Shown here: one piece after another, positions 1 to 64,000 of the stretch
Layout of the letters: each line of letters starts with the position of its first letter
How positions within the stretch are numbered: position 1 is the first letter of the stretch
NCBI GenBank assembly: GCA_038213805.1
Contig: JBBQSO010000006.1
Span: forward strand, 32,001 to 96,000
Source of the DNA: Planctomycetota bacterium
GTDB taxonomy: Bacteria; Planctomycetota; UBA11346
Length of the DNA stretch: 64,000 bases
Direction of reading: 5' to 3'
Program-made: the position numbers and the translations under genes
Notes under the pieces: model-generated
Seen by the model: the letters and a program-made list of their open reading frames with translations, nothing else
The model's database searches: none
Told to the model about the DNA's origin: nothing

Positions 1-686
1 TTGGTGTTGTTGTCGCTGATGATCAGCACGAACGGCGAGGTCAGGCCCTTGCCGGCCAGACCGGGGATGGCGCTGAGCGATTCCTTGGCCTCACCCTCCA
101 TCATCGCGCCGTCGGAGATCACGCAGATCGCGGTGCGCGGCTTGTTGGCGAGGACGTCGGCCATGGCCAAGCCCTGCACCACCGGCAGGGTCGAGCCGAG
201 CGGACCGTTGGAGATCATCACGCCCTCGGGGAAGAGGTGCGACTCGCCGTGGCCGGTGAGCTTGCTCTTAATCGAACGGAAGCCCTTGAGATCCTGCACG
301 GTCACGCCGGCGTAGCCGTAGTTGGCCTTGAGCGCGTAGACGCCGTTCTCGGTGTGGCCTGCGTCGTTGCCGAAGTTGTAATGCTGGTGCCAGGGGGTCT
401 TCCTGAACATCACGCCGTGCACCGCCGACATCAGCTCGGCGAGGGCGGCCGGGCCACCCCAGTGGCAGGCGGCGCCGCCGACCACCGCGTTCATGTCCAT
501 CAGCGCGACCATCACGCGCGTCACAACCGGGTCGGCGACCTGCACGTCGGCGCCGTCCTTGCCCTTCACGGTGGCCGGGAAGCGCGGCGCGCCCGGGTTG
601 CCGGCGAGGGGATTGGGGAAGGTCAGGCCCTGACGGTGGCGCTGTTCGGGGGAGATGGCGGCTGCGGCGGCGAGATCGACGGCCAT
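1..686 (-). CDS. tkt: Transketolase, N-terminal TPP-binding part (runs off window start)
   Basis: Manual translation from ATG at 686: MAVDLAAA...GGAACHWGG...NDAGH...SKLTGHGE...SNGPLGS...ISDGAMMEGEAKE...ISDNN, which includes the TPP-binding (G/S)DG..EG...N motif. Not in the ORF track because it is truncated. Confidence 0.85.
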   Translation of the reverse strand, partial: MAVDLAAAAAISPEQRHRQGLTFPNPLAGNPGAPRFPATVKGKDGADVQVADPVVTRVMVALMDMNAVVGGAACHWGGPAALAELMSAVHGVMFRKTPWHQHYNFGNDAGHTENGVYALKANYGYAGVTVQDLKGFRSIKSKLTGHGESHLFPEGVMISNGPLGSTLPVVQGLAMADVLANKPRTAICVISDGAMMEGEAKESLSAIPGLAGKGLTSPFVLIISDNNT

Positions 687-928
687 GGGGCTGCTTTCCT
701 GGTCAGGAGCGGTGGTGCTGAATGGTGGTGATTTAGGGATAATACTGTCCGCAACGTGGATCCGGTGCAAGTGGAGCCTGTCCGGGGGCGTCAGACGCGC
801 CCCGCCAGGGGCCCCATGCCCGGCTTGCGCTGGCTCCCGCCCGTGGCAATCATCGCGTTCCCCCGGGTGGATCCCTGGCAGCGCACTCCGCTGCCAGCCT
901 CCCCCCCGCCCCGCGCCTGGAGCCAACG

Positions 929-1372
929 ATGGATCTTCGCACTCTCCGCCTGCCGATCTTCATCTTCCTGGTCGCCATCGCCGGCTGCGGCGAGAGCCGC
1001 ACCCAAGGCAATGGCGAGTTCGGCACGGTGGCCGGAGCCGATGGCAGGCCTGCGGCTGGTGCCGGTCCGGTGGCGGTCGGAGCCGCAGCTCCGACTCCGG
1101 CCGCAGGAGCAGCGAGCGCGGTTCCCGCCGCTGTCGACAAGCCCACGGCGATCAACACGCGCTGCCCGGTCACCGGCGAGACGCTCGGCGCCGACGCCGT
1201 GACGGTCACCGTGTCCACCGAGGTCATCCAGCCGCCGCGCACCTACGTGATCGCCTGTGCGAACGACGCCGCCGCCAAGAAGGTCAGCGCCGAGCCCAAC
1301 AAGTACATCCCCGCCGCGCTGCACAACGTCGCCGCGCGTCACGACGCGGATCCGATCGACAATCCGCGCTGA
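929..1372 (+). CDS. Lipoprotein with C-terminal YHS/TRASH-like domain
   Basis: Lipobox IAG-C after a hydrophobic stretch, Ala/Pro linker, then INTRCPVTGE...IAC...EPNKY. Confidence 0.6.
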   Translation: MDLRTLRLPIFIFLVAIAGCGESRTQGNGEFGTVAGADGRPAAGAGPVAVGAAAPTPAAGAASAVPAAVDKPTAINTRCPVTGETLGADAVTVTVSTEVIQPPRTYVIACANDAAAKKVSAEPNKYIPAALHNVAARHDADPIDNPR

Positions 1373-1387
1373 GCGGCGGATACTCTC

Positions 1388-1439
1388 GCGTGACGCGTGA
1401 CGCGTGACGCGTGACGCGTGACGCGTCACGCGTCACGCG
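1388..1439. repeat. Heptamer array (GCGTGAC)x5 then inverted (GCGTCAC)x2; perfect 32-bp palindrome at 1408-1439
   Basis: Read directly; lies between convergent genes. Confidence 0.95.
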
Positions 1440-1441
1440 CC

Positions 1442-2137
1442 TCAAGGCGCCGGGGCCTGTGCTTCTTCCGGCAACTCGACCACGCGCACGTCGTCAAACC
1501 ACGACACCCCCGGCGGCCAGTACGCGAACAGCATCACTTTCATCTCGGTGACCTTCGGCGTGTGCTTGGTCGGTGCGAAATCATGCGCGGTCACTGTCCA
1601 GCCCTGCGGGCTCGCGGTAACCTCGGCGACCGCCTCGTAGAGACGCCGCTTCTCGACGCCCTCGGGCCGGGTCAGCTCGCCATAGCCGCGCACCCAGACT
1701 TTGGCCCCGCCCGCGCCGTGGTAGGCGACCGACACGCGGTAACTGCGGCCTTTGGTGATGGGGAAGGCCTGCGAGTAAATGGACAGGCCGTAGGTCGCCG
1801 CGACCGGATCGGCAGTGGCGTTTGGAATGTTCCACGCCGTGATGCCGACTTTTTTCCACTGCTCCATCATGCCGATCTCGGAGACCGCCGTGTCCAGGCG
1901 CAGCGCCTTGCCATGTCCTGCGCCCGCCGGTGCCGGCGCATCTTCCCAACGCACACCCAGCCCATCCGGCCGTTCCCAACCGAGCGGACGGCGCGCATCC
2001 GCGGGATCCGCCTGGTCGAGGCCACCATTCACGACCAGGTTGGGCGCGTTCGCCGCCGGCTCTGCCGCCCCGACCGACGACTGCCAGACGAAGCAGCAGA
2101 CGACGAGCAGGAGGATTGGCAGCGAACGCATATCCAC
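1442..2137 (-). CDS. Secreted protein with CBM4/9-like (galactose-binding fold) domain
   Basis: Signal peptide; NLVVNGGLD...WFDDVRV termini typical of this fold. Confidence 0.6.
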   Translation of the reverse strand: MDMRSLPILLLVVCCFVWQSSVGAAEPAANAPNLVVNGGLDQADPADARRPLGWERPDGLGVRWEDAPAPAGAGHGKALRLDTAVSEIGMMEQWKKVGITAWNIPNATADPVAATYGLSIYSQAFPITKGRSYRVSVAYHGAGGAKVWVRGYGELTRPEGVEKRRLYEAVAEVTASPQGWTVTAHDFAPTKHTPKVTEMKVMLFAYWPPGVSWFDDVRVVELPEEAQAPAP

Positions 2138-2283
2138 ATCTACTCCAGTGGCCTGCCATCGTTGTTGGGGTCAGGGCCTGGACTCGCGTGATGGGGGCTA
2201 TCAGCGCCCAGTTTCGCTCCCTCCATCTCACCACGCCCAGGGCGATTCAGTGTCAACGGCGTGCGCAAGCCGCCAGTCGTCAT

Positions 2284-2363
2284 CCTCGCACCTCGCACCT
2301 CGCACCTCGCACCTCGCACCTCGCACCTCGCACCTCGCACCTCGCACCTCGCACCTCGCACCT
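2284..2363. repeat. Heptamer tandem repeat (CCTCGCA)x11
   Basis: Read directly; abuts the TAG stop of the GNAT gene. Confidence 0.97.
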
Positions 2364-2826
2364 AGGCTCTCGGGTCTCCCCCGATCGCCTGCCCATGGAA
2401 CGGCGTATCCCCCACCAACGCCTCCCCCGGCTTGAGGGTCCACGCCTGCGGATGGTGATGGAAGCCGATGCGCGGATAATAATCGACGGCGGCCGGCGCG
2501 GCGAGCAGCACCAGCATGGCGCGCGGTCCCAGGTCCGCGCGCGTCCGGCGGATCAGCTCGCAGCCGAGCCCCCGCCGCTGGTGGCTTTCGCGCACCGCCA
2601 GATCGGCGAGGTAGGCGACATAGCCGAAGTCGGTCAGGGTGCGCGCGATGCCGACCAGCAGGGTGCCATCCCACGCAGAGATCACCAGGTTCGCATGGCG
2701 CAGCATGCCGACGACGATGTCGCGATCGTCGAGCGGCCGGCGCGCACCCAGGCTGGTATCGCGGTAGAGGTCGATGACTTCGTCCACGTCGAGATCATTG
2801 CCGGTGCGGAAGGTGATGGGGGGCAT
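2362..2826 (-). CDS. GNAT family N-acetyltransferase
   Basis: LVGIARTLTDF...YLADLAV..SHQRRGLG (acetyl-CoA motif A), YYPRIGF; start taken at ATG 2826. Confidence 0.9.
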   Translation of the reverse strand: MPPITFRTGNDLDVDEVIDLYRDTSLGARRPLDDRDIVVGMLRHANLVISAWDGTLLVGIARTLTDFGYVAYLADLAVRESHQRRGLGCELIRRTRADLGPRAMLVLLAAPAAVDYYPRIGFHHHPQAWTLKPGEALVGDTPFHGQAIGGDPRA

Positions 2827-3025
2827 GGCGGGGAGGATACCGCATGGCGCCGGCTTGCGCATGTAGCGATTCGGCAGTCGTCCGGGGCGGTGCGGATCCA
2901 ATACAACGGCCCGTAGTCGCAGGAGTCGCTGCCATGCTTGACGGGAGTGGAACGGCGGTCCAATGGAGGGCGTGTCTAGCATCAATCCACCTTGTTTGCG
3001 GGATCATTCCCGCTGGAGCCTCCGC

Positions 3026-4267
3026 ATGCGCACCGCCCTCACCATCCCAGTGCGGACCGTCCTCCGCTCCATGACGTTGGCGCTCTGCGCCGTGCTCACG
3101 GGGTGCGGCTCTGGAGGCGGCGGCGGGGGTGCCGCGGCGGTTGGGGGCGGTGGCGGCGGTGGGGGCGGCGGAGGCGGTGGTGGTGGTGCGGGCGGCAGCG
3201 TTGGCACCCCGATCGGTATGACCACGCAATCGGTCACCGGGACCACCCCCGGCGCCGCTGTCGGAGACACCTACGTCTTCAACATCGTCGGCGCGTCGCC
3301 GGCCATCAGCAGGATCAGCCATCCCATCATAGCGCATGAGACGGTGGCGATCGATGGCGCGGGAAACGGCACCTTCATCGACAGCGATGGAAGCACCACT
3401 GCCGTCCATGTCAATCCAGGCAGCTTCGTCGTCAACAGCGCGGTGCGGAAATTCGATTCGACAACGGGCAACCTCACCAGCACCAATACCTTCAGCGATA
3501 CTCGCACGACCACTGCGTTCGTCGCGCCGCCCGGAGGCGTCTATGAGCTGACCGTGGCAACTGTCACTGTCGGTACTGGATTCGCCGTCGGCGAAAAGGC
3601 CTATGCCGTGGTGAATCCGCTCGGATTCGTCTCGATCTCCAGTGATACCGATGACACGCAGCCGATCGGCCTCATCCAGGACGGGACCACGTGGCGGGCA
3701 CAGGCCAGCTTCTTCAATGGGTTTTCGACCCACACGACCGCGGCCACCTTCTCGCTCGATTTCACGACCGGAACCTATCTCGAAAGGAACGGTTCCACCG
3801 TGACGAATGCGGTGACCCTGACGGTCGCGCCCAAGCCCATCCCGACCACGATCACCTCCGTGAAGACGTCGAATGACGATCTCCAGATCGCACCGGGAAA
3901 TACTGCCGGCCAGACGACCACGGCCTACATCCTCAGCCACTATCCCAAGAACACCACGGAGACCACCACCGTCGATGCCGCGCACGCCACCATAACCATC
4001 GGCGCGGAAACGTTCTTCATCGCATCGCTGGACATCGATCAGATCACTGGCGATATTTCCATCGGTGCCGAGCGCTTTTTCGAAGATACGTCGCTGCCGG
4101 CTGGCAACCAGCATGTCGTGGGCATTGTCGAGTTGTTCTGCACCTCTGCGGGCGCGATGTTTGATGGCGATGTTGCGTATGGGCTCGCTTTCGATCCGAC
4201 TCCGAATAACGATGGCGGGGCATCAAACAACGACACCTTCCTTGGCGGCATTCCGTTCGCGCCATGA
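3026..4267 (+). CDS. Hypothetical lipoprotein with poly-Gly linker and Thr-rich beta domain
   Basis: GGAG before ATG 3026; lipobox LTG-C followed by long Gly runs. Confidence 0.7.
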   Translation: MRTALTIPVRTVLRSMTLALCAVLTGCGSGGGGGGAAAVGGGGGGGGGGGGGGGAGGSVGTPIGMTTQSVTGTTPGAAVGDTYVFNIVGASPAISRISHPIIAHETVAIDGAGNGTFIDSDGSTTAVHVNPGSFVVNSAVRKFDSTTGNLTSTNTFSDTRTTTAFVAPPGGVYELTVATVTVGTGFAVGEKAYAVVNPLGFVSISSDTDDTQPIGLIQDGTTWRAQASFFNGFSTHTTAATFSLDFTTGTYLERNGSTVTNAVTLTVAPKPIPTTITSVKTSNDDLQIAPGNTAGQTTTAYILSHYPKNTTETTTVDAAHATITIGAETFFIASLDIDQITGDISIGAERFFEDTSLPAGNQHVVGIVELFCTSAGAMFDGDVAYGLAFDPTPNNDGGASNNDTFLGGIPFAP

Positions 4268-4857
4268 GGACGAGATCGATAACGATCATACTCGGCGGTA
4301 TCGTCGCTAGTGCGACGGTTGTGGCGCTGGCGATGGCCATGCCATCGCGGAGCTTGGTTACCGAAGGCAGGAGCCCGGTCCTGTCTTCGGCGCTGGCTGC
4401 TCAAGCCGACTCCGCCCCAGCCGTGTCGGCTTTGGCGAAAGCCGGCGCTGATGCGTCACGGATGTTCGGGGAGCTGTGCGTCGTGGGCCATAACGGCACG
4501 TCTGGTGCGCCCAACAACCCCACGGAATTCCCTGGCCATGCGCTGACGGTCGTGGCACAGCCGCCTGCATCTGCAGGTGGCTCTGCTACCGGACTCATGA
4601 CCAGGGACCGTCGTACGGGGATGGTGAATAGGCCTCCGATCATCAGTCCCGGCAGTCAGATGGTCGACGGCACTCCTGAGCCTGGTGCGGCGGCAATGAT
4701 TGCGGATGGACAGTCGATACCCTCTGCACAACCAGAGTCCGTACCGCCGCCCACCACCTGCGTGCCACCAGGGCGCCGAGTGCATGGTCGATCCCATTTT
4801 GGTAGTCTGCATATGCAGGCGGCTTTCCATCCGCCTCTGCCGAGAAGCCCGGGGTAA
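4264..4857 (+). CDS. Hypothetical membrane-anchored or secreted Pro/Ala-rich protein
   Basis: ATGA overlap with the upstream gene; N-terminal hydrophobic helix; 3' end uncertain. Confidence 0.5.
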   Translation: MRTRSITIILGGIVASATVVALAMAMPSRSLVTEGRSPVLSSALAAQADSAPAVSALAKAGADASRMFGELCVVGHNGTSGAPNNPTEFPGHALTVVAQPPASAGGSATGLMTRDRRTGMVNRPPIISPGSQMVDGTPEPGAAAMIADGQSIPSAQPESVPPPTTCVPPGRRVHGRSHFGSLHMQAAFHPPLPRSPG

Positions 4858-4940
4858 TGCGGTCCGGGCGCACCGGTTCGCATGGATGAGACGATGGTTC
4901 GTGCCGACTGCCGGTCGCTGGCGCTGGATGTGGGCCACCG

Positions 4941-6887
4941 TCATCTGGCGGTGGGTGGATCCAATCGGATGCGTCGCGCTTCCGCCAGCCGCCGCCACCC
5001 CACCGCCAGCGCCACGCCGAGCAGTCCGAACGCCGCCCAGATGCCCAGCCAGGCCTTGTTCGCGGGCATGACGTAAGGCAGCCCGCAGAGGCCGATGACG
5101 GCGAGCGGCAGCGCGGTTGCCCAGTCGCGTGCGCGCCAGGCGGCGGTGGCGAGCGCTGCGATCAGCGCGGGGATGGCAAGCCAGGGGAGGAGGGGGAGGG
5201 GTGATGGATCCCCGTGGGTGCGGTGGTCCAGGGCGCCGAGCAGCCCGGCCAGTGCGACCCACGCGGACAGGCGCGCGACGCGTCGCGACACCACGGACGG
5301 CAGGATGGCGACGCCCACCAGCACGGTCATGCCCACGACCAGCGCGACCAGCGCGGCTGGCCCCAGCTGGTGTTCGGTCAGCCAGTCGTGGACAGCGGGG
5401 ATGAGGGCGAGCGCCACCTCGAGGATGACTGCGGCCACCAGTGCCTGAGCCGGCCGGCGGCGCCAGGCGGCCCAGAGGATCGCGGCCACCGCCGCGGTCA
5501 CGGCCGCCGCGGCGGGGTGCATGCCAGGGCCATCGTGCGCATCCCAGATAAGCACCGCGGTCAGCAGCGCGGCGAGCGATCCGAGCGCCAGGCCGTTGCG
5601 GCGCCGGTGCAGCCAGAGTTCGGCGCCGCCGGCGGTGAGCAGCAGCAGGGTGGCCTCGGGCGAGACCGTCGCGCGCAGTGCGGCCTGGATGAGCCAGTCG
5701 CCGCTGTCACCGGTGGGGACGCGGATCGCTGCCGGGGTGGCGGCCAGGACCAGGGCGACCAGTCCCGCTCCCGGCAGGGCGAAGGCCAGACAGTCGCGCA
5801 GGGTGCCGGGCAGGCCCGGTCGCGCCGCCGCGCGCAGTTCGTTGCCGAGCACCAGCAGCAGGGCGGCGAGGGGGGCGAAGTCGCTCCAAGCCAGGTCAAG
5901 GCCGGCAGTGTAACCGAGCACGAACTGGTGCAGGCCGGCGGTGGCGAGCATGACCAGGGCCTGCACCCAGCGCATCGCCGGCCGCGCCAGGAAGCCGCGC
6001 TCTGCGGCGGTCCACGGCGTCGCCCCACGGGCCAGGGCGACGACCAGCAGCAGCGCCGCTGCGAGCACCAGCCACCAGCCGGGCAGCCATAGGATCATGG
6101 GCGCCAGGCCGCGATCGGGACCGGCCGCGCCGGTCGGGGTGAGGGAGGCGTTCAGGCCCATCGCGCCCGGCCACAGGAAGCTCCAGCCGGCGATCAGCAG
6201 GAGGGGGAGGCGGAGGGCATGGGGGGTGAGGGGTACGGGAACGGCCACGGCTTCGGCCCGACCAGTGGCCGGGGCCGCGCTGGTGGCGCGGTTCCAGATC
6301 CGCCAGGTGACCAGGCTCAGGCCCAGCCCGCCGGCCCCGAGCAGCAGGGTGACGTAGGGGCAGTCGGTGGCGACCAGGTCGAGGGTCAGGCCGGCGGCGA
6401 TGGTGAAGGCCGCACCGACCACGCTCGCAGCGATGCCGTCGGGATTGGCCGGCTGCCAGCGGCACATGGCCCAGACCACTCCGAGCAGGGCAGCGAGGTA
6501 GGTCGCGAGGATGCCGCTCACCGCCAGGCGGCCGGTGACCTGGCCGGGATCGCCGATGGTCGGCGCGAGCAGGCCCCAGGCGCCACCGAGCAGGCTGGCC
6601 GCACTGAGCAGAGTGATCAGGCTGGCCGCTTCCGGCCAAGCGATGAAGGCGCGCGTCTGCGCGCCGACGGTGCGGTCTTCGTCCTGGGGGCGGTGCTGTC
6701 GCTGGTGGGTGGCAGGGTGGGACCCTTGTGATCCGGTGCGGGTGGATGCTCCTCGGGCTGCGGATTCCGCCATCTCCGGAAACTGCTTAACAGATGTGGC
6801 TGGTCGCGGCTGGGATTCCTCCAGCCCGGGAAGTGGGGTCGAGGGCACGCCGTCGGCGCTGGCATCAGGTGCTGTTGGGTCATGCAT
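4941..6887 (-). CDS. Hypothetical polytopic membrane protein
   Basis: Many hydrophobic helices after a polar N-terminal tail; start taken at ATG 6887. Confidence 0.7.
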   Translation of the reverse strand: MHDPTAPDASADGVPSTPLPGLEESQPRPATSVKQFPEMAESAARGASTRTGSQGSHPATHQRQHRPQDEDRTVGAQTRAFIAWPEAASLITLLSAASLLGGAWGLLAPTIGDPGQVTGRLAVSGILATYLAALLGVVWAMCRWQPANPDGIAASVVGAAFTIAAGLTLDLVATDCPYVTLLLGAGGLGLSLVTWRIWNRATSAAPATGRAEAVAVPVPLTPHALRLPLLLIAGWSFLWPGAMGLNASLTPTGAAGPDRGLAPMILWLPGWWLVLAAALLLVVALARGATPWTAAERGFLARPAMRWVQALVMLATAGLHQFVLGYTAGLDLAWSDFAPLAALLLVLGNELRAAARPGLPGTLRDCLAFALPGAGLVALVLAATPAAIRVPTGDSGDWLIQAALRATVSPEATLLLLTAGGAELWLHRRRNGLALGSLAALLTAVLIWDAHDGPGMHPAAAAVTAAVAAILWAAWRRRPAQALVAAVILEVALALIPAVHDWLTEHQLGPAALVALVVGMTVLVGVAILPSVVSRRVARLSAWVALAGLLGALDHRTHGDPSPLPLLPWLAIPALIAALATAAWRARDWATALPLAVIGLCGLPYVMPANKAWLGIWAAFGLLGVALAVGWRRLAEARRIRLDPPTAR

Positions 6888-6959
6888 GGCGGCTCTCCCG
6901 GTGGTTCTGGAAGAAATTACCCTGCTGGCGCATGGCCCGGGCGGATCACCGCGTGCGCC

Positions 6960-6977
6960 ATTGCGCACGTCCGCAAT
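6960..6977. promoter_or_regulatory. Imperfect palindrome ATTGCG-c-ACGT-c-CGCAAT, candidate operator
   Basis: 18-bp dyad with one mismatched pair, between divergent membrane-protein and XRE regulator genes. Confidence 0.4.
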
Positions 6978-7068
6978 TTCTTGCGCGCAGATGCCGGAAA
7001 TGGGTGCAGGCGGCGCGGTCTTGGCGTACGGGATTGCGCGGTGGCGGTTCGTGGGCCATTCTCACTCC

Positions 7069-7989
7069 ATGGACAAGGGCGAGCATTTCGGCGATCTGTT
7101 TTCGTCCCTGGTGCGCCGGCGCGGGTTGACCATGGCGGCGTTCGCGGCCCTGGTCGAGGCCAGCCCGTCGAGCTTGAGCCGCATCCGCACCGGCAAGCAG
7201 GCGCCGGAGCCGGCGCACGCGGAACGCTGGGCGGCGACCCTGGGCCTGGAGGGCCCGGAGCGGCGCGAATTCCTGGCCTCGGCCCTGCTCGCGGCGACCC
7301 CCGCGCCGATCCGCGCGCGTCTGCACGAAGCCGAGACCCAGACCGCGGCGGCGCGCGATCAGGGCGCGCGCCTGGCCGAGGATTTCGGGCGTTACCGTTC
7401 GATGACCGGCTTCCACGACGGGTCGTGGCTGACCTACTCGCGCTCGTTCCTCAACGACGGCCTGGTGCAGCGCAGTCTGCTCAAGATCGACGGCGATCGC
7501 GCCGCCCTCGAGGTGCGTACTGCGGGTATGCTGCGGTACAGCTACCACGGCAGCTGCGAGGCCTTGGGCGACAAGCTCTTCCTACGTCTGGCAGAGGATC
7601 GCGGCGGCGTCGAATGGGTGCAGATCACCCTGCATTCCCTGTTCGATTGGAGCCGTCCGGCCTTCCTGTACGGACTGGTGTGCGGCATCTCCGGGAAGGA
7701 CGTGCAGCATGGTCTGAGCTGGCCGGCTGCGGCGCGCATGGTGCTGCTGCATGTGCCACAGCCGGTTGGCGAGCCAGCCATCAACGAACGGCGCCGTCAG
7801 TTGACCGACATCCTCGGCGCCTTTCCGGCGGGTCAGTTGCGTCACCTGTGGCCGGGTTTCCTGGGCGAGGACGATCATCTGCGCGCGGCCCTGCGCCTGG
7901 ACGATGGCGACCTTGACGCGACCCTGCTGCGCCTGACCGACAACGGCCTGGGCAACGATCACGTGCTGCGCGCGGTGCTGGGCGCCTAA
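7069..7989 (+). CDS. XRE/Cro-C1 family HTH regulator with uncharacterised C-terminal beta domain
   Basis: FGDLFSSLVRRRGLTMAAFAALVEASPSSLSRIRTGKQAP HTH signature. Confidence 0.8.
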   Translation: MDKGEHFGDLFSSLVRRRGLTMAAFAALVEASPSSLSRIRTGKQAPEPAHAERWAATLGLEGPERREFLASALLAATPAPIRARLHEAETQTAAARDQGARLAEDFGRYRSMTGFHDGSWLTYSRSFLNDGLVQRSLLKIDGDRAALEVRTAGMLRYSYHGSCEALGDKLFLRLAEDRGGVEWVQITLHSLFDWSRPAFLYGLVCGISGKDVQHGLSWPAAARMVLLHVPQPVGEPAINERRRQLTDILGAFPAGQLRHLWPGFLGEDDHLRAALRLDDGDLDATLLRLTDNGLGNDHVLRAVLGA

Positions 7990-8002
7990 GCGTCTGCGAA
8001 AA

Positions 8003-8037
8003 CGCGTAAACCCTGGCCAAAGGCCAGGGTTTACGCG
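8003..8037. terminator. Perfect 16-bp inverted repeat, likely bidirectional terminator
   Basis: CGCGTAAACCCTGGCC-AAA-GGCCAGGGTTTACGCG between convergent genes. Confidence 0.75.
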
Positions 8038-8058
8038 CGATTCGATGACTGCCGCGAG

Positions 8059-9720
<1,662 letters not shown>

Positions 9721-10094
9721 TCATGTCTGGGCGCGCGTCGTCAGGGCGCATGGACCATCCCGCACACGCGCGTGGCGGCGCGACGCGCGTCCTCGGCAGC
9801 GCGGTGCGGGCGCGCGCAGGCGGCTGCCGCGACGACGCATCGTCGATGGCCCCCTTGCGTGTTGAACGTGGCTAAGGGTATGGTTGCCGACTCCGCGATC
9901 CGACGCCGGAAGCGGAGCCACGTTCCGTCGCGTGCAGCCAGGCCGTCCTCCGGGAGGGCCAACCCTGTACGCGACCCGCTCTTTGGCCGCCCCAGGTGGA
10001 GATTCATCTCAAGTCGGGACGGCGCCGTGCCGTTCATGACTCGCTTCCTCTCCGCAGGGATTCCCTGCACCCGCATTTGCTCCGGAGCTTGTCC

Positions 10095-13000
10095 ATGCGC
10101 CTCAACGCCTCTCCCGCCGTGACCGCGACCGCCTGGACCATCGGGGCCGCCCTCCGGCGAGCGCAGGACACCCTGAGGTCGGGAGCGCGCTGGGCGCTAG
10201 GGTTGCTGCTGTGCGTCGCGACGACCTTCGCCGCCGCGGCCACCGCGCCTACCGTCGTCATCACCTGCCCGGCAGTCACCGCCGCCTCGACCAACCTCTC
10301 AGTCGTCACCTTCACCGCCACCTTCAGCCAGGCGGTCTCGGGCTTCGACGTCAGCGGCATCACCACCGTCAACGCCGCGGCCGGCGCCTTCACCGTGGTC
10401 AACGCCACCGTCTACACCTTCTCGATGACCCCGGCGGCCGAGGGCGTGTTCAGCGCCAAGGTCAACGCCGGCGCCTGCACCGCCACCGCGGCGGGCGCCA
10501 CCCCCAACCTCGCCTCGGTGGTGTTCGCCAAGACCTACGATGTCACCGCGCCGACCACCACCATCACCTCGACCGCGCCGTCGCTGACCAACACCACCAT
10601 CCCCATCAAGATCACCTTCAATGAGGCGGTCGCCGGGTTCACGCTCACCGACATCACCGTCAGCGGCGGCACGGTCGCCAGCTTCGCCGGCAGCGGCGCG
10701 ACCTACACCGCGATCGTCACCGCCAGCGGCGACGGCAGCGTGACCGTCGATGTGGCGGGCGGCGCCTGCACCGACATCGCCGGCAACGCCAACGTCGTCG
10801 CGACCCAGCTGGTGCGCACCTTCGACCACACCGCGCCGACCGCCACCATCACCACCACCGCAGCGAGCCCGGTCAACGCCGCGTATCCGGTGACCGTGAC
10901 GTTCAGTGAGGCGGTGACCGCTTTCATCGCCACGAACATGACCGTGACCGGCGGGACGATCGCGAGCTTCGCCGGCAGCGGCTCGACCTACACCTTCACC
11001 GTCAACCCGACGCTGCAGGGCAACGTCACCGTCGCCCTGACGGCGAGCAAGACCAAGGATCTGGCCGGCAACTTCAACAGCGCCGCCACCAGCCTGGTCG
11101 TGGTCTTCGACTCGGTGCGCCCGACCGCCGCGTTCACCTCGACGGTGTCGACCGCCACCACCAACCTCGCCACCATCCCGATGACCCTGACCTTCTCGGA
11201 GGTGGTCACCGGCTTTGACATCTCGCAGATCGCGGTCACCAACGGCGCCACCAGCAACGCCGCGGGCAGCGGTCGCACCTACACCTTCGACCTGGCGCCG
11301 ACCGCCGAGGGCGCGGTGACGGTGAACTACGCCATCGGCCAGGTCGCCGATGCGGCCAACAACACCAATACCGCCTCCGCCGCGTTCACCAGGACCTACG
11401 ACACCACTGCGCCGACGATCTCGATCACCAGCACCGCGCCGACCCTGACCAACGCGGTCATCCCGATCAAGATCACCTTCAGCGAGGCGGTCACCGGCTT
11501 CACCCTTGGCGACATCACCGTCGGCAACGGCACGGCCTCGGCGCTGCTCGGCAGCGGCGCGAGCTATACCGCCAACGTCACCGCCACCACCGACGGGCAG
11601 GTCACCGTCGACGTGGCCGACGCGGTGTGCACCGACATCGCCGGTAACGCCGATATCGCCGCCTCGCAGTTCAGCGTGGCCTTCGACAAGACCTCGCCGA
11701 TCGCCACCATCGCCACCACCACGCCGACCCCGTCGAACGTGCCCTTCGCGGTGACCGTGTCCTTCGACGAGGCGGTCACCGGCTTCGTCGCCAGCGACAT
11801 GAGCGTGACCAACGGCGCGATCTCGGGCTTCGCGGGCAGCGGCGCCAGCTACAGCATGGTCATCACCCCCGCCACGCAGGGCAACGTCACCATCACGATG
11901 ACTGCGGCCAAGTGCCTCGACCTGGCGGGCAACAGCAACCTCGCCGCCACCGCGCTGGCCGTGGTCTTTGATACCGTGAAACCGACCGTGGTCTTCACCT
12001 CCACGATCAGCGCCGCCAGCACCAACCTGTCGACCATCCCGGTGACCGCCACCTTCTCGGAGGTGGTGACCGGCTTCAGCGACAGCCAGCTCACCCTGGT
12101 CAACGGCTCAACCGCCAATCTCGCCGGCAGCGGCCGCACCTACACCTTCGACCTCAACCCCGGCGTCGAGGGCACGGTCACCGTCGCGCTGCCTGCGGGC
12201 CAGGCGACCGATGCGGCCGGCAACACCAACAGTCTGTCCACCACCTTCAGCAAGGCCTACGACCTGACCGCGCCGACCGTGACGGTGACCGGCACCGGTC
12301 CGGCCGTGACCAACACCACCATCCCCATCCGCATCGTCTTCAACGAGGCGGTGAGCGGCTTCACCGTCGGCGACCTGACCGTGGTCGGCGGCACCGCCGG
12401 CTCGTTCGCGGGTTCGGGCGCCACCTACACCGCGGTCATCACTGCGACCAGCGACGGCACCGTCACCGTGGATATCGACGCCGCGGTGTGCACCGACATC
12501 GCCGGCAACGCCCTGGCCGCGGGCACCGCGCAGTTCAGCGCGGTGTTCGACCATACCGCGCCGACCGCGACCATCGCCTCGACTTCGACCAGCCCGACCA
12601 GCGCCGCGTTCCCCGTGACCATCGTCTTCAGCGAGCCGGTGACGGCCTTCGTCGTCGCCAACGTCACCGTCACCAACGGCACCATCTCGGGCTTCTCGGG
12701 CAGCGGCGCCAACTACGCCTTCACCGTCACTCCGCCGGCCCAGGGCACCGCGGTGGTGGCTCTGACCGCGGGCAAGGTCAAGGACCTGGCCGGCAACTTC
12801 AACCTCGCGGCCGGCAGCCTGAGCATGGCCTTCGACAGCGTGCATCCGACCGTCGTGCTGAGCTCGACCCTGACCGTGGGCAGCACCAACCTCTCGACCA
12901 TCCCGGTCACGGCGACCTTCTCGGAGACCGTCACCGGCGTCGACTTCACCACGTTGACCCTGGTCAACGGTGTGGTCGCCAACTTCACCGGCGGCGGCCG

Positions 13001-16000
13001 CACCTACACCTTCGATCTGAACCCGAGCGCCGAGGGCACGGTCAGCGTCACCGTCCCCGCCAACAACGCGACCGACGGCGCCGGCAATGGCAACACCGCG
13101 AGCGCGACCTTCACCCGCGCCTACGACCTGACTGGGCCTACCCCGACCATCACCTCGACCGCTGCCAACCTGGTCAGCACCACCATTCCGGTCGTGGTGA
13201 CCTGGGATGAGGCCGTTACCGGCTTCACCCTCGCCGACGTCACCGTCGGCAACGGCACCGCGGGCTCCTTCGCCGGTTCGGGCGCCTCGTACAGCTTCCT
13301 GATCACCGCCACCGCCGACGGCACCGTCACCGTCGACATCGCCGGTTCGACCTGCACCGATATCGCGACCAACATCAACAACGCCGCCACCCAGTTCAGC
13401 CGCGTGGTCTTCGACCACACCGCGCCGACGGCGGTCATCACCACCACTGCGTCCAGCCGGACCAACGCCGCGATCCCGGTGACCATCACCTTCAGCGAGC
13501 CGGTGACGGCATTCGTCGCCACCAACGTCACGGTCACCAACGGCGTGATCTCCGGTTTCGCGGGCAGCGGCGCGACCTACAGCTTCACCGTCACCCCGCC
13601 CGCCCAGGGCACCGCGACCATCGCCCTGGCCGCGAACAAGGTGAAGGACATCGCCGGCAACTTCAACCTCGCCGCGACCAGCCTGCCGGTGGTCTTCGAT
13701 ACCGTGCACCCGACCGTCGCGCTGACCGCAGCGCTGGCGTCGAGCAGCTTCAACACCGGCAGCTTCCACGTCACCGCGACCTTCAGCGAGGCGGTGACCG
13801 GCTTCGATGAAACCGATGTCACCGTGGTCAACGGCGCGGTCGCGAACCTCACCGGCAGCGGCGCGAGCTACAGCTTCGACGTCACCACCGCCGTCACCGG
13901 CGCGGTCGCGGTGTCGATCGCCGCCAACGTCTGCACCGACCTGGCGACCAACAACAACCTGGCCTCGACCACCCTGACCAAGACCTATGACCTCAACGGT
14001 CCAGGCATGATCATCACCTCGACCGCGCCGGCGATCACCAAGGTGGCGATCCCGGTGACCATCACCTTCGACCAGCCGGTTACCGGCTTCGCGGTCGGTG
14101 ACCTGACGGTTGGCAACGGCACGGCCGGCAGCTTCACCGGCAGCGGCGCGACCTACAGCGCGGTGCTGACCGCCAGTGGCGACGGCACCGTCACCCTTGA
14201 TATCGCCGCGGGGGTCTGCCAGGACCTCGCCGCCAACGACAACACCAGCGGCATCCAGTTCGTCCGCACTTTCGACTCGACTGCCCCGACCGCGGTCTTC
14301 GCCACCACCGCGGCCAACCCGAGCAATGTCGCCATCCCCGTCACGGTGACCTTCAGCGAGACCGTGACCGGCTTCACGGCCAGCGCCCTGACCCTGACCA
14401 ACGGCACTGTGTCGGCCTTCGCGGGCTCGGGAGCGACCTACAGCTTCACGCTCTCCGCGGTCGCCCAGGGCACCGTGACGGTGGCCTTCGCGGCCAACAA
14501 ATACCATGACGTGCCCGGCAACTTCAATACGGCCACCACCACCATGAGCGTGGTCTTCGACACCGTGCGGCCGAGCGTCACCCTGACCTCCTCCGTGGCC
14601 TCGGCGACCTTCAACACCGGCACCTTCCCGGTGGTGGTGACCTTCAGCGAGGCGGTGACCGGCTTCGACGCGAGCTCGCTCACGATCGGCAACGGCGCCG
14701 TCGCCAACTTCGCCGGCAGCGGCGCGAGCTACAGCTTCGACGTCACCACCGCCACCCCCGGTGCGGTCACGGTGGCGGTCGCGGCCAGCGTCTGCACCGA
14801 CCTGGCGATCAACGACAACTTCGCATCGACAGTGCTGACGAAGACCTACGACACCACCGGCCAGACCCCGGTGATCGCCTCGACGGCGCCGGCGCTGACC
14901 AACGCGGCGATCCCGATCACCGTGACCTTCGGCCAGGCCGTCACCGGCTTCACCTCGGGTGATCTGACCGTCGGCAACGGCACGGTCACGGCCTTCAGCG
15001 GTTCAGGCGCGACCTACGCCGCGACCATCACCGCGACCACCGACGGCACCGTGACCGTCGACATCGCCGCGGGCGTCGCCCAGGATCTCGCCGGCAACGA
15101 CACCAGCACCGGTGCGCAGTTCTCGCGCAGCTTCGACCACACCCTGCCGACCGCGGCCATCGCCTTCGGCGGCGCCAACCCGACCAACGTCGCGATCCCG
15201 GTGACGGTGACCTTCAGTGAGCCGGTGAGCGGCTTCCTGGCTACCGCGCTGACCTTGACCAACGGCTCGGTCTCGGCCTTCGCCGGCTCGGGCGCGACGT
15301 ACACCTTCACCATGACTGCGACCACGCAGGGCACCGTGACGGTGGCCTTCGCGGCCAGCAAGTACCGCGACCTGGCGAACAATCTCAACACCGCGACCAC
15401 CACCCAGAGCGCGGTGTTCGACACCGTGCGGCCGACCGTGGTGCTGAGCACCAGCCTGGCCTCGGCCAGCTTCAACAGCGGCACCTTCCATGTCATCGCG
15501 ACCTTCAGTGAGGCGGTGACCGGCTTCGACGTCAGCGATGTGACCGTGACCAATGGTGCGGCCGCGGGCTTCACCGGCACCGGCGCGAGCTACGCCTTCG
15601 ACGTGACCACGGCTACCCTGGGCGCGGTTTCGGTGTCGATCGCGGCCAACGTCTGCACCGACCTGGCGATCAACAACAACGTCGCCTCGAGCGCGCTGGT
15701 CAAGACCTACGACACCAACGGGCCTGCAGTGGTCGTCACCTCGAACGCCCCGGCGCTGACCAACACCACCATTCCCATCACCGTGACCTTCGACCAGGCC
15801 GTCACCGGCTTCATCGCGGGCGACCTGACGGTGGGCAACGGCACGGTCTCGGCCTTCAGCGGCTCGGGCGCGACCTATGCGGTGACCATCACGGCGACCA
15901 CTGACGGCACCGTGACCGTCGACATCGCGGGCGGCGTCGCCCAGGACCTGGCCGGCAACAACAACACCACCGGCGCGCAGTTCTCGCGCACCTTCGACCA

Positions 16001-19000
16001 CACCCTGCCGACCGCGGCCATCGCCTTCACCGGCGCCAACCCGAGCAACGTCGTCCTGCCCGTGACGGTGACGTTCAGCGAGCCGGTGAGCGGCTTCCTG
16101 GTCAGCGCGCTGACCCTGACCAACGGCACCGCCTCGGCGGCGACCGGCAGCGGCGCGACCTACAGCTTCACCGTGACCGCGACCACGCAGGGCACCGTGA
16201 CGGTGGCCTTTGCGACGACCAAGTACCGTGACCTGGCAGGCAACTTCAATACCGCGACGACCACCCAGAGCGCGGTGTTCGACACCGTGCGGCCGACCGT
16301 GGCGCTGAGCACCAGCCTGACCTCGGGCAGCTTCAACAGCGGCAGCTTCCACGTCATCGCGACCTTCAGCGAAGCGGTGACCGGCTTCGACGTCAGCGAT
16401 GTGACCGTGACCAATGGCGCGGCCGCCGGCTTCACCGGCACCGGCGCCAGCTACGCCTTCGACGTGACCACGGCCACCGTGGGCGCGGTCTCGGTGTCGA
16501 TCGCGGCCAACGTCTGCACCGACCTGGCGATCAACAACAACGTCGCGTCGAGCGCGCTGGTCAAGACCTACGACACCTCGGCCCCGGGCCTGCTCATCAC
16601 CTCGGCCGCTCCGGCCATCACCAACAGCACCATTCCGCTCACCGTGACCTTCGACCAGGCGGTGACCGGCTTCATCGCGGGCGACCTGACCGTCGGCAAC
16701 GGCACGGTCACGGCCTTCAGCGGCTCGGGCGCGACCTATGCGGTGACCATCACCGCGACCACCGACGGTACTGTGACCGTCGATATCGCGGGCGGCGTCG
16801 CCCAGGACCTGGCCGGCAACAACAACACCACCGGCGCGCAGTTTGCGCGCACCTTCGACCACACCGCTCCGACCGCGGCGATCGCCCTGGGCGGCGCCAA
16901 CCCGACCAACACCACCATCCCCGTGACGGTGACCTTCAGCGAGCCGGTGAGCGGCTTCCTGGTCAGCGCGCTGACCCTGACCAACGGTACCGCCTCGGCG
17001 GCCACCGGCAGCGGCGCGACCTACAGCTTCACCGTGACCGCGACCACGCAGGGCACCGTGACGGTGGCCTTCGCGACGACGAAGTACCGCGACCTGGCGG
17101 GCAACTTCAACACTGCGACCACCACCCAGAGCGCGGTGTTCGACACCGTCCGCCCAACGGTTGCGCTGACCAGCACCACGACCTCGCCGCTGTTCAACAC
17201 CGGGACCTTCCGCGTCATCGCGACCTTCAGTGAGGCGGTGACCGGCTTCGACGTCAGCGATGTCACGGTCTCGAACGGTGCGGCCTCGGGCTTCACCGGT
17301 ACGGGCGCGAGCTACGCCTTCGACGTCACCACTGCCACCATCGGGCAGGTCTCGGTGTCGATCGCGGCCAACGTCTGCACCGACCTGGCGATCAACAACA
17401 ACGTCGCCTCGAGTGCCATGGTCAAGACCTATGACACCAACGGGCCGGGCGTGACCATCACCTCGACCGCCCCGGCGATCACCAATGCCGCCATCCCGGT
17501 GACCATCACCTTCGACCAGCAGGTCACCGGCTTCAGCCCGACCGACCTGACGATCGGCAACGGCAGCGTCGCGGCCTTCAGCGGCTCGGGCGCGACCTAT
17601 GCGGTGACCATCACCGCGACCAGCGACGGCACTGTGACCGTCGACATCGCGGGTGGCGTCTGTCAGGACCTGGCCGGCAACAACAACACCACCGGCGCGC
17701 AGTTCTCGCGCACCTTCGACCATGTCGCGCCGACGTCCGCCATCACCCTGGGCGGCAGCAACCCGACCAACACCACCATCCCGGTGACGATCACGTTCAG
17801 CGAGACCGTGAGCGGCTTTGCCGCCAGCGCGCTGACCATCACCAACGGTACCGCCTCGGCGGTCAGCGGCAGCGGCGCGACCTACGCCCTCACCGTGACC
17901 GCGACCACGCAGGGCACCGTGACGGTGGCCTTCGCGGCTAGCAAATACCGCGACCTCGCCGGCAACTTCAACACCGCGACCACCACCCAGAGTGCGCTCT
18001 TCGACAGCGTGCGGCCGACCGTGGTGCTGAGCACCAGCCTGGCTTCGAGCAGCTTCAACACCGGCAGCTTCCATGTCATCGCGATCTTCAGCGAGGCGGT
18101 GACCGGCTTCGACGTCAGCGATGTGACCGTGACCAACGGCGCGGCCGCCGGCTTCACCGGCACCGGCGCGAGCTACGCCTTCGACGTCACCACGGCGACC
18201 CCGGGCGTGGTCACGGCGTCGATCGCGACCAGCGCCTGCGCTGACGCCGCGACCAACGCGAACCTCGCGTCGAACACCCTGTCCAAGGTCTTCAACACCA
18301 CCGGACCGGTTCCGGCGATCGCCACGAGCGCTCCCGGCCTGACCAACACCACCATCCCGATCACCGTGACCTTCACCGCGCCGGTGACCGGCTTCACCCA
18401 GGGCGACCTGACCATCGGCAACGGCACGGTCTCGGCCTTCAGCGGCTCGGGCGCGACCTATGCGGCGACCATCACCGCGACCACCGACGGCACCGTGACC
18501 GTCGACATCGCCGCGGGTGTCGCCCAGGACCTGGCCGGCAACGACAACAGCACCGGCGTGCAGCTGGCGCGCACCTTCGACCACACCGCGCCGACCGCGG
18601 CCCTGGCCCTGGGCGGAGCCAACCCGACCAACACCACCATCCCGGTGACGGTCACCTTCAGCGAGGCGGTGAGCGGCTTCGCGGCCAGCGCGCTGACCAT
18701 CACCAACGGCACCGCCTCGGCGGTCAGCGGTAGCGGTGCGACCTACGCCTTCACCGTCACTGCGACCACGCAGGGCACCGTGACGGTGGCCTTCGCGGCG
18801 AACAAATACCGCGACTTCGCGAACAACTTCAACACTGCGACCAGCACCCAGAGCGCGGTGTTCGACACCGTCCGTCCGACCGTGGTGCTGACCACCAGCC
18901 TGGTCTCGGGCAGCTTCAACACTGGCACCTTCCATGTCATCGCGACCTTCAGCGAGGCGGTGACCGGCTTCGACGTCAGCGATGTGACGGTGACCAACGG

Positions 19001-22000
19001 CGCGGCCGCCGGCTTCACCGGCACCGGTGCGAGCTACGCCTTCGACGTCACCACCGCCGTCCAGGGTGCGGTGGGGGTCTCGATCTTGGCCAATGCCTGC
19101 ACCGACCTGGCGATCAACAACAACGTCGCCTCGAACGCGCTGAGCAAGACCTACGACACCACCGGGCCGGTCCCGACCATCGCTTCGACCGCCCCCGCCA
19201 TCACCAACGCCACCATCCCGATCACGGTGACCTTCGACCAGCCGGTGACCGGCTTCGTCTCGGGCGACCTGACCATCGGCAACGGCACGGTCTCGGCCTT
19301 CAGCGGCTCGGGCGCGACCTATGCGGCGACCATCACCGCGACCAGCGATGGCACCGTGACCGTCGACATCGCGGGCGGCGTCGCCCAGGACCTGGCCGGC
19401 AACAACAACACCACCGGCGTGCAGCTGGCGCGCACCTTCGACCACACCGCCCCGACCGCGGCCATCGCCTTCGCCGGCAGCAACCCGACCAACCTGGCGC
19501 TGCCCGTGACGGTGACCTTCAGCGAGCCGGTCAGCGGCTTCCTGGCCACCGCCCTGACGGTCAGCAATGGCGCGGTCTCGGCCTTCACCGGCAGCGGCGC
19601 GACCTACACCTTCACGGTCACGCCGTCCGCGCAGGGCACCGTCACGGTCGCCTTCGCGGCCGGCAAGTACCGCGACCTCGCGACCAACCTCAACACCGCG
19701 ACCACCACGCTGAGCACGATCTTCGACACCGTGCGTCCGACCGTGGTGCTGAGCACCACCCTGGCCTCGAGCACCTTCAACACCGGCAGCTTCCACGTCA
19801 TCGCGACCTTCAGCGAGGCGGTCACCAGCTTCGACGTCAGCGACGTCACGGTGACCGGCGGCGCGGCCTCGGCCTTCACGGGCACCGGTGCGAGCTACGC
19901 CTTCGACGTGACCACCGCCACCCCGGGCGCCGTCGGCGTCGCGATCGCCACCAGCGTGTGCACCGACCTCGCGACCAACAGCAACGTGGCCTCGAGCACG
20001 TTGACCAGGACCTATGACACCAGCGGCCCCGGTCTGGTCATCACCTCGGCCGCTCCGGCTGCGACCAATGCGCCCATCCCGATCACGGTGACCTTCGACC
20101 AGCCGGTGACCGGCTTCGTCCAGGGCGACCTGACCGTCGGCAACGGCACGGTCACCGCCTTCAGCGGCTCGGGTGCGACCTACGCGGTGACCATCACCGC
20201 GACCACCGACGGCACCGTCACGGTCGACATCGCGGGCGGTGTCGCGCAGGATCTCGCCGGCAACGACAACACCACCGGCGCGCAGTTCTCGCGCACCTTC
20301 GACCACACCATCCCGACGGCGGCCATCGCTCTGGGCGGGCCCAACCCGACCAACAGCGCCATCCCGGTCACGGTGACCTTCAGCGAGCCGGTGAGCGGCT
20401 TCACCGCCGGCGCCCTGACCATTACCAACGGCGTGGTCTCGGCCTTCACGGGCAGCGGCGCGACTTACACCTTCACCGTCACGCCGCCCGCGCAGGGCAC
20501 CGTGACGCTGGCCTTCGCGGCTGGCAAATACCGCGACATCGCCGGCAACTTCAACACCGCCACCACCACCCAGAGCGCGGTGTTCGACACCGTCCGCCCG
20601 ACCGTGGTGCTGACCACCAGCCAGGCCTCGGCCACCTTCAACACCGGCACCTTCCATGTGATCGCGACCTTCAGCGAGGCGGTGACCGGCTTCGACGTCA
20701 ACGATGTGACGGTGACGAACGGTGCGGCCACGGCCTTCACCGGCACCGGCGCGAGCTACGCCTTCGACGTCACCACCGCCGTCCAGGGCACCGTCGGCGT
20801 GGCCATCGCGACCAGCGTCTGCACCGACCTGGCGTCCAACAACAACCTCGCTGCGACGACCCTGAGCCGCACCTACGACATCACCGGCCCGACCGTGACC
20901 ATCGCCTCGGCCGCTCCGGCCCTGACCAACACCACCATCCCGATCACCCTGACCTTCAGCGAGGTGGTGACCGGCTTCACGACCGGCGACCTGACCGTCG
21001 GCAACGGCACGGTCACGGCCTTCAGCGGCTCGGGCGCAACCTACGCGGCGACCATCACCGCGACCACCGACGGCTCGGTGACGGTCGACATCGCGGGCGG
21101 CGTCTGCACCGATCTCGCCGGCAACGGCAGCACCACCGGCACGCAGTTCAGCCGCACCTTCGACCACACCCTGCCGACCGCGGCCATCGCCTTCGCCGGA
21201 GCCAGCCCGACCAATGCGCCGCTCGCGGTGACGGTGACCTTCAGCGAGCCGGTGACCGGCTTCCTGGCCTCTGCCTTGACGGTCAGCAACGGCGCGGTCT
21301 CGGCCTTCACCGGCTCGGGCGCGACCTACACCTTCACGGTCACGCCGCCCGCGCAGGGCTCGGTCTCGGTCGCCCTCGCGGCCGCCAAGTACCATGACCT
21401 GGCCAACAACAACAACACCGCGACGACCACCCTGAGCGCGGTGTTCGACACCGTGCGCCCGACCGTGGTGCTGAGCACCGGCCTGACCTCGGCCACCTTC
21501 AACACCGGCACCTTCCATGTGATCGCGACCTTCAGCGAGGCGGTCACCAGCTTCGACGTCAGCGATGTGACGGTGACGAACGGCGCGGCCTCGGGCTTCA
21601 CCGGCACCGGCGCGAGCTACGCCTTCGACGTCACCACGGCGACCGAAGGTGCCGTCGGCGTGGCCATCGCGGCCACCGTGTGCACCGACATCGCGACCAA
21701 CAACAACGTCGCCTCGAACACGCTGACCAAGACCTATGACGTCAGCGGCCCGGCCGTGACCATCACCTCGGCCGCCGCGGCCATGGTCAATGCGCCCTTC
21801 ACCATCACCGTGACCTTCGACCAGGCGGTGACCGGCTTCGCCCTGGGCGACCTGACCGTGGGCAACGGTACGGCCTCGGCCCTGACCGGCTCGGGTGCGA
21901 CCTACGCCCTGAGCATCAGCCCGACCGCTGATGGTACGGTGACCGTCGACATCGCGGCGGGCGTCGCCCAGGACCTGGCCGGCAACGACAACACCACCGG

Positions 22001-23486
22001 TGCGCAGTTCAGCCGCACCTACGACCACACCCTGCCGACCGCGGCCATCGCGATCAGCGGCGCCAACCCGACCAACGTCCCGATCCCGGTCACGGTGACC
22101 TTCAGCGAGCCGGTCAGCGGCTTCCTGGCCACTGCCCTGACCGTCACCAACGGCTCGGTCTCGGGCCTCACCGGCAGCGGTGCGACCTACAGCTTCACGG
22201 TCACGGCGACCGCGCAGGGCACCGTGACGGTGGCCTTCGCGGCCAACAAGTACCGCGACCTCGCGGGCAACTTCAACACCGCGACCACCACGCTGAGCAC
22301 CCTGTTCGACAGCGTCGGGCCGACCGTGACCCTGACCAGCACGTCGACCAGCCGCACGCGTCTGCAGCCGATCCCGGTCACCGCGACCTTCAGCGAGTCG
22401 GTCACCGGGTTCGTGGTCGGCGACCTGACGGTCAGCAACGGCACCGCGGGCAACTTCACCGGCACCGGCCGCACCTACACCTTCGACATCACCCCGACGG
22501 CGGCCGGTGTCCTGACGGTGAGCATCGCCAGCGGGGTGGCCACCGACGCGGCCGGCAACGGCAACACCACGTCCAACACCCTGTCGCGCACCTTCGATGA
22601 CACCGGCCCGCGCCCGGTCATCACCTCGGCGGCGCCGAGCCTGGAGAAGACCCCCACCATCAGCGTGACGGTGACCTTCCCCGAGTCGGTGAGCGGCTTC
22701 ACGGTCGCGGATCTCACCATCGGCAACGGCTTCGCCACCGCCTTCGCAGGCTCGGGCGCGACCTACACCTTCACCCTCAACCAGGGCCAGGGCACAGTAA
22801 CGGTGGACATCGACGACAACGTCTGCGTCGATCTCGCCGGCAACGGCAACCTCTCGGCGGTGCAGTTCACCCGCACCTACGACAGCATCCCGCCGACCGC
22901 GGTGGTGACGACCAGCGGCGGGGTGGCGACCAACTCCGCGGCGATCGCCTACACCATCACCTTCAGCGAGGACGTGACGGGCTTCGCCCTGAACAAGCTG
23001 ACGGTGATCAACGGCACCGCCAGCTCGCTGGCCGGCACGGGCCCGACCTACACCTTCACTGTCACCGCGACGGCCAGCGGCCAGGTGGTGGTGGGCATCG
23101 CTGACAACGCCATCAACGATGTCGCCGGCAACGCCAACCGCGCCTCCAACTACGTCGTGGTCACTTACCTTGCGACCGGCCCGAGCGTGACGCTCTCCAC
23201 CGACGTCAGCGAGTGGTCGGCGGCCACCGCCATCCCGATCCAGGTCACGGTGGTGTTCAGCGCGTCGGTGACCGGCTTCACCGTGGGCGACCTGACCGTC
23301 GGCAACGGTACGGCGGGCAACTTCGCCGGCTCGGGCCGGGTCTACACCTTCGACCTGACCCCGACCTCGACCGCTTCGCCGGTGACCGTCGATGTCAGCG
23401 CCGGAGTGGCCACGGACGCGGCCACCAACGGCAACCTGGTCGCACCGCAGCTCAACATGGTCTACATGCCCAACGGCAACGGCTGA
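10095..23486 (+). CDS. Giant (~4,460 aa) secreted Ig-like repeat surface protein/adhesin, about 46 Big-type domains
   Basis: GGAG before ATG 10095; extended signal peptide; ~96-aa units D..PT.....VTFSE.V.GF....LTV.NG....F.GSGATY...D.AGN. Confidence 0.9.
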   Translation: MRLNASPAVTATAWTIGAALRRAQDTLRSGARWALGLLLCVATTFAAAATAPTVVITCPAVTAASTNLSVVTFTATFSQAVSGFDVSGITTVNAAAGAFTVVNATVYTFSMTPAAEGVFSAKVNAGACTATAAGATPNLASVVFAKTYDVTAPTTTITSTAPSLTNTTIPIKITFNEAVAGFTLTDITVSGGTVASFAGSGATYTAIVTASGDGSVTVDVAGGACTDIAGNANVVATQLVRTFDHTAPTATITTTAASPVNAAYPVTVTFSEAVTAFIATNMTVTGGTIASFAGSGSTYTFTVNPTLQGNVTVALTASKTKDLAGNFNSAATSLVVVFDSVRPTAAFTSTVSTATTNLATIPMTLTFSEVVTGFDISQIAVTNGATSNAAGSGRTYTFDLAPTAEGAVTVNYAIGQVADAANNTNTASAAFTRTYDTTAPTISITSTAPTLTNAVIPIKITFSEAVTGFTLGDITVGNGTASALLGSGASYTANVTATTDGQVTVDVADAVCTDIAGNADIAASQFSVAFDKTSPIATIATTTPTPSNVPFAVTVSFDEAVTGFVASDMSVTNGAISGFAGSGASYSMVITPATQGNVTITMTAAKCLDLAGNSNLAATALAVVFDTVKPTVVFTSTISAASTNLSTIPVTATFSEVVTGFSDSQLTLVNGSTANLAGSGRTYTFDLNPGVEGTVTVALPAGQATDAAGNTNSLSTTFSKAYDLTAPTVTVTGTGPAVTNTTIPIRIVFNEAVSGFTVGDLTVVGGTAGSFAGSGATYTAVITATSDGTVTVDIDAAVCTDIAGNALAAGTAQFSAVFDHTAPTATIASTSTSPTSAAFPVTIVFSEPVTAFVVANVTVTNGTISGFSGSGANYAFTVTPPAQGTAVVALTAGKVKDLAGNFNLAAGSLSMAFDSVHPTVVLSSTLTVGSTNLSTIPVTATFSETVTGVDFTTLTLVNGVVANFTGGGRTYTFDLNPSAEGTVSVTVPANNATDGAGNGNTASATFTRAYDLTGPTPTITSTAANLVSTTIPVVVTWDEAVTGFTLADVTVGNGTAGSFAGSGASYSFLITATADGTVTVDIAGSTCTDIATNINNAATQFSRVVFDHTAPTAVITTTASSRTNAAIPVTITFSEPVTAFVATNVTVTNGVISGFAGSGATYSFTVTPPAQGTATIALAANKVKDIAGNFNLAATSLPVVFDTVHPTVALTAALASSSFNTGSFHVTATFSEAVTGFDETDVTVVNGAVANLTGSGASYSFDVTTAVTGAVAVSIAANVCTDLATNNNLASTTLTKTYDLNGPGMIITSTAPAITKVAIPVTITFDQPVTGFAVGDLTVGNGTAGSFTGSGATYSAVLTASGDGTVTLDIAAGVCQDLAANDNTSGIQFVRTFDSTAPTAVFATTAANPSNVAIPVTVTFSETVTGFTASALTLTNGTVSAFAGSGATYSFTLSAVAQGTVTVAFAANKYHDVPGNFNTATTTMSVVFDTVRPSVTLTSSVASATFNTGTFPVVVTFSEAVTGFDASSLTIGNGAVANFAGSGASYSFDVTTATPGAVTVAVAASVCTDLAINDNFASTVLTKTYDTTGQTPVIASTAPALTNAAIPITVTFGQAVTGFTSGDLTVGNGTVTAFSGSGATYAATITATTDGTVTVDIAAGVAQDLAGNDTSTGAQFSRSFDHTLPTAAIAFGGANPTNVAIPVTVTFSEPVSGFLATALTLTNGSVSAFAGSGATYTFTMTATTQGTVTVAFAASKYRDLANNLNTATTTQSAVFDTVRPTVVLSTSLASASFNSGTFHVIATFSEAVTGFDVSDVTVTNGAAAGFTGTGASYAFDVTTATLGAVSVSIAANVCTDLAINNNVASSALVKTYDTNGPAVVVTSNAPALTNTTIPITVTFDQAVTGFIAGDLTVGNGTVSAFSGSGATYAVTITATTDGTVTVDIAGGVAQDLAGNNNTTGAQFSRTFDHTLPTAAIAFTGANPSNVVLPVTVTFSEPVSGFLVSALTLTNGTASAATGSGATYSFTVTATTQGTVTVAFATTKYRDLAGNFNTATTTQSAVFDTVRPTVALSTSLTSGSFNSGSFHVIATFSEAVTGFDVSDVTVTNGAAAGFTGTGASYAFDVTTATVGAVSVSIAANVCTDLAINNNVASSALVKTYDTSAPGLLITSAAPAITNSTIPLTVTFDQAVTGFIAGDLTVGNGTVTAFSGSGATYAVTITATTDGTVTVDIAGGVAQDLAGNNNTTGAQFARTFDHTAPTAAIALGGANPTNTTIPVTVTFSEPVSGFLVSALTLTNGTASAATGSGATYSFTVTATTQGTVTVAFATTKYRDLAGNFNTATTTQSAVFDTVRPTVALTSTTTSPLFNTGTFRVIATFSEAVTGFDVSDVTVSNGAASGFTGTGASYAFDVTTATIGQVSVSIAANVCTDLAINNNVASSAMVKTYDTNGPGVTITSTAPAITNAAIPVTITFDQQVTGFSPTDLTIGNGSVAAFSGSGATYAVTITATSDGTVTVDIAGGVCQDLAGNNNTTGAQFSRTFDHVAPTSAITLGGSNPTNTTIPVTITFSETVSGFAASALTITNGTASAVSGSGATYALTVTATTQGTVTVAFAASKYRDLAGNFNTATTTQSALFDSVRPTVVLSTSLASSSFNTGSFHVIAIFSEAVTGFDVSDVTVTNGAAAGFTGTGASYAFDVTTATPGVVTASIATSACADAATNANLASNTLSKVFNTTGPVPAIATSAPGLTNTTIPITVTFTAPVTGFTQGDLTIGNGTVSAFSGSGATYAATITATTDGTVTVDIAAGVAQDLAGNDNSTGVQLARTFDHTAPTAALALGGANPTNTTIPVTVTFSEAVSGFAASALTITNGTASAVSGSGATYAFTVTATTQGTVTVAFAANKYRDFANNFNTATSTQSAVFDTVRPTVVLTTSLVSGSFNTGTFHVIATFSEAVTGFDVSDVTVTNGAAAGFTGTGASYAFDVTTAVQGAVGVSILANACTDLAINNNVASNALSKTYDTTGPVPTIASTAPAITNATIPITVTFDQPVTGFVSGDLTIGNGTVSAFSGSGATYAATITATSDGTVTVDIAGGVAQDLAGNNNTTGVQLARTFDHTAPTAAIAFAGSNPTNLALPVTVTFSEPVSGFLATALTVSNGAVSAFTGSGATYTFTVTPSAQGTVTVAFAAGKYRDLATNLNTATTTLSTIFDTVRPTVVLSTTLASSTFNTGSFHVIATFSEAVTSFDVSDVTVTGGAASAFTGTGASYAFDVTTATPGAVGVAIATSVCTDLATNSNVASSTLTRTYDTSGPGLVITSAAPAATNAPIPITVTFDQPVTGFVQGDLTVGNGTVTAFSGSGATYAVTITATTDGTVTVDIAGGVAQDLAGNDNTTGAQFSRTFDHTIPTAAIALGGPNPTNSAIPVTVTFSEPVSGFTAGALTITNGVVSAFTGSGATYTFTVTPPAQGTVTLAFAAGKYRDIAGNFNTATTTQSAVFDTVRPTVVLTTSQASATFNTGTFHVIATFSEAVTGFDVNDVTVTNGAATAFTGTGASYAFDVTTAVQGTVGVAIATSVCTDLASNNNLAATTLSRTYDITGPTVTIASAAPALTNTTIPITLTFSEVVTGFTTGDLTVGNGTVTAFSGSGATYAATITATTDGSVTVDIAGGVCTDLAGNGSTTGTQFSRTFDHTLPTAAIAFAGASPTNAPLAVTVTFSEPVTGFLASALTVSNGAVSAFTGSGATYTFTVTPPAQGSVSVALAAAKYHDLANNNNTATTTLSAVFDTVRPTVVLSTGLTSATFNTGTFHVIATFSEAVTSFDVSDVTVTNGAASGFTGTGASYAFDVTTATEGAVGVAIAATVCTDIATNNNVASNTLTKTYDVSGPAVTITSAAAAMVNAPFTITVTFDQAVTGFALGDLTVGNGTASALTGSGATYALSISPTADGTVTVDIAAGVAQDLAGNDNTTGAQFSRTYDHTLPTAAIAISGANPTNVPIPVTVTFSEPVSGFLATALTVTNGSVSGLTGSGATYSFTVTATAQGTVTVAFAANKYRDLAGNFNTATTTLSTLFDSVGPTVTLTSTSTSRTRLQPIPVTATFSESVTGFVVGDLTVSNGTAGNFTGTGRTYTFDITPTAAGVLTVSIASGVATDAAGNGNTTSNTLSRTFDDTGPRPVITSAAPSLEKTPTISVTVTFPESVSGFTVADLTIGNGFATAFAGSGATYTFTLNQGQGTVTVDIDDNVCVDLAGNGNLSAVQFTRTYDSIPPTAVVTTSGGVATNSAAIAYTITFSEDVTGFALNKLTVINGTASSLAGTGPTYTFTVTATASGQVVVGIADNAINDVAGNANRASNYVVVTYLATGPSVTLSTDVSEWSAATAIPIQVTVVFSASVTGFTVGDLTVGNGTAGNFAGSGRVYTFDLTPTSTASPVTVDVSAGVATDAATNGNLVAPQLNMVYMPNGNG
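10240..23470 (+). repeat. Intragenic higher-order repeat, 861-bp (287-aa, three-domain) period
   Basis: Equivalent antisense mini-ORFs recur at 16160, 17021, 17882, 18743, 19604, 20465, 21326 and 22187. Confidence 0.9.
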
Positions 23487-25825
23487 GACCCGGCGCTGCG
23501 GCGCAGCTCCTGGAGCAGGACGATGACCTGCGCGGTCGCCGCAGCCGTGCCGGGCGGGAGGGGGCCACGCTCGCTGGAGCGCCAGGCGTCCTGGTAGAGG
23601 CCGGCCAGGAACGGCAGCAGCCGGCGCGCGTGCGCGGCATCGGGCTGGGCGGTGTGCACGCACTCGACCAGCTCTTCAGCGCGCAGCGCGACAAACCTGG
23701 ACGCCGGCAGCGCTGTCGCCAGCTCGGCGACGGTGACGTCCGGGGCGCTCAGCAGCAGGTCGATCGCGAGCCGGGTGATGTGGCTGTCCTGGTAGCGCCC
23801 GGCGATGCGCACCAGCGCGGGGACCACCACCTGCCAGCCCTTGCCTTGGGCCATGACCCCACGGATGGCGCAGGCAATGGTGGCCGCCTCGTCGAAGGTG
23901 GCGGGCCCCTGGACGTCTGCGAGTTCGGGTGCCTGCGCACCCGCCTCGCCGCGCAGCAGCGCCAGCCGGCGTGCGATCAGCTCCGGCGCCGCCGCCAGCG
24001 GCGGACGACCGAGCAGGTGGTGGTAGCTGAAGTCCGAGAACGGGTAGACCGCCAGGCAGGCGAGGGCGATGCCGTCCTTGTCGCGCGCTGACGCGCGTCC
24101 GAAGCGCAGGTAGTAGACCGCTTCGCCCCACGGCACGCCGCCGAGCGCGCGCGCGATGGCTGCGTCCGCCTCTGCGCTCAACTGCGCATCCTCGCGCACC
24201 GCCAGGACCACCTGCTGGCCAAGCGTGGTCACCGCATAGGCGTCGGAAAGCGCGGGGATGGTGGCGAGGATGCGCTCGGCCTCGTCGTGCTTGCCGAGCG
24301 TCATGCCGCGGAAGGCGGGGATCGCCAGCCAGGCGCAGTACAGCGCCACGTGCAGCAGGGCACCGCGCAGCAGCGCGTCGCTGCGGCCGTCCGCGGGCGG
24401 CGACCTTCCGGAGTCCGACGCGCGTAGCATGACTGCGCAGGCGGCGCCCAGCCACGCGCAGCTGAGCACGCCGGCGAAGGTGTTCTCGGTGGCGGCCGCG
24501 ATGCCGGTGCCCACGGCCAGCACCTGCACGGCCAGGCGCAGGCGCGGTTCGGCGACCCGCCATACCGCGGCAACCAACAGGGCGGTGAGGGCGCCGAGCA
24601 GCGCCAAACCAGGGAGGCCTGCGGTCAGCCAGCATTCCAGCCACTCATCGTGCAGATGGTTGATGGTGCGGCCCTGGGTGAGCAGGCGCCCGAGATCCGG
24701 ATCGCGCTCTGCCAGGCGCAGCGCCGCGCAATCGCCCTGACCGAGCGGAGTCTGAAGCGCGCTGGTGACGCCGGCGCGGGCGATCTGCAGGCGCTCGTGG
24801 TGGCGGCCCGGACGCTCATTGGCCAGGACCATGCCGACCAGCGCCAGGCCCAGCGCCAGCGCCGCCGCGAGCGTCAGCGGCGTCGCGCGCGGCCAGCGCG
24901 CCCGGGCGCGCCCGATCACGATCAGCACGGGGATGGCGAACAGGGTGAGCGCCACGCTGCGCCGCCCGGAGTTGAGGGTCAGCGCGGCGAGCGCGACCAG
25001 GCCAACGCCGAGCAGTGGTGCTGCCCAGGCCGGTTGCGCAGTCAGGGTGCGGCGCGCCAGCGCGTGCAGCGCGCCGGCCAGCACCGCCAGCGCGAGCACC
25101 GCTCCGGCCAATCCCTGCCAGCCCATCTGCAAGGGTCCGTCCGCGCCGCGCACCACCACCACCGCCCCCGCGGCGAGCGCGAGCAGCGCGAGCAGCGCGC
25201 CATCGCGGCGGCGCGTGACCGCGGTCGCGCCCGCGGGCCACGCCAGCACCAGCCACGCGAGCAGCGCCGGCACGGCGATGTTCATCGTCCAGTTGAGGTT
25301 GCCGAACAGACGGTTGCCGATCTCGTCGCTGGCCATCGCCTCAAGGCCGTAGGGGTGCGCGACGTACGTGAGAAGGTTGGGCAGGGCCTGGGCGAGCAGG
25401 GCCACGGCACCGCACGCGCCCAACCAGGCGAGCAGGCGGCGCACGTCCAGCGGGGTGGCGAGCACCATGCCGGCGGCCGCCACTGCCAGCGCGTGCACCG
25501 CGAGCCGCGGCCAGGCCACGCCCGCCTGGGCGTGGCGCCAGTCGACCAGCGCCGTCCACGCGAGCAGCACCATCGCCACCATCAGCCATGAGCGGCTCAG
25601 CCGGCTCCAGCGTGGTTCATCGCCCAGGGTGAGGAAGGGCATGGCGAGCAGCGGCAGGAGGAGCAGCAGCGGCTCACAGCCCTGATGAGGCAGAGCTCGT
25701 CCGCACATCCAGGCCAGGCCGTTGCAGAGCACCGCCAGCCCGGCCACCAGCACCGGTGCTGCGCGCAGCAGTGACAGCGGCCTACGCAGCGGAGCCAGGC
25801 GTGATGGCAAGGGTCCTGGGATCAT
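23462..25825 (-). CDS. O-antigen ligase / O-oligosaccharyltransferase-like (Wzy_C) membrane protein with C-terminal helical extension
   Basis: About 12 TM helices; LFGNLNW, SGRR, ERLQI...PLGQG...HLHDEWLECWLTAGLPGL; start taken at ATG 25825; 25-bp convergent overlap with the giant gene. Confidence 0.75.
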   Translation of the reverse strand: MIPGPLPSRLAPLRRPLSLLRAAPVLVAGLAVLCNGLAWMCGRALPHQGCEPLLLLLPLLAMPFLTLGDEPRWSRLSRSWLMVAMVLLAWTALVDWRHAQAGVAWPRLAVHALAVAAAGMVLATPLDVRRLLAWLGACGAVALLAQALPNLLTYVAHPYGLEAMASDEIGNRLFGNLNWTMNIAVPALLAWLVLAWPAGATAVTRRRDGALLALLALAAGAVVVVRGADGPLQMGWQGLAGAVLALAVLAGALHALARRTLTAQPAWAAPLLGVGLVALAALTLNSGRRSVALTLFAIPVLIVIGRARARWPRATPLTLAAALALGLALVGMVLANERPGRHHERLQIARAGVTSALQTPLGQGDCAALRLAERDPDLGRLLTQGRTINHLHDEWLECWLTAGLPGLALLGALTALLVAAVWRVAEPRLRLAVQVLAVGTGIAAATENTFAGVLSCAWLGAACAVMLRASDSGRSPPADGRSDALLRGALLHVALYCAWLAIPAFRGMTLGKHDEAERILATIPALSDAYAVTTLGQQVVLAVREDAQLSAEADAAIARALGGVPWGEAVYYLRFGRASARDKDGIALACLAVYPFSDFSYHHLLGRPPLAAAPELIARRLALLRGEAGAQAPELADVQGPATFDEAATIACAIRGVMAQGKGWQVVVPALVRIAGRYQDSHITRLAIDLLLSAPDVTVAELATALPASRFVALRAEELVECVHTAQPDAAHARRLLPFLAGLYQDAWRSSERGPLPPGTAAATAQVIVLLQELRRSAGSQPLPLGM

Positions 25826-25999
25826 CGGCGCTCCGCGCGCCGGAGAGGTGCCCGGCGGCAGCGGGGGACTACAGCGCCCGGGGGCTGGGGGATCAAGACC
25901 GTGGCGCGGTCCCGCACCAGGGTTTGGCGCTTTGCGCACCACCGCGCCCTGGGGTAGGCTAAGCGAAGCCGTCATCTGCGGCCCGGCAAGGAGCCAGCC

Positions 26000-28225
26000 A
26001 TTTCCCGTCGCAACCGTGATCAGCCGCCGTCCCACCACACCGCCGAGGCCACCCCACCGGCCCAGCCGGCGCTGGCCGCCGCGCGCAGGTCCGCGCTGGG
26101 CCTGCCGGGGCCCGCCTTCCTGCCGGCCCTGGGTGGGCCCATACAGTCCCATGAACCGCTCCTCACCCGGATCCAGGCCATCTGGCTGGCTGCCACGACC
26201 CTGGTGATGCTCGGCATCGCCGCGTACGCCAATTCGTTCGCTGGCCGCTTCATGTTCGACGACACCATGTGGATCGGCGACCCGCCGCCGGCCTTCCACG
26301 ACATCTGGTGGTACACGCAGGGGCTGTTCTTCTCCAGCGGCCGACGCTTCATCGAGCTCACGGCGCAGATCAACTGGGCGCTCGGCCACGAGAACTTGTT
26401 CGGCTGGCACCTCTTCAACGTCAGTGTCCACCTCGGCTGCGGCCTGGCGGTGTTCGGGGTGGCGCGCCGCACCCTGCTCAGCGCCCCCATGGGCGGGCGC
26501 TTCGCCGGCTCGGCGACCTGGCTGGCCTGGGCGATCGCGGCGATCTTCCTGGTCCACCCGCTCAACAGCGAGGCGGTGACCTTCATCTGGCAGCGTGCGC
26601 ACGCGGTGATGGCGCTCTGCCAGATCCTTGCGCTCTACGTCATCATCCGCGCCGACTCCGCTCAGGGCAACGCCCGATGGATCTGTTGGGGCCTCGCCCT
26701 GCTGCTGTGCGACATCGGGCTCGACACCAAGGCGCAGATGGTCGCCATGCCGCTGCTGGTGTTGATCTACGACCGCACCTTCCTCAGCGGCACCTGGACT
26801 ACGCTGGTCGCGCGCAACTGGCCGCTCTACGCCGGACTGGCGGCGGTGTGGGCAGTGAGTGTCGGCAATCTCTCCGCGACCATGGGCGGACCGGGCAGCG
26901 ACATCGGCAGCCGTGGCGTGATGCCCGATGAGCAGGGCAGCGGCACCATGACCCGCCTGGAGTATGCGCGCGCCCAGCCCGAGGTGGTGCTGCGCTATCT
27001 CGGGCTGCTGTTCTGGCCGCGCCAGCTCTGCCTTGACTACGTGTGGGGCATCCCGCCGCTCAGCGCCGCCCTGGTGCCGTGGTTCGCCGGTCTCGCCGCG
27101 CTGGCTGCGGCGTCAGCCCTCGCGCTGTGGCGCTGGCCGCTGTGGGGTTTCCTTGGGGTGTGGTTCTTCCTCAACCTCGGGCCGTCCTCCAGCGTCATCC
27201 CGCGGCCCGACGTGATGGTCGAGCACCGCATGTACGTGCCGATGATCGCCTTGGCCGCGTTGGTGGTGGTTGGCGGCTGGCTGCTCGCCGGGCGCGCCTG
27301 CAAAGACCTGCGCCTCGTCCTGCCGGTGGCGGGTGGAGCGCTGGCGGTGCTAGTGGTCGCGCTCGGTTGGCGCACCGTGGTCCGCAATCAGGATTACCAG
27401 GACCATGAGGTGATGTGGCGTCAGGTCATCGCCGTCTCGCCCAGCAATCCGCGCGCCCACCTCAACCTCGGCACCACCCTCGGTTCGCGCGACCGCCACG
27501 AGGAGGCGCTGGTCGAGTTCGGCCTCGCGGCGAAGTTCAAGGGCATCTACCCGATGGCCCATTACAATCGCGGCACCTCACTCGAAAAACTCAAGCGCAA
27601 CGAGGAGGCGGTCGAGGCCTACCGCGAGGCGACGCGCGAGAACCAGGGCTATGCCGAAGCGTGGAACAACCTCGGCGGCGTGCTCATCACCCTTGGCCGT
27701 CCGGAGGAGTCGCTGGTGCCGCTGCAGCGCGCGATCACTATCCGCGAGAACCAGCAGGCGCCGTACGGCGTCGCCTACAACAACTACGGCAACGCCCTCA
27801 TCCAGCTCGGCAAGGCCAAGGAGGCGCTGCCCTTCCTCGAGAAGGCTGTGCTCTACCGCCCGAAGCTGGCCGAGGCGTGGTACAACCTCGGCAATTCCCA
27901 CGTCGCCTTCGGCGACTTCGCGAAGGCGCTGCCCGCGTACCAGCAGGCCGTGCAGATCAACCCGGACTACGCCGAGGCCCACCACAATCTCGCGCTGATG
28001 CTCGGCAACGCGCGCCGCTACCGCGAAGCTTACGAGCAGGACCGGAAAGCGCTCGAGCTGCGCCCGGTGTACGAGCAGGCCCAGCACACCATCCAGCGCT
28101 GGGAGCTCGCCCTCAAGCAGGGCGACGCAGCTGCGCCCGCGGTGACCCTGCCGTCGGCGCCTGCCGCGCCTGCCGCGCCGAGCGGAGCGCCGGCCCAGAA
28201 CGGGTTGGCGACCGCGGGGAAGTGA
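26000..28225 (+). CDS. TMTC-like GT-C membrane glycosyltransferase with C-terminal TPRs (probable ATT start; first canonical start at 26204)
   Basis: FMFDD, WHLFNVSVH, FLVHPLNSEAVTFIWQR, EHRMYVP, then about 6 TPRs (AHLNLG, AHYNRG, AWNNLG, AYNNYG, AWYNLG, AHHNLA). Confidence 0.8.
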   Translation: MSRRNRDQPPSHHTAEATPPAQPALAAARRSALGLPGPAFLPALGGPIQSHEPLLTRIQAIWLAATTLVMLGIAAYANSFAGRFMFDDTMWIGDPPPAFHDIWWYTQGLFFSSGRRFIELTAQINWALGHENLFGWHLFNVSVHLGCGLAVFGVARRTLLSAPMGGRFAGSATWLAWAIAAIFLVHPLNSEAVTFIWQRAHAVMALCQILALYVIIRADSAQGNARWICWGLALLLCDIGLDTKAQMVAMPLLVLIYDRTFLSGTWTTLVARNWPLYAGLAAVWAVSVGNLSATMGGPGSDIGSRGVMPDEQGSGTMTRLEYARAQPEVVLRYLGLLFWPRQLCLDYVWGIPPLSAALVPWFAGLAALAAASALALWRWPLWGFLGVWFFLNLGPSSSVIPRPDVMVEHRMYVPMIALAALVVVGGWLLAGRACKDLRLVLPVAGGALAVLVVALGWRTVVRNQDYQDHEVMWRQVIAVSPSNPRAHLNLGTTLGSRDRHEEALVEFGLAAKFKGIYPMAHYNRGTSLEKLKRNEEAVEAYREATRENQGYAEAWNNLGGVLITLGRPEESLVPLQRAITIRENQQAPYGVAYNNYGNALIQLGKAKEALPFLEKAVLYRPKLAEAWYNLGNSHVAFGDFAKALPAYQQAVQINPDYAEAHHNLALMLGNARRYREAYEQDRKALELRPVYEQAQHTIQRWELALKQGDAAAPAVTLPSAPAAPAAPSGAPAQNGLATAGK

Positions 28226-28259
28226 CGCGCTGCAGCGAAGGCGCCAGGGAGGTTGTCCT

Positions 28260-28619
28260 TCACGTCTGGCGCTGGATAAGGGCGCCGAGCATGCGGCCGA
28301 TCTGGGAGATCTCGTCCTGGAGATGCAGTGCCGACGGAGTCGGGCAGAGTCCGATGTCGCATGCGAGGATGAGGTGGCAGCGCAGCTCGCCTGCGGACGC
28401 CTTGGCGATGCGCAGGAAGTAGGCGTACTCGTTACGATTATCGCGTTCCGCGCCCTCGGCGATATTGGCCGCGATGCTGATGGCAGCACGCTGGATCTGA
28501 TCGCGGAACGGGAAGTCGGTGGCGATACGCGTCGTCCGGACGAACCGGTACGTATCCGCCGCGAGTTTCCTGGCCCGCTGCCACACGATGAGATTTTCGA
28601 ATTTCGAAGTCGTCTGCAT
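28260..28619 (-). CDS. Four helix bundle protein (23S rRNA IVP-like family)
   Basis: AGGAGG RBS; FENLIVWQRA...DQIQRAAISIAANIAEG...FLRIAKASAGEL. Confidence 0.92.
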   Translation of the reverse strand: MQTTSKFENLIVWQRARKLAADTYRFVRTTRIATDFPFRDQIQRAAISIAANIAEGAERDNRNEYAYFLRIAKASAGELRCHLILACDIGLCPTPSALHLQDEISQIGRMLGALIQRQT

Positions 28620-28651
28620 GGAAACCTCCTTGGGTTCCCACCCCACCACCA

Positions 28652-28742
28652 GGTCGCGCGCAGGGGTCAAGGACGGCGCGTCCCGCGCCGCCGCGCCCCG
28701 TGGGCGAGGCGCAGCCGGAGCTCCTTGACGCCGAGCACGACC
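28652..28742. repeat. Imperfect long inverted repeat/hairpin upstream of the four-helix-bundle gene
   Basis: GGTCG...GTCAAGGA (28652-28673) pairs with TCCTTGAC...CGACC (28722-28742). Confidence 0.55.
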
Positions 28743-28786
28743 GGTACAATCGATGGAACCGAGGAGATGGGCAACTCCCGGAGCGC

Positions 28787-28804
28787 GCGCCTCGCGCCTC
28801 GCGC

Positions 28805-28807
<3 letters not shown>
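28787..28807. repeat. Short heptamer array (GCGCCTC)x2 + GCGCCTA overlapping the kinase TAG stop
   Basis: Read directly. Confidence 0.6.
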
Positions 28808-30892
<2,085 letters not shown>

Positions 30893-31005
30893 GTTCCACC
30901 AGCGCGGGTTGCGGTCCGGGAAAGAAGCGGTCATACTCAGGGATTGGCGCTGCCCCCTGGGAGGCCAGGAAGCTTACCCGATTTTTCCGCACGCAGGTGG
31001 AGCGC

Positions 31006-34000
31006 ATGGCCAGCGAACCGCATCAGGATGACAGGGCGCCGCCAGCGCCGCCGGGCGCGGCTGCACCGTCTGCACCAACCGCGGCGGCCGGCCAGTCCGG
31101 CCGGCCGTCAACACGCTTCCAGCCGGTCCAGCCGCTGCTCATCCCCGGCTTCGGTGAGGAGGGGCAGCAACCGCAGGGGCGTAGCCCGACCCTGCACCCG
31201 TTCACCACCTCGCGCGACCTCAGCCGCGAGCCGACCACCCTGCTGCGCCCCGCGCCCGAGCTCGAGCCCGAGCCGGAGGCGGCGGGACGCGAAGTGACGC
31301 TGCTCGGTGGCGAGGCCGTGCTCGACGGTCGCGAAGCGACCCTCGGCGCCGGCGCGCTGCATGGTCGCGAGGCGACCCTGCTCGGCGCGGTCGGCGGCCG
31401 CGAAGCCACCCCGCTGCGTCCGGCCGGCTCCTTCGCGCTGACCGGTCGCGAACCCACCCTGCGTGGCGCAGCGACGCCGCGCCCGGCGGGCGGCGGCACC
31501 TCGGCGGGCACCGTCGCCGGTGGCGCCGCGGGCGTCACCGGCCGCGAGCCCACCCTGGCCGCGGGCGGCGGCTCGCGCCGTCCCATCACCCAGCCCACCG
31601 ACCTCGGCGGCCGGGCCGGCGCGCCGGCCGCGCCCTCCGGCCGCCCACGCACCGGCAGTGGCACCAGCGTGTCGTTCGACGACGCCTGGCACCTGCAGGG
31701 CCGGCGCGGCCCGCACACTGGCGCCAAATGGGGCGACTTCGAACTCGGCGGCATCCTCGGCGAGGGCGGCATGGGCGCGGTCTACCGCGCCAAGCAGGTC
31801 AGCCTCAAGCGCCGCGTCGCGCTCAAGGTGCTGCCGCCCAACCTCGCCGCCGACGACAAGCTGCTGCAGCGCTTCCACCTCGAGGCGCGCACCTCGTCGA
31901 TCCTCTCGTCGCCGCACGTCGTGCAGGTCTACGCCATCGGCGAGCACGACGGCAACCACTACTTCGCCATGGAATTCGTCGAGGGCACCGACCTCTACGA
32001 CATCATCAAGCAGCGCCAGACGGACCACCAGCCCTTCACCCCGGACGAGGCCGCGGATCTGGTCGTGCAGGCCGCCAAGGGCCTCGCCGAGGCCGGCCGC
32101 CACGGCATCGTGCACCGCGACATCAAGCCGCCCAACCTGATGGTGGCCAAGGGCAACCTGCTCAAGATCGCCGACTTCGGCATCGTCAAGATCATGGGCG
32201 AGCACCAGCTGACCATGACCGGCCAGGCGGTCGGCACGCCCGCCTACTGCAGCCCCGAGCAGGGCCGCGGCGAGGCGCAGATCGACACGCGCAGCGACCT
32301 CTACAGCCTGGGCGTGGTCTTCTATGAGCTGCTCTGCGGGCGCAAGCCGTTCGAGGGCACCACGCCCAACGCGTTGATCTACCAACATTGCTATGGCGAG
32401 CCCGAACTGCCGCAGAAGCTCAATCCGCTGATCGGCGACGAGTACCAGGCGGTGGTGCTGCGCTGCCTGCAGAAGAAGCCCGAGCACCGTTACGCCTGCG
32501 CCGACGATCTGGTCAAGGACCTCGAGTCGATCCGTGCCGGTTCGATGCTGAAATCGGCGATCGCGCACTACCGCCTCGGCACTGGCGCCGACGAGGCCAA
32601 GCGCGAGCAGATGAACTGGTGGCAGCGCCATCTCGCCGCGGTCGCCGGCGCGGCCGGGCTGGTGGTGGTGCTCGGTGGCGGTGGCGTGTGGGCGTGGGCC
32701 GACCACGCGCAGCGTGTCCGCCTGGCCGCGTCCGAAGAGCAGAGCCGACGCGACATCGCCGCGAGCGAAGAGCGCCAGAAACACGAGCTCTCCGCGGCGC
32801 GCCTGCGCGCCACGCTGGCATCCCTCGACCAGATCGCGCCGCTGCCCGCCGACGTCGAGGCGCGCCTCGACGAGCTTGCCGCCGCGGCCGGCAGCGGCGA
32901 CGCCGATGTCGCACGCTGGCGCGCCAAGGTCACGCGCGTGCGCCTGCTTGCCGGCGGCCTGGTCGCGCTCGACACCGCCGAGCCCGATGCCGCCGCGCGC
33001 ATCAGCGCCGGCGCTGACCTCACCGCCTACGCCGCGCTGGTCGGCACCGGCGACGCAGCCGCCGAGCGCTGGGCGGCGCGTCTGGCGCAGGCACAGAAGG
33101 ACGAGGACGAGTTGCGCGCCAAGCTTGGCGTGCTCGACACCGCCGCCCTCACCCAGGCCGCCGCCGACAGCCTGCGCCCGCTACTCGCCCAGCTCCAGCG
33201 CCTGGTGCCAGCCGATGACGCGCGCGTGCGCGCCTGGGGCGAGCGCCTCGCCGGCTTCGACGCGCGCATCACCGCCCTGATCGCCAGGATCGCGCCGCTC
33301 GACGCCGGCGGGCGCATCACCGAAGGTCAGCGCGGCGCCTGCCTGGAAGCGCTCGGCCAGTTGCGCCCGCTGCTCGGCGCGGCCGACGCGCGCGTGCAGC
33401 GCTGGGAGCGCCGCCTGCAGGAGGCCGAAGGCCTGGTCGGCCGCCTGCGTGCCGCGATCGGCGCGGTGCTCGGCACCGTCGACCGTCCGTCGGTGCCGGC
33501 ACAGGACACCATCGAGATCGACCTCGCGCAGCTGCGCACCCTGCTCGACAGTGACGATCCAGACCTCAAGCGCTGGGACCTGCAGATCCGCAGCGCCAAC
33601 GCCGCGATCGCCAAGCTGCGCGAGCGTCTGGCGGCGCTCGACGCCCTGCCCAAGGGCGAGACCGCGCCCTTCGCGCTGCTCGCGCCGCTGCACCAGGCGG
33701 TCGACGAGCTGCGCGGACTCGCGCGCCCCGGCGACGCCGACGTGCTGCGCTGGGAAGCGGCCTTGCGAGTCGGCGACGAGCTCATCGCCACGCTGCGCAC
33801 GCGCCTGCGCCGCCTCGACGGTGCCCAGGCCGAACCCATCGCCCTCGCCCAGCAGCAGGCCCTGGCCCACGATCTCGAGCGCCTCGACGCCAAGGGTGGC
33901 GTCGATGGCGAGCAGGCGGCGGCGTGGAGCAGCCGCCTCGCCGCCGAGGCCGCGCGGGTCGCGGCGCTGCGTACCGCCTTGGCCGTGCTCGACCGCCCGG

Positions 34001-35469
34001 CGAGCATCGTCGAGGCCACGCGCAGCGCACTCGCGCGGCTCGCCGCGGATGCGGGCGAGGGCGATGCCGACGTGGTGCGCTGGCAGGCCAAGGTCGCGCG
34101 CGTCGCCGCCCTGTGCGGGAAACTCAAGGTCCTCGATGCCGCGACCATGCCCGATGATGGCGAGCACCTGCACGCCCAGCTGGTCGTCGAGGTCGGCGCC
34201 GCGGACGCCGAGGCGCAGCGCTGGGGCGCGCGCCTGGGCGAGATCGCCGCGGCGCGCGCCGCGGTCGCACCGCTGGCCCGGATCCAGCCGCTCACGCCCA
34301 CCGCCGTCGCCGACCTGGTGCGGCTGCGCGCCCTGGTCGGCGCCGCCGACGCCGGCTGGCAGCGCCTCGACGCCAAAGTCGCGCGCGTCGGCGAACTCGC
34401 CGCGCTGCTGCGCCCGCTTGCAACCACCTACGCGCAGGCTCCGGCCGCAGCCACCGCCACCCACGCCGCCCTCGCCGAGCTGGTGGGCCTGGTCGGCGTC
34501 GGCGACCCCGGCTGCCGCGCCTGGGCGCAGCGTCAGGCGCTGCTCGACGGTCCTGGCCGACCGGCCTGGGCCAGCGCCGCCGGCCAGGACGAATACGGCC
34601 CGTGGGCGCTGGTGCGCGTCGGTGACGCCGAGGTGCGCTTCCGCTATGTCCCCCCCGGCGCCTTCCGCATGGGCAGCCCCGACGACGAGACCGGCCGCGA
34701 GGGCGACGAGGTCGCCGTGCCGGTGACTCTCACCCAGGCCTTGTGGCTGGCCGAAAGCGAGTGCCCCCAGCGCCTGTGGCACGTCGTGACCGGCGGCGCG
34801 CCCAGCCGCTTCACCGGTGACGATCGCCCGGTCGACAGCGTCTCGCTCGACGACATCCAGGCGTTCCTTGCCGCGCTGACGCGGCGCGTGCCGGGTCTGC
34901 CCGCGCGCCTGCCCAGCGAGGCGGAGTGGGAATACGCCTGCCGCGCCGGCGCGATCGGGCCGTGGGCCGCGGGCCCGGGCGGCGCGCAGCGCAGCCTGGA
35001 CGGCCTCGCCTGGTACGCCGCGAACAGCCACGGCGAGAGCCACGAGGTCAAGCTGCGTTATCCCAACGCGCTCGGCCTCTACGACCTCCAGGGCAACGTC
35101 AGCGAGTGGTGCCGCGACCGCTACGCGCCGTATCCGACCAGCGCGGCGAGCGACCCGCTCGGTCGCGACGGCGCGCAGGGCGTGGCCCGCGGCGGTTCGT
35201 GGGGCGACGGCCAGGCGACGCTGCGCGCGGCCAACCGCTTGCCGGCGCGCCCCAGCCTGCGTTCCGCCTACCTCGGGTTCCGCCTCGCCGCCGCGGTGCA
35301 GTGGCCGGTCCCGCCCGACGGCCTGGCCCTGCTCGGCGCCGGCGCGGCGACGCGCGGCCAGATCGAGTTCCAACTCGGCACCGCGCACGTGCGCGTCGAG
35401 GTCGCGCTGCCGGCCGACGGCCTGCCCAGCGCGACGTCAGCACCCCGCCCCGCCCAGGCGACGCCATGA
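31006..35469 (+). CDS. Membrane Ser/Thr kinase with extracytoplasmic helical repeats and C-terminal FGE/SUMF1 domain
   Basis: GEGGMGAVY, HRDIKPPN, DFG, GTPAYCSPEQ; one TM helix; RLPSEAEWEYACRAG, NALGLYDLQGNVSEW, RGGSW, GFRL. Confidence 0.93.
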   Translation: MASEPHQDDRAPPAPPGAAAPSAPTAAAGQSGRPSTRFQPVQPLLIPGFGEEGQQPQGRSPTLHPFTTSRDLSREPTTLLRPAPELEPEPEAAGREVTLLGGEAVLDGREATLGAGALHGREATLLGAVGGREATPLRPAGSFALTGREPTLRGAATPRPAGGGTSAGTVAGGAAGVTGREPTLAAGGGSRRPITQPTDLGGRAGAPAAPSGRPRTGSGTSVSFDDAWHLQGRRGPHTGAKWGDFELGGILGEGGMGAVYRAKQVSLKRRVALKVLPPNLAADDKLLQRFHLEARTSSILSSPHVVQVYAIGEHDGNHYFAMEFVEGTDLYDIIKQRQTDHQPFTPDEAADLVVQAAKGLAEAGRHGIVHRDIKPPNLMVAKGNLLKIADFGIVKIMGEHQLTMTGQAVGTPAYCSPEQGRGEAQIDTRSDLYSLGVVFYELLCGRKPFEGTTPNALIYQHCYGEPELPQKLNPLIGDEYQAVVLRCLQKKPEHRYACADDLVKDLESIRAGSMLKSAIAHYRLGTGADEAKREQMNWWQRHLAAVAGAAGLVVVLGGGGVWAWADHAQRVRLAASEEQSRRDIAASEERQKHELSAARLRATLASLDQIAPLPADVEARLDELAAAAGSGDADVARWRAKVTRVRLLAGGLVALDTAEPDAAARISAGADLTAYAALVGTGDAAAERWAARLAQAQKDEDELRAKLGVLDTAALTQAAADSLRPLLAQLQRLVPADDARVRAWGERLAGFDARITALIARIAPLDAGGRITEGQRGACLEALGQLRPLLGAADARVQRWERRLQEAEGLVGRLRAAIGAVLGTVDRPSVPAQDTIEIDLAQLRTLLDSDDPDLKRWDLQIRSANAAIAKLRERLAALDALPKGETAPFALLAPLHQAVDELRGLARPGDADVLRWEAALRVGDELIATLRTRLRRLDGAQAEPIALAQQQALAHDLERLDAKGGVDGEQAAAWSSRLAAEAARVAALRTALAVLDRPASIVEATRSALARLAADAGEGDADVVRWQAKVARVAALCGKLKVLDAATMPDDGEHLHAQLVVEVGAADAEAQRWGARLGEIAAARAAVAPLARIQPLTPTAVADLVRLRALVGAADAGWQRLDAKVARVGELAALLRPLATTYAQAPAAATATHAALAELVGLVGVGDPGCRAWAQRQALLDGPGRPAWASAAGQDEYGPWALVRVGDAEVRFRYVPPGAFRMGSPDDETGREGDEVAVPVTLTQALWLAESECPQRLWHVVTGGAPSRFTGDDRPVDSVSLDDIQAFLAALTRRVPGLPARLPSEAEWEYACRAGAIGPWAAGPGGAQRSLDGLAWYAANSHGESHEVKLRYPNALGLYDLQGNVSEWCRDRYAPYPTSAASDPLGRDGAQGVARGGSWGDGQATLRAANRLPARPSLRSAYLGFRLAAAVQWPVPPDGLALLGAGAATRGQIEFQLGTAHVRVEVALPADGLPSATSAPRPAQATP

Positions 35470-38400
35470 AGACCTATGCCAGACTGGTGCGCTGGACTGC
35501 GCTCGCCGCCGTGCTGCTGCTGCTGCTCGTCCAGGGCGGACTCGGCGCGGCCGAAAGCGTCGGCATCGATCCCTTGCCGAGCCAGGTGCGCAGTCGCAGC
35601 GACGTGCCGGTTTCCGGCACCTTCAGCACCGCTGGGGCCGCCACCACCCTGCGCTTCTTCGTCGACGGCGCACTCGACGGCACCACCGCGGCGACGGGCT
35701 CGTGGAGCTACGTCCTTGGCGCGACCAGCAGCGGCCTGACCGGGCCCTACGCCGACGGCCAGCACACCCTGCTGGTGCAAAGCGAGGACGGCGGCGGGGC
35801 GCTGTTCGCGGTCGCCGCGGCCACCTTCACCGTCGACCTCAGTCCGGATCTCTTCCTTGGCGGCCTGGGCGTGCGCGACACCGGACCGGCGACCTTCGCC
35901 GCCGGCGAGAACGTGCTGGCGAGCGGCGCGGCGATCAGCAGCTACCCGTCCACAGCGGTGCCGGCGACCAAGGTCAAGACGCTCGCCATCACCCTCGACG
36001 ACCGCCCCGACGGCAGCGCCGAGACGCTTAAACTCAAGACCGGTTTCGTGCTGGCGAGCGCGCTGACGGCGACCTTCGACAATCTCAGCGGTACCCTCAC
36101 CATCACCATCTCGGGCGCGACCCCGGTCGCGCCCAGCGTCCTCGCCGACGTCGCGCGCAACGTCGTCTATCTCACCACCCAGACCTCGCCGACCGCGGGC
36201 CTGCGTCGCGTGCGCTGGACGTTGACCGACAAGAACAACGCGGTGTCGCCGGTCGCCACCGCGACCATCGCCGTCACCAACGGCAGCGGCGGGCCGCCGG
36301 TGGTGTCGCTGGGTGGCGATTTCGCCAGCGCCAACGTCACCGCGACCCTGCTCGAGGGCGGCGGCGCGCTCGCCATCGCGCCGGGCGCGCGCATCCTCGC
36401 CAACCCCACCGCGCCGTGGCCGACGCCGGTCTTCGATACGGTGACCAGCCGCTACACGCCCTCGTTCATCTACACCATGACCGCCAACGACAGCCTCTCG
36501 CAGTACAGCGGCGCGGTCCTGGATACCATCACCATCACGCTGACCAATCCGGGCGGCGGCGGCCTGCTGCCCGCCGGCACGGAATCGCTGAGCACCACCC
36601 CGACCAGCGAATTCACCTACGGCAGCACCTTCGTGACCCGTCCGGCCAACGCAGCGCCAGGCCACTTCCTGTACTTCGACGGCAACGAGGCGCCGCTCGA
36701 CACGCCGGTCGCCGGCGATGGCGGCGCCTATATGATGTACACGGTGGGCGGCAGCTACAGCCAGGGCGCCAGCAGCGGCAGCCTGGTGGTCCGCGCCAAC
36801 CAGAACACGGCCCAGCTGGTGTGCCCGATCCGCAGCGCTTCCGGAACCACTTTCGCACCCGACGTGCGCCCCATCCCCACCGCCTTCGCCGAGACCCTGC
36901 TGCGCACCATCGCCTACACCAACACCAGCACCAACCCGACGCGGCTGGGCAACCAGCGCGTGGTCACGGTGACGGTCAGCAACGCGTGCACCGCCGCGAC
37001 GATCCGCAGCTCCGTGACGCGCACCTGCACCATCACCCTGGTGCCGAGTAATGAGGCGCCGGTGATCGCCGGGCCAAGCTCCTTCTCCGGCAACGAAGAC
37101 GCCCCGCTCGCCCTCAATGGCCTGCAGATCTCGGACAATGATGGCAACGGCGGCAACGAAACCCTCACCCTGGAGGTCGCGCACGGCACGCTCAGCCTGG
37201 GCGACCTCACCGGCCTGGCCGTGGTCGGCAACGGCACCGCCAAGGTCACCCTCACCGGCGCACTCGACGACCACGCCAGCGGCGTCCTGGCGCTCGCCCT
37301 CGCCCGCGCGCTGCGTCCCGGCAACCTCACGTTCGCTCCGACCGCGCAGTTCAGCGGCACCGACCAGCTGCGCGTGATCCTCACCGACAACGGCCACTCC
37401 AGCGACGCCACCGCCACGCCACAGACCACCACCTTCCTGCCCAACTCCGGTGGCGGTCCGATCACCCTCATCATCGCCGCGGTCAACGATCCGCCCGATG
37501 CGGCGCTGCCCGGACCCCAGGTCACCCAGGAGGACCAGGACCGCATCATCGGCGGCCTCGCGGTGAGCGACCCTGACCAGCCGACCGGGCAGGTGCAGGT
37601 CGCCCTCGCCGCCGTGCACGGCGTGCTGACCTTGAATGACATCACCGGACTCGACTTCGCCTTCAGCGATGCCGACGGCAGCGGCAGCGGCAGCGGCACG
37701 GCCGACCGCACGATGGTCTTCCGCGGCACGCTCAGCGATATCAACACCGCGCTGATCGCGGTGAACTACCATCCCGACCTGCACTTCTACGGCAGCGAAA
37801 CCCTGACCATCGCGGTCAATGACCTTGGCAACACCGGCCTGCGCAGCGGCGCCGCCGGCGGCACCATCGCGTTCGGCGGCAGCGCCAATTCCTGGGTGCG
37901 CACCCGCACCGTGGCGATGTCGGTGCGCTTCACCGATCAGCGACCGGAGGTCGTGGTGAGCCCGGCCAGCTGCCTGGTGAGCGGCACCATCACCCTCGTC
38001 GGCGGCACTTATCTCGCGCCCACCTATCCGCTCCTCGGCCAGCCGCTCAACCCAGACGCCACACCGGCCACCCCACCCGGGGCCGGCACCAGCGCAAACG
38101 CTGGATCGCCGGGCTCCAATCTGGTCGCGAGCGACACCGAGACCAGGGACGCGCGCGGCCTGACCTACACCGTGGCGCTGGCCACTACCCAGGGCGACCT
38201 GCTGCGCCGCCGGCCGGGCGACCCTGTGGATGGCGTGCTGCTGGCCGCCGGCACGGTGTTCACCCAGGATGACCTCGACAACGGCTTCATCACCTATGTG
38301 CACAATGGTGCGCTGAGCGGCGACGACGGCTTCGTCTTCACCGTCGCCGACGACAACAACGTCAGCCATCCGGCCGGCGCCAGCGATGTCCAGCGCCAGC

Positions 38401-39575
38401 AGTCGCCGCCCACCGTCTTCCCGATCGCCATCGACCGCAGCCTGCCGGTGGTGGTGCTCGCCGGCGGTGGCGCGACCTTCATCGAGTCCATCGCCGGCAC
38501 ACCCGGCAGCGGACCGGTCGCGCTCGACAACGATCCCGCGACCGCGGTGGTCAACGCCACCTCACCCGGGGTGTTCGTCCCACCCAGCGGCGCCGGCAGC
38601 GTGACGGTCAGCCTGGCCATCCCGACGCCGGTGGCGACCGCGCTCACCCCGTCGGGCGATGTCCAGGACGTGATCGCGCTCAAGGACCAGGCGCCGATCA
38701 CGGTCAGCGGTCAGACCGTGCTGTTCAACGGCAGCCAGGCGATCGGCTCGCTCAGCGGTGGTGGCGGCGGCGCGCCGCTGGTGATCAGTCTGAGCTCTTC
38801 CGCGCCAATCCCGGTCAGCGCGGTCAGCGCGCTGATCCGCAACCTGACCTTCACCAACCCCTCGGCCAACCCCTCGGCCGCGACCCGGGTCGCGACCATC
38901 ACCGTGCAGAACGGCAGCGGCCTGAACAGTCTGCCGGTCACCACTGCGATCACCGTGGTACCCGTCAACAATCCGCCGGTGATCGCCACGCCCGTGCTCG
39001 TCGCGACCGTACCTGGCCTGACCGTTACCGGCCAGGTGGTCGTGAACGACCCTGACAGCCTGCTCAGCTTCGACGTCACCGGCGCGCCGCCCACCAAGGG
39101 CCAGGTGAGCGTGGCCGGCAACGGCACCTTCACCTACGCCGCGGCGGCGGTGGTCGCCGGCGCCGGCGGCCTGCTCAGCGATCATTTCGACATCACCGTC
39201 ACCGACGATTTCGGTGAGACCGCGACCACGACCTTCACCGTGCGCATCAGCGATCTCGGCGCGACCGCGCCGGTGGTGACCTCGAATCCACCGATGGAGG
39301 CGACCAAGGACGGCGCGCTGGTCTACCAGCCTGCGGTCTCGACCGCCGGACTCGTCGCGCCCGTGCTGCGCTACGTGCTGGTCGGCCCGACCCCGGTGCC
39401 GACCCAGGCACCCAGCTTCAGCACCAGCGACGGTACGCTCAACTGGACGGCGGTGCCGCAGCCGATTGGCGGCTACTACGACCTCGGCATCCTGGTCATC
39501 GACCAGGTCAGCGGCAGCGCCACCTACCAGCCGATCCTGCTCAAGGTCGTGACGCCGCCGGCGGGGGGGGGCTGA
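35466..39575 (+). CDS. Large secreted adhesin-like protein with Ig, cadherin-like and CSPG-type repeats
   Basis: ATGA overlap with the kinase; signal peptide; NEAP/VNDPP/VNNPP linkers, NED/QED, DxD motifs; FTQDDLDNGFITYVHNG...DDGFVFTVAD. Confidence 0.8.
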   Translation: MKTYARLVRWTALAAVLLLLLVQGGLGAAESVGIDPLPSQVRSRSDVPVSGTFSTAGAATTLRFFVDGALDGTTAATGSWSYVLGATSSGLTGPYADGQHTLLVQSEDGGGALFAVAAATFTVDLSPDLFLGGLGVRDTGPATFAAGENVLASGAAISSYPSTAVPATKVKTLAITLDDRPDGSAETLKLKTGFVLASALTATFDNLSGTLTITISGATPVAPSVLADVARNVVYLTTQTSPTAGLRRVRWTLTDKNNAVSPVATATIAVTNGSGGPPVVSLGGDFASANVTATLLEGGGALAIAPGARILANPTAPWPTPVFDTVTSRYTPSFIYTMTANDSLSQYSGAVLDTITITLTNPGGGGLLPAGTESLSTTPTSEFTYGSTFVTRPANAAPGHFLYFDGNEAPLDTPVAGDGGAYMMYTVGGSYSQGASSGSLVVRANQNTAQLVCPIRSASGTTFAPDVRPIPTAFAETLLRTIAYTNTSTNPTRLGNQRVVTVTVSNACTAATIRSSVTRTCTITLVPSNEAPVIAGPSSFSGNEDAPLALNGLQISDNDGNGGNETLTLEVAHGTLSLGDLTGLAVVGNGTAKVTLTGALDDHASGVLALALARALRPGNLTFAPTAQFSGTDQLRVILTDNGHSSDATATPQTTTFLPNSGGGPITLIIAAVNDPPDAALPGPQVTQEDQDRIIGGLAVSDPDQPTGQVQVALAAVHGVLTLNDITGLDFAFSDADGSGSGSGTADRTMVFRGTLSDINTALIAVNYHPDLHFYGSETLTIAVNDLGNTGLRSGAAGGTIAFGGSANSWVRTRTVAMSVRFTDQRPEVVVSPASCLVSGTITLVGGTYLAPTYPLLGQPLNPDATPATPPGAGTSANAGSPGSNLVASDTETRDARGLTYTVALATTQGDLLRRRPGDPVDGVLLAAGTVFTQDDLDNGFITYVHNGALSGDDGFVFTVADDNNVSHPAGASDVQRQQSPPTVFPIAIDRSLPVVVLAGGGATFIESIAGTPGSGPVALDNDPATAVVNATSPGVFVPPSGAGSVTVSLAIPTPVATALTPSGDVQDVIALKDQAPITVSGQTVLFNGSQAIGSLSGGGGGAPLVISLSSSAPIPVSAVSALIRNLTFTNPSANPSAATRVATITVQNGSGLNSLPVTTAITVVPVNNPPVIATPVLVATVPGLTVTGQVVVNDPDSLLSFDVTGAPPTKGQVSVAGNGTFTYAAAAVVAGAGGLLSDHFDITVTDDFGETATTTFTVRISDLGATAPVVTSNPPMEATKDGALVYQPAVSTAGLVAPVLRYVLVGPTPVPTQAPSFSTSDGTLNWTAVPQPIGGYYDLGILVIDQVSGSATYQPILLKVVTPPAGGG

Positions 39576-39577
39576 GC

Positions 39578-40417
39578 ATGATCCCGATCACCATCCTCCG
39601 TCCTGCCGGCCGCGTCGCCCTCGGTGCATGCCTCCTCCTTGGCGCCGGCTGCGGCTCTCCCGACGCCGGCGTCAGCGTGGGCGGCGGGGGCGGTGCGAAC
39701 GGCGGGCTGTCGGCGGCGGTCGGCAATGCGACCTCGCCTTTCCTGGTGCTCGATCTCGTCGCCGGCACCCTGCGCAGCGCCGCGACGGTCGACGATCTCG
39801 CCACCAACGCCGCCTGGCGCACGACCTCGCTGGTATTCCGCCGCGTGCACGGCCTGGGCGATGACTACTTCCTGGGGGTGTTCGAGACCACCCAGGAGCA
39901 GTGGACGCGGCTGGGCGGCGCCCAACCCTGGAGCGCGCTCAGCAGCGCGGTGGTCGGCAGCGGCGCAGTCGCCGCCGACCATCCCGCCTTCGCCCTCAGC
40001 TATGCCGACATCCAAGCCGTCGTAAGCGCGTATGCGGCGTCGCACCAACTGCGTCTCGCGGTGCCCACCACCGCGCAGTGGCGCTTCGCCTGCGCCGCCG
40101 GCAGTGCCGGCGCCTACGCCTGGGGCGACGGCACCGATCGCGCCACGGTCGCGGCCAACGCGGTGGTCGCTGAAACCCTGGGCGGCACGCCCGGGCCGCG
40201 CAGCGTCGGCGCGCTCAGCGCCAACGCCGCCGGCTTCTACGACATGCACGGCAACGTCTGGGAATGGACCAGCCCGGGAACGGGCGTCAGCGGCGGCTCG
40301 TGGCACGACGGCATCGCGCGCGCCACCACCCAGGGCCAGGCCGGCTTCGCCGACGCGCAGATCACCGACCTCACCGCCCACGCGCTGATCGGCGTGCGGC
40401 TGGTCTTGCAGCCGTGA
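39578..40417 (+). CDS. FGE/SUMF1-domain lipoprotein
   Basis: Lipobox GAG-C; FETTQEQW, VPTTAQWRFACAAG, NAAGFYDMHGNVWEW, GGSW, IGVRLV. Confidence 0.88.
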   Translation: MIPITILRPAGRVALGACLLLGAGCGSPDAGVSVGGGGGANGGLSAAVGNATSPFLVLDLVAGTLRSAATVDDLATNAAWRTTSLVFRRVHGLGDDYFLGVFETTQEQWTRLGGAQPWSALSSAVVGSGAVAADHPAFALSYADIQAVVSAYAASHQLRLAVPTTAQWRFACAAGSAGAYAWGDGTDRATVAANAVVAETLGGTPGPRSVGALSANAAGFYDMHGNVWEWTSPGTGVSGGSWHDGIARATTQGQAGFADAQITDLTAHALIGVRLVLQP

Positions 40418-40440
40418 GCGGCGTGCGCAGCATCGCCGCG

Positions 40441-41106
40441 ATGCGCACCTCCCTGGTCCTTCGTCTGCCCGTGGCCGGCCTCGTGCTTGGCGCGCTGGCC
40501 CGTGCGACGCTGCCAGGCGCCGAGCTGGTGGTGCGCGACCTCGATATCAATGCGGTGGCGCTGCCCACCAGCTTCAGCTACACGCTGACCGGTTCAGGGT
40601 CGTCTGGTTCGGGCAATGATGCCTTCGCCTCCGGCACTGGCCTGGGCGTCGGTGGGCGCTGGTCGCTGGCGCGCCCCGGCGATGCGCTGGGCTTGGTGCT
40701 CGGTCTCGACGCCATGCTCGAGGACTGGACCTATGGCAGCAGCGCGGATGCGCTGTTCGCGGCCGACCTGCGCGCCAGCGCCGGCCTTGGCTGGGCGATC
40801 ACGCCGCGCTGGACGGCGATCGCCGAGCTCGGCGCCGGCTACGGCTTCAGCCATCTGAATCTTCCGGCCAGCGCCATCGCTCCGGCCTTCTCGGCGAGCG
40901 GCAACCACCTCGCCTACGACCTGCGCGCGGACCTGCGCTGGCAGTTCGCGCACGGGCTGGTCCTGGTCGTGGAGGGCGGCTGGCTGCACAGCGCGCACAG
41001 CTTCTCCAATGGCGGCATCAGCGACCTGAAACTGACCCAGAGCGGATTGTACGCAGGGATCGGCTTCTCTTGGCGGTTCAGCGATGCGCCGGAGCGGCTC
41101 GAATAA
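40441..41106 (+). CDS. Outer-membrane beta-barrel protein (about 8 strands)
   Basis: Signal peptide; alternating aromatic/Gly strands; terminal strand GLYAGIGFSWRF; alternative GTG start at 40414. Confidence 0.7.
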   Translation: MRTSLVLRLPVAGLVLGALARATLPGAELVVRDLDINAVALPTSFSYTLTGSGSSGSGNDAFASGTGLGVGGRWSLARPGDALGLVLGLDAMLEDWTYGSSADALFAADLRASAGLGWAITPRWTAIAELGAGYGFSHLNLPASAIAPAFSASGNHLAYDLRADLRWQFAHGLVLVVEGGWLHSAHSFSNGGISDLKLTQSGLYAGIGFSWRFSDAPERLE

Positions 41107-41125
41107 AGCGATGCGCCGGAGCGGC
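41080..41125 (+). repeat. 19-bp direct repeat AGCGATGCGCCGGAGCGGC spanning the beta-barrel stop codon
   Basis: Copies at 41080-41098 and 41107-41125. Confidence 0.85.
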
Positions 41126-41224
41126 GCGAACCAGGCAGGCGCGAGTCTCGCCGCGCGCGAAAAACACCCGTGTGGCTGTGCGCGCGTCCCGAGGGCCGCT
41201 GTTCCCAAGCGCGGGCGTCGCTGG

Positions 41225-42952
41225 TCACTCTTTCCGCAGCGTGCGCATCCCCATCATGACCATCAGGCCTGCGAGCAGCGCGGTCGCTCCGCCCAGGCCA
41301 CAGCCACCGCCGTTTGCGCTGGTGACCCCGGCCGGGGGTGGGCCGCTGGTCGTGCCGGTCGGTGCGGCGTTCACCGTGATGGTCACGCTGGATGAGGTGG
41401 CGACGCCGCTCGGACCGCTGGCCTGGGCGGTAAGGACATAGGTGCCAGCGGATACCGGGGTCCAGGTATCGGAATACGGCGCGCTGGTCGCGGTGGCGAT
41501 GGGGATGCCGTCGTGGCTGAAGGTCACCGCGGTGACCGCGCCCGCGCTGTCCGTGGCGGTCGCAGTGAGCGTGATGGTCGCGGGTGCGGTGAACGTCGTG
41601 CCCACGCCGGGAGTGGTCATGACGACCGCCACCGTGCCCACCGTGCCGCCGCCGCCCGTGGTGCCGCCGCCGCCACCGCCCCCACCACCTCCGCCGACGA
41701 CGACGCTGGAAGCGAACGCATACGCGCCCGCGTCCACGCCGCCCACATCGGCGCGCGCGCTCAGCGCGCCGACATCGTCATACATGAACGTCGGGGTGCC
41801 CGACTGGCTGGCGCCTGCGCCATCGAAGTAGGTCGCACCCGGGGTGCCGAGGCCGCGCGCGGTGGAGGACGAGAGCAGGTGCAGGTCGCTGAATGACGCG
41901 ACGAAGCCAGGGTCCGCGCCCAGCAGCCCGGTGAAGCCGGACGGCACCGTCGCGCCGGTCGGCATCCAGTTGCCGGAACCGGTCACTGATCCGGTGGTGC
42001 CGTCGGCGATGCGGGCGCTGCCGACCATGATGTTGCCGCGCGCGACGATCGCCGACTCCGAGCGGCTGGCACTGAGGAAGATGTTGCTCGACGCGCCCGC
42101 GATGAAGGTGTTGTTGAACGCATAGAGCGTGCCCTGGTGGGCGTTGCCGCTCTCCCCCCCGAACAGCACGAAGCGTCCGCTGTTCCAGCCGGATCCGCGC
42201 ACCTTGCTGATCACGACGTTGCCGATCATCACCGCGTTGCTGTTCGCCGCGGCGGTCTCGGGGCTGTCGACCATGCCGATCTCGCCATCCTGGGAATCGG
42301 CGATGCGGTTGTAGAGCAGGGAGACGAAGTGCGCGCGGGTCTTGACGTTCTGCCCGAACAGCGCGTCGTGGATGGAGCAGCCACGGAAGGTGACGCGTCC
42401 GCCGCCGACGTAGATGTTGTGGCTGAAGCCTGAGAACGACGCGGTGCCGTTGTGGTCGATTTCGCAGCCGTCGACCAGCAGGCCGTCGTGGCCGTCAGCC
42501 ATGATGCCCATGTCGTTGTCGTGCAGCCGGCAGTCGCGTACCACGATGCCGTTGATGCCGGCTCCGGTCACGCGCACGCCCGCCCCGTCATTGCTATTGC
42601 GCGCATTGATGAACTCGAGGTGCTCGACCACTACGTTGCTGCCTTCGATCTGGAAGACCGCGCGCGGGTTGGGCATGGCGCCATCAACGGTGAAGCCGCT
42701 GGCGTCGATCACCGGACGGGTGGTGCCCAGGCCGCGGATGGTGATCGGGCTGCCGACCGTGCCGGAGGCCGTCCAGCGCCGCACCTCGTTGTAGGTGCCG
42801 GGCCCGATCTCGACGACGTCCCCGGGCACCAGGGCGGGCAGTGCCGCGAGGGTGGCGAAGGGCTGGCCGGCGCCGACCTCGTACGTGGCCGTCTGGGCGA
42901 GCCCGACGCAGGCCAGCAGGGCGATGAGGGGGGTGCGGGCGCGCAGGGTCAT
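41225..42952 (-). CDS. Secreted right-handed beta-helix (pectate-lyase-like) protein with Ig domain and Cys-containing C-terminal sorting signal
   Basis: Signal peptide; PGDVVEIGPGTY, HNIY, GQNVKTR, DAGAY; Gly linker; Ig domain; GGGCGLGG + TM + basic tail. Confidence 0.85.
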   Translation of the reverse strand: MTLRARTPLIALLACVGLAQTATYEVGAGQPFATLAALPALVPGDVVEIGPGTYNEVRRWTASGTVGSPITIRGLGTTRPVIDASGFTVDGAMPNPRAVFQIEGSNVVVEHLEFINARNSNDGAGVRVTGAGINGIVVRDCRLHDNDMGIMADGHDGLLVDGCEIDHNGTASFSGFSHNIYVGGGRVTFRGCSIHDALFGQNVKTRAHFVSLLYNRIADSQDGEIGMVDSPETAAANSNAVMIGNVVISKVRGSGWNSGRFVLFGGESGNAHQGTLYAFNNTFIAGASSNIFLSASRSESAIVARGNIMVGSARIADGTTGSVTGSGNWMPTGATVPSGFTGLLGADPGFVASFSDLHLLSSSTARGLGTPGATYFDGAGASQSGTPTFMYDDVGALSARADVGGVDAGAYAFASSVVVGGGGGGGGGGGTTGGGGTVGTVAVVMTTPGVGTTFTAPATITLTATATDSAGAVTAVTFSHDGIPIATATSAPYSDTWTPVSAGTYVLTAQASGPSGVATSSSVTITVNAAPTGTTSGPPPAGVTSANGGGCGLGGATALLAGLMVMMGMRTLRKE

Positions 42953-42966
42953 GGCGATCTCCGCCC

Positions 42967-42995
42967 CATCTCTCCTACCCCCCACGCATCGTTAC
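42967..42995 (-). promoter_or_regulatory. Candidate ECF promoter GTAACG-N14-GGAGAGATG for the beta-helix gene
   Basis: Same motif and spacing as the divergent copy at 43055-43083. Confidence 0.6.
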
Positions 42996-43054
42996 CGGCG
43001 CCGTGGCGGATCCCGGTTGACCACGCCGGTCGTCCCGGGGTACTCATGGGGCAT

Positions 43055-43083
43055 GTAACGTTCCGGTGCGCCGGGGAGAGATG
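43055..43083 (+). promoter_or_regulatory. Candidate autoregulatory ECF promoter GTAACG-N14-GGAGAGATG
   Basis: AAC-containing -35-like element typical of ECF promoters; twin copy on the opposite strand. Confidence 0.6.
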
Positions 43084-43095
43084 CTGCAACCCGCC

Positions 43096-43614
43096 ATGCT
43101 CGACGCCGACCAGGAACGCTTTACCAGCCTGTGGACGCAGGCGCACCCATCCATCGCCGGCTACGTCGCCGCGCTGGTCCCGGAGCGCAGCGCGGCCGAC
43201 GACGTCCTGCAGGAGACCGCCCTGACCCTGCTGCGCACCTTCGCGGAGTACGATCCTAGCCGGCCCTTCATCGCTTGGGCGATGGGGGTGGCGCGCATCG
43301 CCGTGCTCACCCGCCGCCGCGACCACGCGCGGGCCCGCTCGCGCTTCAGCGCCCCCGCCGCCGTGGCGCTCGCCGAAGCCTGGCAGGAGCTCCAGCCGGT
43401 GGCCGACGACCGCCGCCACGCCCTGGCGGAATGCCTGCGCGGGGTCGCCGGCCGCGGGCGCGAACTGCTCGCCCTGCGCTATGAGCAGGACCTTCCGCCC
43501 CAGGACATCGCTCCGCGCCTGGGCATGACGGCGGTGGCGGTGCGGGTCGCGCTCTGCCGCCTGCGGGCGGGGCTGCACGCCTGCATCGAAAAACGCCTGG
43601 GCGGCCAGGCATGA
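43096..43614 (+). CDS. ECF RNA polymerase sigma factor (PVC-type)
   Basis: ADDVLQET, YDPSRPFIAWAMGVAR, LRY...IA.RLG...VRVALCRLR; alternative start at 43081. Confidence 0.93.
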   Translation: MLDADQERFTSLWTQAHPSIAGYVAALVPERSAADDVLQETALTLLRTFAEYDPSRPFIAWAMGVARIAVLTRRRDHARARSRFSAPAAVALAEAWQELQPVADDRRHALAECLRGVAGRGRELLALRYEQDLPPQDIAPRLGMTAVAVRVALCRLRAGLHACIEKRLGGQA

Positions 43615-45551
43615 GTCCGCCGCCGGACCCCGACAGCCTGATCAGCGCCCACCTCGACGGCGAACTCGACGATGCGGGCCACCGCGCGCTCGAGGCCTGG
43701 CTGCTCGCCGACCGCGCGCATCAGCGCCGCTTCCTCCTCGCGGTCATGGACCATCGCGCCATGGCGCGGTCGCTCGCCGCCCGACCGGCCCTGACCATGC
43801 GCACCGCGCGCCTGATGCGCCGTCGTCGTGGACTGCGCGTCGCCTCCTGGTCCGGTGCGGGCCTCGCCGCCGCGCTCATCATCGGACTCACCGTCCTGCT
43901 GTGGCCCACCGGCGCCGCGCCGGGACCGCACCTGCAGGTTGCGGGCGCCAGCGCTGCGCCAGGCCCGCGCCTGCAGATGACGGACACCCACGTTCCCGCC
44001 CAGCGCCTGGAAGCCGGTGCCGCGGTCACGGTCGCGCCCGGCAGCGGTGCCGTGCTGCTGTACGACGACGGTAGCCGCGTGGACCTGGATGCCGGCAGCG
44101 CGCTCTCCGTCACCGGTACACACCTGACCCTGCAGCACGGCCGCCTCGCCGCGAGCGTCGCGCACCAGGCTGCCGGCCAGCCCTTCATCATCACCACGCC
44201 CAACGCCACCGTGACTGTGCTGGGTACCATGCTGGACGTCGCCACCGACGGGGTCGAGAGCGTGGTCGCGGTCACCCGCGGCCGGGTGGCGGTCGAGCGT
44301 AGCGGCGACGCGGCGCGCCTTGAGGTCGGCGCCGGTGAGCGCAGCGTGGTGACGGTGGGCGGCCCGCTGGTGGCGCACGCTGCCGATGCCCCGGATGGCC
44401 GGCTCCTGCGCGTCGGCCCCGGTCAGCCATTCGCCACCCTCGCCGAGCTGCCAGCGCTCGCCCCCGGCGACGTGGTCGAACTCCAGCCCGGCACCCACCA
44501 CGGCGCCTGGCGTCTGGCCGCGCTTGGCACTGCGCTGCGCCCGGTCACCATCCGCGGCGCCCCGGGCGCTCCGCCGCTCATCGCCGCCGAGGGCCTGGTC
44601 CTCAGCGGTGCCGGCACGGTGCCGCGCGCCGCGCTCCAGCTCGAGGGCGGCCACTGGCGCGTCCAGCACCTCGCCATCGCGGACGCGCACAACGGCGAGA
44701 ACGCCGCCGGCATCCGCCTGGTCGAGGTGCGCGGCGCCATGCTCAGCGACTGCCGCATCACGCGCTGCGACCAGGGCATCGACGCGGTCGGCGAGCGCGT
44801 CGCGATCGAGGACTGCGACGTCGGCGGCTGCGGCACCGCGGGCGCCCAGGGCCGCTGCCGGGCGCTCAGCGTCTTCGCCGATGAGGCGCTGGTGCGCGGC
44901 TGCCTGCTCCACGACCAGCTCTTCGGTCAGTCGCTGCGCAGCACCTGTGCGCGGTTGGAGCTGGTCGCCAACCGCATCATCGCCGCGGCCGACGGCGAGA
45001 TCAGCATCGCTACCGGCGCGCAGCCGACCACTGCGATCCTGAGCGGCAACTTGATCGTCAGCAGCGCTGCGCGCCCCGACAACAGCATGCGTTTCATCCT
45101 GGTGGAAGGTGAGGGTGCGGGTGTCCTGCAGCTGATCGGCAACACCTGTGTGGCCGCCGACGCGCGCATCGTCTTTCTCATTCCGGGCCGCCTGGCGGTC
45201 GCCGCGGACGGCAACATCTTCACCGGCAGCGGACGCATCGCCGAGGCCGGCCGGGTCGAGGGCTACCGCAACTGGCTGCCGTCCGGCGCCACCGTGCCGG
45301 CGGGCTTCCGCGACTCACGCAGCGCCGCTGCGCCAGGCTTCCGTGATGAGGCGCAGGGCGATTACAGCCTGGCGCCGGATTCACCGTGCCGCAACACGGT
45401 CCGGGACATGTGGAGCCAGGATGTCGATGCCCCGCATGCGCCGGGCACCGTCGGTGGTCTGCTGCCCAAGCGCATGCCGGCCGCGCTCAACAAGGCGGGC
45501 AGCCGGGCGCGTACCGCACGCACGGATATGGGGGCATTCGAGGACGGGTGA
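43611..45551 (+). CDS. FecR-type anti-sigma factor with C-terminal beta-helix sensor domain
   Basis: LISAHLDGEL anti-sigma N-terminus, TM helix, FecR core (DGSRV...PFIITTPNATVTVLGT...V.RGRV), then a beta-helix homologous to the neighbouring enzyme. Confidence 0.9.
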   Translation: MSPPPDPDSLISAHLDGELDDAGHRALEAWLLADRAHQRRFLLAVMDHRAMARSLAARPALTMRTARLMRRRRGLRVASWSGAGLAAALIIGLTVLLWPTGAAPGPHLQVAGASAAPGPRLQMTDTHVPAQRLEAGAAVTVAPGSGAVLLYDDGSRVDLDAGSALSVTGTHLTLQHGRLAASVAHQAAGQPFIITTPNATVTVLGTMLDVATDGVESVVAVTRGRVAVERSGDAARLEVGAGERSVVTVGGPLVAHAADAPDGRLLRVGPGQPFATLAELPALAPGDVVELQPGTHHGAWRLAALGTALRPVTIRGAPGAPPLIAAEGLVLSGAGTVPRAALQLEGGHWRVQHLAIADAHNGENAAGIRLVEVRGAMLSDCRITRCDQGIDAVGERVAIEDCDVGGCGTAGAQGRCRALSVFADEALVRGCLLHDQLFGQSLRSTCARLELVANRIIAAADGEISIATGAQPTTAILSGNLIVSSAARPDNSMRFILVEGEGAGVLQLIGNTCVAADARIVFLIPGRLAVAADGNIFTGSGRIAEAGRVEGYRNWLPSGATVPAGFRDSRSAAAPGFRDEAQGDYSLAPDSPCRNTVRDMWSQDVDAPHAPGTVGGLLPKRMPAALNKAGSRARTARTDMGAFEDG

Positions 45552-45552
45552 G

Positions 45553-46218
45553 TCAGCCCGCGAGATGCGCCGCGATACGCTCGCGGTCGTCCGCGCTGAG
45601 ATGGCGCCGCCCATCGATATCGTTGGCCGCCAGGTGATCGGCCGCCTCGCTGATGGTGATGATCGGCGCCACCACCACGCCCAGGTCGCGGTGCAGCTCC
45701 TGGATCGCGGTCAGGTCACCTTGGCCGCGCTCCTGGCGGTCGACGGCGACCACCGCGCCCAGCACGCGCGCGCCGCTCGGCTGCAGCTTGGCCAACGACT
45801 CGCGCAGCGCGGTACCCGCAGTCAGGACGTCATCGACGATCACCACCGGCGTGCCCGCGACCAGCGGCGCGCCGACGAACAGGCCGCCGTCGCCATGGGT
45901 CTTGGCCTCTTTGCGGTCGTAGGTCCAGCCCACCTCGCGCCGGACCAGCACTTCGTAGGCCTGGGCGGTGGCGAGAGCCAGGGGGATGCCCTTGTAGGCC
46001 GGCCCGAACACCACCTGCACCCCGTCGCCGAAGCGCGCCAGCACGGTCGCGGCATAGGCCGCGCCCAGGCGCGCCAGGTCGCCGCCCTGGTTGAAGCATC
46101 CGGTGTTGATGAAATAGGGGCTCTTGCGCCCCGACTTCAGGGTGAAGTCGCCAAACTTCAGGGCCTGGCGCCGGACCAGCAGCGCGACGAAGTCGCGCTG
46201 CGCAACCGACAGGGTCAT
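45553..46218 (-). CDS. pyrE: Orotate phosphoribosyltransferase
   Basis: [45 protein letters not shown]. Confidence 0.98.
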
Positions 46219-46670
46219 CCCTCGACGATTTCGACGCTGAAGCGGTCGCCCTGCTTGACCGCGAGCACGACCTTGAGGTCGGCGGGGCCCGCGATGCGGC
46301 CGAACACGGTGTGCACGCCGTCGAGGTGCGGGGTGGCGGCGTGGGTCAGGAAGAACTGGCTGCCGCCGGTATCCTTGCCAGCGTGGGCCATGCTCAGCGT
46401 GCCGGGCGAGTGCTTCTCAGGATTGTTGGTGGTCTCGCACTTGATGTTCCACCCCGGGCCGCCGGTGCCGGGTGCGCCGCGCGCGCCGGCTTTGGTGTTG
46501 GGGCAGCCGCCCTGAATGACGAAGCCCTGGATCACGCGGTGGAAGGCGAGCTGGTCGTAAAAGCCGGCCTTGGCCAGCTTGATGAAGTTTTCGACGGTCT
46601 TGGGCGCGACCTTCGAGAACAGCTCGACGGTGATGTCGCCGCGCGGGGTGTGGAAGAGGGCTTTGGTCAT
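46215..46670 (-). CDS. Cyclophilin-type peptidyl-prolyl isomerase
   Basis: [47 protein letters not shown]. Confidence 0.96.
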
Positions 46671-46767
46671 GGCTGCTCGCAGGGGTGGGTGGGCGGCGAT
46701 GGTCGAGTGGACTGCGGAGCGCGCAAGAGGCGGCCAGCCACGGCGGCCCGGCCGGGCCCCGTGCGCG

Positions 46768-46817
46768 TTGACAGGGGGTCGCCAGGGATTCACATATCAG
46801 AAGCCTATCGAAATAGG
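46768..46817 (+). promoter_or_regulatory. TTGACA -35 element plus palindrome CCTAT-CGAA-ATAGG (candidate Rrf2 operator)
   Basis: Consensus -35 at 46768; dyad at 46804-46817 upstream of the Rrf2 gene. Confidence 0.45.
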
Positions 46818-46886
46818 GGATTTGCCGCAGGGTCGGGGTGCCGACTGTGGGTGGATCGGGCCGCTCGGCGTCCAGAACCAGGGGCC

Positions 46887-47309
46887 ATGCTCACCAACCG
46901 CGCCAAGTATGCGATCAAGGCCCTGCTCCACCTCGCCCGCCACCGTGGCGAGGGGCCGGTGCAGGCCGGCATGATCGCCAAGGCGGAGCAGATCCCGCCC
47001 AAGTTCCTGGAGCTGATCCTGCTCCAGCTGCGCAACCACGGCATCATCCGCAGCAAGGTCGGCAAGGGCGGCGGCCACGAGATGGCGCGCGAGCCCGCCG
47101 ACATCAATTTGCTGACCGTGGTGCGCGCCATCGACGGCCCGGTCGCGCCACTGCCCTGCCTGAGCGTCACCGCCTACGCGCGCTGCGACGATTGCGAAGA
47201 CGAGAAGAACTGCGGCGCGCGGCACCTATTCCGCGGCGTGCACGATGCCGCCCTCGAGGTCATGTCGCGGACCACGCTCGCCGACGCAGTCACGGTCAAG
47301 GGTCGCTGA
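46887..47309 (+). CDS. Rrf2 family transcriptional regulator
   Basis: KYAIKAL, IPPKFLELIL, GKGGG, IDGPVAPLPC...CDDC.....C. Confidence 0.95.
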   Translation: MLTNRAKYAIKALLHLARHRGEGPVQAGMIAKAEQIPPKFLELILLQLRNHGIIRSKVGKGGGHEMAREPADINLLTVVRAIDGPVAPLPCLSVTAYARCDDCEDEKNCGARHLFRGVHDAALEVMSRTTLADAVTVKGR

Positions 47310-47339
47310 GTCTGTCCGGGCGGCGCGCGTCACGCGCCA

Positions 47340-47771
47340 TCAGGCCTTCCGCTTCGGCAACCCGGCGCTCATGGTGCCGCTGAAGTTCACCGCTTCGGCG
47401 GGCTTGTCCTTCGGGCGGCGCGTGATCGAGCCGTGGATCGCCTTGCCGTCGACCGAGCCCTCGATCACGATCGCGATGCCGTCGCTGGTCGTGCCGGTGC
47501 CTTCGAAGGTGGTCTCGGGGCTCTTCTTCTTGCGCTTGACCGTATAGGTGACCTTGGCGTCGCCGAGCAGCTTGCCGCTGGCGGTGGTGGCGTCGAAGGT
47601 GATCACCGTCGCGGGGTCCTTCTTGTGCTCGTCGCCGACCGCACGCACGGTGAAGCCGCAACCCGTGAGGTCCTGGGCGGGTTCCGGTTTGGCGTCCGCG
47701 GCAACCGCGCAGGCGTTCGTCACGATCAGCAGCAGGCAGGCGAGGAAGGAGGTCACGGCGGTGTTCAGCAT
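47340..47771 (-). CDS. Hypothetical secreted beta-rich protein
   Basis: Signal peptide; typical codon usage. Confidence 0.65.
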   Translation of the reverse strand: MLNTAVTSFLACLLLIVTNACAVAADAKPEPAQDLTGCGFTVRAVGDEHKKDPATVITFDATTASGKLLGDAKVTYTVKRKKKSPETTFEGTGTTSDGIAIVIEGSVDGKAIHGSITRRPKDKPAEAVNFSGTMSAGLPKRKA

Positions 47772-47943
47772 CGATATGCTTCTTCAGGTGGTTCGAGGTG
47801 GGGAGATGCGGATGCGCGTGCCGGCATGACCGGGTCCGCTGCCAAGGCGATAGCGTTTTTCACGCTGCTGTAAAGCGCTGGCCGGTGACTCTGGTACATC
47901 GAAAACCGGAATTCCCCCTGAGTTGCGGGCATCTTCCACGGTT

Positions 47944-48035
47944 GATGCGGAGTCGACAGTGCAGGGTGCCGCAGACTCGCGGCTCCGACACATGCCCTTA
48001 TCCCCCGGTCACTCCGCACTCCGCACTCCGCACTC
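47944..48035. repeat. (CACTCCG)x3.7 at 48010-48035 with a degenerate inverted partner at 47944-47971
   Basis: Read directly. Confidence 0.7.
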
Positions 48036-48112
48036 ATCTCGTCACGCGGTCCCGAGGTCACCATACAGTGCCCCGTCCGCCTCGCTCGCCAGGCGGGCAT
48101 CGCGTCCCTGGT

Positions 48113-49255
48113 CTACCGTTTCGCCCGATGGAATTTCTCATGCGTCTCGCGCAGCAGCGCCGCGACGTCCACGCCCTCGGGCCAGCGGCGGCGCTCGAGC
48201 TTCGCCAGCGCCTCTTCGGTCGCATAGCCACCTGGGAACCAGTGGCCCTTGGCCTCGAGCATGTTGTAGCGGTAGAAGCCGAAGGTCTCCATGTCGTAGC
48301 ACTTCCACAGCCGGCGGAAGCGCAGCACCTCGGGGATGTTGATGCCCGAGGGATCGGGCATCAGCTCCCAACCTTCGTACGCGCTCTGGGGATCGACGCC
48401 GGCGCGCGCGTCGAGGGCCAGCTGGATGGCCAGGTCGCGCGCGCTGAGCGGGATCTGCACCGGGAAGGTGCCAAGCATCTCCGCGACATGCGCGGGCGCG
48501 GTCAGCCCAAACGACAAGGTGTGCACGTGCGGGGTGCGCAGGCAGAAGCGCGCGTTGAACTGGATCGGCGTCAGGGGCGCGCACAGCCGCGTCAGCAGCT
48601 CCGGCGGCGTGAACAGCTGACCGCCCTTGTCGTTGGGCGAGATGATGAACACGCCCATGTCGCGTGCGGCGGCCAGGGCGATCGCCGCCCAGTTGCGCTG
48701 GAAGAAGTAGTAATAGTGCAGGTTCACGAAGCTGAACAGCCCGGTCTCGATCGCCGCGCAGATCACCTCCAGCGGCGCATGCGTGCTGAAGCCGACCGCG
48801 CCGATCACGCCCTCGTCGCGCAGCTTCAGCAATTCCTCGACCGGGCCGCCCGCTGCGCACGCGCTGCGCATCAGCTCGGCATTGTTGAGTCCGTGCCAGG
48901 CGTAGAAGTCGATGTGGTCGGTCTTGAGCGTGCGCAGCTGCTCCGCGACCAGCCGCCGCGCCGCCTCCGCGGTCGCCGGCGCGCCCTTGGTCATCAGGTG
49001 GTAGCGGCTGCGCGGGATGCCCAGGTCATCGTTCAGCACCAGCCCATAGCAGGTCTCGCTCTTGATGTAGCCGTGCGCGGTCTCGATGTGGTTGACGCCC
49101 GCATCCAGCGCCTGGCGCACCATCGTCGCACATTCCTCGCGGGTGTCCGCCGGCACCTGCTCGCGTGGTGCGTCCCAGCCGTGCGCGAAGCGCATGCCGC
49201 CGAGCGTGATGACGCTGAGCATCTGGCCGGTCTGGCCGAAGCGGCGGTATTGCAT
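48113..49255 (-). CDS. Aldo/keto reductase with degenerate C-terminal Fe-S-like domain
   Basis: YRRFGQTG, LGGMR, NHIETAHGY, LKTDHIDF, VGFSTH; alternative start at 49297. Confidence 0.9.
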   Translation of the reverse strand: MQYRRFGQTGQMLSVITLGGMRFAHGWDAPREQVPADTREECATMVRQALDAGVNHIETAHGYIKSETCYGLVLNDDLGIPRSRYHLMTKGAPATAEAARRLVAEQLRTLKTDHIDFYAWHGLNNAELMRSACAAGGPVEELLKLRDEGVIGAVGFSTHAPLEVICAAIETGLFSFVNLHYYYFFQRNWAAIALAAARDMGVFIISPNDKGGQLFTPPELLTRLCAPLTPIQFNARFCLRTPHVHTLSFGLTAPAHVAEMLGTFPVQIPLSARDLAIQLALDARAGVDPQSAYEGWELMPDPSGINIPEVLRFRRLWKCYDMETFGFYRYNMLEAKGHWFPGGYATEEALAKLERRRWPEGVDVAALLRETHEKFHRAKR

Positions 49256-49366
49256 CGGCGCGCGCTGGTTGCGGATAGGAGGCGTGGGGGTGGTCATAGG
49301 GGTTGCCGGTAGGCGCAAGTTGCGAGATGCCAGAAAGACCGGGGCATGCGCATGCGCATGTCCGGA

Positions 49367-50743
49367 TCAGCTCGCGTCATACCCGGCACTGGGCTCGTTG
49401 AGACGCTGCGGCTGCGTCGTCAACACCTGCGCGCGCAGGCGGCCGTCGCTGACGCGGATGTCGATCGTGCTGCCGGGCGGGGCCTGGTCGAGGCGGCGGA
49501 CAAGCAGGCCGGCGTCGCTGCGCACCACGCTGTAACCGCGTGCGATGACGGCGAGGGGCGACAGCGCATCGAGCCGTCCGGCGGCGGTCGCCAGACGCTC
49601 TGCGCCGCGCTCGACTCGGCGCAGAGCGGCGGCGCGCAGCTGGCGGGTGGCGGCCACCAGCTGGTCGCGCGCACTGGCGATGCGGCGCGCCGGGCTGACG
49701 GCGCCGAGACGGGCCTGGGCGAGGCGCAGACGCGCGCGCCCGTCCTCAAGACTGCCGGCCATCACGGCGTCGAGGCGCGCGTGCTGCTCGTCGAGGCGCT
49801 GCCGGCGCAGCGCCAGCTGGTGGCCGGGGCCGGCCAGGGCGCGGTGCTTGGCGAGGCCGGCAAGGTGGCCGCGCATGGCGGCGACCATCCCATCCTTGAG
49901 TTCGCCAAGCCGCGCTTCGCCATCCCGGCACAGCTGGCGCAGCTCGGCGGCCACCGGCACCACCAGTTCGCCGGCGGCGGTCGGGGTCTTGGCGCGCAGG
50001 TCGGCGGCGAAATCGGCGAGGGTGGTGTCGGTCTCGTGGCCGACGGCGCTGACGATCGGCGTGGTGCAGGCGGCGAGGGCGCGCACCACCAACTCCTCGT
50101 TGAAGGCCCACAGGTCCTCGATGCTGCCGCCGCCGCGTGCGACCACGATCACGTCGACCAGCGGGTGCAGGTCGAGCCGGCCGATGGCTGCGGCGATCTG
50201 ACCGGCCGCCGCCGCGCCCTGGACCAGGCAGGGCGCGATCACCACCGGCATCGCCGGAAAGCGCGCGCGGATCGAATGCAGCAGATCGGCCAGCGCCGCG
50301 CTGCCCGTCGCGGTCGCGATGCCCACCGCGCGCGGCAGCAGCGGCAGCGGCAGCTTGCGCTCGTCCGCGAACAGCCCCGCCGCCTCCAGCCTGGCTTTCA
50401 GGGCCTCGAAGCGTGCCGCCAGATCACCCTGGCCCTGCGCCGTGATGCGCGTCGCGACCAGCTGGTACTGCCCGCGCGGTCCGTAGACCGACAGCGCGCC
50501 GCGCACCAGCACCTGCTCGCCTTCCCGGGGCAACGCGCCATTGCGCACCACGGCCGAACGCCACATCACCAGCCCGATCACCGCAGCGCTGTCCTTCAGC
50601 GTCGCATACAGATGCCCGCTTGGCGCGACCTTGACCTGCGACAGCTCGCCCTGCACCAGCACCGGCCCGAAATCCTCGAGCGCCAGCCCGATGCGCTGGG
50701 TCAGCGTGGCGACGGTGAGGGGGCGGTCGGGTTCCACGCGCAC
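49367..50743 (-). CDS. xseA: Exodeoxyribonuclease VII large subunit
   Basis: VQGELS, SGHLYATLKD, ARGGGSIEDLWAFN, SAVGHETD, LRAKTPTAA, LSPLAVIARGYS. Confidence 0.97.
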   Translation of the reverse strand: MRVEPDRPLTVATLTQRIGLALEDFGPVLVQGELSQVKVAPSGHLYATLKDSAAVIGLVMWRSAVVRNGALPREGEQVLVRGALSVYGPRGQYQLVATRITAQGQGDLAARFEALKARLEAAGLFADERKLPLPLLPRAVGIATATGSAALADLLHSIRARFPAMPVVIAPCLVQGAAAAGQIAAAIGRLDLHPLVDVIVVARGGGSIEDLWAFNEELVVRALAACTTPIVSAVGHETDTTLADFAADLRAKTPTAAGELVVPVAAELRQLCRDGEARLGELKDGMVAAMRGHLAGLAKHRALAGPGHQLALRRQRLDEQHARLDAVMAGSLEDGRARLRLAQARLGAVSPARRIASARDQLVAATRQLRAAALRRVERGAERLATAAGRLDALSPLAVIARGYSVVRSDAGLLVRRLDQAPPGSTIDIRVSDGRLRAQVLTTQPQRLNEPSAGYDAS

Positions 50744-50795
50744 ATTAGAGCGCGGGTGTGCGCGCGTGCTACCGGCCGCATGGCGGGTGGAGGCG

Positions 50796-50879
50796 CTAGA
50801 CCCTAGACCCTAGACCCTAGACCCTAGACCCTAGACCCTAGTGAACCGGCTGTCGCCTCAGGCCGGTATCTAGGGTCTA
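50796..50879. repeat. (CTAGACC)x6.5 at 50796-50841 with inverted partner TCTAGGGTCTA at 50869-50879
   Basis: Read directly. Confidence 0.93.
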
Positions 50880-50889
50880 AATTCTGAGG

Positions 50890-51741
50890 TCACCCGTTGA
50901 TGATGGTGAAGAACACCTCCGCCTTGCCCAATTCCTTCTCCGTTGCCGCGAACAGCGCGCCCAAGTCGGATTCCTGCAGGCCGACCATGCGCATCGCGCG
51001 CGGGTCGAGGATTGGCATCGCCTGGTCGCCGCCGTTGCCGATCAGCATGGCGCGCGCGATGATGTCGGCGATGTGCACGCAGGCGGCCCACGGCTGGTGC
51101 TCGCCCTCGGCCTGATCAAGGTCGTGGTGCGCGCCGATCGCGGCGCGGTACTCGTAGGGCAGTGACCAGTGCTCGCACAGGAAGCGGCCGACCGCAGCGT
51201 GGTCGCAGCCCAGCTCGGCGATCTCCGCCTGGCGGATCAGGCCGCCGTCGCGCGCCACGCGCGCCCGCACCAGCGCGTACTCCTCCGGCAGGTGCTCGGC
51301 CAGGGCGAGCTTGCCAAGGTCGTGAAGCAGGCCGAGCACGAAGGCGTCATCGCCGCGTCCCAGGCTGCCCAACCGCGCCACCGCGCGCGCCGCGCAGGCC
51401 GCGCCCAGTGCGTGCAACCAGAAGCCGCGCGCCTGGGTGACGGCGAAGGCCGAGAAGATCGAGGCCTTGAGCACGATCGCACGCACCGTGCCCAGGCCGA
51501 GCAGCACCACCGCGTGTTCCGGGCTGCGCACCGCCTCGCGCGGCGCGTAGAATGCACTGTTGGCCAGGCGCAGCACGCGCGCCGTCAGCGCCTGGTCGTG
51601 GCCGAGCAGGCGCGCGATCTCGCCCGAACTCGCCGAATCGTGGGTGATGCGCCGCGTCACCGCCCCCACCACCATGGGCAGCGCCGGCAGCGACTGGATC
51701 AGGCGCAGGCGATCCAGGACGGTGGATTCGCCGAGGGTCAA
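50890..51741 (-). CDS. HDOD domain protein
   Basis: LPALP, DQALTARVLRLANSAFY, FWLHA, GLLHDLGK, DHAAVG..L.EHWSLP; TTG start with GGAGG, overlapping the upstream stop. Confidence 0.9.
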   Translation of the reverse strand: MTLGESTVLDRLRLIQSLPALPMVVGAVTRRITHDSASSGEIARLLGHDQALTARVLRLANSAFYAPREAVRSPEHAVVLLGLGTVRAIVLKASIFSAFAVTQARGFWLHALGAACAARAVARLGSLGRGDDAFVLGLLHDLGKLALAEHLPEEYALVRARVARDGGLIRQAEIAELGCDHAAVGRFLCEHWSLPYEYRAAIGAHHDLDQAEGEHQPWAACVHIADIIARAMLIGNGGDQAMPILDPRAMRMVGLQESDLGALFAATEKELGKAEVFFTIING

Positions 51742-52094
51742 TGGTCCTCCCGATCGCTCAGCCGGTAGCGCCGGTAGCAGTCCGAGGCGTGCCCGAGCGC
51801 GCCCAGGAAGAGGTTCTGCATGGTGCGATTGACCATGGCGGCGGCGAACACGCCCTGCAGACGCGCGGCGAAGTCCGGGCCATAGCGGTCGAGATACTCG
51901 GGGACGGTCGGGTCGGGCACCGGACTGCCCGGCGGCACCACCCACAGTTCGTGCAGGCCCTGCTCGCGCAGCCGCCCAATCAACTCGTCGGTCAGCGCCA
52001 GGCCCGGGCGCGCCAGCACGCCGCCGTCGAGGGTGCGCGCCGGGCGGGCCAGGATCATGCCGGGGATGACGTCACCGAGCCGCAGACAGCGCAT
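51738..52094 (-). CDS. Small protein resembling the N-terminal accessory domain of HD-GYP proteins
   Basis: PGMILAR...GGVLARPGLALT..LIGRL..QGL. Confidence 0.65.
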   Translation of the reverse strand: MRCLRLGDVIPGMILARPARTLDGGVLARPGLALTDELIGRLREQGLHELWVVPPGSPVPDPTVPEYLDRYGPDFAARLQGVFAAAMVNRTMQNLFLGALGHASDCYRRYRLSDREDH

Positions 52095-52204
52095 GCGTGA
52101 TGATACGCCGAGGACGGTCCGCCGCCAACCGCCGCCACCAACATGCCGGGTGCTCCTGCATTGCCCCTTGGTTAGCCCGCTCGCGAACCTATATTCCCGC
52201 CGCC

Positions 52205-52873
52205 ATGGACAACACCGGCAAGATCTACCTCGGGAACCTCGGTCGCGTACCGCTCTATGCCTCATTCGAGGCGATATTCCTGGTCGTTTTCGTTTTCTAT
52301 CAATGGCAGGGCATGCCGCGGGCCTACCAGTCCGGCGCATACTTCATCTGTCTCATCCTGATCTTCCTGCTCACTATCGTCCTGCACGAGTTGGCCCATG
52401 CGTTGGCGGCGTTGTCCCGCGGCATGTCCGGGGTTACGATCACCATCGGGGCACTTGGCGGCTACTGCTCTTACGTCGGGGTGCCCCAACCGGCCCGGCA
52501 GTTCATGATCAGCTGCGCCGGACCGCTGACCAACCTGCTCATCGCCTATGGATTCTATCTGCTCGCCCGCGCCGATTTCAGTAGCGACCTGTTGCGCTTC
52601 TTCGTTGAACAGATGTTCTTTTGGAACCTGGTGCTCGGCATCCTCAATCTGCTACCGATATACCCACTCGATGGTGGGCAGATGCTGCTCGCGTTGAGCG
52701 AGCTTGGGCTGGCCAAGCGCTCCGCGCGCCACCTGACCCTGTGCGTCAGCCTGCTCGTGGGGGTCGGCCTCATCATCTATGCGCTGAGCCCGTTCAACCA
52801 CTACGTGGGTACCCTAACCATCGTGTTGATCATCTCGCTGCTCTTCGCCGCCTTCCGGGACCTCCGCTCGTGA
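52205..52873 (+). CDS. Site-2 protease (peptidase M50)
   Basis: HELAH, AGPLTN, NLLPIYPLDGG. Confidence 0.93.
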   Translation: MDNTGKIYLGNLGRVPLYASFEAIFLVVFVFYQWQGMPRAYQSGAYFICLILIFLLTIVLHELAHALAALSRGMSGVTITIGALGGYCSYVGVPQPARQFMISCAGPLTNLLIAYGFYLLARADFSSDLLRFFVEQMFFWNLVLGILNLLPIYPLDGGQMLLALSELGLAKRSARHLTLCVSLLVGVGLIIYALSPFNHYVGTLTIVLIISLLFAAFRDLRS

Positions 52874-53856
52874 CCCGCGTCCTCTCCGGCGTCCAACCCT
52901 CCGGCCAGCTTCACCTCGGCAACTACGCGGGCGCGATCCGCCAGTTCCTCGATCTGCAGGCGCAGGGTCACGAACTTTACGTGTTCGTGGCGTCCTACCA
53001 TGCACTGACCTCGGCGCGCGACCCCGTGGTGCTGCGCGCCAGCATCCGCCAGATCGTCATCGACTATCTGGCCTTCGGCCTCGACCCGGCGAAGACCCAT
53101 ATCTACCTGCAGCAGGCCGTGCCCGAGGTCACCGAACTGGCGTGGCTGCTCGCCTGCGTCTGCCCGATGTCGTGGATGGAAAAGGCGGTCAGCTATAAGG
53201 ACAAGCTCGCCAAGGGCATCTCCGCAAACGTCGGCCTGTTCACCTATCCGATCCTGCAGGCCGCCGACATCCTCGCCGTCGATGCCGAACTGGTGCCGGT
53301 CGGCAAGGACCAGGTCCAGCACCTGGAACTCGCCCGCGACCTCGCCGCGCGCTTCAACGAGGAATACCAGTCCGCGGTCTTCACCTTGCCCGCCTACCGC
53401 CTCGCCCCCGACGCCGCCCTGCTGCCCGGCATCGACGGCGAGAAGATGTCCAAGAGCTACGGCAACACCATCGACCCCTTCCAGGACGAGAAGGCGCTGC
53501 GCAAGCGCATCATGGCGATCAAGACCGACTCCAAGGGCGTGAACGACGCCAAGGACCCGGACGCCGACAACACTTTCCAGATCTTCCGCGCCATCGCCGG
53601 CAAGGACGATCCCCGCACCGTGGCCCTGGCCGAGCGCTACCGCGATCCGGGCGCCGCTGGCTTCGGTTACGGCCACGCCAAGCAGGCGCTGTTCGAGCTG
53701 CTGCTCGACCATTTCGGACCGGCCCGTGCGCGCCGCGCCGCGCTGATGGACCGCACCGCCTACATCGACGAGGTACTCGCCCAGGGCGCCGTCGCGGCGC
53801 GCACCCGGGCCCGCGCAGTGGTCACCCGCGCCCGCGCGGCTGCCGGCCTGGACTGA
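52870..53856 (+). CDS. trpS: Tryptophanyl-tRNA synthetase
   Basis: SGVQPSGQLHLGNY, YPILQAADIL, VPVGKDQVQH, KMSKS; GTGA overlap with the upstream gene. Confidence 0.98.
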   Translation: MTRVLSGVQPSGQLHLGNYAGAIRQFLDLQAQGHELYVFVASYHALTSARDPVVLRASIRQIVIDYLAFGLDPAKTHIYLQQAVPEVTELAWLLACVCPMSWMEKAVSYKDKLAKGISANVGLFTYPILQAADILAVDAELVPVGKDQVQHLELARDLAARFNEEYQSAVFTLPAYRLAPDAALLPGIDGEKMSKSYGNTIDPFQDEKALRKRIMAIKTDSKGVNDAKDPDADNTFQIFRAIAGKDDPRTVALAERYRDPGAAGFGYGHAKQALFELLLDHFGPARARRAALMDRTAYIDEVLAQGAVAARTRARAVVTRARAAAGLD

Positions 53857-53878
53857 AAGCCGATCTCCGGCGATTTGT

Positions 53879-54011
53879 ACCGCCAAGACGCCAAGACGCC
53901 GAGACCACGACCAAGGGATTTGGAGAGCCTTGGGCGTGGGCATGGTCTTCGCCGATCCGGCCGAATTCCGCGTGATCGCTGCGGATCTTGGTGTCTTGGC
54001 GGCTTCGCGGC
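53879..54011. repeat. Octamer-based inverted-repeat element (CGCCAAGA)n ... (TCTTGGCG)n
   Basis: 26-bp arms at 53879-53904 and 53986-54011, 5 mismatches. Confidence 0.8.
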
Positions 54012-54159
54012 TAAAACCGTCGAAGGCACCCCGCCGGCTGCTGTCCGCTGCGCCACTCACGAGCCGTCCCTGACGCTGGCGCGCGCGTCTGGCGCGGCTA
54101 GAAAGTTGCGCCCGCCCCCTCGGCCCGGGGGTCGGGGCGCAGCGCCCAAGGAACGGACC

Positions 54160-56424
54160 ATGAGCATCATGACCAGCACCGCCGCCCACCACCGTTGGAC
54201 GTTCTTCCGCGCCGGCGGTCTCGATCAGGTCCAGCTCACCACCAGCGCCGATCTGCGCGCCCTGCACACCCTCGACCAGAAGCTGTGGGTCGCGCTGTCC
54301 TGCCCGGTCAAGGGCCTGCAGATCGACCCGCGCACCCTGTCCATGCTCGACACCGACCATGACGTGCGCGTGCGCGTCACCGAGGTCATCGCCGCGGTCA
54401 AGTGGACCTGCGAGATGCTCAAGGAACCCGGCTATATCTTTCAGCAACGCGCGTCCCTGCCCCTGAGCGAGATCAACGACGCCAGCGAGGGTGGCCGCAA
54501 GGTTCTCGCCGCCGCGCACCAGCTGCTCGCCAACCTCGGCAAGCCCGAAGCCACGGCGGTCTCGATCGAGGACATCACCGATACCACCAAGCTCTTCATC
54601 AACACCACCTTCAACGGCGACGGCGTGGTCATCATCGACGCGGCGACTGAACCCTCGCTGCGCCAGGTGCTGCTCGACATCATCACCCTGTTCGGCGAAG
54701 TGAAGGACCGCAGCGGCAAGGCGGGCGTCGACAAGCTCAAGGCCGACACCTTCTTCACCGAGTGCGAGGCCTACCACGCCTGGCTCGAGAGCGGCGCGCA
54801 GGTCCAGCTGCTGGGCGAGGCCAGCGCCGTCGCTTACTTCACCTTCAGCATCATGAAGGGCAAGATCACTGATTACTTCCAGCGCTGCCGCCTGGTCGCC
54901 TACGACCCCCGCGCCGCCGTCGCCCTCAACCGCGCCGAGGAGGACTACCTGCTGTTCGCGGCCAAGGATCTCTCTCTCGACCCGCACGAGGTGGTCGGCC
55001 TGCCGCTGCAGCGCATCGATCCGAACAAGCCGATCGAGCTGCTCAAGCCCGTGAATCCGGTGTGGGCAGACAAGCTCCAGGCCTTCAGCGTGCAGGTCAT
55101 CGCGCCGCTGCTTGGCACTGGCCGGACCACCCTCAGCGACGCGGACTGGGCCGAGATCTGCCGGCGCTTCGCGCCGTACGAGGCCTGGCAGGCGGCACGC
55201 AAGCCGACCACCGTCGAGTGGCTCGGCGACGCGCGCATCCGCGCCATCATCGCCGGCGGGCTCAAGCAGCAGGTCGCCGAGCTCATCGCCAAGGACCTCG
55301 AGGTCCAGGTCCACGTCGAAGGCTTCGATCAGGTCGAACGCCTGGTCCGCTACTACCGCGATCTCGGCCTGCTGCTGCGCAACTACGTCAACTTTGCCGA
55401 CTTCTACAACCCGCGCGTGCCCGCGGTCTTCCAGGGTGGCACCCTGTATCTCGACCAGCGCAGCTGCACGCTGTGCATCCAGGTCGACGATCCGGCGGCG
55501 CACGTGGTGCTCGGCGGTCTGGGCAAGGTCTACATCGCCTACTGCGCCTGCTCGCGCTCCAGCGGCGAGAAGATGAATATCGCCGCCTGCTTCACCCAGG
55601 GCGATTCCGATTACCTGATGGTTGGCCGCAACGGCGTGTTCTACGACCGCCAGGGCAAGGACTGGGACGCGACCATCACCAAGATCATCGATAACCCGAT
55701 CAGCATCCGCCAGGCCTTCTGGTCGCCCTACAAGAAGTTCGTGCGCTTCATCGAACAGCAGGTCGCCAAGCGCGCCGCCGCCGCCGATGACGCTGCGAAC
55801 GCGCGCCTGGAGGGCGCGGCGACCACCGTCGCCGCGCCGCCGCCCGGCAAGCCGGCCGCGGCTCCGAAGCCCTCCTTCGACGTCGGCACCATCGCTGCCC
55901 TCGGCGTCGGCCTCGGCGCCATCGGTGGGATCATCGGCGGCTTCATCTCAGGATTCCTCGGCCTCAAGATGCTGATGCCGCTCGGCATCTTCGGTCTGAT
56001 GCTGCTGATCTCCGGGCCGGCGATGGTCATCGCCTGGCTCAAGCTGCGCCAGCGCACCCTCGGCCCGATTCTGGAAGGAAACGGCTGGGCGATCAACGGC
56101 CGCGTCAAGATCAACCTGCCGCTCGGCGCGGCGCTCACCGGCATCAAGCAGCTGCCGCCCGGCTCAACGCGCCTGCTCAAGGACCCCTTCGTCGATTACG
56201 CCGCGCTGCGTCGCCGTTGGGCGATCTCGATCCTGATTGGCGCTCTCCTCGCCACCGTGGTCTGGTGGCAGTGGGGCTGGCTGGTGAGGCAGTGGAACGC
56301 GGCGATGACGCCGGATACGGTCATCGACACCAAGACCAAGATCCCCGCCGATGGCACCGCGGTGACCACCTCGACGTCGATCACGCAACCAGCGGTGCCG
56401 GCGCCCGCTCCGGCCGCGAAATGA
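54160..56424 (+). CDS. Uncharacterised protein with EF-hand-like loop and C-terminal TM helices
   Basis: AAGGA RBS; WTFFRAGGLDQV, DTDHDVRVRVTE, VGRNGVFYDR; three hydrophobic helices near the C-terminus. Confidence 0.8.
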   Translation: MSIMTSTAAHHRWTFFRAGGLDQVQLTTSADLRALHTLDQKLWVALSCPVKGLQIDPRTLSMLDTDHDVRVRVTEVIAAVKWTCEMLKEPGYIFQQRASLPLSEINDASEGGRKVLAAAHQLLANLGKPEATAVSIEDITDTTKLFINTTFNGDGVVIIDAATEPSLRQVLLDIITLFGEVKDRSGKAGVDKLKADTFFTECEAYHAWLESGAQVQLLGEASAVAYFTFSIMKGKITDYFQRCRLVAYDPRAAVALNRAEEDYLLFAAKDLSLDPHEVVGLPLQRIDPNKPIELLKPVNPVWADKLQAFSVQVIAPLLGTGRTTLSDADWAEICRRFAPYEAWQAARKPTTVEWLGDARIRAIIAGGLKQQVAELIAKDLEVQVHVEGFDQVERLVRYYRDLGLLLRNYVNFADFYNPRVPAVFQGGTLYLDQRSCTLCIQVDDPAAHVVLGGLGKVYIAYCACSRSSGEKMNIAACFTQGDSDYLMVGRNGVFYDRQGKDWDATITKIIDNPISIRQAFWSPYKKFVRFIEQQVAKRAAAADDAANARLEGAATTVAAPPPGKPAAAPKPSFDVGTIAALGVGLGAIGGIIGGFISGFLGLKMLMPLGIFGLMLLISGPAMVIAWLKLRQRTLGPILEGNGWAINGRVKINLPLGAALTGIKQLPPGSTRLLKDPFVDYAALRRRWAISILIGALLATVVWWQWGWLVRQWNAAMTPDTVIDTKTKIPADGTAVTTSTSITQPAVPAPAPAAK

Positions 56425-56870
56425 CTCGTCCCGTTCCGGATTTCACGCTCGCTGGCGGCGACGGCATCCCGGTGCGCCTCTCGGACCTGTGGGCCCAGGG
56501 CCCGGTGCTGCTGGTCTTCTACCCCGGTGACGACACCGCGGTGTGCACCGCCCAGCTCTGCGAGTACCGCGACCGCTGGGCGGATTTCCGCGCCGCCGGC
56601 GTGCAGGTGGTGGGCATCAATCCCGCCTCGACCGCGCGCCACCTGCGCTTCGCGACCCGCCACCGTTTCCCGTTCGCCGTGCTGTCGGATCCTGACCAGG
56701 CCTGCAGCAAGGCCTACGGCGCCAAGGCCTGGTACGGCACGCGCCGCGTCACCGTACTGATCGCCAAGGGCGGCCACGAGGTGTGGCGCCGCGCGACTTG
56801 GCCGTTCCTGCGCCCGCGGGCGGATGAGTTGCTGGGGGCGGTGCGCAACCTCACGCCGGCGGGGCGCTAG
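56421..56870 (+). CDS. bcp: Peroxiredoxin (BCP/PrxQ family)
   Basis: PDFTL, VFYPGDDTAVCT, LSDPD; ATGA overlap with the upstream gene. Confidence 0.88.
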   Translation: MTRPVPDFTLAGGDGIPVRLSDLWAQGPVLLVFYPGDDTAVCTAQLCEYRDRWADFRAAGVQVVGINPASTARHLRFATRHRFPFAVLSDPDQACSKAYGAKAWYGTRRVTVLIAKGGHEVWRRATWPFLRPRADELLGAVRNLTPAGR

Positions 56871-56875
56871 AGAGA

Positions 56876-57092
56876 GGATAAAACAGGAGGCGCGGAGGCG
56901 CGGAGAACGGATGAGGGGGCAGGGACTGGTTCGAGGTCTCCCACAGGCGCTGCACGTGTGCAGGACACATGTCCTCGAGTTCGCACTGGCGGTACCGGCC
57001 TGGCCTCCTGGGGGCGCGCTCCGGGGTCATGAAATCCGGCCTTCACGCCGTCCTCTTCCCGCCTCCGCGTCTCCGCGCCTCCTATTTTACCC
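56876..57092. repeat. Octamer-based inverted-repeat element (GGAGGCGC)n ... (GCGCCTCC)n
   Basis: 30-bp arms GGATAAAACAGGAGGCGCGGAGGCGCGGAG and CTCCGCGTCTCCGCGCCTCCTATTTTACCC, 3 mismatches. Confidence 0.85.
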
Positions 57093-57101
57093 CGCTGTCT
57101 C

Positions 57102-59042
57102 TCAGGCCCGCGCCGCCGCCAGCGCCTTGGCAGTGCCGGTACGCTGCGTCATCAGCGACACCACCACCAGCACCAGGAAGGAGAGGGGAACGGTGACGAT
57201 CGCTGGCTGGCTGAAGGGCACCCATGCGTACATGGCAGCTTCCGCCTTGGTGAAGTGATAGACTTTTTCCAGGGCATCCGTGCTGGCCAACACCCAGCCC
57301 AGCGAGGTGACCATGCCAACGACGATCGACCAAGTGATGCCCTGCTTGGTGGTTCCGCGCCAGAACAGCAGCATAACCAGTGCCGGCAGGTTGGCCGAGG
57401 CGGCGATGTTGAAGGCCCAACCGACCAGGAAGCCGGGGTTCATGTCCTTGAAGGCGATGCCGAGCAGGATGGCGATGATGCCGACTACCACTGCGCTGAG
57501 CTTGGCGATGCGCACTTGGCGGCCGTCCGTCATCTCAATCTTGAGCACGTTGGTGCAGATGTCGTGGGCGACCGCGCCGCTCGCCGCCATGATCAGGCCG
57601 CTGACCGTGCCGAGCACGGTGGTGAAGGCGACCGCGGAGATGACGGCAAAGAGGAAGTTGTTGAAACCACGCGCCAGAAGCGGCGCGGTCATGTTGGGAT
57701 CAGTGGGATCGAGCGACCCGCTGGCCATCGCCCCCAAGCCCATGTACAGGGTGAGGATGTAGAAGAAGCCGATCGCCGCGATGCCGACGATGGTCGACTT
57801 GCGTGCGCTGGCCTGGTCCTTGACCGTGTAGTAGCGGATGAGGATGTGCGGCAGCGAGGCGGTGCCCAGGAACAGCGCGAGCATCAGCGAAAGGAAGTTG
57901 ACCTTGGCCTTCCACTCGTCCTTGCGAAGTCCGGCGAACATGCCGCCGCCAGGGCGCAGGACGTCGGCGCCGAGAGTCGGCACCTGGTAGTAGACGGTGG
58001 TCTCGGCGCCTGCGATGGCCTCGCTCTTCCATAACACCACTTCGCTCCGGCCAAGGACGTCGAAGAACGCCAGCGGATTGAGCGGGCCGGTCGAGTCCTT
58101 GCCGTCAGGGAGGTGGCTGATCGTGCCAACGGGGAAGATGTCGTTGACGCCCAGGACAAACGGGCGGCCATTGATCAGCTTGGTGGCACCCTTGGCCTGA
58201 GGGGCGTAGACGACCTGGGTTTCAGAGAGCAGATCGCCTTCGTGGTCCTTCGGGCCGCTCTTGCGCCACACCGCGACCACATCGTCGGCACCCTTGAGGC
58301 GCACGTAAGGCAAGCCTTTCCATCCCGTTTCGTCGTCTGGAATCACGGTCGTCCCGGCTGCGCCGGTGATCTCCGCCGCCGGCACCTTGGCTCGGAAGGC
58401 GTGCGCGCCCTCGGCCGTCTTGGTGGTCAGGCCGCGCATCAGGATCATAACCGTCAGGATGGTGCAGAGCAGGACCAGCAGCCCACCCTTGATGAACTGC
58501 ACCCAGGTGGTCGAGACCATGCCCGCGGAGGCGACGATCAGCACCACCACGGCGCCCACCGCGGTCACGCCCTGCCAGTGCTCCCAATTGAGCAGCGGAT
58601 GGATCAGCGAGCCGGCGCCGACCATCTGGGGAATTAGGTAGAAGATGCTCACCACCAACGTGCTGACCGCCGCAGCGAGCTTGATGCCGCGCGAATTGAA
58701 GCGGTTGTCAAGGGCATCCGCGAAGGTGAAGCGGCCGAGGCGCTTGAGCGGCTCGGCGACCACGAACAGCGCCACCACCCAGCCGGCGAGGAAACCGATC
58801 GAGTAGAGGAAGCCATCATAGCCGGTGGTAGCGATCAGTCCGCAGATGCCGAGGAAGGATGCGGCCGAGAGGTAGTCGCCGGCGAAGGCGATGCCGTTGA
58901 CGAACCACGGGATGTTGCCACCGGCGGCAAAGAAGCCGCGCGACGACTTGGCTTTTGCGCCCATCCAGAAACTGATGCCCAGGACGAAGCCGACGAAGGA
59001 CAGGAAGATCGCCAGCGTCAGATAGGAGAAGGGAAAATGCAT
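57102..59042 (-). CDS. actP: Cation/acetate symporter (SSS family)
   Basis: NGIAFAGDYLSAASFLG, YLIPQMVGAG, TTWVQFIK, GTASLPHILIRYYTV, AASANLP. Confidence 0.9.
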   Translation of the reverse strand: MHFPFSYLTLAIFLSFVGFVLGISFWMGAKAKSSRGFFAAGGNIPWFVNGIAFAGDYLSAASFLGICGLIATTGYDGFLYSIGFLAGWVVALFVVAEPLKRLGRFTFADALDNRFNSRGIKLAAAVSTLVVSIFYLIPQMVGAGSLIHPLLNWEHWQGVTAVGAVVVLIVASAGMVSTTWVQFIKGGLLVLLCTILTVMILMRGLTTKTAEGAHAFRAKVPAAEITGAAGTTVIPDDETGWKGLPYVRLKGADDVVAVWRKSGPKDHEGDLLSETQVVYAPQAKGATKLINGRPFVLGVNDIFPVGTISHLPDGKDSTGPLNPLAFFDVLGRSEVVLWKSEAIAGAETTVYYQVPTLGADVLRPGGGMFAGLRKDEWKAKVNFLSLMLALFLGTASLPHILIRYYTVKDQASARKSTIVGIAAIGFFYILTLYMGLGAMASGSLDPTDPNMTAPLLARGFNNFLFAVISAVAFTTVLGTVSGLIMAASGAVAHDICTNVLKIEMTDGRQVRIAKLSAVVVGIIAILLGIAFKDMNPGFLVGWAFNIAASANLPALVMLLFWRGTTKQGITWSIVVGMVTSLGWVLASTDALEKVYHFTKAEAAMYAWVPFSQPAIVTVPLSFLVLVVVSLMTQRTGTAKALAAARA

Positions 59043-59043
59043 T

Positions 59044-59310
59044 TCAGACCTTCTCCCCGGCGTGGCGGCAGTTGCGCAGGTAGATGATCGCCAGGATCAG
59101 CGCATTAACGATCAGCGAGAACCCGTAGATGATCGCCAGGTTGACCCCACCGAAGGGCCGCGTGGCCATGATCGCCGGGAAGTAGGTGCTCAGCACCACG
59201 AAGCCCACGTAGAGGGCGAGGTAGACCGCGAACAATCCCAGGCCGAGCCGGGTGTTGTGCGCAACGATCTCGGGCTGCTCATCCTCGCGCTGATTCTCGT
59301 GGTCGTGCAT
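59044..59310 (-). CDS. DUF485 (YjcH-like) small membrane protein
   Basis: Two TM helices; immediately upstream of actP. Confidence 0.85.
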   Translation of the reverse strand: MHDHENQREDEQPEIVAHNTRLGLGLFAVYLALYVGFVVLSTYFPAIMATRPFGGVNLAIIYGFSLIVNALILAIIYLRNCRHAGEKV

Positions 59311-59518
59311 GGCGGCTCCGGGTGGGGCCTGCTGCGGGCGTTCCACCGACGGGTGGGCGGCCGTGCGGGCAGGAGGACGCCGACTTCTAGTATGGGAGCC
59401 GCTGAACACAACGACCGGAAGAGACCGCTGCCCAGGGTTCCCCGGACGGACATGGGGAAGCCCCCGTTCCAGGCATGTGAACGATGCGTCATTCGCAAGC
59501 GTGCGCGGACGGGTCGAT

Positions 59519-60643
59519 TCAGCCCGGGATGATGGCCGCCGCGAATGCCGCCTCGACCAGCGCCGCCGCCGGCGCCTCGTGCATCACCACGCTGCCGAGC
59601 GCGGTCGGCAGCACGAAGCGCGTGCGTCCGGCGGCGACCTTCTTGTCCAGAGCGCAGTGTCCAGCCAGCCGCATGGCGAGCGCCGCAGCGTCGCCAGCCG
59701 CGCGGTGCGCAAGCGGCAGGCGGTAGCGCGCGAGCAGGGCGTCCTGCCGTACGCCCAGACCATCGTCGCCAAGCAGCCCCAGGGCGCGCGCCAAGTGTTC
59801 AGCCATGCGCATGCCGATGGCCACCACCTCGCCATGGAGGTAGATCTTGTAGGCGGTCTCGCGCTCCAGCGCGTGGCCGAAAGTGTGGCCGTAATTGAGG
59901 TGCGCACGCACGCCTTGCTCGGTCTCATCCTCGGCCACGTACCAGGCTTTGATGCGGCAGCTCACCGCCACCGCCTCGGCAACCGCGGCGGCTTCGCCGG
60001 CGGCGAGGGCCTCGGCGTGCGCCTCCTGCCAGGCGAAGAAGGCGGGATCGCGGATCACCCCGTACTTCAGCACCTCCGCCAGACCGGCGCGGTACTCGCG
60101 CCCGTCCATGGTCGCGATCACGCTCGGATCGATCAGCACGCAGGCCGGCTGCTTGAACGCGCCGACCAGGTTCTTGCCCGCTGAGCTGTTGACCCCGGTC
60201 TTGCCGCCGACGCTGGAATCGACCATGGCGAGCAGCGTCGTCGGGATCTGCACGAAGCGCACGCCACGCATCCAGCAGCCGGCGACGAAGCCGGCGAGAT
60301 CGCCGCTGACTCCGCCGCCGAGCGCGACGATCGCATCCAGGCGGTCGACGCGGTGGCGCGCGCAGGCTTCCCACAGGCGTGCGGCCGTGTCCAGGGTCTT
60401 GCTCGGCTCGCCGGCCGGGAAGGTCGTCACGTCGGCACGGATACCGGCTTCCGCCAAGGCCGCGATCAAGCGTGCGCCGTGCAGACGCGCCACCGTCTCA
60501 TCCGCCACCACCAGCACGTGGTCGCTGGCCAGATGCGGACGGATCACCGCTCCTGCGCGGTCGAGCAGGCCGGGCGCGATGGTGATGGGATAGCTGCGTT
60601 CGCCGAGGGCGACGTCGATGCGCAGAGGGTCGCTGGGGGTCAC
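59519..60643 (-). CDS. aroB: 3-dehydroquinate synthase
   Basis: GEPSK, LGGGVSGDLAGF, PTTLLAMVDSSVGGKTG, LNYGHTFGHA, HGE; GTG start assumed. Confidence 0.97.
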   Translation of the reverse strand: MTPSDPLRIDVALGERSYPITIAPGLLDRAGAVIRPHLASDHVLVVADETVARLHGARLIAALAEAGIRADVTTFPAGEPSKTLDTAARLWEACARHRVDRLDAIVALGGGVSGDLAGFVAGCWMRGVRFVQIPTTLLAMVDSSVGGKTGVNSSAGKNLVGAFKQPACVLIDPSVIATMDGREYRAGLAEVLKYGVIRDPAFFAWQEAHAEALAAGEAAAVAEAVAVSCRIKAWYVAEDETEQGVRAHLNYGHTFGHALERETAYKIYLHGEVVAIGMRMAEHLARALGLLGDDGLGVRQDALLARYRLPLAHRAAGDAAALAMRLAGHCALDKKVAAGRTRFVLPTALGSVVMHEAPAAALVEAAFAAAIIPG

Positions 60644-60783
60644 GCCGGGAACCTTGCCAGGGCATGGGCGGTAATCCATTGGGAGGGGTGGCTCCGCCGG
60701 CGCGAGGCAGGCCGTGGCGCAGGCCACGATCGCTCGCCGTCGATGCCGCGTTTCCTGAGTGGATTGCGCGCGGAATCGGGACC

Positions 60784-60815
60784 TTGCTAATTAGTAAACT
60801 ATAGATAACAAATGA
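60784..60815. promoter_or_regulatory. AT-rich promoter patch with TAGT-AA-ACTA dyad
   Basis: Conspicuously AT-rich segment between divergent aroB and ceramidase-like genes. Confidence 0.4.
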
Positions 60816-60833
60816 ATCCCACCGGAGCCACCC

Positions 60834-61685
60834 ATGCCTGCAATCGCCCACCTCCCGCCCCCCGACCTGCGCCGCCGCTGCGCGCTCATCGCCGCACTCG
60901 GCGTGCTCGCCACGGTGGCCGTCTTCCTGCACGCGCCGGTTCCCCAGGACGAGCGCTTCCACGCCTTCGCCGACCAGCGCACCTGGTGCGGGATTCCGCA
61001 CCCGGGCGACGTGCTCTCCAACCTGCCCTTCCTGGTGGTCGGCGTCCTCGGCCTGATCGCCCTGTTGCGTCATGCCCGCGTCGGCCCGCTCGCCAGTTTC
61101 GCCACCGCCTGGGAGCGCTGGCCGGCGGTCACCGCCTTTGCCGCGCTGGTGCTGACCGCGGTGGGCTCGACCTGGTACCACTGGGCGCCGGACGATGGCC
61201 GCCTGCTCTTCGATCGCCTGCCGCTGACCCTGGTCTTCATGGCGCTGTTCACCCTGGTTATCACCGACCGCGCGGGTCCGCGCGTGGCGCGCGCCGTCTT
61301 CCTGCCGCTGCTCGCGACCGGCGTCATCAGCGTGCTGTGGTGGTCGGCCAGCGAATCCGCCGGCTACGGCGACCTGCGCCTCTATGGCCTGGTGCAGTTC
61401 TTTCCAATGCTCGCCATCCCGCTCCTGCTCGTCCTGCTGCCGCGCCGCTACACCGGCGGCGTGCACATGCTCATCGTGCTGCTGCTCTACGGTCTCGCCA
61501 AGCTCTGCGAGGTGCTCGATGCGCAATTCTACGCGCTGCTCGGCGTGATCACCGGGCACACCGTGAAACACCTCCTCGCCGCGTTCGCGATGTGGTGGCT
61601 GCTTGGGTATCTGATGCTGCGGCGGGCGTTGCCAGTCGCAGGGTCCGGAAGTCCGGAAGTCCGGGGGTCCGGAAGTCTCGGGTGA
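60834..61685 (+). CDS. Alkaline ceramidase-like (CREST superfamily) membrane hydrolase
   Basis: HAFADQR, SNLPF, GSTWYH, DRLP, GHTVKH. Confidence 0.85.
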   Translation: MPAIAHLPPPDLRRRCALIAALGVLATVAVFLHAPVPQDERFHAFADQRTWCGIPHPGDVLSNLPFLVVGVLGLIALLRHARVGPLASFATAWERWPAVTAFAALVLTAVGSTWYHWAPDDGRLLFDRLPLTLVFMALFTLVITDRAGPRVARAVFLPLLATGVISVLWWSASESAGYGDLRLYGLVQFFPMLAIPLLLVLLPRRYTGGVHMLIVLLLYGLAKLCEVLDAQFYALLGVITGHTVKHLLAAFAMWWLLGYLMLRRALPVAGSGSPEVRGSGSLG

Positions 61686-61813
61686 ACGAATCCACCGCGG
61701 CGTGCACGCGTCGGTCGCGGACGCGCGCCGGCGGGTGGTGCGGATGATTGCACAGGCCGGTTGGGTCTATGCGTCCGACTTCCGGACTTCCGGACTTCCG
61801 GACTTCCGGACCC
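61641..61813. repeat. Octamer inverted-repeat element (GTCCGGAA)n ... (GACTTCCG)n
   Basis: 37-bp arms at 61641-61677 and 61777-61813, 2 mismatches. Confidence 0.92.
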
Positions 61814-63206
61814 CGCCGAGGCCGTCCGACAGCATTCCGAACAACGCCACCTGCGCCTTGAGCGCCGAGCGGAAATCCCCCAGGTGCAACGACTCGTTCT
61901 CGGCGTGCGCGCCGCAGGTCGGGTCCTCGACGCCGGTCAGCAGGGCAGGGATGCCGCCGAGCTTGGCGGTCATCTCGCCGACGAAGGGGATGCTGCCGCC
62001 GCAGCCGATGAACACCGGCGCCACGCCAAAGCCGCGCTCGAGGGCGGCGGCAGCGCGTGCGAACACCGGGTGGTCGGTGGGGCTGCCCCAGGGCGTGCTC
62101 GCACCCAGACGGGTGATGGTCAGTTCCATGCCGGCCGGCGCGTGCGCGCGCAGGTGCGCAGCGAGCGCGGCGTAGACCTCCTCCGCCTGCATGTCGGGCA
62201 CGATGCGGATGCCGAGCCGCGCCCACGCCGAGTCCATCACCACGTTGCCGGTCTGCCCGCGCGTGCCGGCCTGGATGGCGTTGACCGACAGCGATGGCCA
62301 GCGCCACATGCGGCGGTGCACGTCGACGACGTCGGGGTTGCCGGGGCTGGTAAGCAGCCCGGCTTGTTCGGCGAAGCGCTCCGGCGCGTACGGCAGGCGC
62401 CGGTACGAGGCGGTCTCGGCGGCGTTCAGCGCGCGCACGCGCTCGTAGATGCCTGGGATGGCGATGTCACCGCGCGCGTCGCTCAGCGACGCGATCAGCC
62501 GGCAAAGTGCCTGCACCGCGTCAGGCACGGTGCCGCCCCACATCCCGGAATGCAGCGGCGCGCGCAGCGCCTTGAGTTCGACCTCGACGCCGACCAGGCC
62601 GCGCAGGCTGGTGGTCAGCGAGGGCAGGCCGGTGTCGAAGTTGGCGGCGTCGGCGATCACCAGGCAGTCGGCTTGCAGTTCGGACAGATGCGCATCGAGG
62701 AAGCGCGAGAAGTGCTCGGAGCCGATCTCCTCCTCGCCTTCGATCACCACCGTCAGGTTGACCGGCGGCTGGCCCGCGACCGCGTTCCACGCCGCGGCGC
62801 TGGCGCAGTGGATGGCGATGCCGGCCTTGTCGTCGGCCGCGCCGCGTGCGTAGAGCCGGCCGTCCCGTTCGGTCGGCTCGAACACCGGCGTGCGCCACAG
62901 ATGCTCGCGCAGCGGCGGCTGCACATCGTGGTGCGCGTACAGCAGCAGGGTCGGGCAGTCCGGTCCGGCGCGGTGGTCCTTGGCGATGACGTAGGGGAAA
63001 ACGCCCGGCAGCCGCGCGATGCGCGCCTCGGGATAGCCTGCCGCCAGCAGCCAGTCGACGCACGCCTGCGCGCTTGTCTCGAGGTGCGCGTGGTCGAAGC
63101 CCGGGAAACTGCACGAGGGGATGCGCACCAGCTCCTTGAGGCGGGCGAGCGTGTCCGGGAAGTCCGCTTCGGCGCGGGCGATGGCGGCGGCGATGGCGTC
63201 GGTCAT
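61767..63206 (-). CDS. M20 family metallopeptidase (dipeptidase-like)
   Basis: YAHHDVQP, ARGAADDK, EGEEEIGS, LHSG, GGSIP, AHAENE. Confidence 0.95.
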   Translation of the reverse strand: MTDAIAAAIARAEADFPDTLARLKELVRIPSCSFPGFDHAHLETSAQACVDWLLAAGYPEARIARLPGVFPYVIAKDHRAGPDCPTLLLYAHHDVQPPLREHLWRTPVFEPTERDGRLYARGAADDKAGIAIHCASAAAWNAVAGQPPVNLTVVIEGEEEIGSEHFSRFLDAHLSELQADCLVIADAANFDTGLPSLTTSLRGLVGVEVELKALRAPLHSGMWGGTVPDAVQALCRLIASLSDARGDIAIPGIYERVRALNAAETASYRRLPYAPERFAEQAGLLTSPGNPDVVDVHRRMWRWPSLSVNAIQAGTRGQTGNVVMDSAWARLGIRIVPDMQAEEVYAALAAHLRAHAPAGMELTITRLGASTPWGSPTDHPVFARAAAALERGFGVAPVFIGCGGSIPFVGEMTAKLGGIPALLTGVEDPTCGAHAENESLHLGDFRSALKAQVALFGMLSDGLGGVRKSGSPEVRKSDA

Positions 63207-63311
63207 GCCGCGCAGGCTATGACCACCGCGCTCCGCGGGAACCCCCGCCCCTGCGCCGAGCCCTGTACGCCCAGGCATTCCCATGGGCCGGAGGCCGCCT
63301 AGGGTCCCGAC

Positions 63312-63950
63312 ATGTCCCGCCTCCTCCTGCTGGCATGCGTCCTGCTGACTGGCGTGCGCATGGCCGCGGCGGAGACCCTGGTATGTCTCGGCGACAGCCT
63401 GACGGCGGGCTATGGCGTCGACGTGGACGAGGCGTGGCCGGCGCTGCTTCAGCAGGGGCTCGACGCGCAGCTGCCGGGGCGCTGGAAGGTGGTCAATGCT
63501 GGGGTTTCCGGCGACACCACGGCGGGTGGGCTGGCGCGCGTGCCGTGGCTGCTCAAATCGCACCCCGACGTGGTGTTGATCTGCCTGGGCGGCAACGACG
63601 GGCTGCGCGGTCTCGACCCGGCTGCGAGCGAGGCCAACCTCGACGCCATGATCACGCGATTCCAGGCCGCCCACGCGCGCGTGGTCCTCGCCGGCATGCA
63701 GCTGCCGACCAACTACGGCGCCGACTACCGCGCGCGCTTCGCGGCGATCTACCCGCGGCTGGCCGAGCGCCACCACCTTGCCCTGATGCCGTTCCTGCTG
63801 GTCGGCGTCGGCGGCGATGCGCACCTCAACCTGGCCGACGGCATCCACCCCAACCCGCAGGGCCACCGCCTGGTCGCGCGCGCGGTGCAGGATTTCCTGG
63901 TGCCGCTGCTCGCACCTGCGACGTCAGCCGCGCCGGTCGCGGGGCACTGA
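63312..63950 (+). CDS. tesA: Arylesterase / acyl-CoA thioesterase I (SGNH)
   Basis: GDSLTAGYG, NAGVSGDTT, GGNDGLRG, DGIHPN. Confidence 0.93.
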   Translation: MSRLLLLACVLLTGVRMAAAETLVCLGDSLTAGYGVDVDEAWPALLQQGLDAQLPGRWKVVNAGVSGDTTAGGLARVPWLLKSHPDVVLICLGGNDGLRGLDPAASEANLDAMITRFQAAHARVVLAGMQLPTNYGADYRARFAAIYPRLAERHHLALMPFLLVGVGGDAHLNLADGIHPNPQGHRLVARAVQDFLVPLLAPATSAAPVAGH

Positions 63951-64000
63951 TGGGCGATGTCCTGGCGATCGAGGGGCTCGGCAAGCGCTATCCCAGCGGC
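63950..64000 (+). CDS. Start of a probable ABC transporter ATP-binding protein (YbbA-like), truncated by the window
   Basis: TGATG overlap; MGDVLAIEGLGKRYPSG; tesA neighbourhood. Confidence 0.55.
   Translation, partial: MGDVLAIEGLGKRYPSG

Follow-up and report, generated by a model that had tools for sequence, protein, structure and literature searches.

The question raised by this locus is whether a predicted membrane glycosyltransferase, encoded between a giant Ig-array protein and a cadherin-like protein, glycosylates such neighbours in a bacterium. Animal TMTC1-4 (CAZy GT105, Pfam TMTC_DUF1736) are protein O-mannosyltransferases of the ER that act on cadherins and protocadherins. A sequence-only reading of the window (the whole 64,000-nucleotide stretch analyzed) had proposed a bacterial TMTC-type system, possibly with a second transferase, and had held that no substrate is established for bacterial TMTC homologues; on this last point literature searches agree. 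LPS or O-antigen synthesis genes, which it had also reported absent, gave no Pfam match among the 34 window ORFs scanned. Features of the locus are listed in Table 1.

Table 1. Features of the locus, in positions of the window.
Feature	Position	Strand	Evidence
Giant secreted Big_12 Ig-array protein	10092..23486	+	46 Pfam Big_12 matches, own HMM, composition, termini
WaaL-fold (Wzy_C) membrane protein, 787 aa	23462..25825	-	Pfam Wzy_C, start ATG 25825, structure model
Divergent intergenic region, from Wzy_C start to site aligned with orthologue start codon	25826..26086	.	sequence, start scan, G010 DNA alignment
Predicted TMTC-like GT-C glycosyltransferase gene	26087..28225	+	translation, alignments with P0002-P0004, DNA alignment with G010
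Predicted GT-C membrane module, model residues 1-419, 11 TM helices	26147..27403	+	structure model, fold matches, conserved columns
C-terminal TPR array, model residues 420-657, 14 helices, ~7 TPR motifs	27404..28117	+	Pfam, fold matches
Ser/Thr protein kinase with FHA domain (context, not system)	28805..30934	-	Pfam Pkinase 2.8e-42, FHA 6.4e-9
Ser/Thr kinase fused to FGE-sulfatase domain (context)	30997..35469	+	Pfam Pkinase 5e-46, FGE-sulfatase 3.8e-30
Cadherin-like/Big_9 secreted protein, 1,369 aa, signal peptide	35466..39575	+	Cadherin_3 1.1e-11, Big_9 1.9e-10, Cadherin_4 1.9e-10

The giant protein is much as it had been described, a very Thr/Ser-rich array of about 46 Ig domains. The ORF at 9996-23486 (+; 4,496 aa, GC3 0.95) contains 46 Big_12 stretches by Pfam and the same number by our own HMM, and its product is 19.6% Thr and 8.7% Ser (28% together). 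The frame is open from GTG 9996, and the likely start is ATG 10092, upstream of a signal-peptide-like hydrophobic segment. Note that this composition does not serve as a sign of glycosylation: Big_12 domains from genomes without a TMTC-like match (12-22% Thr, 7-16% Ser) equal the linked ones, and Thr/Ser richness is a family-wide property of Big_12 domains.

The membrane and TPR protein was modeled (pLDDT 89.7, pTM 0.87) as 11 TM helices followed by 14 TPR helices, where the TM count and the sidedness are our own reading of the helix list of the model. Using VIA-align, the membrane module was matched to AglB (3waj; Z 19.9, 316 residues aligned), Pmt1-Pmt2 (6p2r_B; Z 19.7, 346), Pmt4 (9e61_A; Z 18.6, 335), STT3B (6s7t_A; Z 18.5, 344) and PglB (5ogl; Z 18.0, 311). 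The C-terminal array matches the OGT TPR domain (1w3b_A, Z 24.7) and PilF (2fi7, Z 21.1), and it is also recovered by Pfam (TPR_1/2/8/11 and others) and by PDB sequence matches. Because TM11 precedes the TPR array, the array would be periplasmic. On this model, with GT-C matches at Z 17-20, the protein has a GT-C fold and TMTC architecture, as had been claimed. The structural part of the proposed comparison with TMTC/DUF1736 thus bears out a GT-C fold, and the HMM part does not: Pfam TMTC_DUF1736 is unmatched by the window protein even at E<=10. Of 50 members of its family, 2 match that model weakly (best E 0.051) and 11 match Pfam PMT_2 (best E 3.2e-8). Among the 120 homologues listed, 13 carry the JGI name “protein O-mannosyl-transferase” by our count.

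Members of the PMT family (GT39: yeast Pmt1-Pmt2 and Pmt4, actinobacterial Pmt) O-mannosylate Ser/Thr from polyprenyl-phosphate-mannose. The window protein shares with them the GT-C fold and the acidic pair of the first loop, but it is only ~10% identical, carries a C-terminal TPR array and no MIR beta-trefoil domain, and Pfam PMT (PF02366) is absent from its reported matches.

The motifs cited by the sequence-only reading were found in the translation as FMFDD, HPLNSEAV and VEHRMYVP. In the model, EL1 holds D38/D39 and R66, EL2 holds H137-P138...E142-V144 and Q149-R150, EL3 holds K195, EL4 includes a loop modeled at low confidence (247-265), an amphipathic helix (270-289) and the pair D297-Y298, and EL5 holds E359-H-R361-M-Y363. 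D38/D39, H137/P138 and E359/R361/Y363 are conserved across 50-61 homologues; in 50 membrane domains the DD, H/N/H, HP..E.V, QR, K195, D297-Y298 and E.R.Y positions are invariant or at least 90% conserved. These columns correspond to TMTC motifs M1, M3, M4(K), M5 and M7 in Table 4 of PMC7801869. By the motifs published there, the two groups share DD in EL1 (with R-P at family level), HP..TE.V / R.E at EL2, Lys at EL3, D-(Y/W) in EL4 past the amphipathic helix and E..R.Y in EL5, and the topology given there likewise places an 11-TM GT-C module before a C-terminal TPR array on the non-cytoplasmic side. Measured against the same motifs, the M7 Arg here lies one position off, M5 reads DY rather than DW, the M6 spacing differs, and the window clade has no M4 Glu and has His in place of the M3 acidic residue. 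Within its own family the clade has Ala196 where 61 full-length homologues have a Glu consensus (TKEVMV; the 50 membrane domains vary here), and it has His152 and Arg67 at two positions that are, respectively, E and P in at least 90% of the family.

As described by Eisenhaber et al. 2021 (PMC7801869), full-length TMTC homologues occur in prokaryotes, the example being AMJ42_05695 from a Deltaproteobacterium (E 3e-47 in a BLAST comparison with human TMTC3), and these, like the window protein, combine a sugar-transferase module and TPR segments in one bacterial protein. The window protein belongs to a prokaryotic family that this source already relates to TMTC1-4. It differs from the homologues described there in forming a divergent, order-specific clade of four genomes, and in that both readable neighbourhoods of this clade contain Big_12 arrays. 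The enzyme family is already known; the Big_12 neighbourhood is the lineage-specific feature.

The TMTC-like protein has homologues in one of 10 further genomes from its genus, in 4 of the 48 genomes from its order and in 61 of the 401 from Planctomycetota, and at least 626 TMTC-like stretches are present in species-representative genomes. In a quick tree of 51 rows, the four order homologues form one clade (SH-aLRT 99). The gene context can be read in two of these four genomes, the window genome and G022, and in both a Big_12 array adjoins the TMTC-like gene: at 2.7 kb in the window genome, and in G022 on the same strand, 127 bp past the TMTC-like stop, with at least 9 domains. The window arrangement is also kept on ~90-95%-identical contigs of two other studies. 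Both linked cases come from one clade and so may represent a single inherited arrangement. Elsewhere the expected co-occurrence fails: no Big_12, Wzy_C or cadherin homologue was found near 79 distant TMTC-like loci, whose large neighbours are diverse. ORFs of at least 1000 aa were no more frequent at 20 Planctomycetota TMTC-like loci (14 of 20) than at 20 paired control loci 100 kb away (15 of 20), and ORFs of at least 1500 aa were counted at 2 and 0, respectively. These surveys thus lend no support to TMTC-like genes being linked to giant Ig or cadherin proteins in general, and the neighbourhood holds only for this small lineage, in two of two readable contexts.

Our preferred reading, held tentatively, is that a TMTC-type GT-C glycosyltransferase O-glycosylates exported proteins and in this lineage prefers the neighbouring Big_12 array. 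The sidedness, the use of a lipid-linked donor, the transfer to protein and the choice of the giant protein are inferences. In this scheme the 11-TM enzyme would have its DD loop and remaining conserved loops at the periplasmic face, where it would most likely receive one sugar from a polyprenyl-phosphate-sugar donor and attach it to Ser/Thr hydroxyls of exported proteins. A periplasmic arm of ~7 TPRs would select folded beta-sandwich domains, and the favoured substrate would be the adjoining Big_12 Ig-array protein. As with TMTC1-4, the acceptor envisaged is an adhesion protein built of tandem beta-sandwich domains; here, however, it would be Big_12 rather than cadherin EC domains, and a bacterial polyprenyl-phosphate sugar would serve as donor.

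The same fold and TPR arm are equally expected of a periplasmic protein O-glycosyltransferase with other or broad substrates, whose gene would lie beside the giant gene as part of a variable accessory region with many surface-protein genes, and not as half of a dedicated enzyme-substrate pair. The lack of Big_12 at the 79 distant loci and of large-ORF enrichment across the phylum fits this account, as does the patchy occurrence of the enzyme at every rank surveyed. Big_12 proteins, by comparison, are common: of 24 family genomes, 17 encode them but only 2 have TMTC-like genes, and therefore most Big_12 arrays are without the enzyme. The window region shows no synteny beyond enolase with one same-genus genome, and an opposite-strand gene lies between the enzyme and giant genes, so that the two are not co-transcribed in the window genome. 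Against chance adjacency, this genome has one TMTC-like gene and only two Big_12 genes, and the former lies two genes away from one of the latter, an arrangement that a rough estimate would expect by chance in ~1 in 1,000 genomes of this size; the neighbourhood also recurs in G022 with a TMTC-like protein only 40% identical and a different gene order. We consider this account a serious competitor, slightly less likely than the preferred reading.

A non-protein acceptor (lipid A/LPS core, peptidoglycan or exopolysaccharide), perhaps with the WaaL-fold protein acting in envelope glycan assembly, is less likely still. ArnT (GT83), the lipid A aminoarabinose transferase, has 13 TM helices, a small periplasmic alpha/beta domain and a lipid acceptor, and arabinosyl/mannosyl GT-C enzymes also act on non-protein acceptors. 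The window protein shares the GT-C fold of ArnT (5f15_A; Z 17.1, 332 residues aligned) at 14% identity, the highest among its GT-C matches, but it has 11 TM helices and a TPR array, which ArnT lacks. PMC7801869 names ArnT as the template that HHpred matches best to TMTCs. With ArnT scoring nearly as high as the protein-modifying enzymes, the fold is compatible with protein, lipid and glycan acceptors alike. In favour of a non-protein acceptor, membrane proteins encoded near distant family members include Polysacc_synt and MurJ flippases, BacA, GT87 and further PMT_2 enzymes, and the divergent partner of the gene has an O-antigen ligase fold.

This partner had been described as a Wzy_C/O-antigen-ligase-like gene next to the giant gene, in a divergent pair with the membrane and TPR protein, and both descriptions hold. 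Its 3' end overlaps that of the convergent giant gene by 25 bp, and the divergent pair is kept in a ~90%-identical relative. Pfam Wzy_C, the domain of WaaL and PglL/PilO, scores 43 bits (cut-off 31.7), and the model (pLDDT 88.3, pTM 0.90), with ~14-15 helices through the membrane part, aligns with WaaL (7tpj_B) at Z 19.3 over 348 of 403 residues (residues 14-475). Compared with WaaL it has one more TM helix and, at its C terminus, an all-alpha domain of ~280 aa, a part without a PDB match above Z 8.4. The invariant residues of its family are R289, R345, G362, H392, G403 and R620, and the Arg and His conserved in the large loop are shared with WaaL. Its sequence is compatible with either lipid A-core or a protein as the acceptor. 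Several observations count against a role of the TMTC-like enzyme in glycan assembly. The window is without glycan-synthesis genes, and the TPR arm is a protein-binding module under purifying selection equal to that on the catalytic part. No homologue of the Wzy_C protein was found in TMTC-bearing G010 and G022 or, by family HMM, at ~180 other loci, and none of 38 multi-TM neighbours of TMTC-like genes at the 79 loci is a Wzy_C protein. The closest architecture, that of TMTC, acts on proteins according to PMC7801869 and PMC11292533.

It is very unlikely that the gene is non-functional or weakly expressed in this genome, although its start gives cause for such a reading. The sequence-only reading had placed the start near 26000, but no start codon lies there: the reading frame extends upstream to 25958, after a stop at 25955-25957, and a start scan found no in-frame ATG, GTG or TTG from this stop to 26204. 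Codon 26087-26089 is AGG, where a DNA alignment shows ATG in the 95%-identical G010 orthologue, and the first canonical start (GTG 26204/ATG 26207) lies within TM1. Contigs of two runs, possibly the source runs, are identical over 22216-28002 and identical or one letter apart across the start region; they agree there, and therefore the AGG is not a single-assembly error. A contig of run X4 spans 25763-26792. Since the contigs of the runs agree and ~90-95%-identical contigs of two other studies span the giant/Wzy_C and Wzy_C/TMTC-like junctions, the locus is no assembly artefact. R67, H152 and A196 also deviate from the family consensus, but these changes are common to relatives of 82-94% identity and are therefore clade traits rather than decay. 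The frame of ~710 codons is intact, and its dN/dS of 0.13 against G010, in membrane and TPR domains alike, indicates purifying selection. By contrast, the 20-codon N-terminal tail appears unconstrained (dN/dS 1.59); the upstream start codon varies among relatives, and a near-cognate start (CTG, ATC or ATA) could be used.

The cadherin-type protein that had been reported ~7 kb downstream lies 7.2 kb from the TMTC-like gene (12.5% Thr, 8.3% Ser), but its involvement in the system is not supported. Its ATG (35466) overlaps the stop of the kinase-FGE-sulfatase gene by 4 bp, an FGE-sulfatase-domain ORF (39578-40417) begins 2 nt past its end, and the whole stands behind an opposite-strand kinase gene; probably it is outside the proposed glycosylation system, as, probably, is the Wzy_C neighbour. 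Least probable of all is a two-enzyme system, in which the TMTC-like enzyme starts an adhesin O-glycan, the Wzy_C protein is a PglL-type O-OTase for the same adhesins and the cadherin-like protein is among the substrates: the two genes are adjacent with divergent promoters and stay paired in close relatives, the Wzy_C protein has the WaaL/PglL-superfamily fold with its loop Arg and His, and its extra helical domain could, speculatively, bind protein, but its family is tiny (44 representatives in a set of 1.84 billion proteins), the genome has 9 Wzy_C genes, of which this is one, 7 paralogue loci are without a Big_12 or TMTC-like gene, no homologue was found in G010 or G022, and the cadherin-like gene is a member of an FGE-domain operon. 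The FHA kinase gene, which separates the TMTC-like gene from this operon, has a GC3 of 0.93.

Genes in the window were placed from open reading frames, third-position G+C and Pfam matches. The genome (G000) comprises 5.5 Mb in 180 contigs and is 90% complete, and the window has ∼70% G+C, with its closest protein matches labeled Planctomycetota. The gene arrangement and motifs described in the sequence-only reading were borne out, with FMFDD, HPLNSEAV and VEHRMYVP all present in the membrane+TPR (TMTC-like) protein. Its remark that no LPS or O-antigen synthesis genes are visible also held: none of the 34 window ORFs scanned with Pfam matched a glycan-synthesis family. Long ORFs with high third-position G+C (434, 197, 675 and 849 aa) and no Pfam or NCBIfam family lie at 2963-6968 and 53875-56424.

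Genes surrounding the TMTC-like gene (window coordinates)
Feature	Position	Strand	Basis or remark
Enolase	8059-9597	-	
Giant protein, 46 Big_12 domains	9996/10092-23486	+	ORF and Pfam
Wzy_C protein	23462-25825	-	start ATG 25825
Membrane+TPR (TMTC-like) protein	stop 28225	+	
Ser/Thr kinase with FHA domain	28805-30934	-	
Kinase fused to FGE-sulfatase domain	30997-35469	+	
Cadherin-like protein	35466-39575	+	Cadherin_3, Cadherin_4 and Big_9 matches
FGE-sulfatase-domain ORF, 279 aa	39578-40417	+	
Beta-helix/Big_7 secreted protein	41225-42985	-	
ECF sigma/FecR pair	43066-45551	+	

Pfam matches in the TMTC-like protein are confined to TPR families (residues about 416-640), and its 469-aa membrane part has no match even at E≤10. 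A word-indexed search returned 182 homologues, three of them close (94, 85 and 82% identity); all others are at most 41% identical and come from Planctomycetota, Verrucomicrobiota, Acidobacteriota and other groups. Among the matches listed, 13 of 120 bear the JGI label “protein O-mannosyl-transferase” (counted by hand) and 11 of 120 carry PMT_2. Near-full-length TMTC homologues with both transferase and TPR parts are reported from many poorly characterized prokaryotes in PMC7801869, and the family is therefore already in print. No tested substrate of a bacterial TMTC homologue was found in the literature, which was covered at abstract level apart from PMC7801869.

The AlphaFold model of the protein (pLDDT 89.7, pTM 0.87) was built from a 61-sequence alignment. 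Foldseek against the PDB retrieved matches to the TPR part only, and VIA-align wide was therefore used. VIA-align compared the model with 48,161 chains, and the membrane match spans model residues about 2-431. The modeled membrane part, residues about 4-420, resembles solved GT-C enzymes at Z 16.8-19.9 over 300-346 residues: 3waj AglB (Z 19.9, 316 residues aligned), 6p2r_B Pmt1-Pmt2 (19.7, 346), 9e61 Pmt4 (18.6, 335), 6s7t_A STT3B (18.5, 344), 5ogl PglB (18.0, 311), 5f15 ArnT (17.1, 332) and 9s6t ALG12 (16.8, 300). The GT-C fold for which the earlier reading proposed a structure comparison is thus upheld in the model. The HMM comparison with TMTC/DUF1736 proposed with it was negative: the window protein does not match PF08409 (TMTC_DUF1736) even at E≤10, and 2 of 50 family members match it weakly (best E 0.051). 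PMT_2 is matched by 11 of the 50 family membrane domains. A profile of these 50 domains had no match among PDB sequences at E≤10, and single-sequence phmmer against the PDB retrieved TPR proteins only. A eukaryotic PF08409 cluster in the ESM Atlas (score 0.94, rank 10) was treated as a lead only.

By our own reading of the helix list, the model has eleven predicted TM helices, with fourteen TPR helices after TM11; the TPR part resembles the OGT TPR domain (VIA-align Z 24.7). A GT-C module of 11 TM helices with a TPR array on its C-terminal side, seen in the model helices and the Pfam TPR matches, is the architecture of TMTCs (CAZy GT105), and the modeled topology agrees with that published for TMTC1-4 (PMC7801869). 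In EL4 of the model, residues 247-265 form a low-confidence loop and residues 270-289 an amphipathic helix, and D297-Y298 also lies there. Directly after TM1, in the predicted first extracytoplasmic loop, lies the acidic motif FMFDD; across 50 homologue membrane domains, D38 never varies and D39 is kept in at least 90%. TMTC motifs M1 to M7 are DD, SHKSYRP, RxD, KE(T/Q)xxT, DW, PxxP and ERxxY, as tabulated in PMC7801869, and were compared by eye with its Table 4. Among the 50 family membrane domains, D38/D39, R66-P67, Q149-R150-x-E152, K195, D297-Y298 and E359/R361/Y363 are each either invariant or conserved to at least 90%. M1 corresponds to D38/D39 and M5 to D297-Y298. For M2, R66 is present, and the proline that at least 90% of family members have at position 67 is R67 in the window. 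For M3, the family has Q149-R150-x-E152; R150 is kept, whereas the acidic residue is H152 in the window clade. For M4, K195 is invariant, and the Glu that follows it in the 61-sequence consensus is variable among the 50 domains and is A196 in the window. M6 corresponds to P346...P352 with other spacing, and M7 to E359-x-R361-x-Y363 with the Arg one position off. The window clade thus deviates from its family at three motif positions (R67, H152 and A196).

We consider it highly credible that the protein is a periplasm-facing, lipid-sugar-dependent GT-C glycosyltransferase of TMTC type. Elsewhere G000 has a GtrA-family gene and three PMT_2 genes, from which lipid-linked sugar chemistry would be plausible. 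Both its TPR arm and its likeness to the family make it likely that the enzyme glycosylates proteins; that it acts instead on a non-protein acceptor seems unlikely to us. Note that 102 TMTC-like membrane domains occur in 81 loci (L001-L081), and that tandem runs of four to five TMTC-like paralogues occur in other PVC genomes (loci L005, L030, L194 at G340:C2:1850000-1869999 and L199 at G110:C1:821000-840999).

The giant was described in the earlier reading as a very Thr/Ser-rich protein of about 46 Ig domains, and this is accurate: Pfam and our own HMM each find 46 Big_12 domains, with 19.6% Thr and 8.7% Ser. Tandem domains and a hydrophobic N-terminus after ATG 10092 (judged by eye) mark it as a Big_12 surface protein. 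G000 has one copy of the TMTC-like gene, and its Big_12 domains are confined to two genes. Homologues of the enzyme occur in 1 of 10 other genomes of the genus, 2 of 24 in the family, 4 of 48 in the order (G000, G010, G022 and G049) and 61 of 401 in the phylum. The four order members form one clade among 51 membrane domains, with long internal branches (SH-aLRT 99 in a quick maximum-likelihood search). Gene context is legible in two of the four, G000 and G022; the G010 contig measures 2,495 bp, and the G049 contig (7,390 bp) ends within the TMTC-like gene. The G022 homologue (745 aa) is 40% identical to the window protein. On the same strand, 3' of this enzyme, lies a protein with at least nine Big_12 domains that runs off the contig; its start, placed by signal peptide at ATG 6446, is 127 bp past the enzyme stop. 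Gene order is reversed between the two genomes, and an opposite-strand gene intervenes in G000.

At ∼90-95% identity to the window, contigs of two further studies together cover this arrangement (X3 record 19 spans the giant/Wzy_C junction and X4 record 29 the Wzy_C/TMTC-like junction); they come from close kin and add little on function. A scan of metagenome contigs with the single TMTC-like protein as query found nothing closer than 38% identity and no close synteny, most matches being to the TPR part alone. No close orthologue of the first 700 aa of the giant was found in ten same-genus genomes (best 37%), which are 62-89% complete and in which repeats would assemble badly. With one relative (G007), synteny does not extend beyond enolase. 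In G049 (L165, G049:C269, 3396-5705), a co-oriented transketolase gene immediately precedes the TMTC-like gene. A transketolase fragment also occupies the left edge of the window (3-926), at a distance of 25 kb from its TMTC-like gene, perhaps a trace of shared ancestry of the region.

A general linkage of TMTC-like genes with giant Ig or cadherin genes, as the sequence-only reading would lead one to look for, did not appear. With phmmer, none of 79 loci of distant TMTC-like genes showed a homologue of the giant, of its Wzy_C neighbor or of the cadherin-like protein. The 32 largest neighbors in these loci include C25 and S8 proteases, FG-GAP and beta-helix proteins and one I-set Ig protein, along with SecA, ribonucleotide reductase, an acetyl-CoA-carboxylase-like protein, AcrB and others. 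In a paired control, 20 Planctomycetota TMTC-like loci were compared with 20 control loci taken from the same contigs at a distance of 100 kb. Non-TMTC frames reaching 1000 aa or more were present in 14 of 20 TMTC-like loci versus 15 of 20 control loci, and those reaching 1500 aa or more in 2 of 20 versus 0 of 20; these are stop-to-stop frames in high-GC DNA, with spurious frames on both sides. Ser/Thr-rich large frames occurred in both sets. Big_12 proteins are found in 17 of 24 family genomes, mostly without a TMTC-like enzyme. Their domains in genomes without a TMTC-like match contain 12-22% Thr and 7-16% Ser, as against about 20% Thr and about 9% Ser in the linked arrays. Big_12 Thr/Ser richness does not depend on the presence of the enzyme.

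At Big_12 columns 9, 53 and 90, Ser or Thr is found in 65-96% of the 46 domains of the giant and in 89-100% of the nine from G022 (L081:6446-9235), compared with 11-42% of 57 domains from genomes without a TMTC-like match. These columns could be acceptor sites or could just reflect closer kinship. The pattern was set aside as evidence for the link because the two linked arrays may be closer kin, which can explain it.

We tentatively favor the Big_12 giant as a substrate of the TMTC-like enzyme, because a clade-specific neighborhood is seen twice, in different gene order and with enzymes only 40% identical. The control results weaken this reading: large frames are not enriched across the phylum, and Big_12 domains are Thr/Ser-rich with or without the enzyme. 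The wider proposal, that the order-specific TMTC-type clade is a dedicated O-glycosyltransferase for Big_12 adhesins, is somewhat doubtful. Under it the TPR arm would recognize the folded Big_12 beta-sandwich domain, in the manner suggested for animal TMTCs acting on cadherin EC domains. A protein O-glycosyltransferase with other or broad protein substrates is also a possible, if doubtful, reading; the lack of Big_12 homologues in the 79 distant loci is in keeping with it, and the recurring Big_12 neighborhood of the clade speaks against it.

If true, the dedicated-enzyme proposal would provide the first enzyme-substrate pair for the prokaryotic TMTC homologues, a very large family represented in many phyla besides Planctomycetota (61 of 401 genomes sampled). 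It would also provide a bacterial parallel to, and perhaps a precursor of, the O-mannosylation of adhesion molecules at specific domains. A real pair would place domain-specific O-glycosylation of adhesion proteins by TPR-bearing GT-C enzymes before the origin of animals. A reproducible gene neighborhood is the cheapest route to such a first pair, and this lineage is a simple case: each genome has a single copy of the enzyme, and just one protein, built of 46 near-identical domains, stands out as candidate acceptor. If the pair is not real, the controls still caution against inferring function from an enzyme beside a giant adhesin.

That the window copy is inactive, a reading prompted by its 5' end, is very unlikely. 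The start had been put near 26000, but no start codon is present there. The open frame begins at 25958, and no in-frame ATG, GTG or TTG occurs in the window sequence between the stop at 25955-25957 and 26204; the first such codons, at 26204/26207, lie inside TM1. An AGG at 26087-26089 aligns with the ATG start of the 95%-identical G010 orthologue. Contigs from two runs, which may themselves be the source of the window, match it across 22216-28002 exactly or with a single-letter difference, so the AGG is not a slip of one assembly. Either translation would begin at a near-cognate codon or the copy would be silenced. The gene body is under purifying selection, as dN/dS between the window gene and its G010 orthologue is 0.13 for the membrane part and likewise 0.13 for the TPR part (dS ∼0.21-0.25). 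The 20 codons from the G010 ATG to TM1 have dN/dS 1.59; thus the N-terminal tail is free to vary. TMTC-like genes of relatives begin at various upstream codons.

The least probable reading, a two-enzyme system in which the Wzy_C protein is a second transferase beside the TMTC-like enzyme, is very hard to sustain: no Wzy_C homologue was found in TMTC-bearing G010 or G022, none of 38 multi-TM neighbors of TMTC-like genes (79 loci) is a Wzy_C protein, and the family HMM matched 0 of about 180 other loci. Those 38 neighbors are PMT_2/TPR paralogues, GT87 proteins, flippases, BacA, exosortase and transporters. The Wzy_C protein is tied to the adhesin by position alone, the two convergent genes overlapping by 25 bp at their 3' ends. 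Its Wzy_C domain (43-43.7 bits versus a Pfam cut-off of 31.7) and WaaL-like fold place it in the O-antigen ligase superfamily, a level at which sequence and fold cannot separate ligase from O-OTase. The best structural match of the model (pLDDT 88.3, pTM 0.90) is WaaL 7tpj_B, with Z 19.3 and 348 residues aligned, far ahead of RodA/FtsW at Z 10-12; the best 50 rows of the VIA-align list hold no PglL structure, which excludes nothing. Residues about 500-787 (window 23462-24300) add an extra TM helix and an all-alpha C-terminal domain of ∼280 aa, for which no PDB structure scores above Z 8.4. The long-form family has 44 representatives at E≤0.001 in 1.84 billion proteins, and R289, R345, G362, H392, G403 and R620 are invariant in its alignment. 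The protein is one of nine Wzy_C matches in G000, and homologues at ≤31% identity occur in four relatives (G001, G004, G005 and G024), all without a TMTC-like match. No Big_12 or TMTC-like gene was found in seven neighborhoods of Wzy_C paralogues, which follow no pattern. Several long-form paralogues per genome occur in the genus, including a tandem pair in G004:C249.

A cadherin-type protein does lie about 7 kb downstream, as first noticed, with its start 7.2 kb past the stop of the TMTC-like gene; its inclusion in the system was dropped. The start of the cadherin-like gene shares 4 bp with the stop of the kinase/FGE-sulfatase gene, and only 2 nt separate its own stop from the FGE-sulfatase-domain ORF; the gene therefore belongs to another unit, which an opposite-strand kinase gene separates from the TMTC-like gene. 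This apparent three-gene unit (30997-40417) encodes a Ser/Thr kinase-FGE fusion, a 1,369-aa cadherin-like/Big_9 secreted protein and an FGE protein. Further on (41225-45551), the beta-helix/Big_7 protein adjoins genes for an ECF sigma factor and a FecR-type anti-sigma factor that overlap by 4 bp, and downstream of this pair are housekeeping genes.

Follow-up and report, generated by a model that had tools for sequence, protein, structure and literature searches.

How does a bacterium come to match the sensor of a regulatory system to the enzyme that the system controls? The question is raised by a locus of a Planctomycetota bacterium, at positions 41225–45551 of the window, as we call the 64-kb stretch of DNA analyzed here, which holds a beta-helix enzyme on the minus strand and an ECF sigma factor and a FecR-type anti-sigma factor on the plus strand. 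We favor, at a probability of roughly 65%, a reading in which an ancient, binding-only sensor derived from the enzyme family sits on the FecR anti-sigma factor and releases the ECF sigma factor to act on its own operon and on the enzyme gene.

Three-gene module and its architecture

The features of the locus are as follows.

41225..42952, minus strand: enzyme gene (P0001/P0023); ORF, Pfam Beta_helix 38.6 bits and Big_7 54.3 bits
41711..42889, minus strand: beta-helix domain of the enzyme, from a 120-enzyme alignment
42970..42995, minus strand: bipartite motif GTAAC-N15-GGAGAG, promoter-like and directed at the enzyme gene, with an ATG 17 nt downstream
43055..43080, plus strand: second copy of GTAAC-N15-GGAGAG, pointing at the sigma gene, with in-frame ATGs 0 and 15 nt downstream
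43066..43614, plus strand: ECF sigma gene (P0003); Pfam Sigma70_r2 41.4 bits, r4_2 27.2 bits
43611..45551, plus strand: gene of the FecR-type anti-sigma factor with beta-helix sensor (P0002), 646 aa; ORF, Pfam, AlphaFold pLDDT 83.2
43611..43790, plus strand: N-terminal helical domain (residues ~1–60), cytoplasmic, presumed sigma-binding; AlphaFold helices
43848..43916, plus strand: single hydrophobic membrane segment (residues ~80–102); top Kyte-Doolittle windows begin at residues 79–85
44025..44288, plus strand: FecR domain (residues 139–226); Pfam FecR 50 bits
44388..45548, plus strand: beta-helix sensor domain (residues 260–646), an enzyme paralogue without the invariant polar cluster; BLASTP, alignment, AlphaFold, Foldseek

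The first-pass annotation had described a module of ECF sigma and FecR-type anti-sigma factors, and both assignments are borne out by Pfam and by TIGR02989, which the sigma factor matches at 139.3 bits (cut-off 124.55). Sigma translation probably starts at the ATG at 43081 or 43096; the GTG at 43066 sits within the promoter-like motif and for that reason is an improbable start. The sigma stop codon and the anti-sigma ATG share a 4-nt overlap (ATGA). A tblastn search of the 64-kb window returned no extra copy of the enzyme beta-helix domain, the sensor domain or the sigma factor, and TonB-receptor, Plug and STN domains are absent from the 36 window ORFs and frames scanned.

The anti-sigma model consists of a helical bundle, a FecR beta-domain and a beta-helix, with pLDDT above 90 across most of residues 260–600. 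Its N-terminal helices span residues 7–15, 21–33 and 35–56 (block pLDDT 88–92 over residues 11–50), a region matched below the Pfam cut-off by DUF4880 (15.7 bits) and zf-HC2 (15.6 bits). Gly205-Thr206 (44223–44228) aligns with the self-cleavage site Gly181-Thr182 of E. coli FecR, and the pair is invariant in all nine aligned proteins; PMC9249621, in the portion drawn on here, sets out the cleavage chemistry. Foldseek places the PupR C-terminal signaling domain (CCSSD; 6ovk, E 5e-7) and BDI_1681 first, followed by PL9, GH136, PL6 and PL31 beta-helices.

The enzyme ORF comprises 586 codons (41225–42985, minus strand), and its start is likely the ATG at 42952, yielding 575 aa, as in the database entry P0023, which begins at M12. 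A signal peptide is followed by the beta-helix (residues 33–425, P0001 numbering), a Gly-rich linker, a Big_7 Ig domain and a C-terminal tail made of GGGCG, a hydrophobic helix and a basic stretch; the protein is secreted and probably surface-tethered. Its AlphaFold model (pLDDT 86.2) shares the right-handed parallel beta-helix of PL9 (Pel9A, 1ru4; rhamnogalacturonan lyase, 5olr), the PL31 alginate lyase 6kfn, the PL6 chondroitinase B and alginate lyases, and the GH136 lacto-N-biosidase. For the best chain of each of these CAZy families, Foldseek E-values range from 1e-7 to 6e-5 with the enzyme model and from 9e-7 to 2e-4 with the sensor model, and the target-normalized TM-score reaches 0.72 (6kfn). 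The identity is, however, only 12–18%, and there is no sequence-level match to any solved structure: a PDB sequence search matched the Big_7 domain but not the beta-helix domain, and the best E-values against the PDB were 0.25 for the enzyme family profile and 0.66 for P0053. Judged by its predicted model, the beta-helix protein belongs to a large uncharacterized family built on the same fold as polysaccharide lyases and glycosidases. Because of this, the label ‘enzyme’ derives from the fold and the conserved polar residues. Across the 120 aligned enzymes, 110 columns show conservation of 95% or more, and the family-invariant residues are D158, E175, N179, H189, N190, Y192, N213, K215, R217, H219, Y225 and E235. 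Orthologues in other genomes are 60–84% identical to the window's enzyme, and distant relatives (29–30% identical) still carry HNLY and NIKTR.

Homology, residue loss and ancestry of the sensor

BLASTP aligns enzyme residues 35–361 with anti-sigma residues 266–577 at 132 of 328 identities (40%, E 4e-64). In a 139-sequence alignment, the match runs on to a C-terminal D-x-G-A (D418, G420 and A421 in the enzyme; D639, G641 and A642 in the anti-sigma factor), so that the alignment spans both domains from end to end, interrupted by a variable stretch. The earlier claim that the C-terminal ~380 residues of the anti-sigma factor (~385 here) are homologous to the neighboring beta-helix domain is thus upheld by the pairwise alignment and by structure prediction, the two models having the same Foldseek beta-helix matches. 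All peptide pairs quoted for it are present in the translations, including the replacement of SHNIY by CRALS and of GQNVKTR by GQSLRST. The accompanying claim of similarity at the DNA level holds for just two stretches in collinear order, one of 149 nt (76% identity, E 3e-22) and one of 121 nt (76%, E 8e-17), which encode the most conserved peptide stretches; Megablast of one gene against the other gave no match.

The sensors have lost a specific set of residues. N179, N190, Y192, N213, K215, R217 and H219, present in 120 of 120 enzymes, are missing from 16 to 19 of the 19 sensors: Y192 and Y225 are kept in none, N179, N190, N213 and R217 in one each, H219 in two and K215 in three. H189 is still present in 14, and the complete invariant set survives in none of the sensors. 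Other polar residues persist, namely D158 and R271 (19 of 19), D207, D233, E235 and N268 (18), N256 and N318 (17), and H206 and N292 (16). The residues substituted at the lost positions vary by sensor subclade, and the positions conserved only in sensors hold chiefly hydrophobic or structural residues (L, A, G, P, F and two Arg). From conservation and the i, i+2 spacing on consecutive coils, we infer that the lost residues lie in the predicted substrate groove. At the sequence level, this combination of lost invariant and retained polar residues bears out the proposal of a pseudo-enzyme, and the sensor is apparently a disabled enzyme copy, in which the H189 and K215 kept by some members may allow residual or altered activity.

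Had the anti-sigma beta-helix remained an enzyme, whether of the original or of an altered activity, it would be a membrane-anchored catalyst or would signal through substrate turnover. The intact fold, purifying selection (dN/dS 0.21), the H189 and K215 just mentioned and the retained D158, D207, D233, E235, N256, N268, R271 and N292 would all suit such a protein, and the GH10 sensor of RsgI6 is described as retaining very low activity in the part of PMC4711584 consulted. We nevertheless regard this as quite unlikely, given the universal loss of Y192 and Y225, the absence of the full invariant set from every sensor, the different substitutions among subclades and the lack of any new conserved polar cluster in the sensors.

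The origin of the sensor can be traced across genomes. Nineteen of 20 matches to the sensor domain bear FecR, and about 14 FecR fusion clusters (50% identity) are found among the best 150 of a library-wide profile search. In a tree of 19 sensors and 44 enzymes, one branch splits the two groups (SH-aLRT 99), and a tree with 14 distant outgroup rows unites 17 sensors in one clade (support 100) that lies within the enzymes. Both trees come from ‘quick’ searches and have no support values other than SH-aLRT, the sensors are long-branched and of odd composition, and the rooted tree does not single out their sister group inside the enzyme family. A tree constrained to unite window-type sensors with the enzymes beside them is worse by 268.5 log-likelihood units (AU p 2e-44). 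The first-pass annotation had envisaged a local duplication and proposed a tree to test whether each sensor groups with its neighboring enzyme; the sensors do not group in this way, and a recent local duplication does not survive this analysis. Duplication and fusion at this locus, or separately in each lineage, would explain why the two genes are adjacent and share the two stretches of 76% DNA identity. It is extremely improbable in the face of the monophyly of the sensors, the rejected constraint, the confinement of DNA similarity to the two most conserved peptide stretches, and an identity between own neighbors of 34–41% in all eight independent sensor/enzyme pairs, against the 60–84% found between enzyme orthologues. 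The window's enzyme is 40% identical to its own sensor and 34–43% identical to foreign ones. Because the sensors form one clade, the constraint is rejected and the window's sensor is no closer to its enzyme than foreign sensors are, the fusion of sensor to FecR is best read as one old event.

Pairwise identity matrices of sensors and enzymes are correlated (r = 0.90, eight independent pairs), a value obtained from 36 comparisons over nine labels, of which two denote a single locus; in 34 of these comparisons the sensor has diverged more than the enzyme. For the single pair of loci L001 and L004 (dS 0.56–0.89), dN/dS is 0.21 for the sensor and 0.12 for both the enzyme and the sigma factor. On these sequence comparisons, the sensor is under purifying selection and evolving somewhat faster than the enzyme. 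The trees and identities together show descent of the sensor from one ancient copy out of the enzyme family, followed by co-inheritance with the neighboring enzyme gene.

Upstream motif and possible control of the enzyme gene

GTAAC-N15-GGAGAR has exactly two matches in the 64-kb window, against a shuffle mean of 0.01. Each of six related sigma/anti-sigma loci likewise has two copies, and 34 other loci have none. The 15 sites in all (14 exact, one with one mismatch) each point at the adjacent gene, seven upstream of sigma genes and eight upstream of neighboring genes. A motif common to the sigma and enzyme genes fits control of the enzyme gene by the sigma factor.

Alternatively, the sigma factor may not control the enzyme gene, the motif being a ribosome-binding or leader element or another regulator's site and the adjacency historical. 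This is unlikely in our view: the upstream half contains AAC, typical of ECF -35 elements; all 15 sites have the same 15-nt spacing between the two halves; at most neighbor-gene sites the start codon lies 13–31 nt 3' of the motif, too distant for a ribosome-binding site; several neighbor genes have a second GGAG or GAGG closer to the ATG; orientation tracks the gene even where same-strand sites are kilobases apart (L005, L006); and the motif is missing from all 34 loci without the module. The alternative draws on the resemblance of the GGAGAG half to a Shine-Dalgarno sequence, and on the ECF46 description in the supplement of PMC7826278, which, for this nearest described group, reports no conserved promoter motif in the part consulted.

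In two of the six related loci the motif-bearing neighbor is not a beta-helix protein: in L003 it is an M28-peptidase-like gene, with a heparinase II/III-like gene 3' of the anti-sigma gene, and in L005 a 493-aa protein without profile similarity to the enzyme. The two targets in L006 share only 29–30% identity with the window's enzyme, and BLASTP does not match them to their own sensor. The proposed matching of sensor to regulated enzyme therefore does not hold at every locus.

Proposed mechanism and known relatives

In the reading we favor, the cytoplasmic helical N-terminus of the anti-sigma factor would hold the sigma factor, and the right-handed beta-helix, which in the outer part comes after the FecR domain, would bind without cleavage the same type of glycan as the enzyme, or a breakdown product. 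The anti-sigma factor would be pre-cut at the conserved Gly-Thr bond, as in FecR/FoxR-type anti-sigma factors, and ligand binding would expose it to site-1 and site-2 proteases. The freed sigma factor would bring RNA polymerase to the two GTAAC-N15-GGAGAG sites, so that its own operon and the enzyme gene would be expressed more strongly.

The ligand might instead be a protein, such as the paralogous secreted enzyme, giving feedback on enzyme export or abundance. Long paired inheritance with correlated divergence is what interacting partners should display, and classical FecR senses a protein, the signaling domain of a TonB-dependent transducer, according to the section of PMC9249621 used here. 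Linkage on the same DNA accounts equally well for the correlation, and the sensor persists without its supposed partner, as L003 and L005 have no beta-helix neighbor and the L006 neighbors are distant relatives; we hold protein sensing to be rather improbable.

The FecI/FecR/FecA and FoxI/FoxR/FoxA systems resemble the module in their ECF sigma factor, single-pass FecR-domain anti-sigma factor and conserved Gly-Thr self-cleavage site, and the FecR part of our model matches the PupR C-terminal signaling domain. They differ in using a TonB-dependent transducer, of which none was found among the 36 window ORFs and frames scanned. Here the signal would be sensed directly, because a 385-residue beta-helix comes after the FecR domain. 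ECF46, in overlapping phyla (Planctomycetes, Proteobacteria, Verrucomicrobia), likewise pairs a sigma gene with, at +1, a single-pass FecR-like anti-sigma factor whose outer domain is carbohydrate-related (Laminin_G_3), and its authors propose direct periplasmic carbohydrate sensing (PMC7826278, supplement file 1, in the portion used). That sensor has a lectin fold, whereas ours is an enzyme-derived beta-helix with an intact paralogue adjacent and a conserved upstream motif; the part of the ECF46 description consulted does not mention Beta_helix, pectate or NosD. In the protein library, anti-sigma factors sharing the N-terminal half of the window's protein carry other ends, namely Laminin_G_3, ricin, F5/8C, GH5 and 3-keto-disaccharide-hydrolase.

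The closest parallel in principle, a receptor that is a near-inactive paralogue of the regulated enzyme, is RsgI6 of Clostridium (Acetivibrio) thermocellum. As described in the part of PMC4711584 consulted, its extracellular GH10 sensor has very low activity, binds xylan and cellulose and is 57% identical to Xyn10D (34–41% between sensor and enzyme here), and sigma-I6 activates its own and the xyn10D promoters, among others. RsgI6 differs in every protein family involved, in its Gram-positive host, its RsgI N-terminal domain and sigma-I (the window's anti-sigma factor has no RsgI match in Pfam), its TIM-barrel sensor and its scattered regulated genes, one of which here adjoins the module. Precedents for the principle (RsgI6/GH10) and for lectin-domain FecR-like anti-sigma factors (ECF46) are thus known from the portions of these sources used; what appears new here is an enzyme-derived beta-helix sensor on a FecR-type anti-sigma factor with an ECF sigma factor. 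Clostridia share with this module the design of an enzyme-copy sensor on an anti-sigma factor, here placed on another regulator family.

Gene layout and domains of the module

The module comprises a putative secreted enzyme (P0001, with the database copy P0023) on the reverse strand and, on the forward strand, an ECF sigma gene and a FecR-type anti-sigma gene.

41225-42985 (-): enzyme ORF, likely start at ATG 42952, as in P0023
43066-43614 (+): ECF sigma gene P0003, overlapping the anti-sigma gene by 4 nt
43611-45551 (+): FecR-type anti-sigma gene P0002, 646 codons, directly after the sigma gene

A GTG further upstream in the enzyme ORF falls within a conserved non-coding motif. The flanking genes encode either housekeeping proteins (phosphoribosyltransferase, cyclophilin, Rrf2, exonuclease VII) or giant surface proteins, and the closest relatives of all three module genes are held by Planctomycetota MAGs. 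An Rfam search of 40000-47000 gave no match, and the window has no tRNA genes. Unusual genes lie upstream of the module at 9996-23486 (+), 35424-39575 (+), 30808-35469 (+), 28805-30973 (-) and 39578-40417 (+); their products are a protein of 4496 aa in which Big_12 repeats occur 45 times, a giant cadherin-like protein, a Ser/Thr kinase joined to an FGE-sulfatase-like domain, a second kinase that has an FHA domain, and a small protein of the FGE-sulfatase-like type.

The 182-residue P0003 matches the Pfam models Sigma70_r2 (41.4 bits) and Sigma70_r4_2 (27.2 bits) and scores above the cut-offs of TIGR02937 (64.9 bits, cut-off 42.9) and of TIGR02989 (139.3 bits, cut-off 124.55), the latter being the 'Rhodopirellula/Verrucomicrobium family' model. 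Judged by these profiles, P0003 is an ECF (group 4) sigma-70 factor. In P0002, the FecR domain (PF04773) occupies residues 139-226 with 50 bits against a cut-off of 24. The AlphaFold model of the protein (mean pLDDT 83.2) starts with N-terminal helices and runs through a linker of low confidence and a FecR beta-domain into a long beta-helix, and Foldseek matches its FecR part to the C-terminal signalling domain (CCSSD) of PupR and to BDI_1681. The N-terminus, which has weak Pfam matches to DUF4880 (15.7 bits) and zf-HC2 (15.6 bits), both under cut-off, is modelled as a confident three-helix bundle. The five most hydrophobic windows of P0002 start at residues 79-85 and form one cluster, which marks a segment near residues 80-102, and the model places a helix at 87-96 inside the low-confidence linker; P0002 is predicted to have a single transmembrane segment, as FecR-type anti-sigmas do. 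In alignment, Gly205-Thr206 falls on Gly181-Thr182, the bond at which E. coli FecR cuts itself; the pair is invariant in nine of nine sequences.

The enzyme begins with a signal-peptide-like segment; a beta-helix (Pfam Beta_helix), a linker rich in Gly and an Ig domain of the Big_7 type come next, and the C-terminal tail consists of GGGCG followed by hydrophobic and basic stretches. Its AlphaFold model (pLDDT 86.2) and that of the sensor, the C-terminal domain of P0002, both match the beta-helices of PL9, PL31, PL6 and GH136 in Foldseek with 12-18% identity and probability 1.00, and both domains are predicted from these models to adopt the right-handed parallel beta-helix fold of those families. 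Searches of PDB sequences with the enzyme, the family profile A2 and the member P0053 matched the Big_7 domain only (best profile E 0.25), so that no catalytic residues can be transferred to the beta-helix domain; at the 12-18% identity of the fold matches, neither sequence membership in PL6, PL9, PL31 or GH136 nor their catalytic residues were found against PDB sequences. The ESM Atlas returned only generic beta-helix clusters for the enzyme; for the anti-sigma the best score was 0.77, and no large cluster of fusion proteins came up. Of the 14 clade-A enzymes listed (C-termini of P0024-P0043), 11 end in a stretch rich in Gly and Ser, then GGGCG, a hydrophobic helix and a tail rich in Arg. The window's own enzyme, at 41228-41401 (-), is among them, and its tail weakly matches the NCBIfam family 'MXYO-CTERM-anchored' (16.9 bits against a cut-off of 200, E 0.0034). 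In Planctomycetota this tail may be a C-terminal sorting signal that contains Cys.

Origin of the sensor and loss of enzyme-invariant residues

The first-pass annotation held that the C-terminal part of the anti-sigma aligns end to end with the enzyme domain. BLASTP aligns the two with 40% identity over 328 residues (E 4e-64), the large alignment extends to the C-terminal D-x-G-A motif, and all the peptides quoted in support were found in the translations. Similarity at the DNA level is indeed visible, but only in two stretches, of 149 nt and 121 nt, each with 76% identity. Searched by word index, the sensor domain recovered 20 proteins, 19 of them with FecR (the window's own counted), and the 150 best matches of a library-wide profile search include about 14 representatives, clustered at 50%, that are full-length fusions. 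The free-standing enzyme family is much larger, with at least 170 matches among 8000 scored candidates; the 120 enzyme-family matches listed share 50-100% identity with the window's enzyme, and FecR is present in none of these 120. The sigma gene paired with a FecR-beta-helix anti-sigma gene occurs in six of the 39 genome loci examined (L001-L006), all six in Planctomycetota MAGs. The fusion is real and well conserved.

The annotation had further proposed that the sensor arose by local duplication of the adjacent enzyme gene, and on this point the data require a different history. Identity to the window's enzyme is 34-43% across the 19 sensors and 40% for the window's own sensor. A tree of the 19 sensors with 44 enzymes (the six presumed partners and every third of the other 114, leaving out 76) has a single branch that parts sensors from enzymes with an SH-aLRT support of 99. 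When an outgroup was included, in a tree of 65 rows picked by hand of which 14 were distant beta-helix proteins, 17 sensors formed one clade with support 100, nested within the enzyme family. A constraint that placed window-type sensors with their adjacent enzymes, a group defined only after the first tree had been seen, was rejected (delta lnL 268.5, AU p 2e-44). Sensor and enzyme of the same pair are 34-41% identical in all eight independent pairs, that is, the window, three genome loci and four pairs matched by contigs of equal length; a fifth pair of the latter kind is identical to L002. The pairwise identity matrices of sensors and enzymes correlate with r = 0.90, and in 34 of 36 comparisons it is the sensor that has diverged further. 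Between L001 and L004, the dN/dS values are 0.21 (sensor) and 0.12 (enzyme). On this evidence a FecR-type anti-sigma took up a copy of the enzyme once, long ago, and has since been inherited together with the intact paralogue; an ancient single fusion takes the place of local duplication.

In the 120 enzymes, 110 columns are at least 95% conserved. The residues N179, N190, Y192, N213, K215, R217 and H219 (enzyme numbering) are present in 120 of 120 and Y225 in 118. As the first-pass annotation anticipated for the active-site-like motifs, these enzyme-invariant residues are lost in the sensor, each position being kept by zero to three of the 19 sensors (N179 1, N190 1, Y192 0, N213 1, K215 3, R217 1, H219 2, Y225 0; M159 likewise 0), and the full invariant set is kept by none. 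Other polar residues are retained in most sensors: D158 and R271 in 19, D207, D233, E235 and N268 in 18, N256 and N318 in 17, and N292 in 16. Replacements at the lost positions vary among sensor subclades, and the sensor alignment contains no new conserved polar cluster in their place. Proteins that share as little as 29-30% identity with the enzyme retain HNLY and NIKTR. This retention marks the two motifs as central to function, and the i, i+2 spacing of N190/Y192 and of N213/K215/R217 on successive coils would put these residues on the same outer surface. By this pattern of residue loss the sensor is a putative pseudo-enzyme with a predicted absence of catalysis, and we infer, with good motivation, that it would sense glycans directly without catalysis.

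A Cys pair replacing the Asn ladder specifically in sensors was considered and rejected, because 95 of 120 enzymes likewise have Cys at position 157; the sensor-specific change is N179>C alone. Two single ORFs, P0205 and P0208, combine an ECF sigma part (region 4 only in P0208), a hydrophobic stretch and a sensor-type beta-helix that is without the HNxY/NxKTR residues; they have no FecR domain. They may be membrane-tethered sigma factors with a sensor of their own, or merged gene calls.

A repeated element upstream of sigma and neighbouring genes

When the intergenic regions between the divergent genes were aligned for the window, L001, L002 and L004, a repeated element emerged, GTAAC-N15-GGAGAR, of which the 64-kb window holds exactly two copies against a shuffle mean of 0.01.

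42970-42995 (-): GTAAC-N15-GGAGAR, copy 1
43055-43080 (+): GTAAC-N15-GGAGAR, copy 2

The element occurs twice in each of L001-L006 and in none of the other 34 loci examined. Together with a copy in front of the L006 sigma gene that has one mismatch, this makes 15 sites. Every site points at the gene beside it, seven at sigma genes and eight at neighbours. The neighbour is the enzyme orthologue in the window, L001, L002 and L004, an M28-peptidase-like gene in L003, a gene of no assigned family in L005 (no similarity to the enzyme profile by hhalign) and two distant beta-helix genes in L006. A reading of GGAGAG as the ribosome-binding site of the enzyme gene was dropped, given the fixed spacing to GTAAC and start codons 13-31 nt away. 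Fixed spacing, an orientation that follows the gene and the distance to the start codon together fit a candidate promoter read by the module's own sigma factor. A sigma-70 promoter scan of 41000-45800 gave no sites, and the two terminator-like sites in that scan both lie inside genes.

In four sigma genes (window 43081-43098, L001, L002 and L004) the motif is followed at once by an in-frame ATG, with a second one 12-15 nt further on; were the motif the promoter, the sigma transcript would have little or no leader. The modules in L003 and L005 adjoin other glycan-related genes, namely a heparinase II/III-like gene directly after the anti-sigma gene in L003 (4253-6217 (+)), and in L005 (389-3481 (-) and 3478-5282 (-)) a GH9 cellulase-like gene and a second sigma/FecR pair.

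Known systems, a proposed signalling route and biological meaning

Three known systems bear on the module. First, in FecIRA-type cell-surface signalling the C-terminal domain of the anti-sigma contacts a cognate TonB-dependent transducer. The anti-sigma of the module ends in a beta-helix instead, and none of the 36 window ORFs or frames scanned has a TonB-receptor, Plug or STN domain, so that the beta-helix would replace the transducer contact. The label 'ferric-dicitrate binding protein FerR (iron transport regulator)', which databases give to the beta-helix fusion proteins, is probably wrong for this clade. Second, the known system closest in parts is ECF46, whose one-TM FecR-like anti-sigmas with Laminin_G_3 are proposed to sense carbohydrates (PMC7826278); P0002 instead has a beta-helix as its outer domain and no Laminin_G_3 match in Pfam. 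Third, the precedent closest in principle to the sensor/enzyme pair is RsgI6 of C. thermocellum, whose GH10 sensor, 57% identical to Xyn10D, has very low activity with xylan binding kept, and Sigma-I6 activates xyn10D and its own promoter (PMC4711584). The likeness to RsgI/sigma-I is functional only, as Pfam finds no RsgI N-terminal domain or sigma-I partner in either protein.

A literature search on FecR anti-sigmas, in which coverage of planctomycete papers was incomplete, found no published description of FecR-beta-helix sensors. The same N-terminal chassis occurs with GH5-like, other beta-helix, ricin, F5/8C, WD40 and 3-keto-disaccharide-hydrolase ends. P0210 carries a GH5-like domain on this FecR-type N-terminal half. 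Its GEFG, the nucleophile motif, lines up with the mannanase 1bqc, and the sequence reads YELVNTY in place of the NEP of GH5 enzymes. This domain seems to lack the acid/base Glu, so P0210 may be another sensor of the pseudo-enzyme kind.

The signalling route is modelled on FecR and FoxR (PMC9249621): the anti-sigma would be pre-cleaved at the Gly205-Thr206 bond and its C-terminal part would sense the ligand, after which site-1 and site-2 proteases would degrade the N-terminal part and free the sigma factor. The protein encoded at 52097-52873 (+) has a Pfam match of 60.5 bits and a weak NCBIfam RseP match (21 bits, cut-off 147.55); it could be a candidate for the intramembrane cut, and nothing ties its gene to the module.

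The FecR-beta-helix module is a fresh form of a known receptor principle, and the ancient single fusion is the single correction that the first-pass account needs. The module would be a second independent case of the RsgI6-type solution in unrelated protein families, which suggests that making receptors from surplus copies of enzymes is a route to matched specificity that recurs. The conserved sensor/enzyme pair also gives a handle on an uncharacterised beta-helix family of at least 170 members.

Planctomycetota are major degraders of complex polysaccharides. To our knowledge, their regulation is almost unstudied, little is known of how they sense substrates, and the SusC/SusD and TonB-transducer routes of Bacteroidota are largely absent from them. 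The module offers a testable route, in which a periplasmic receptor derives from an old copy of the enzyme family that it apparently controls and a recognisable promoter-like motif marks the target genes. We give roughly one chance in three to a general 'enzyme turned receptor' scheme in Planctomycetota and relatives, whereby a FecR-type chassis carrying disabled CAZyme copies or lectins would sense polymers directly in the periplasm without a TonB-dependent transducer and switch on the intact enzymes through a module-specific promoter such as GTAAC-N15-GGAGAG. Examples for such a scheme are the beta-helix of the window, the other beta-helix types and the GH5-like domain seemingly devoid of its acid/base Glu. 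If the scheme is true, the inducing glycan of a given set of genes could be read off the sensor domains as from a code.
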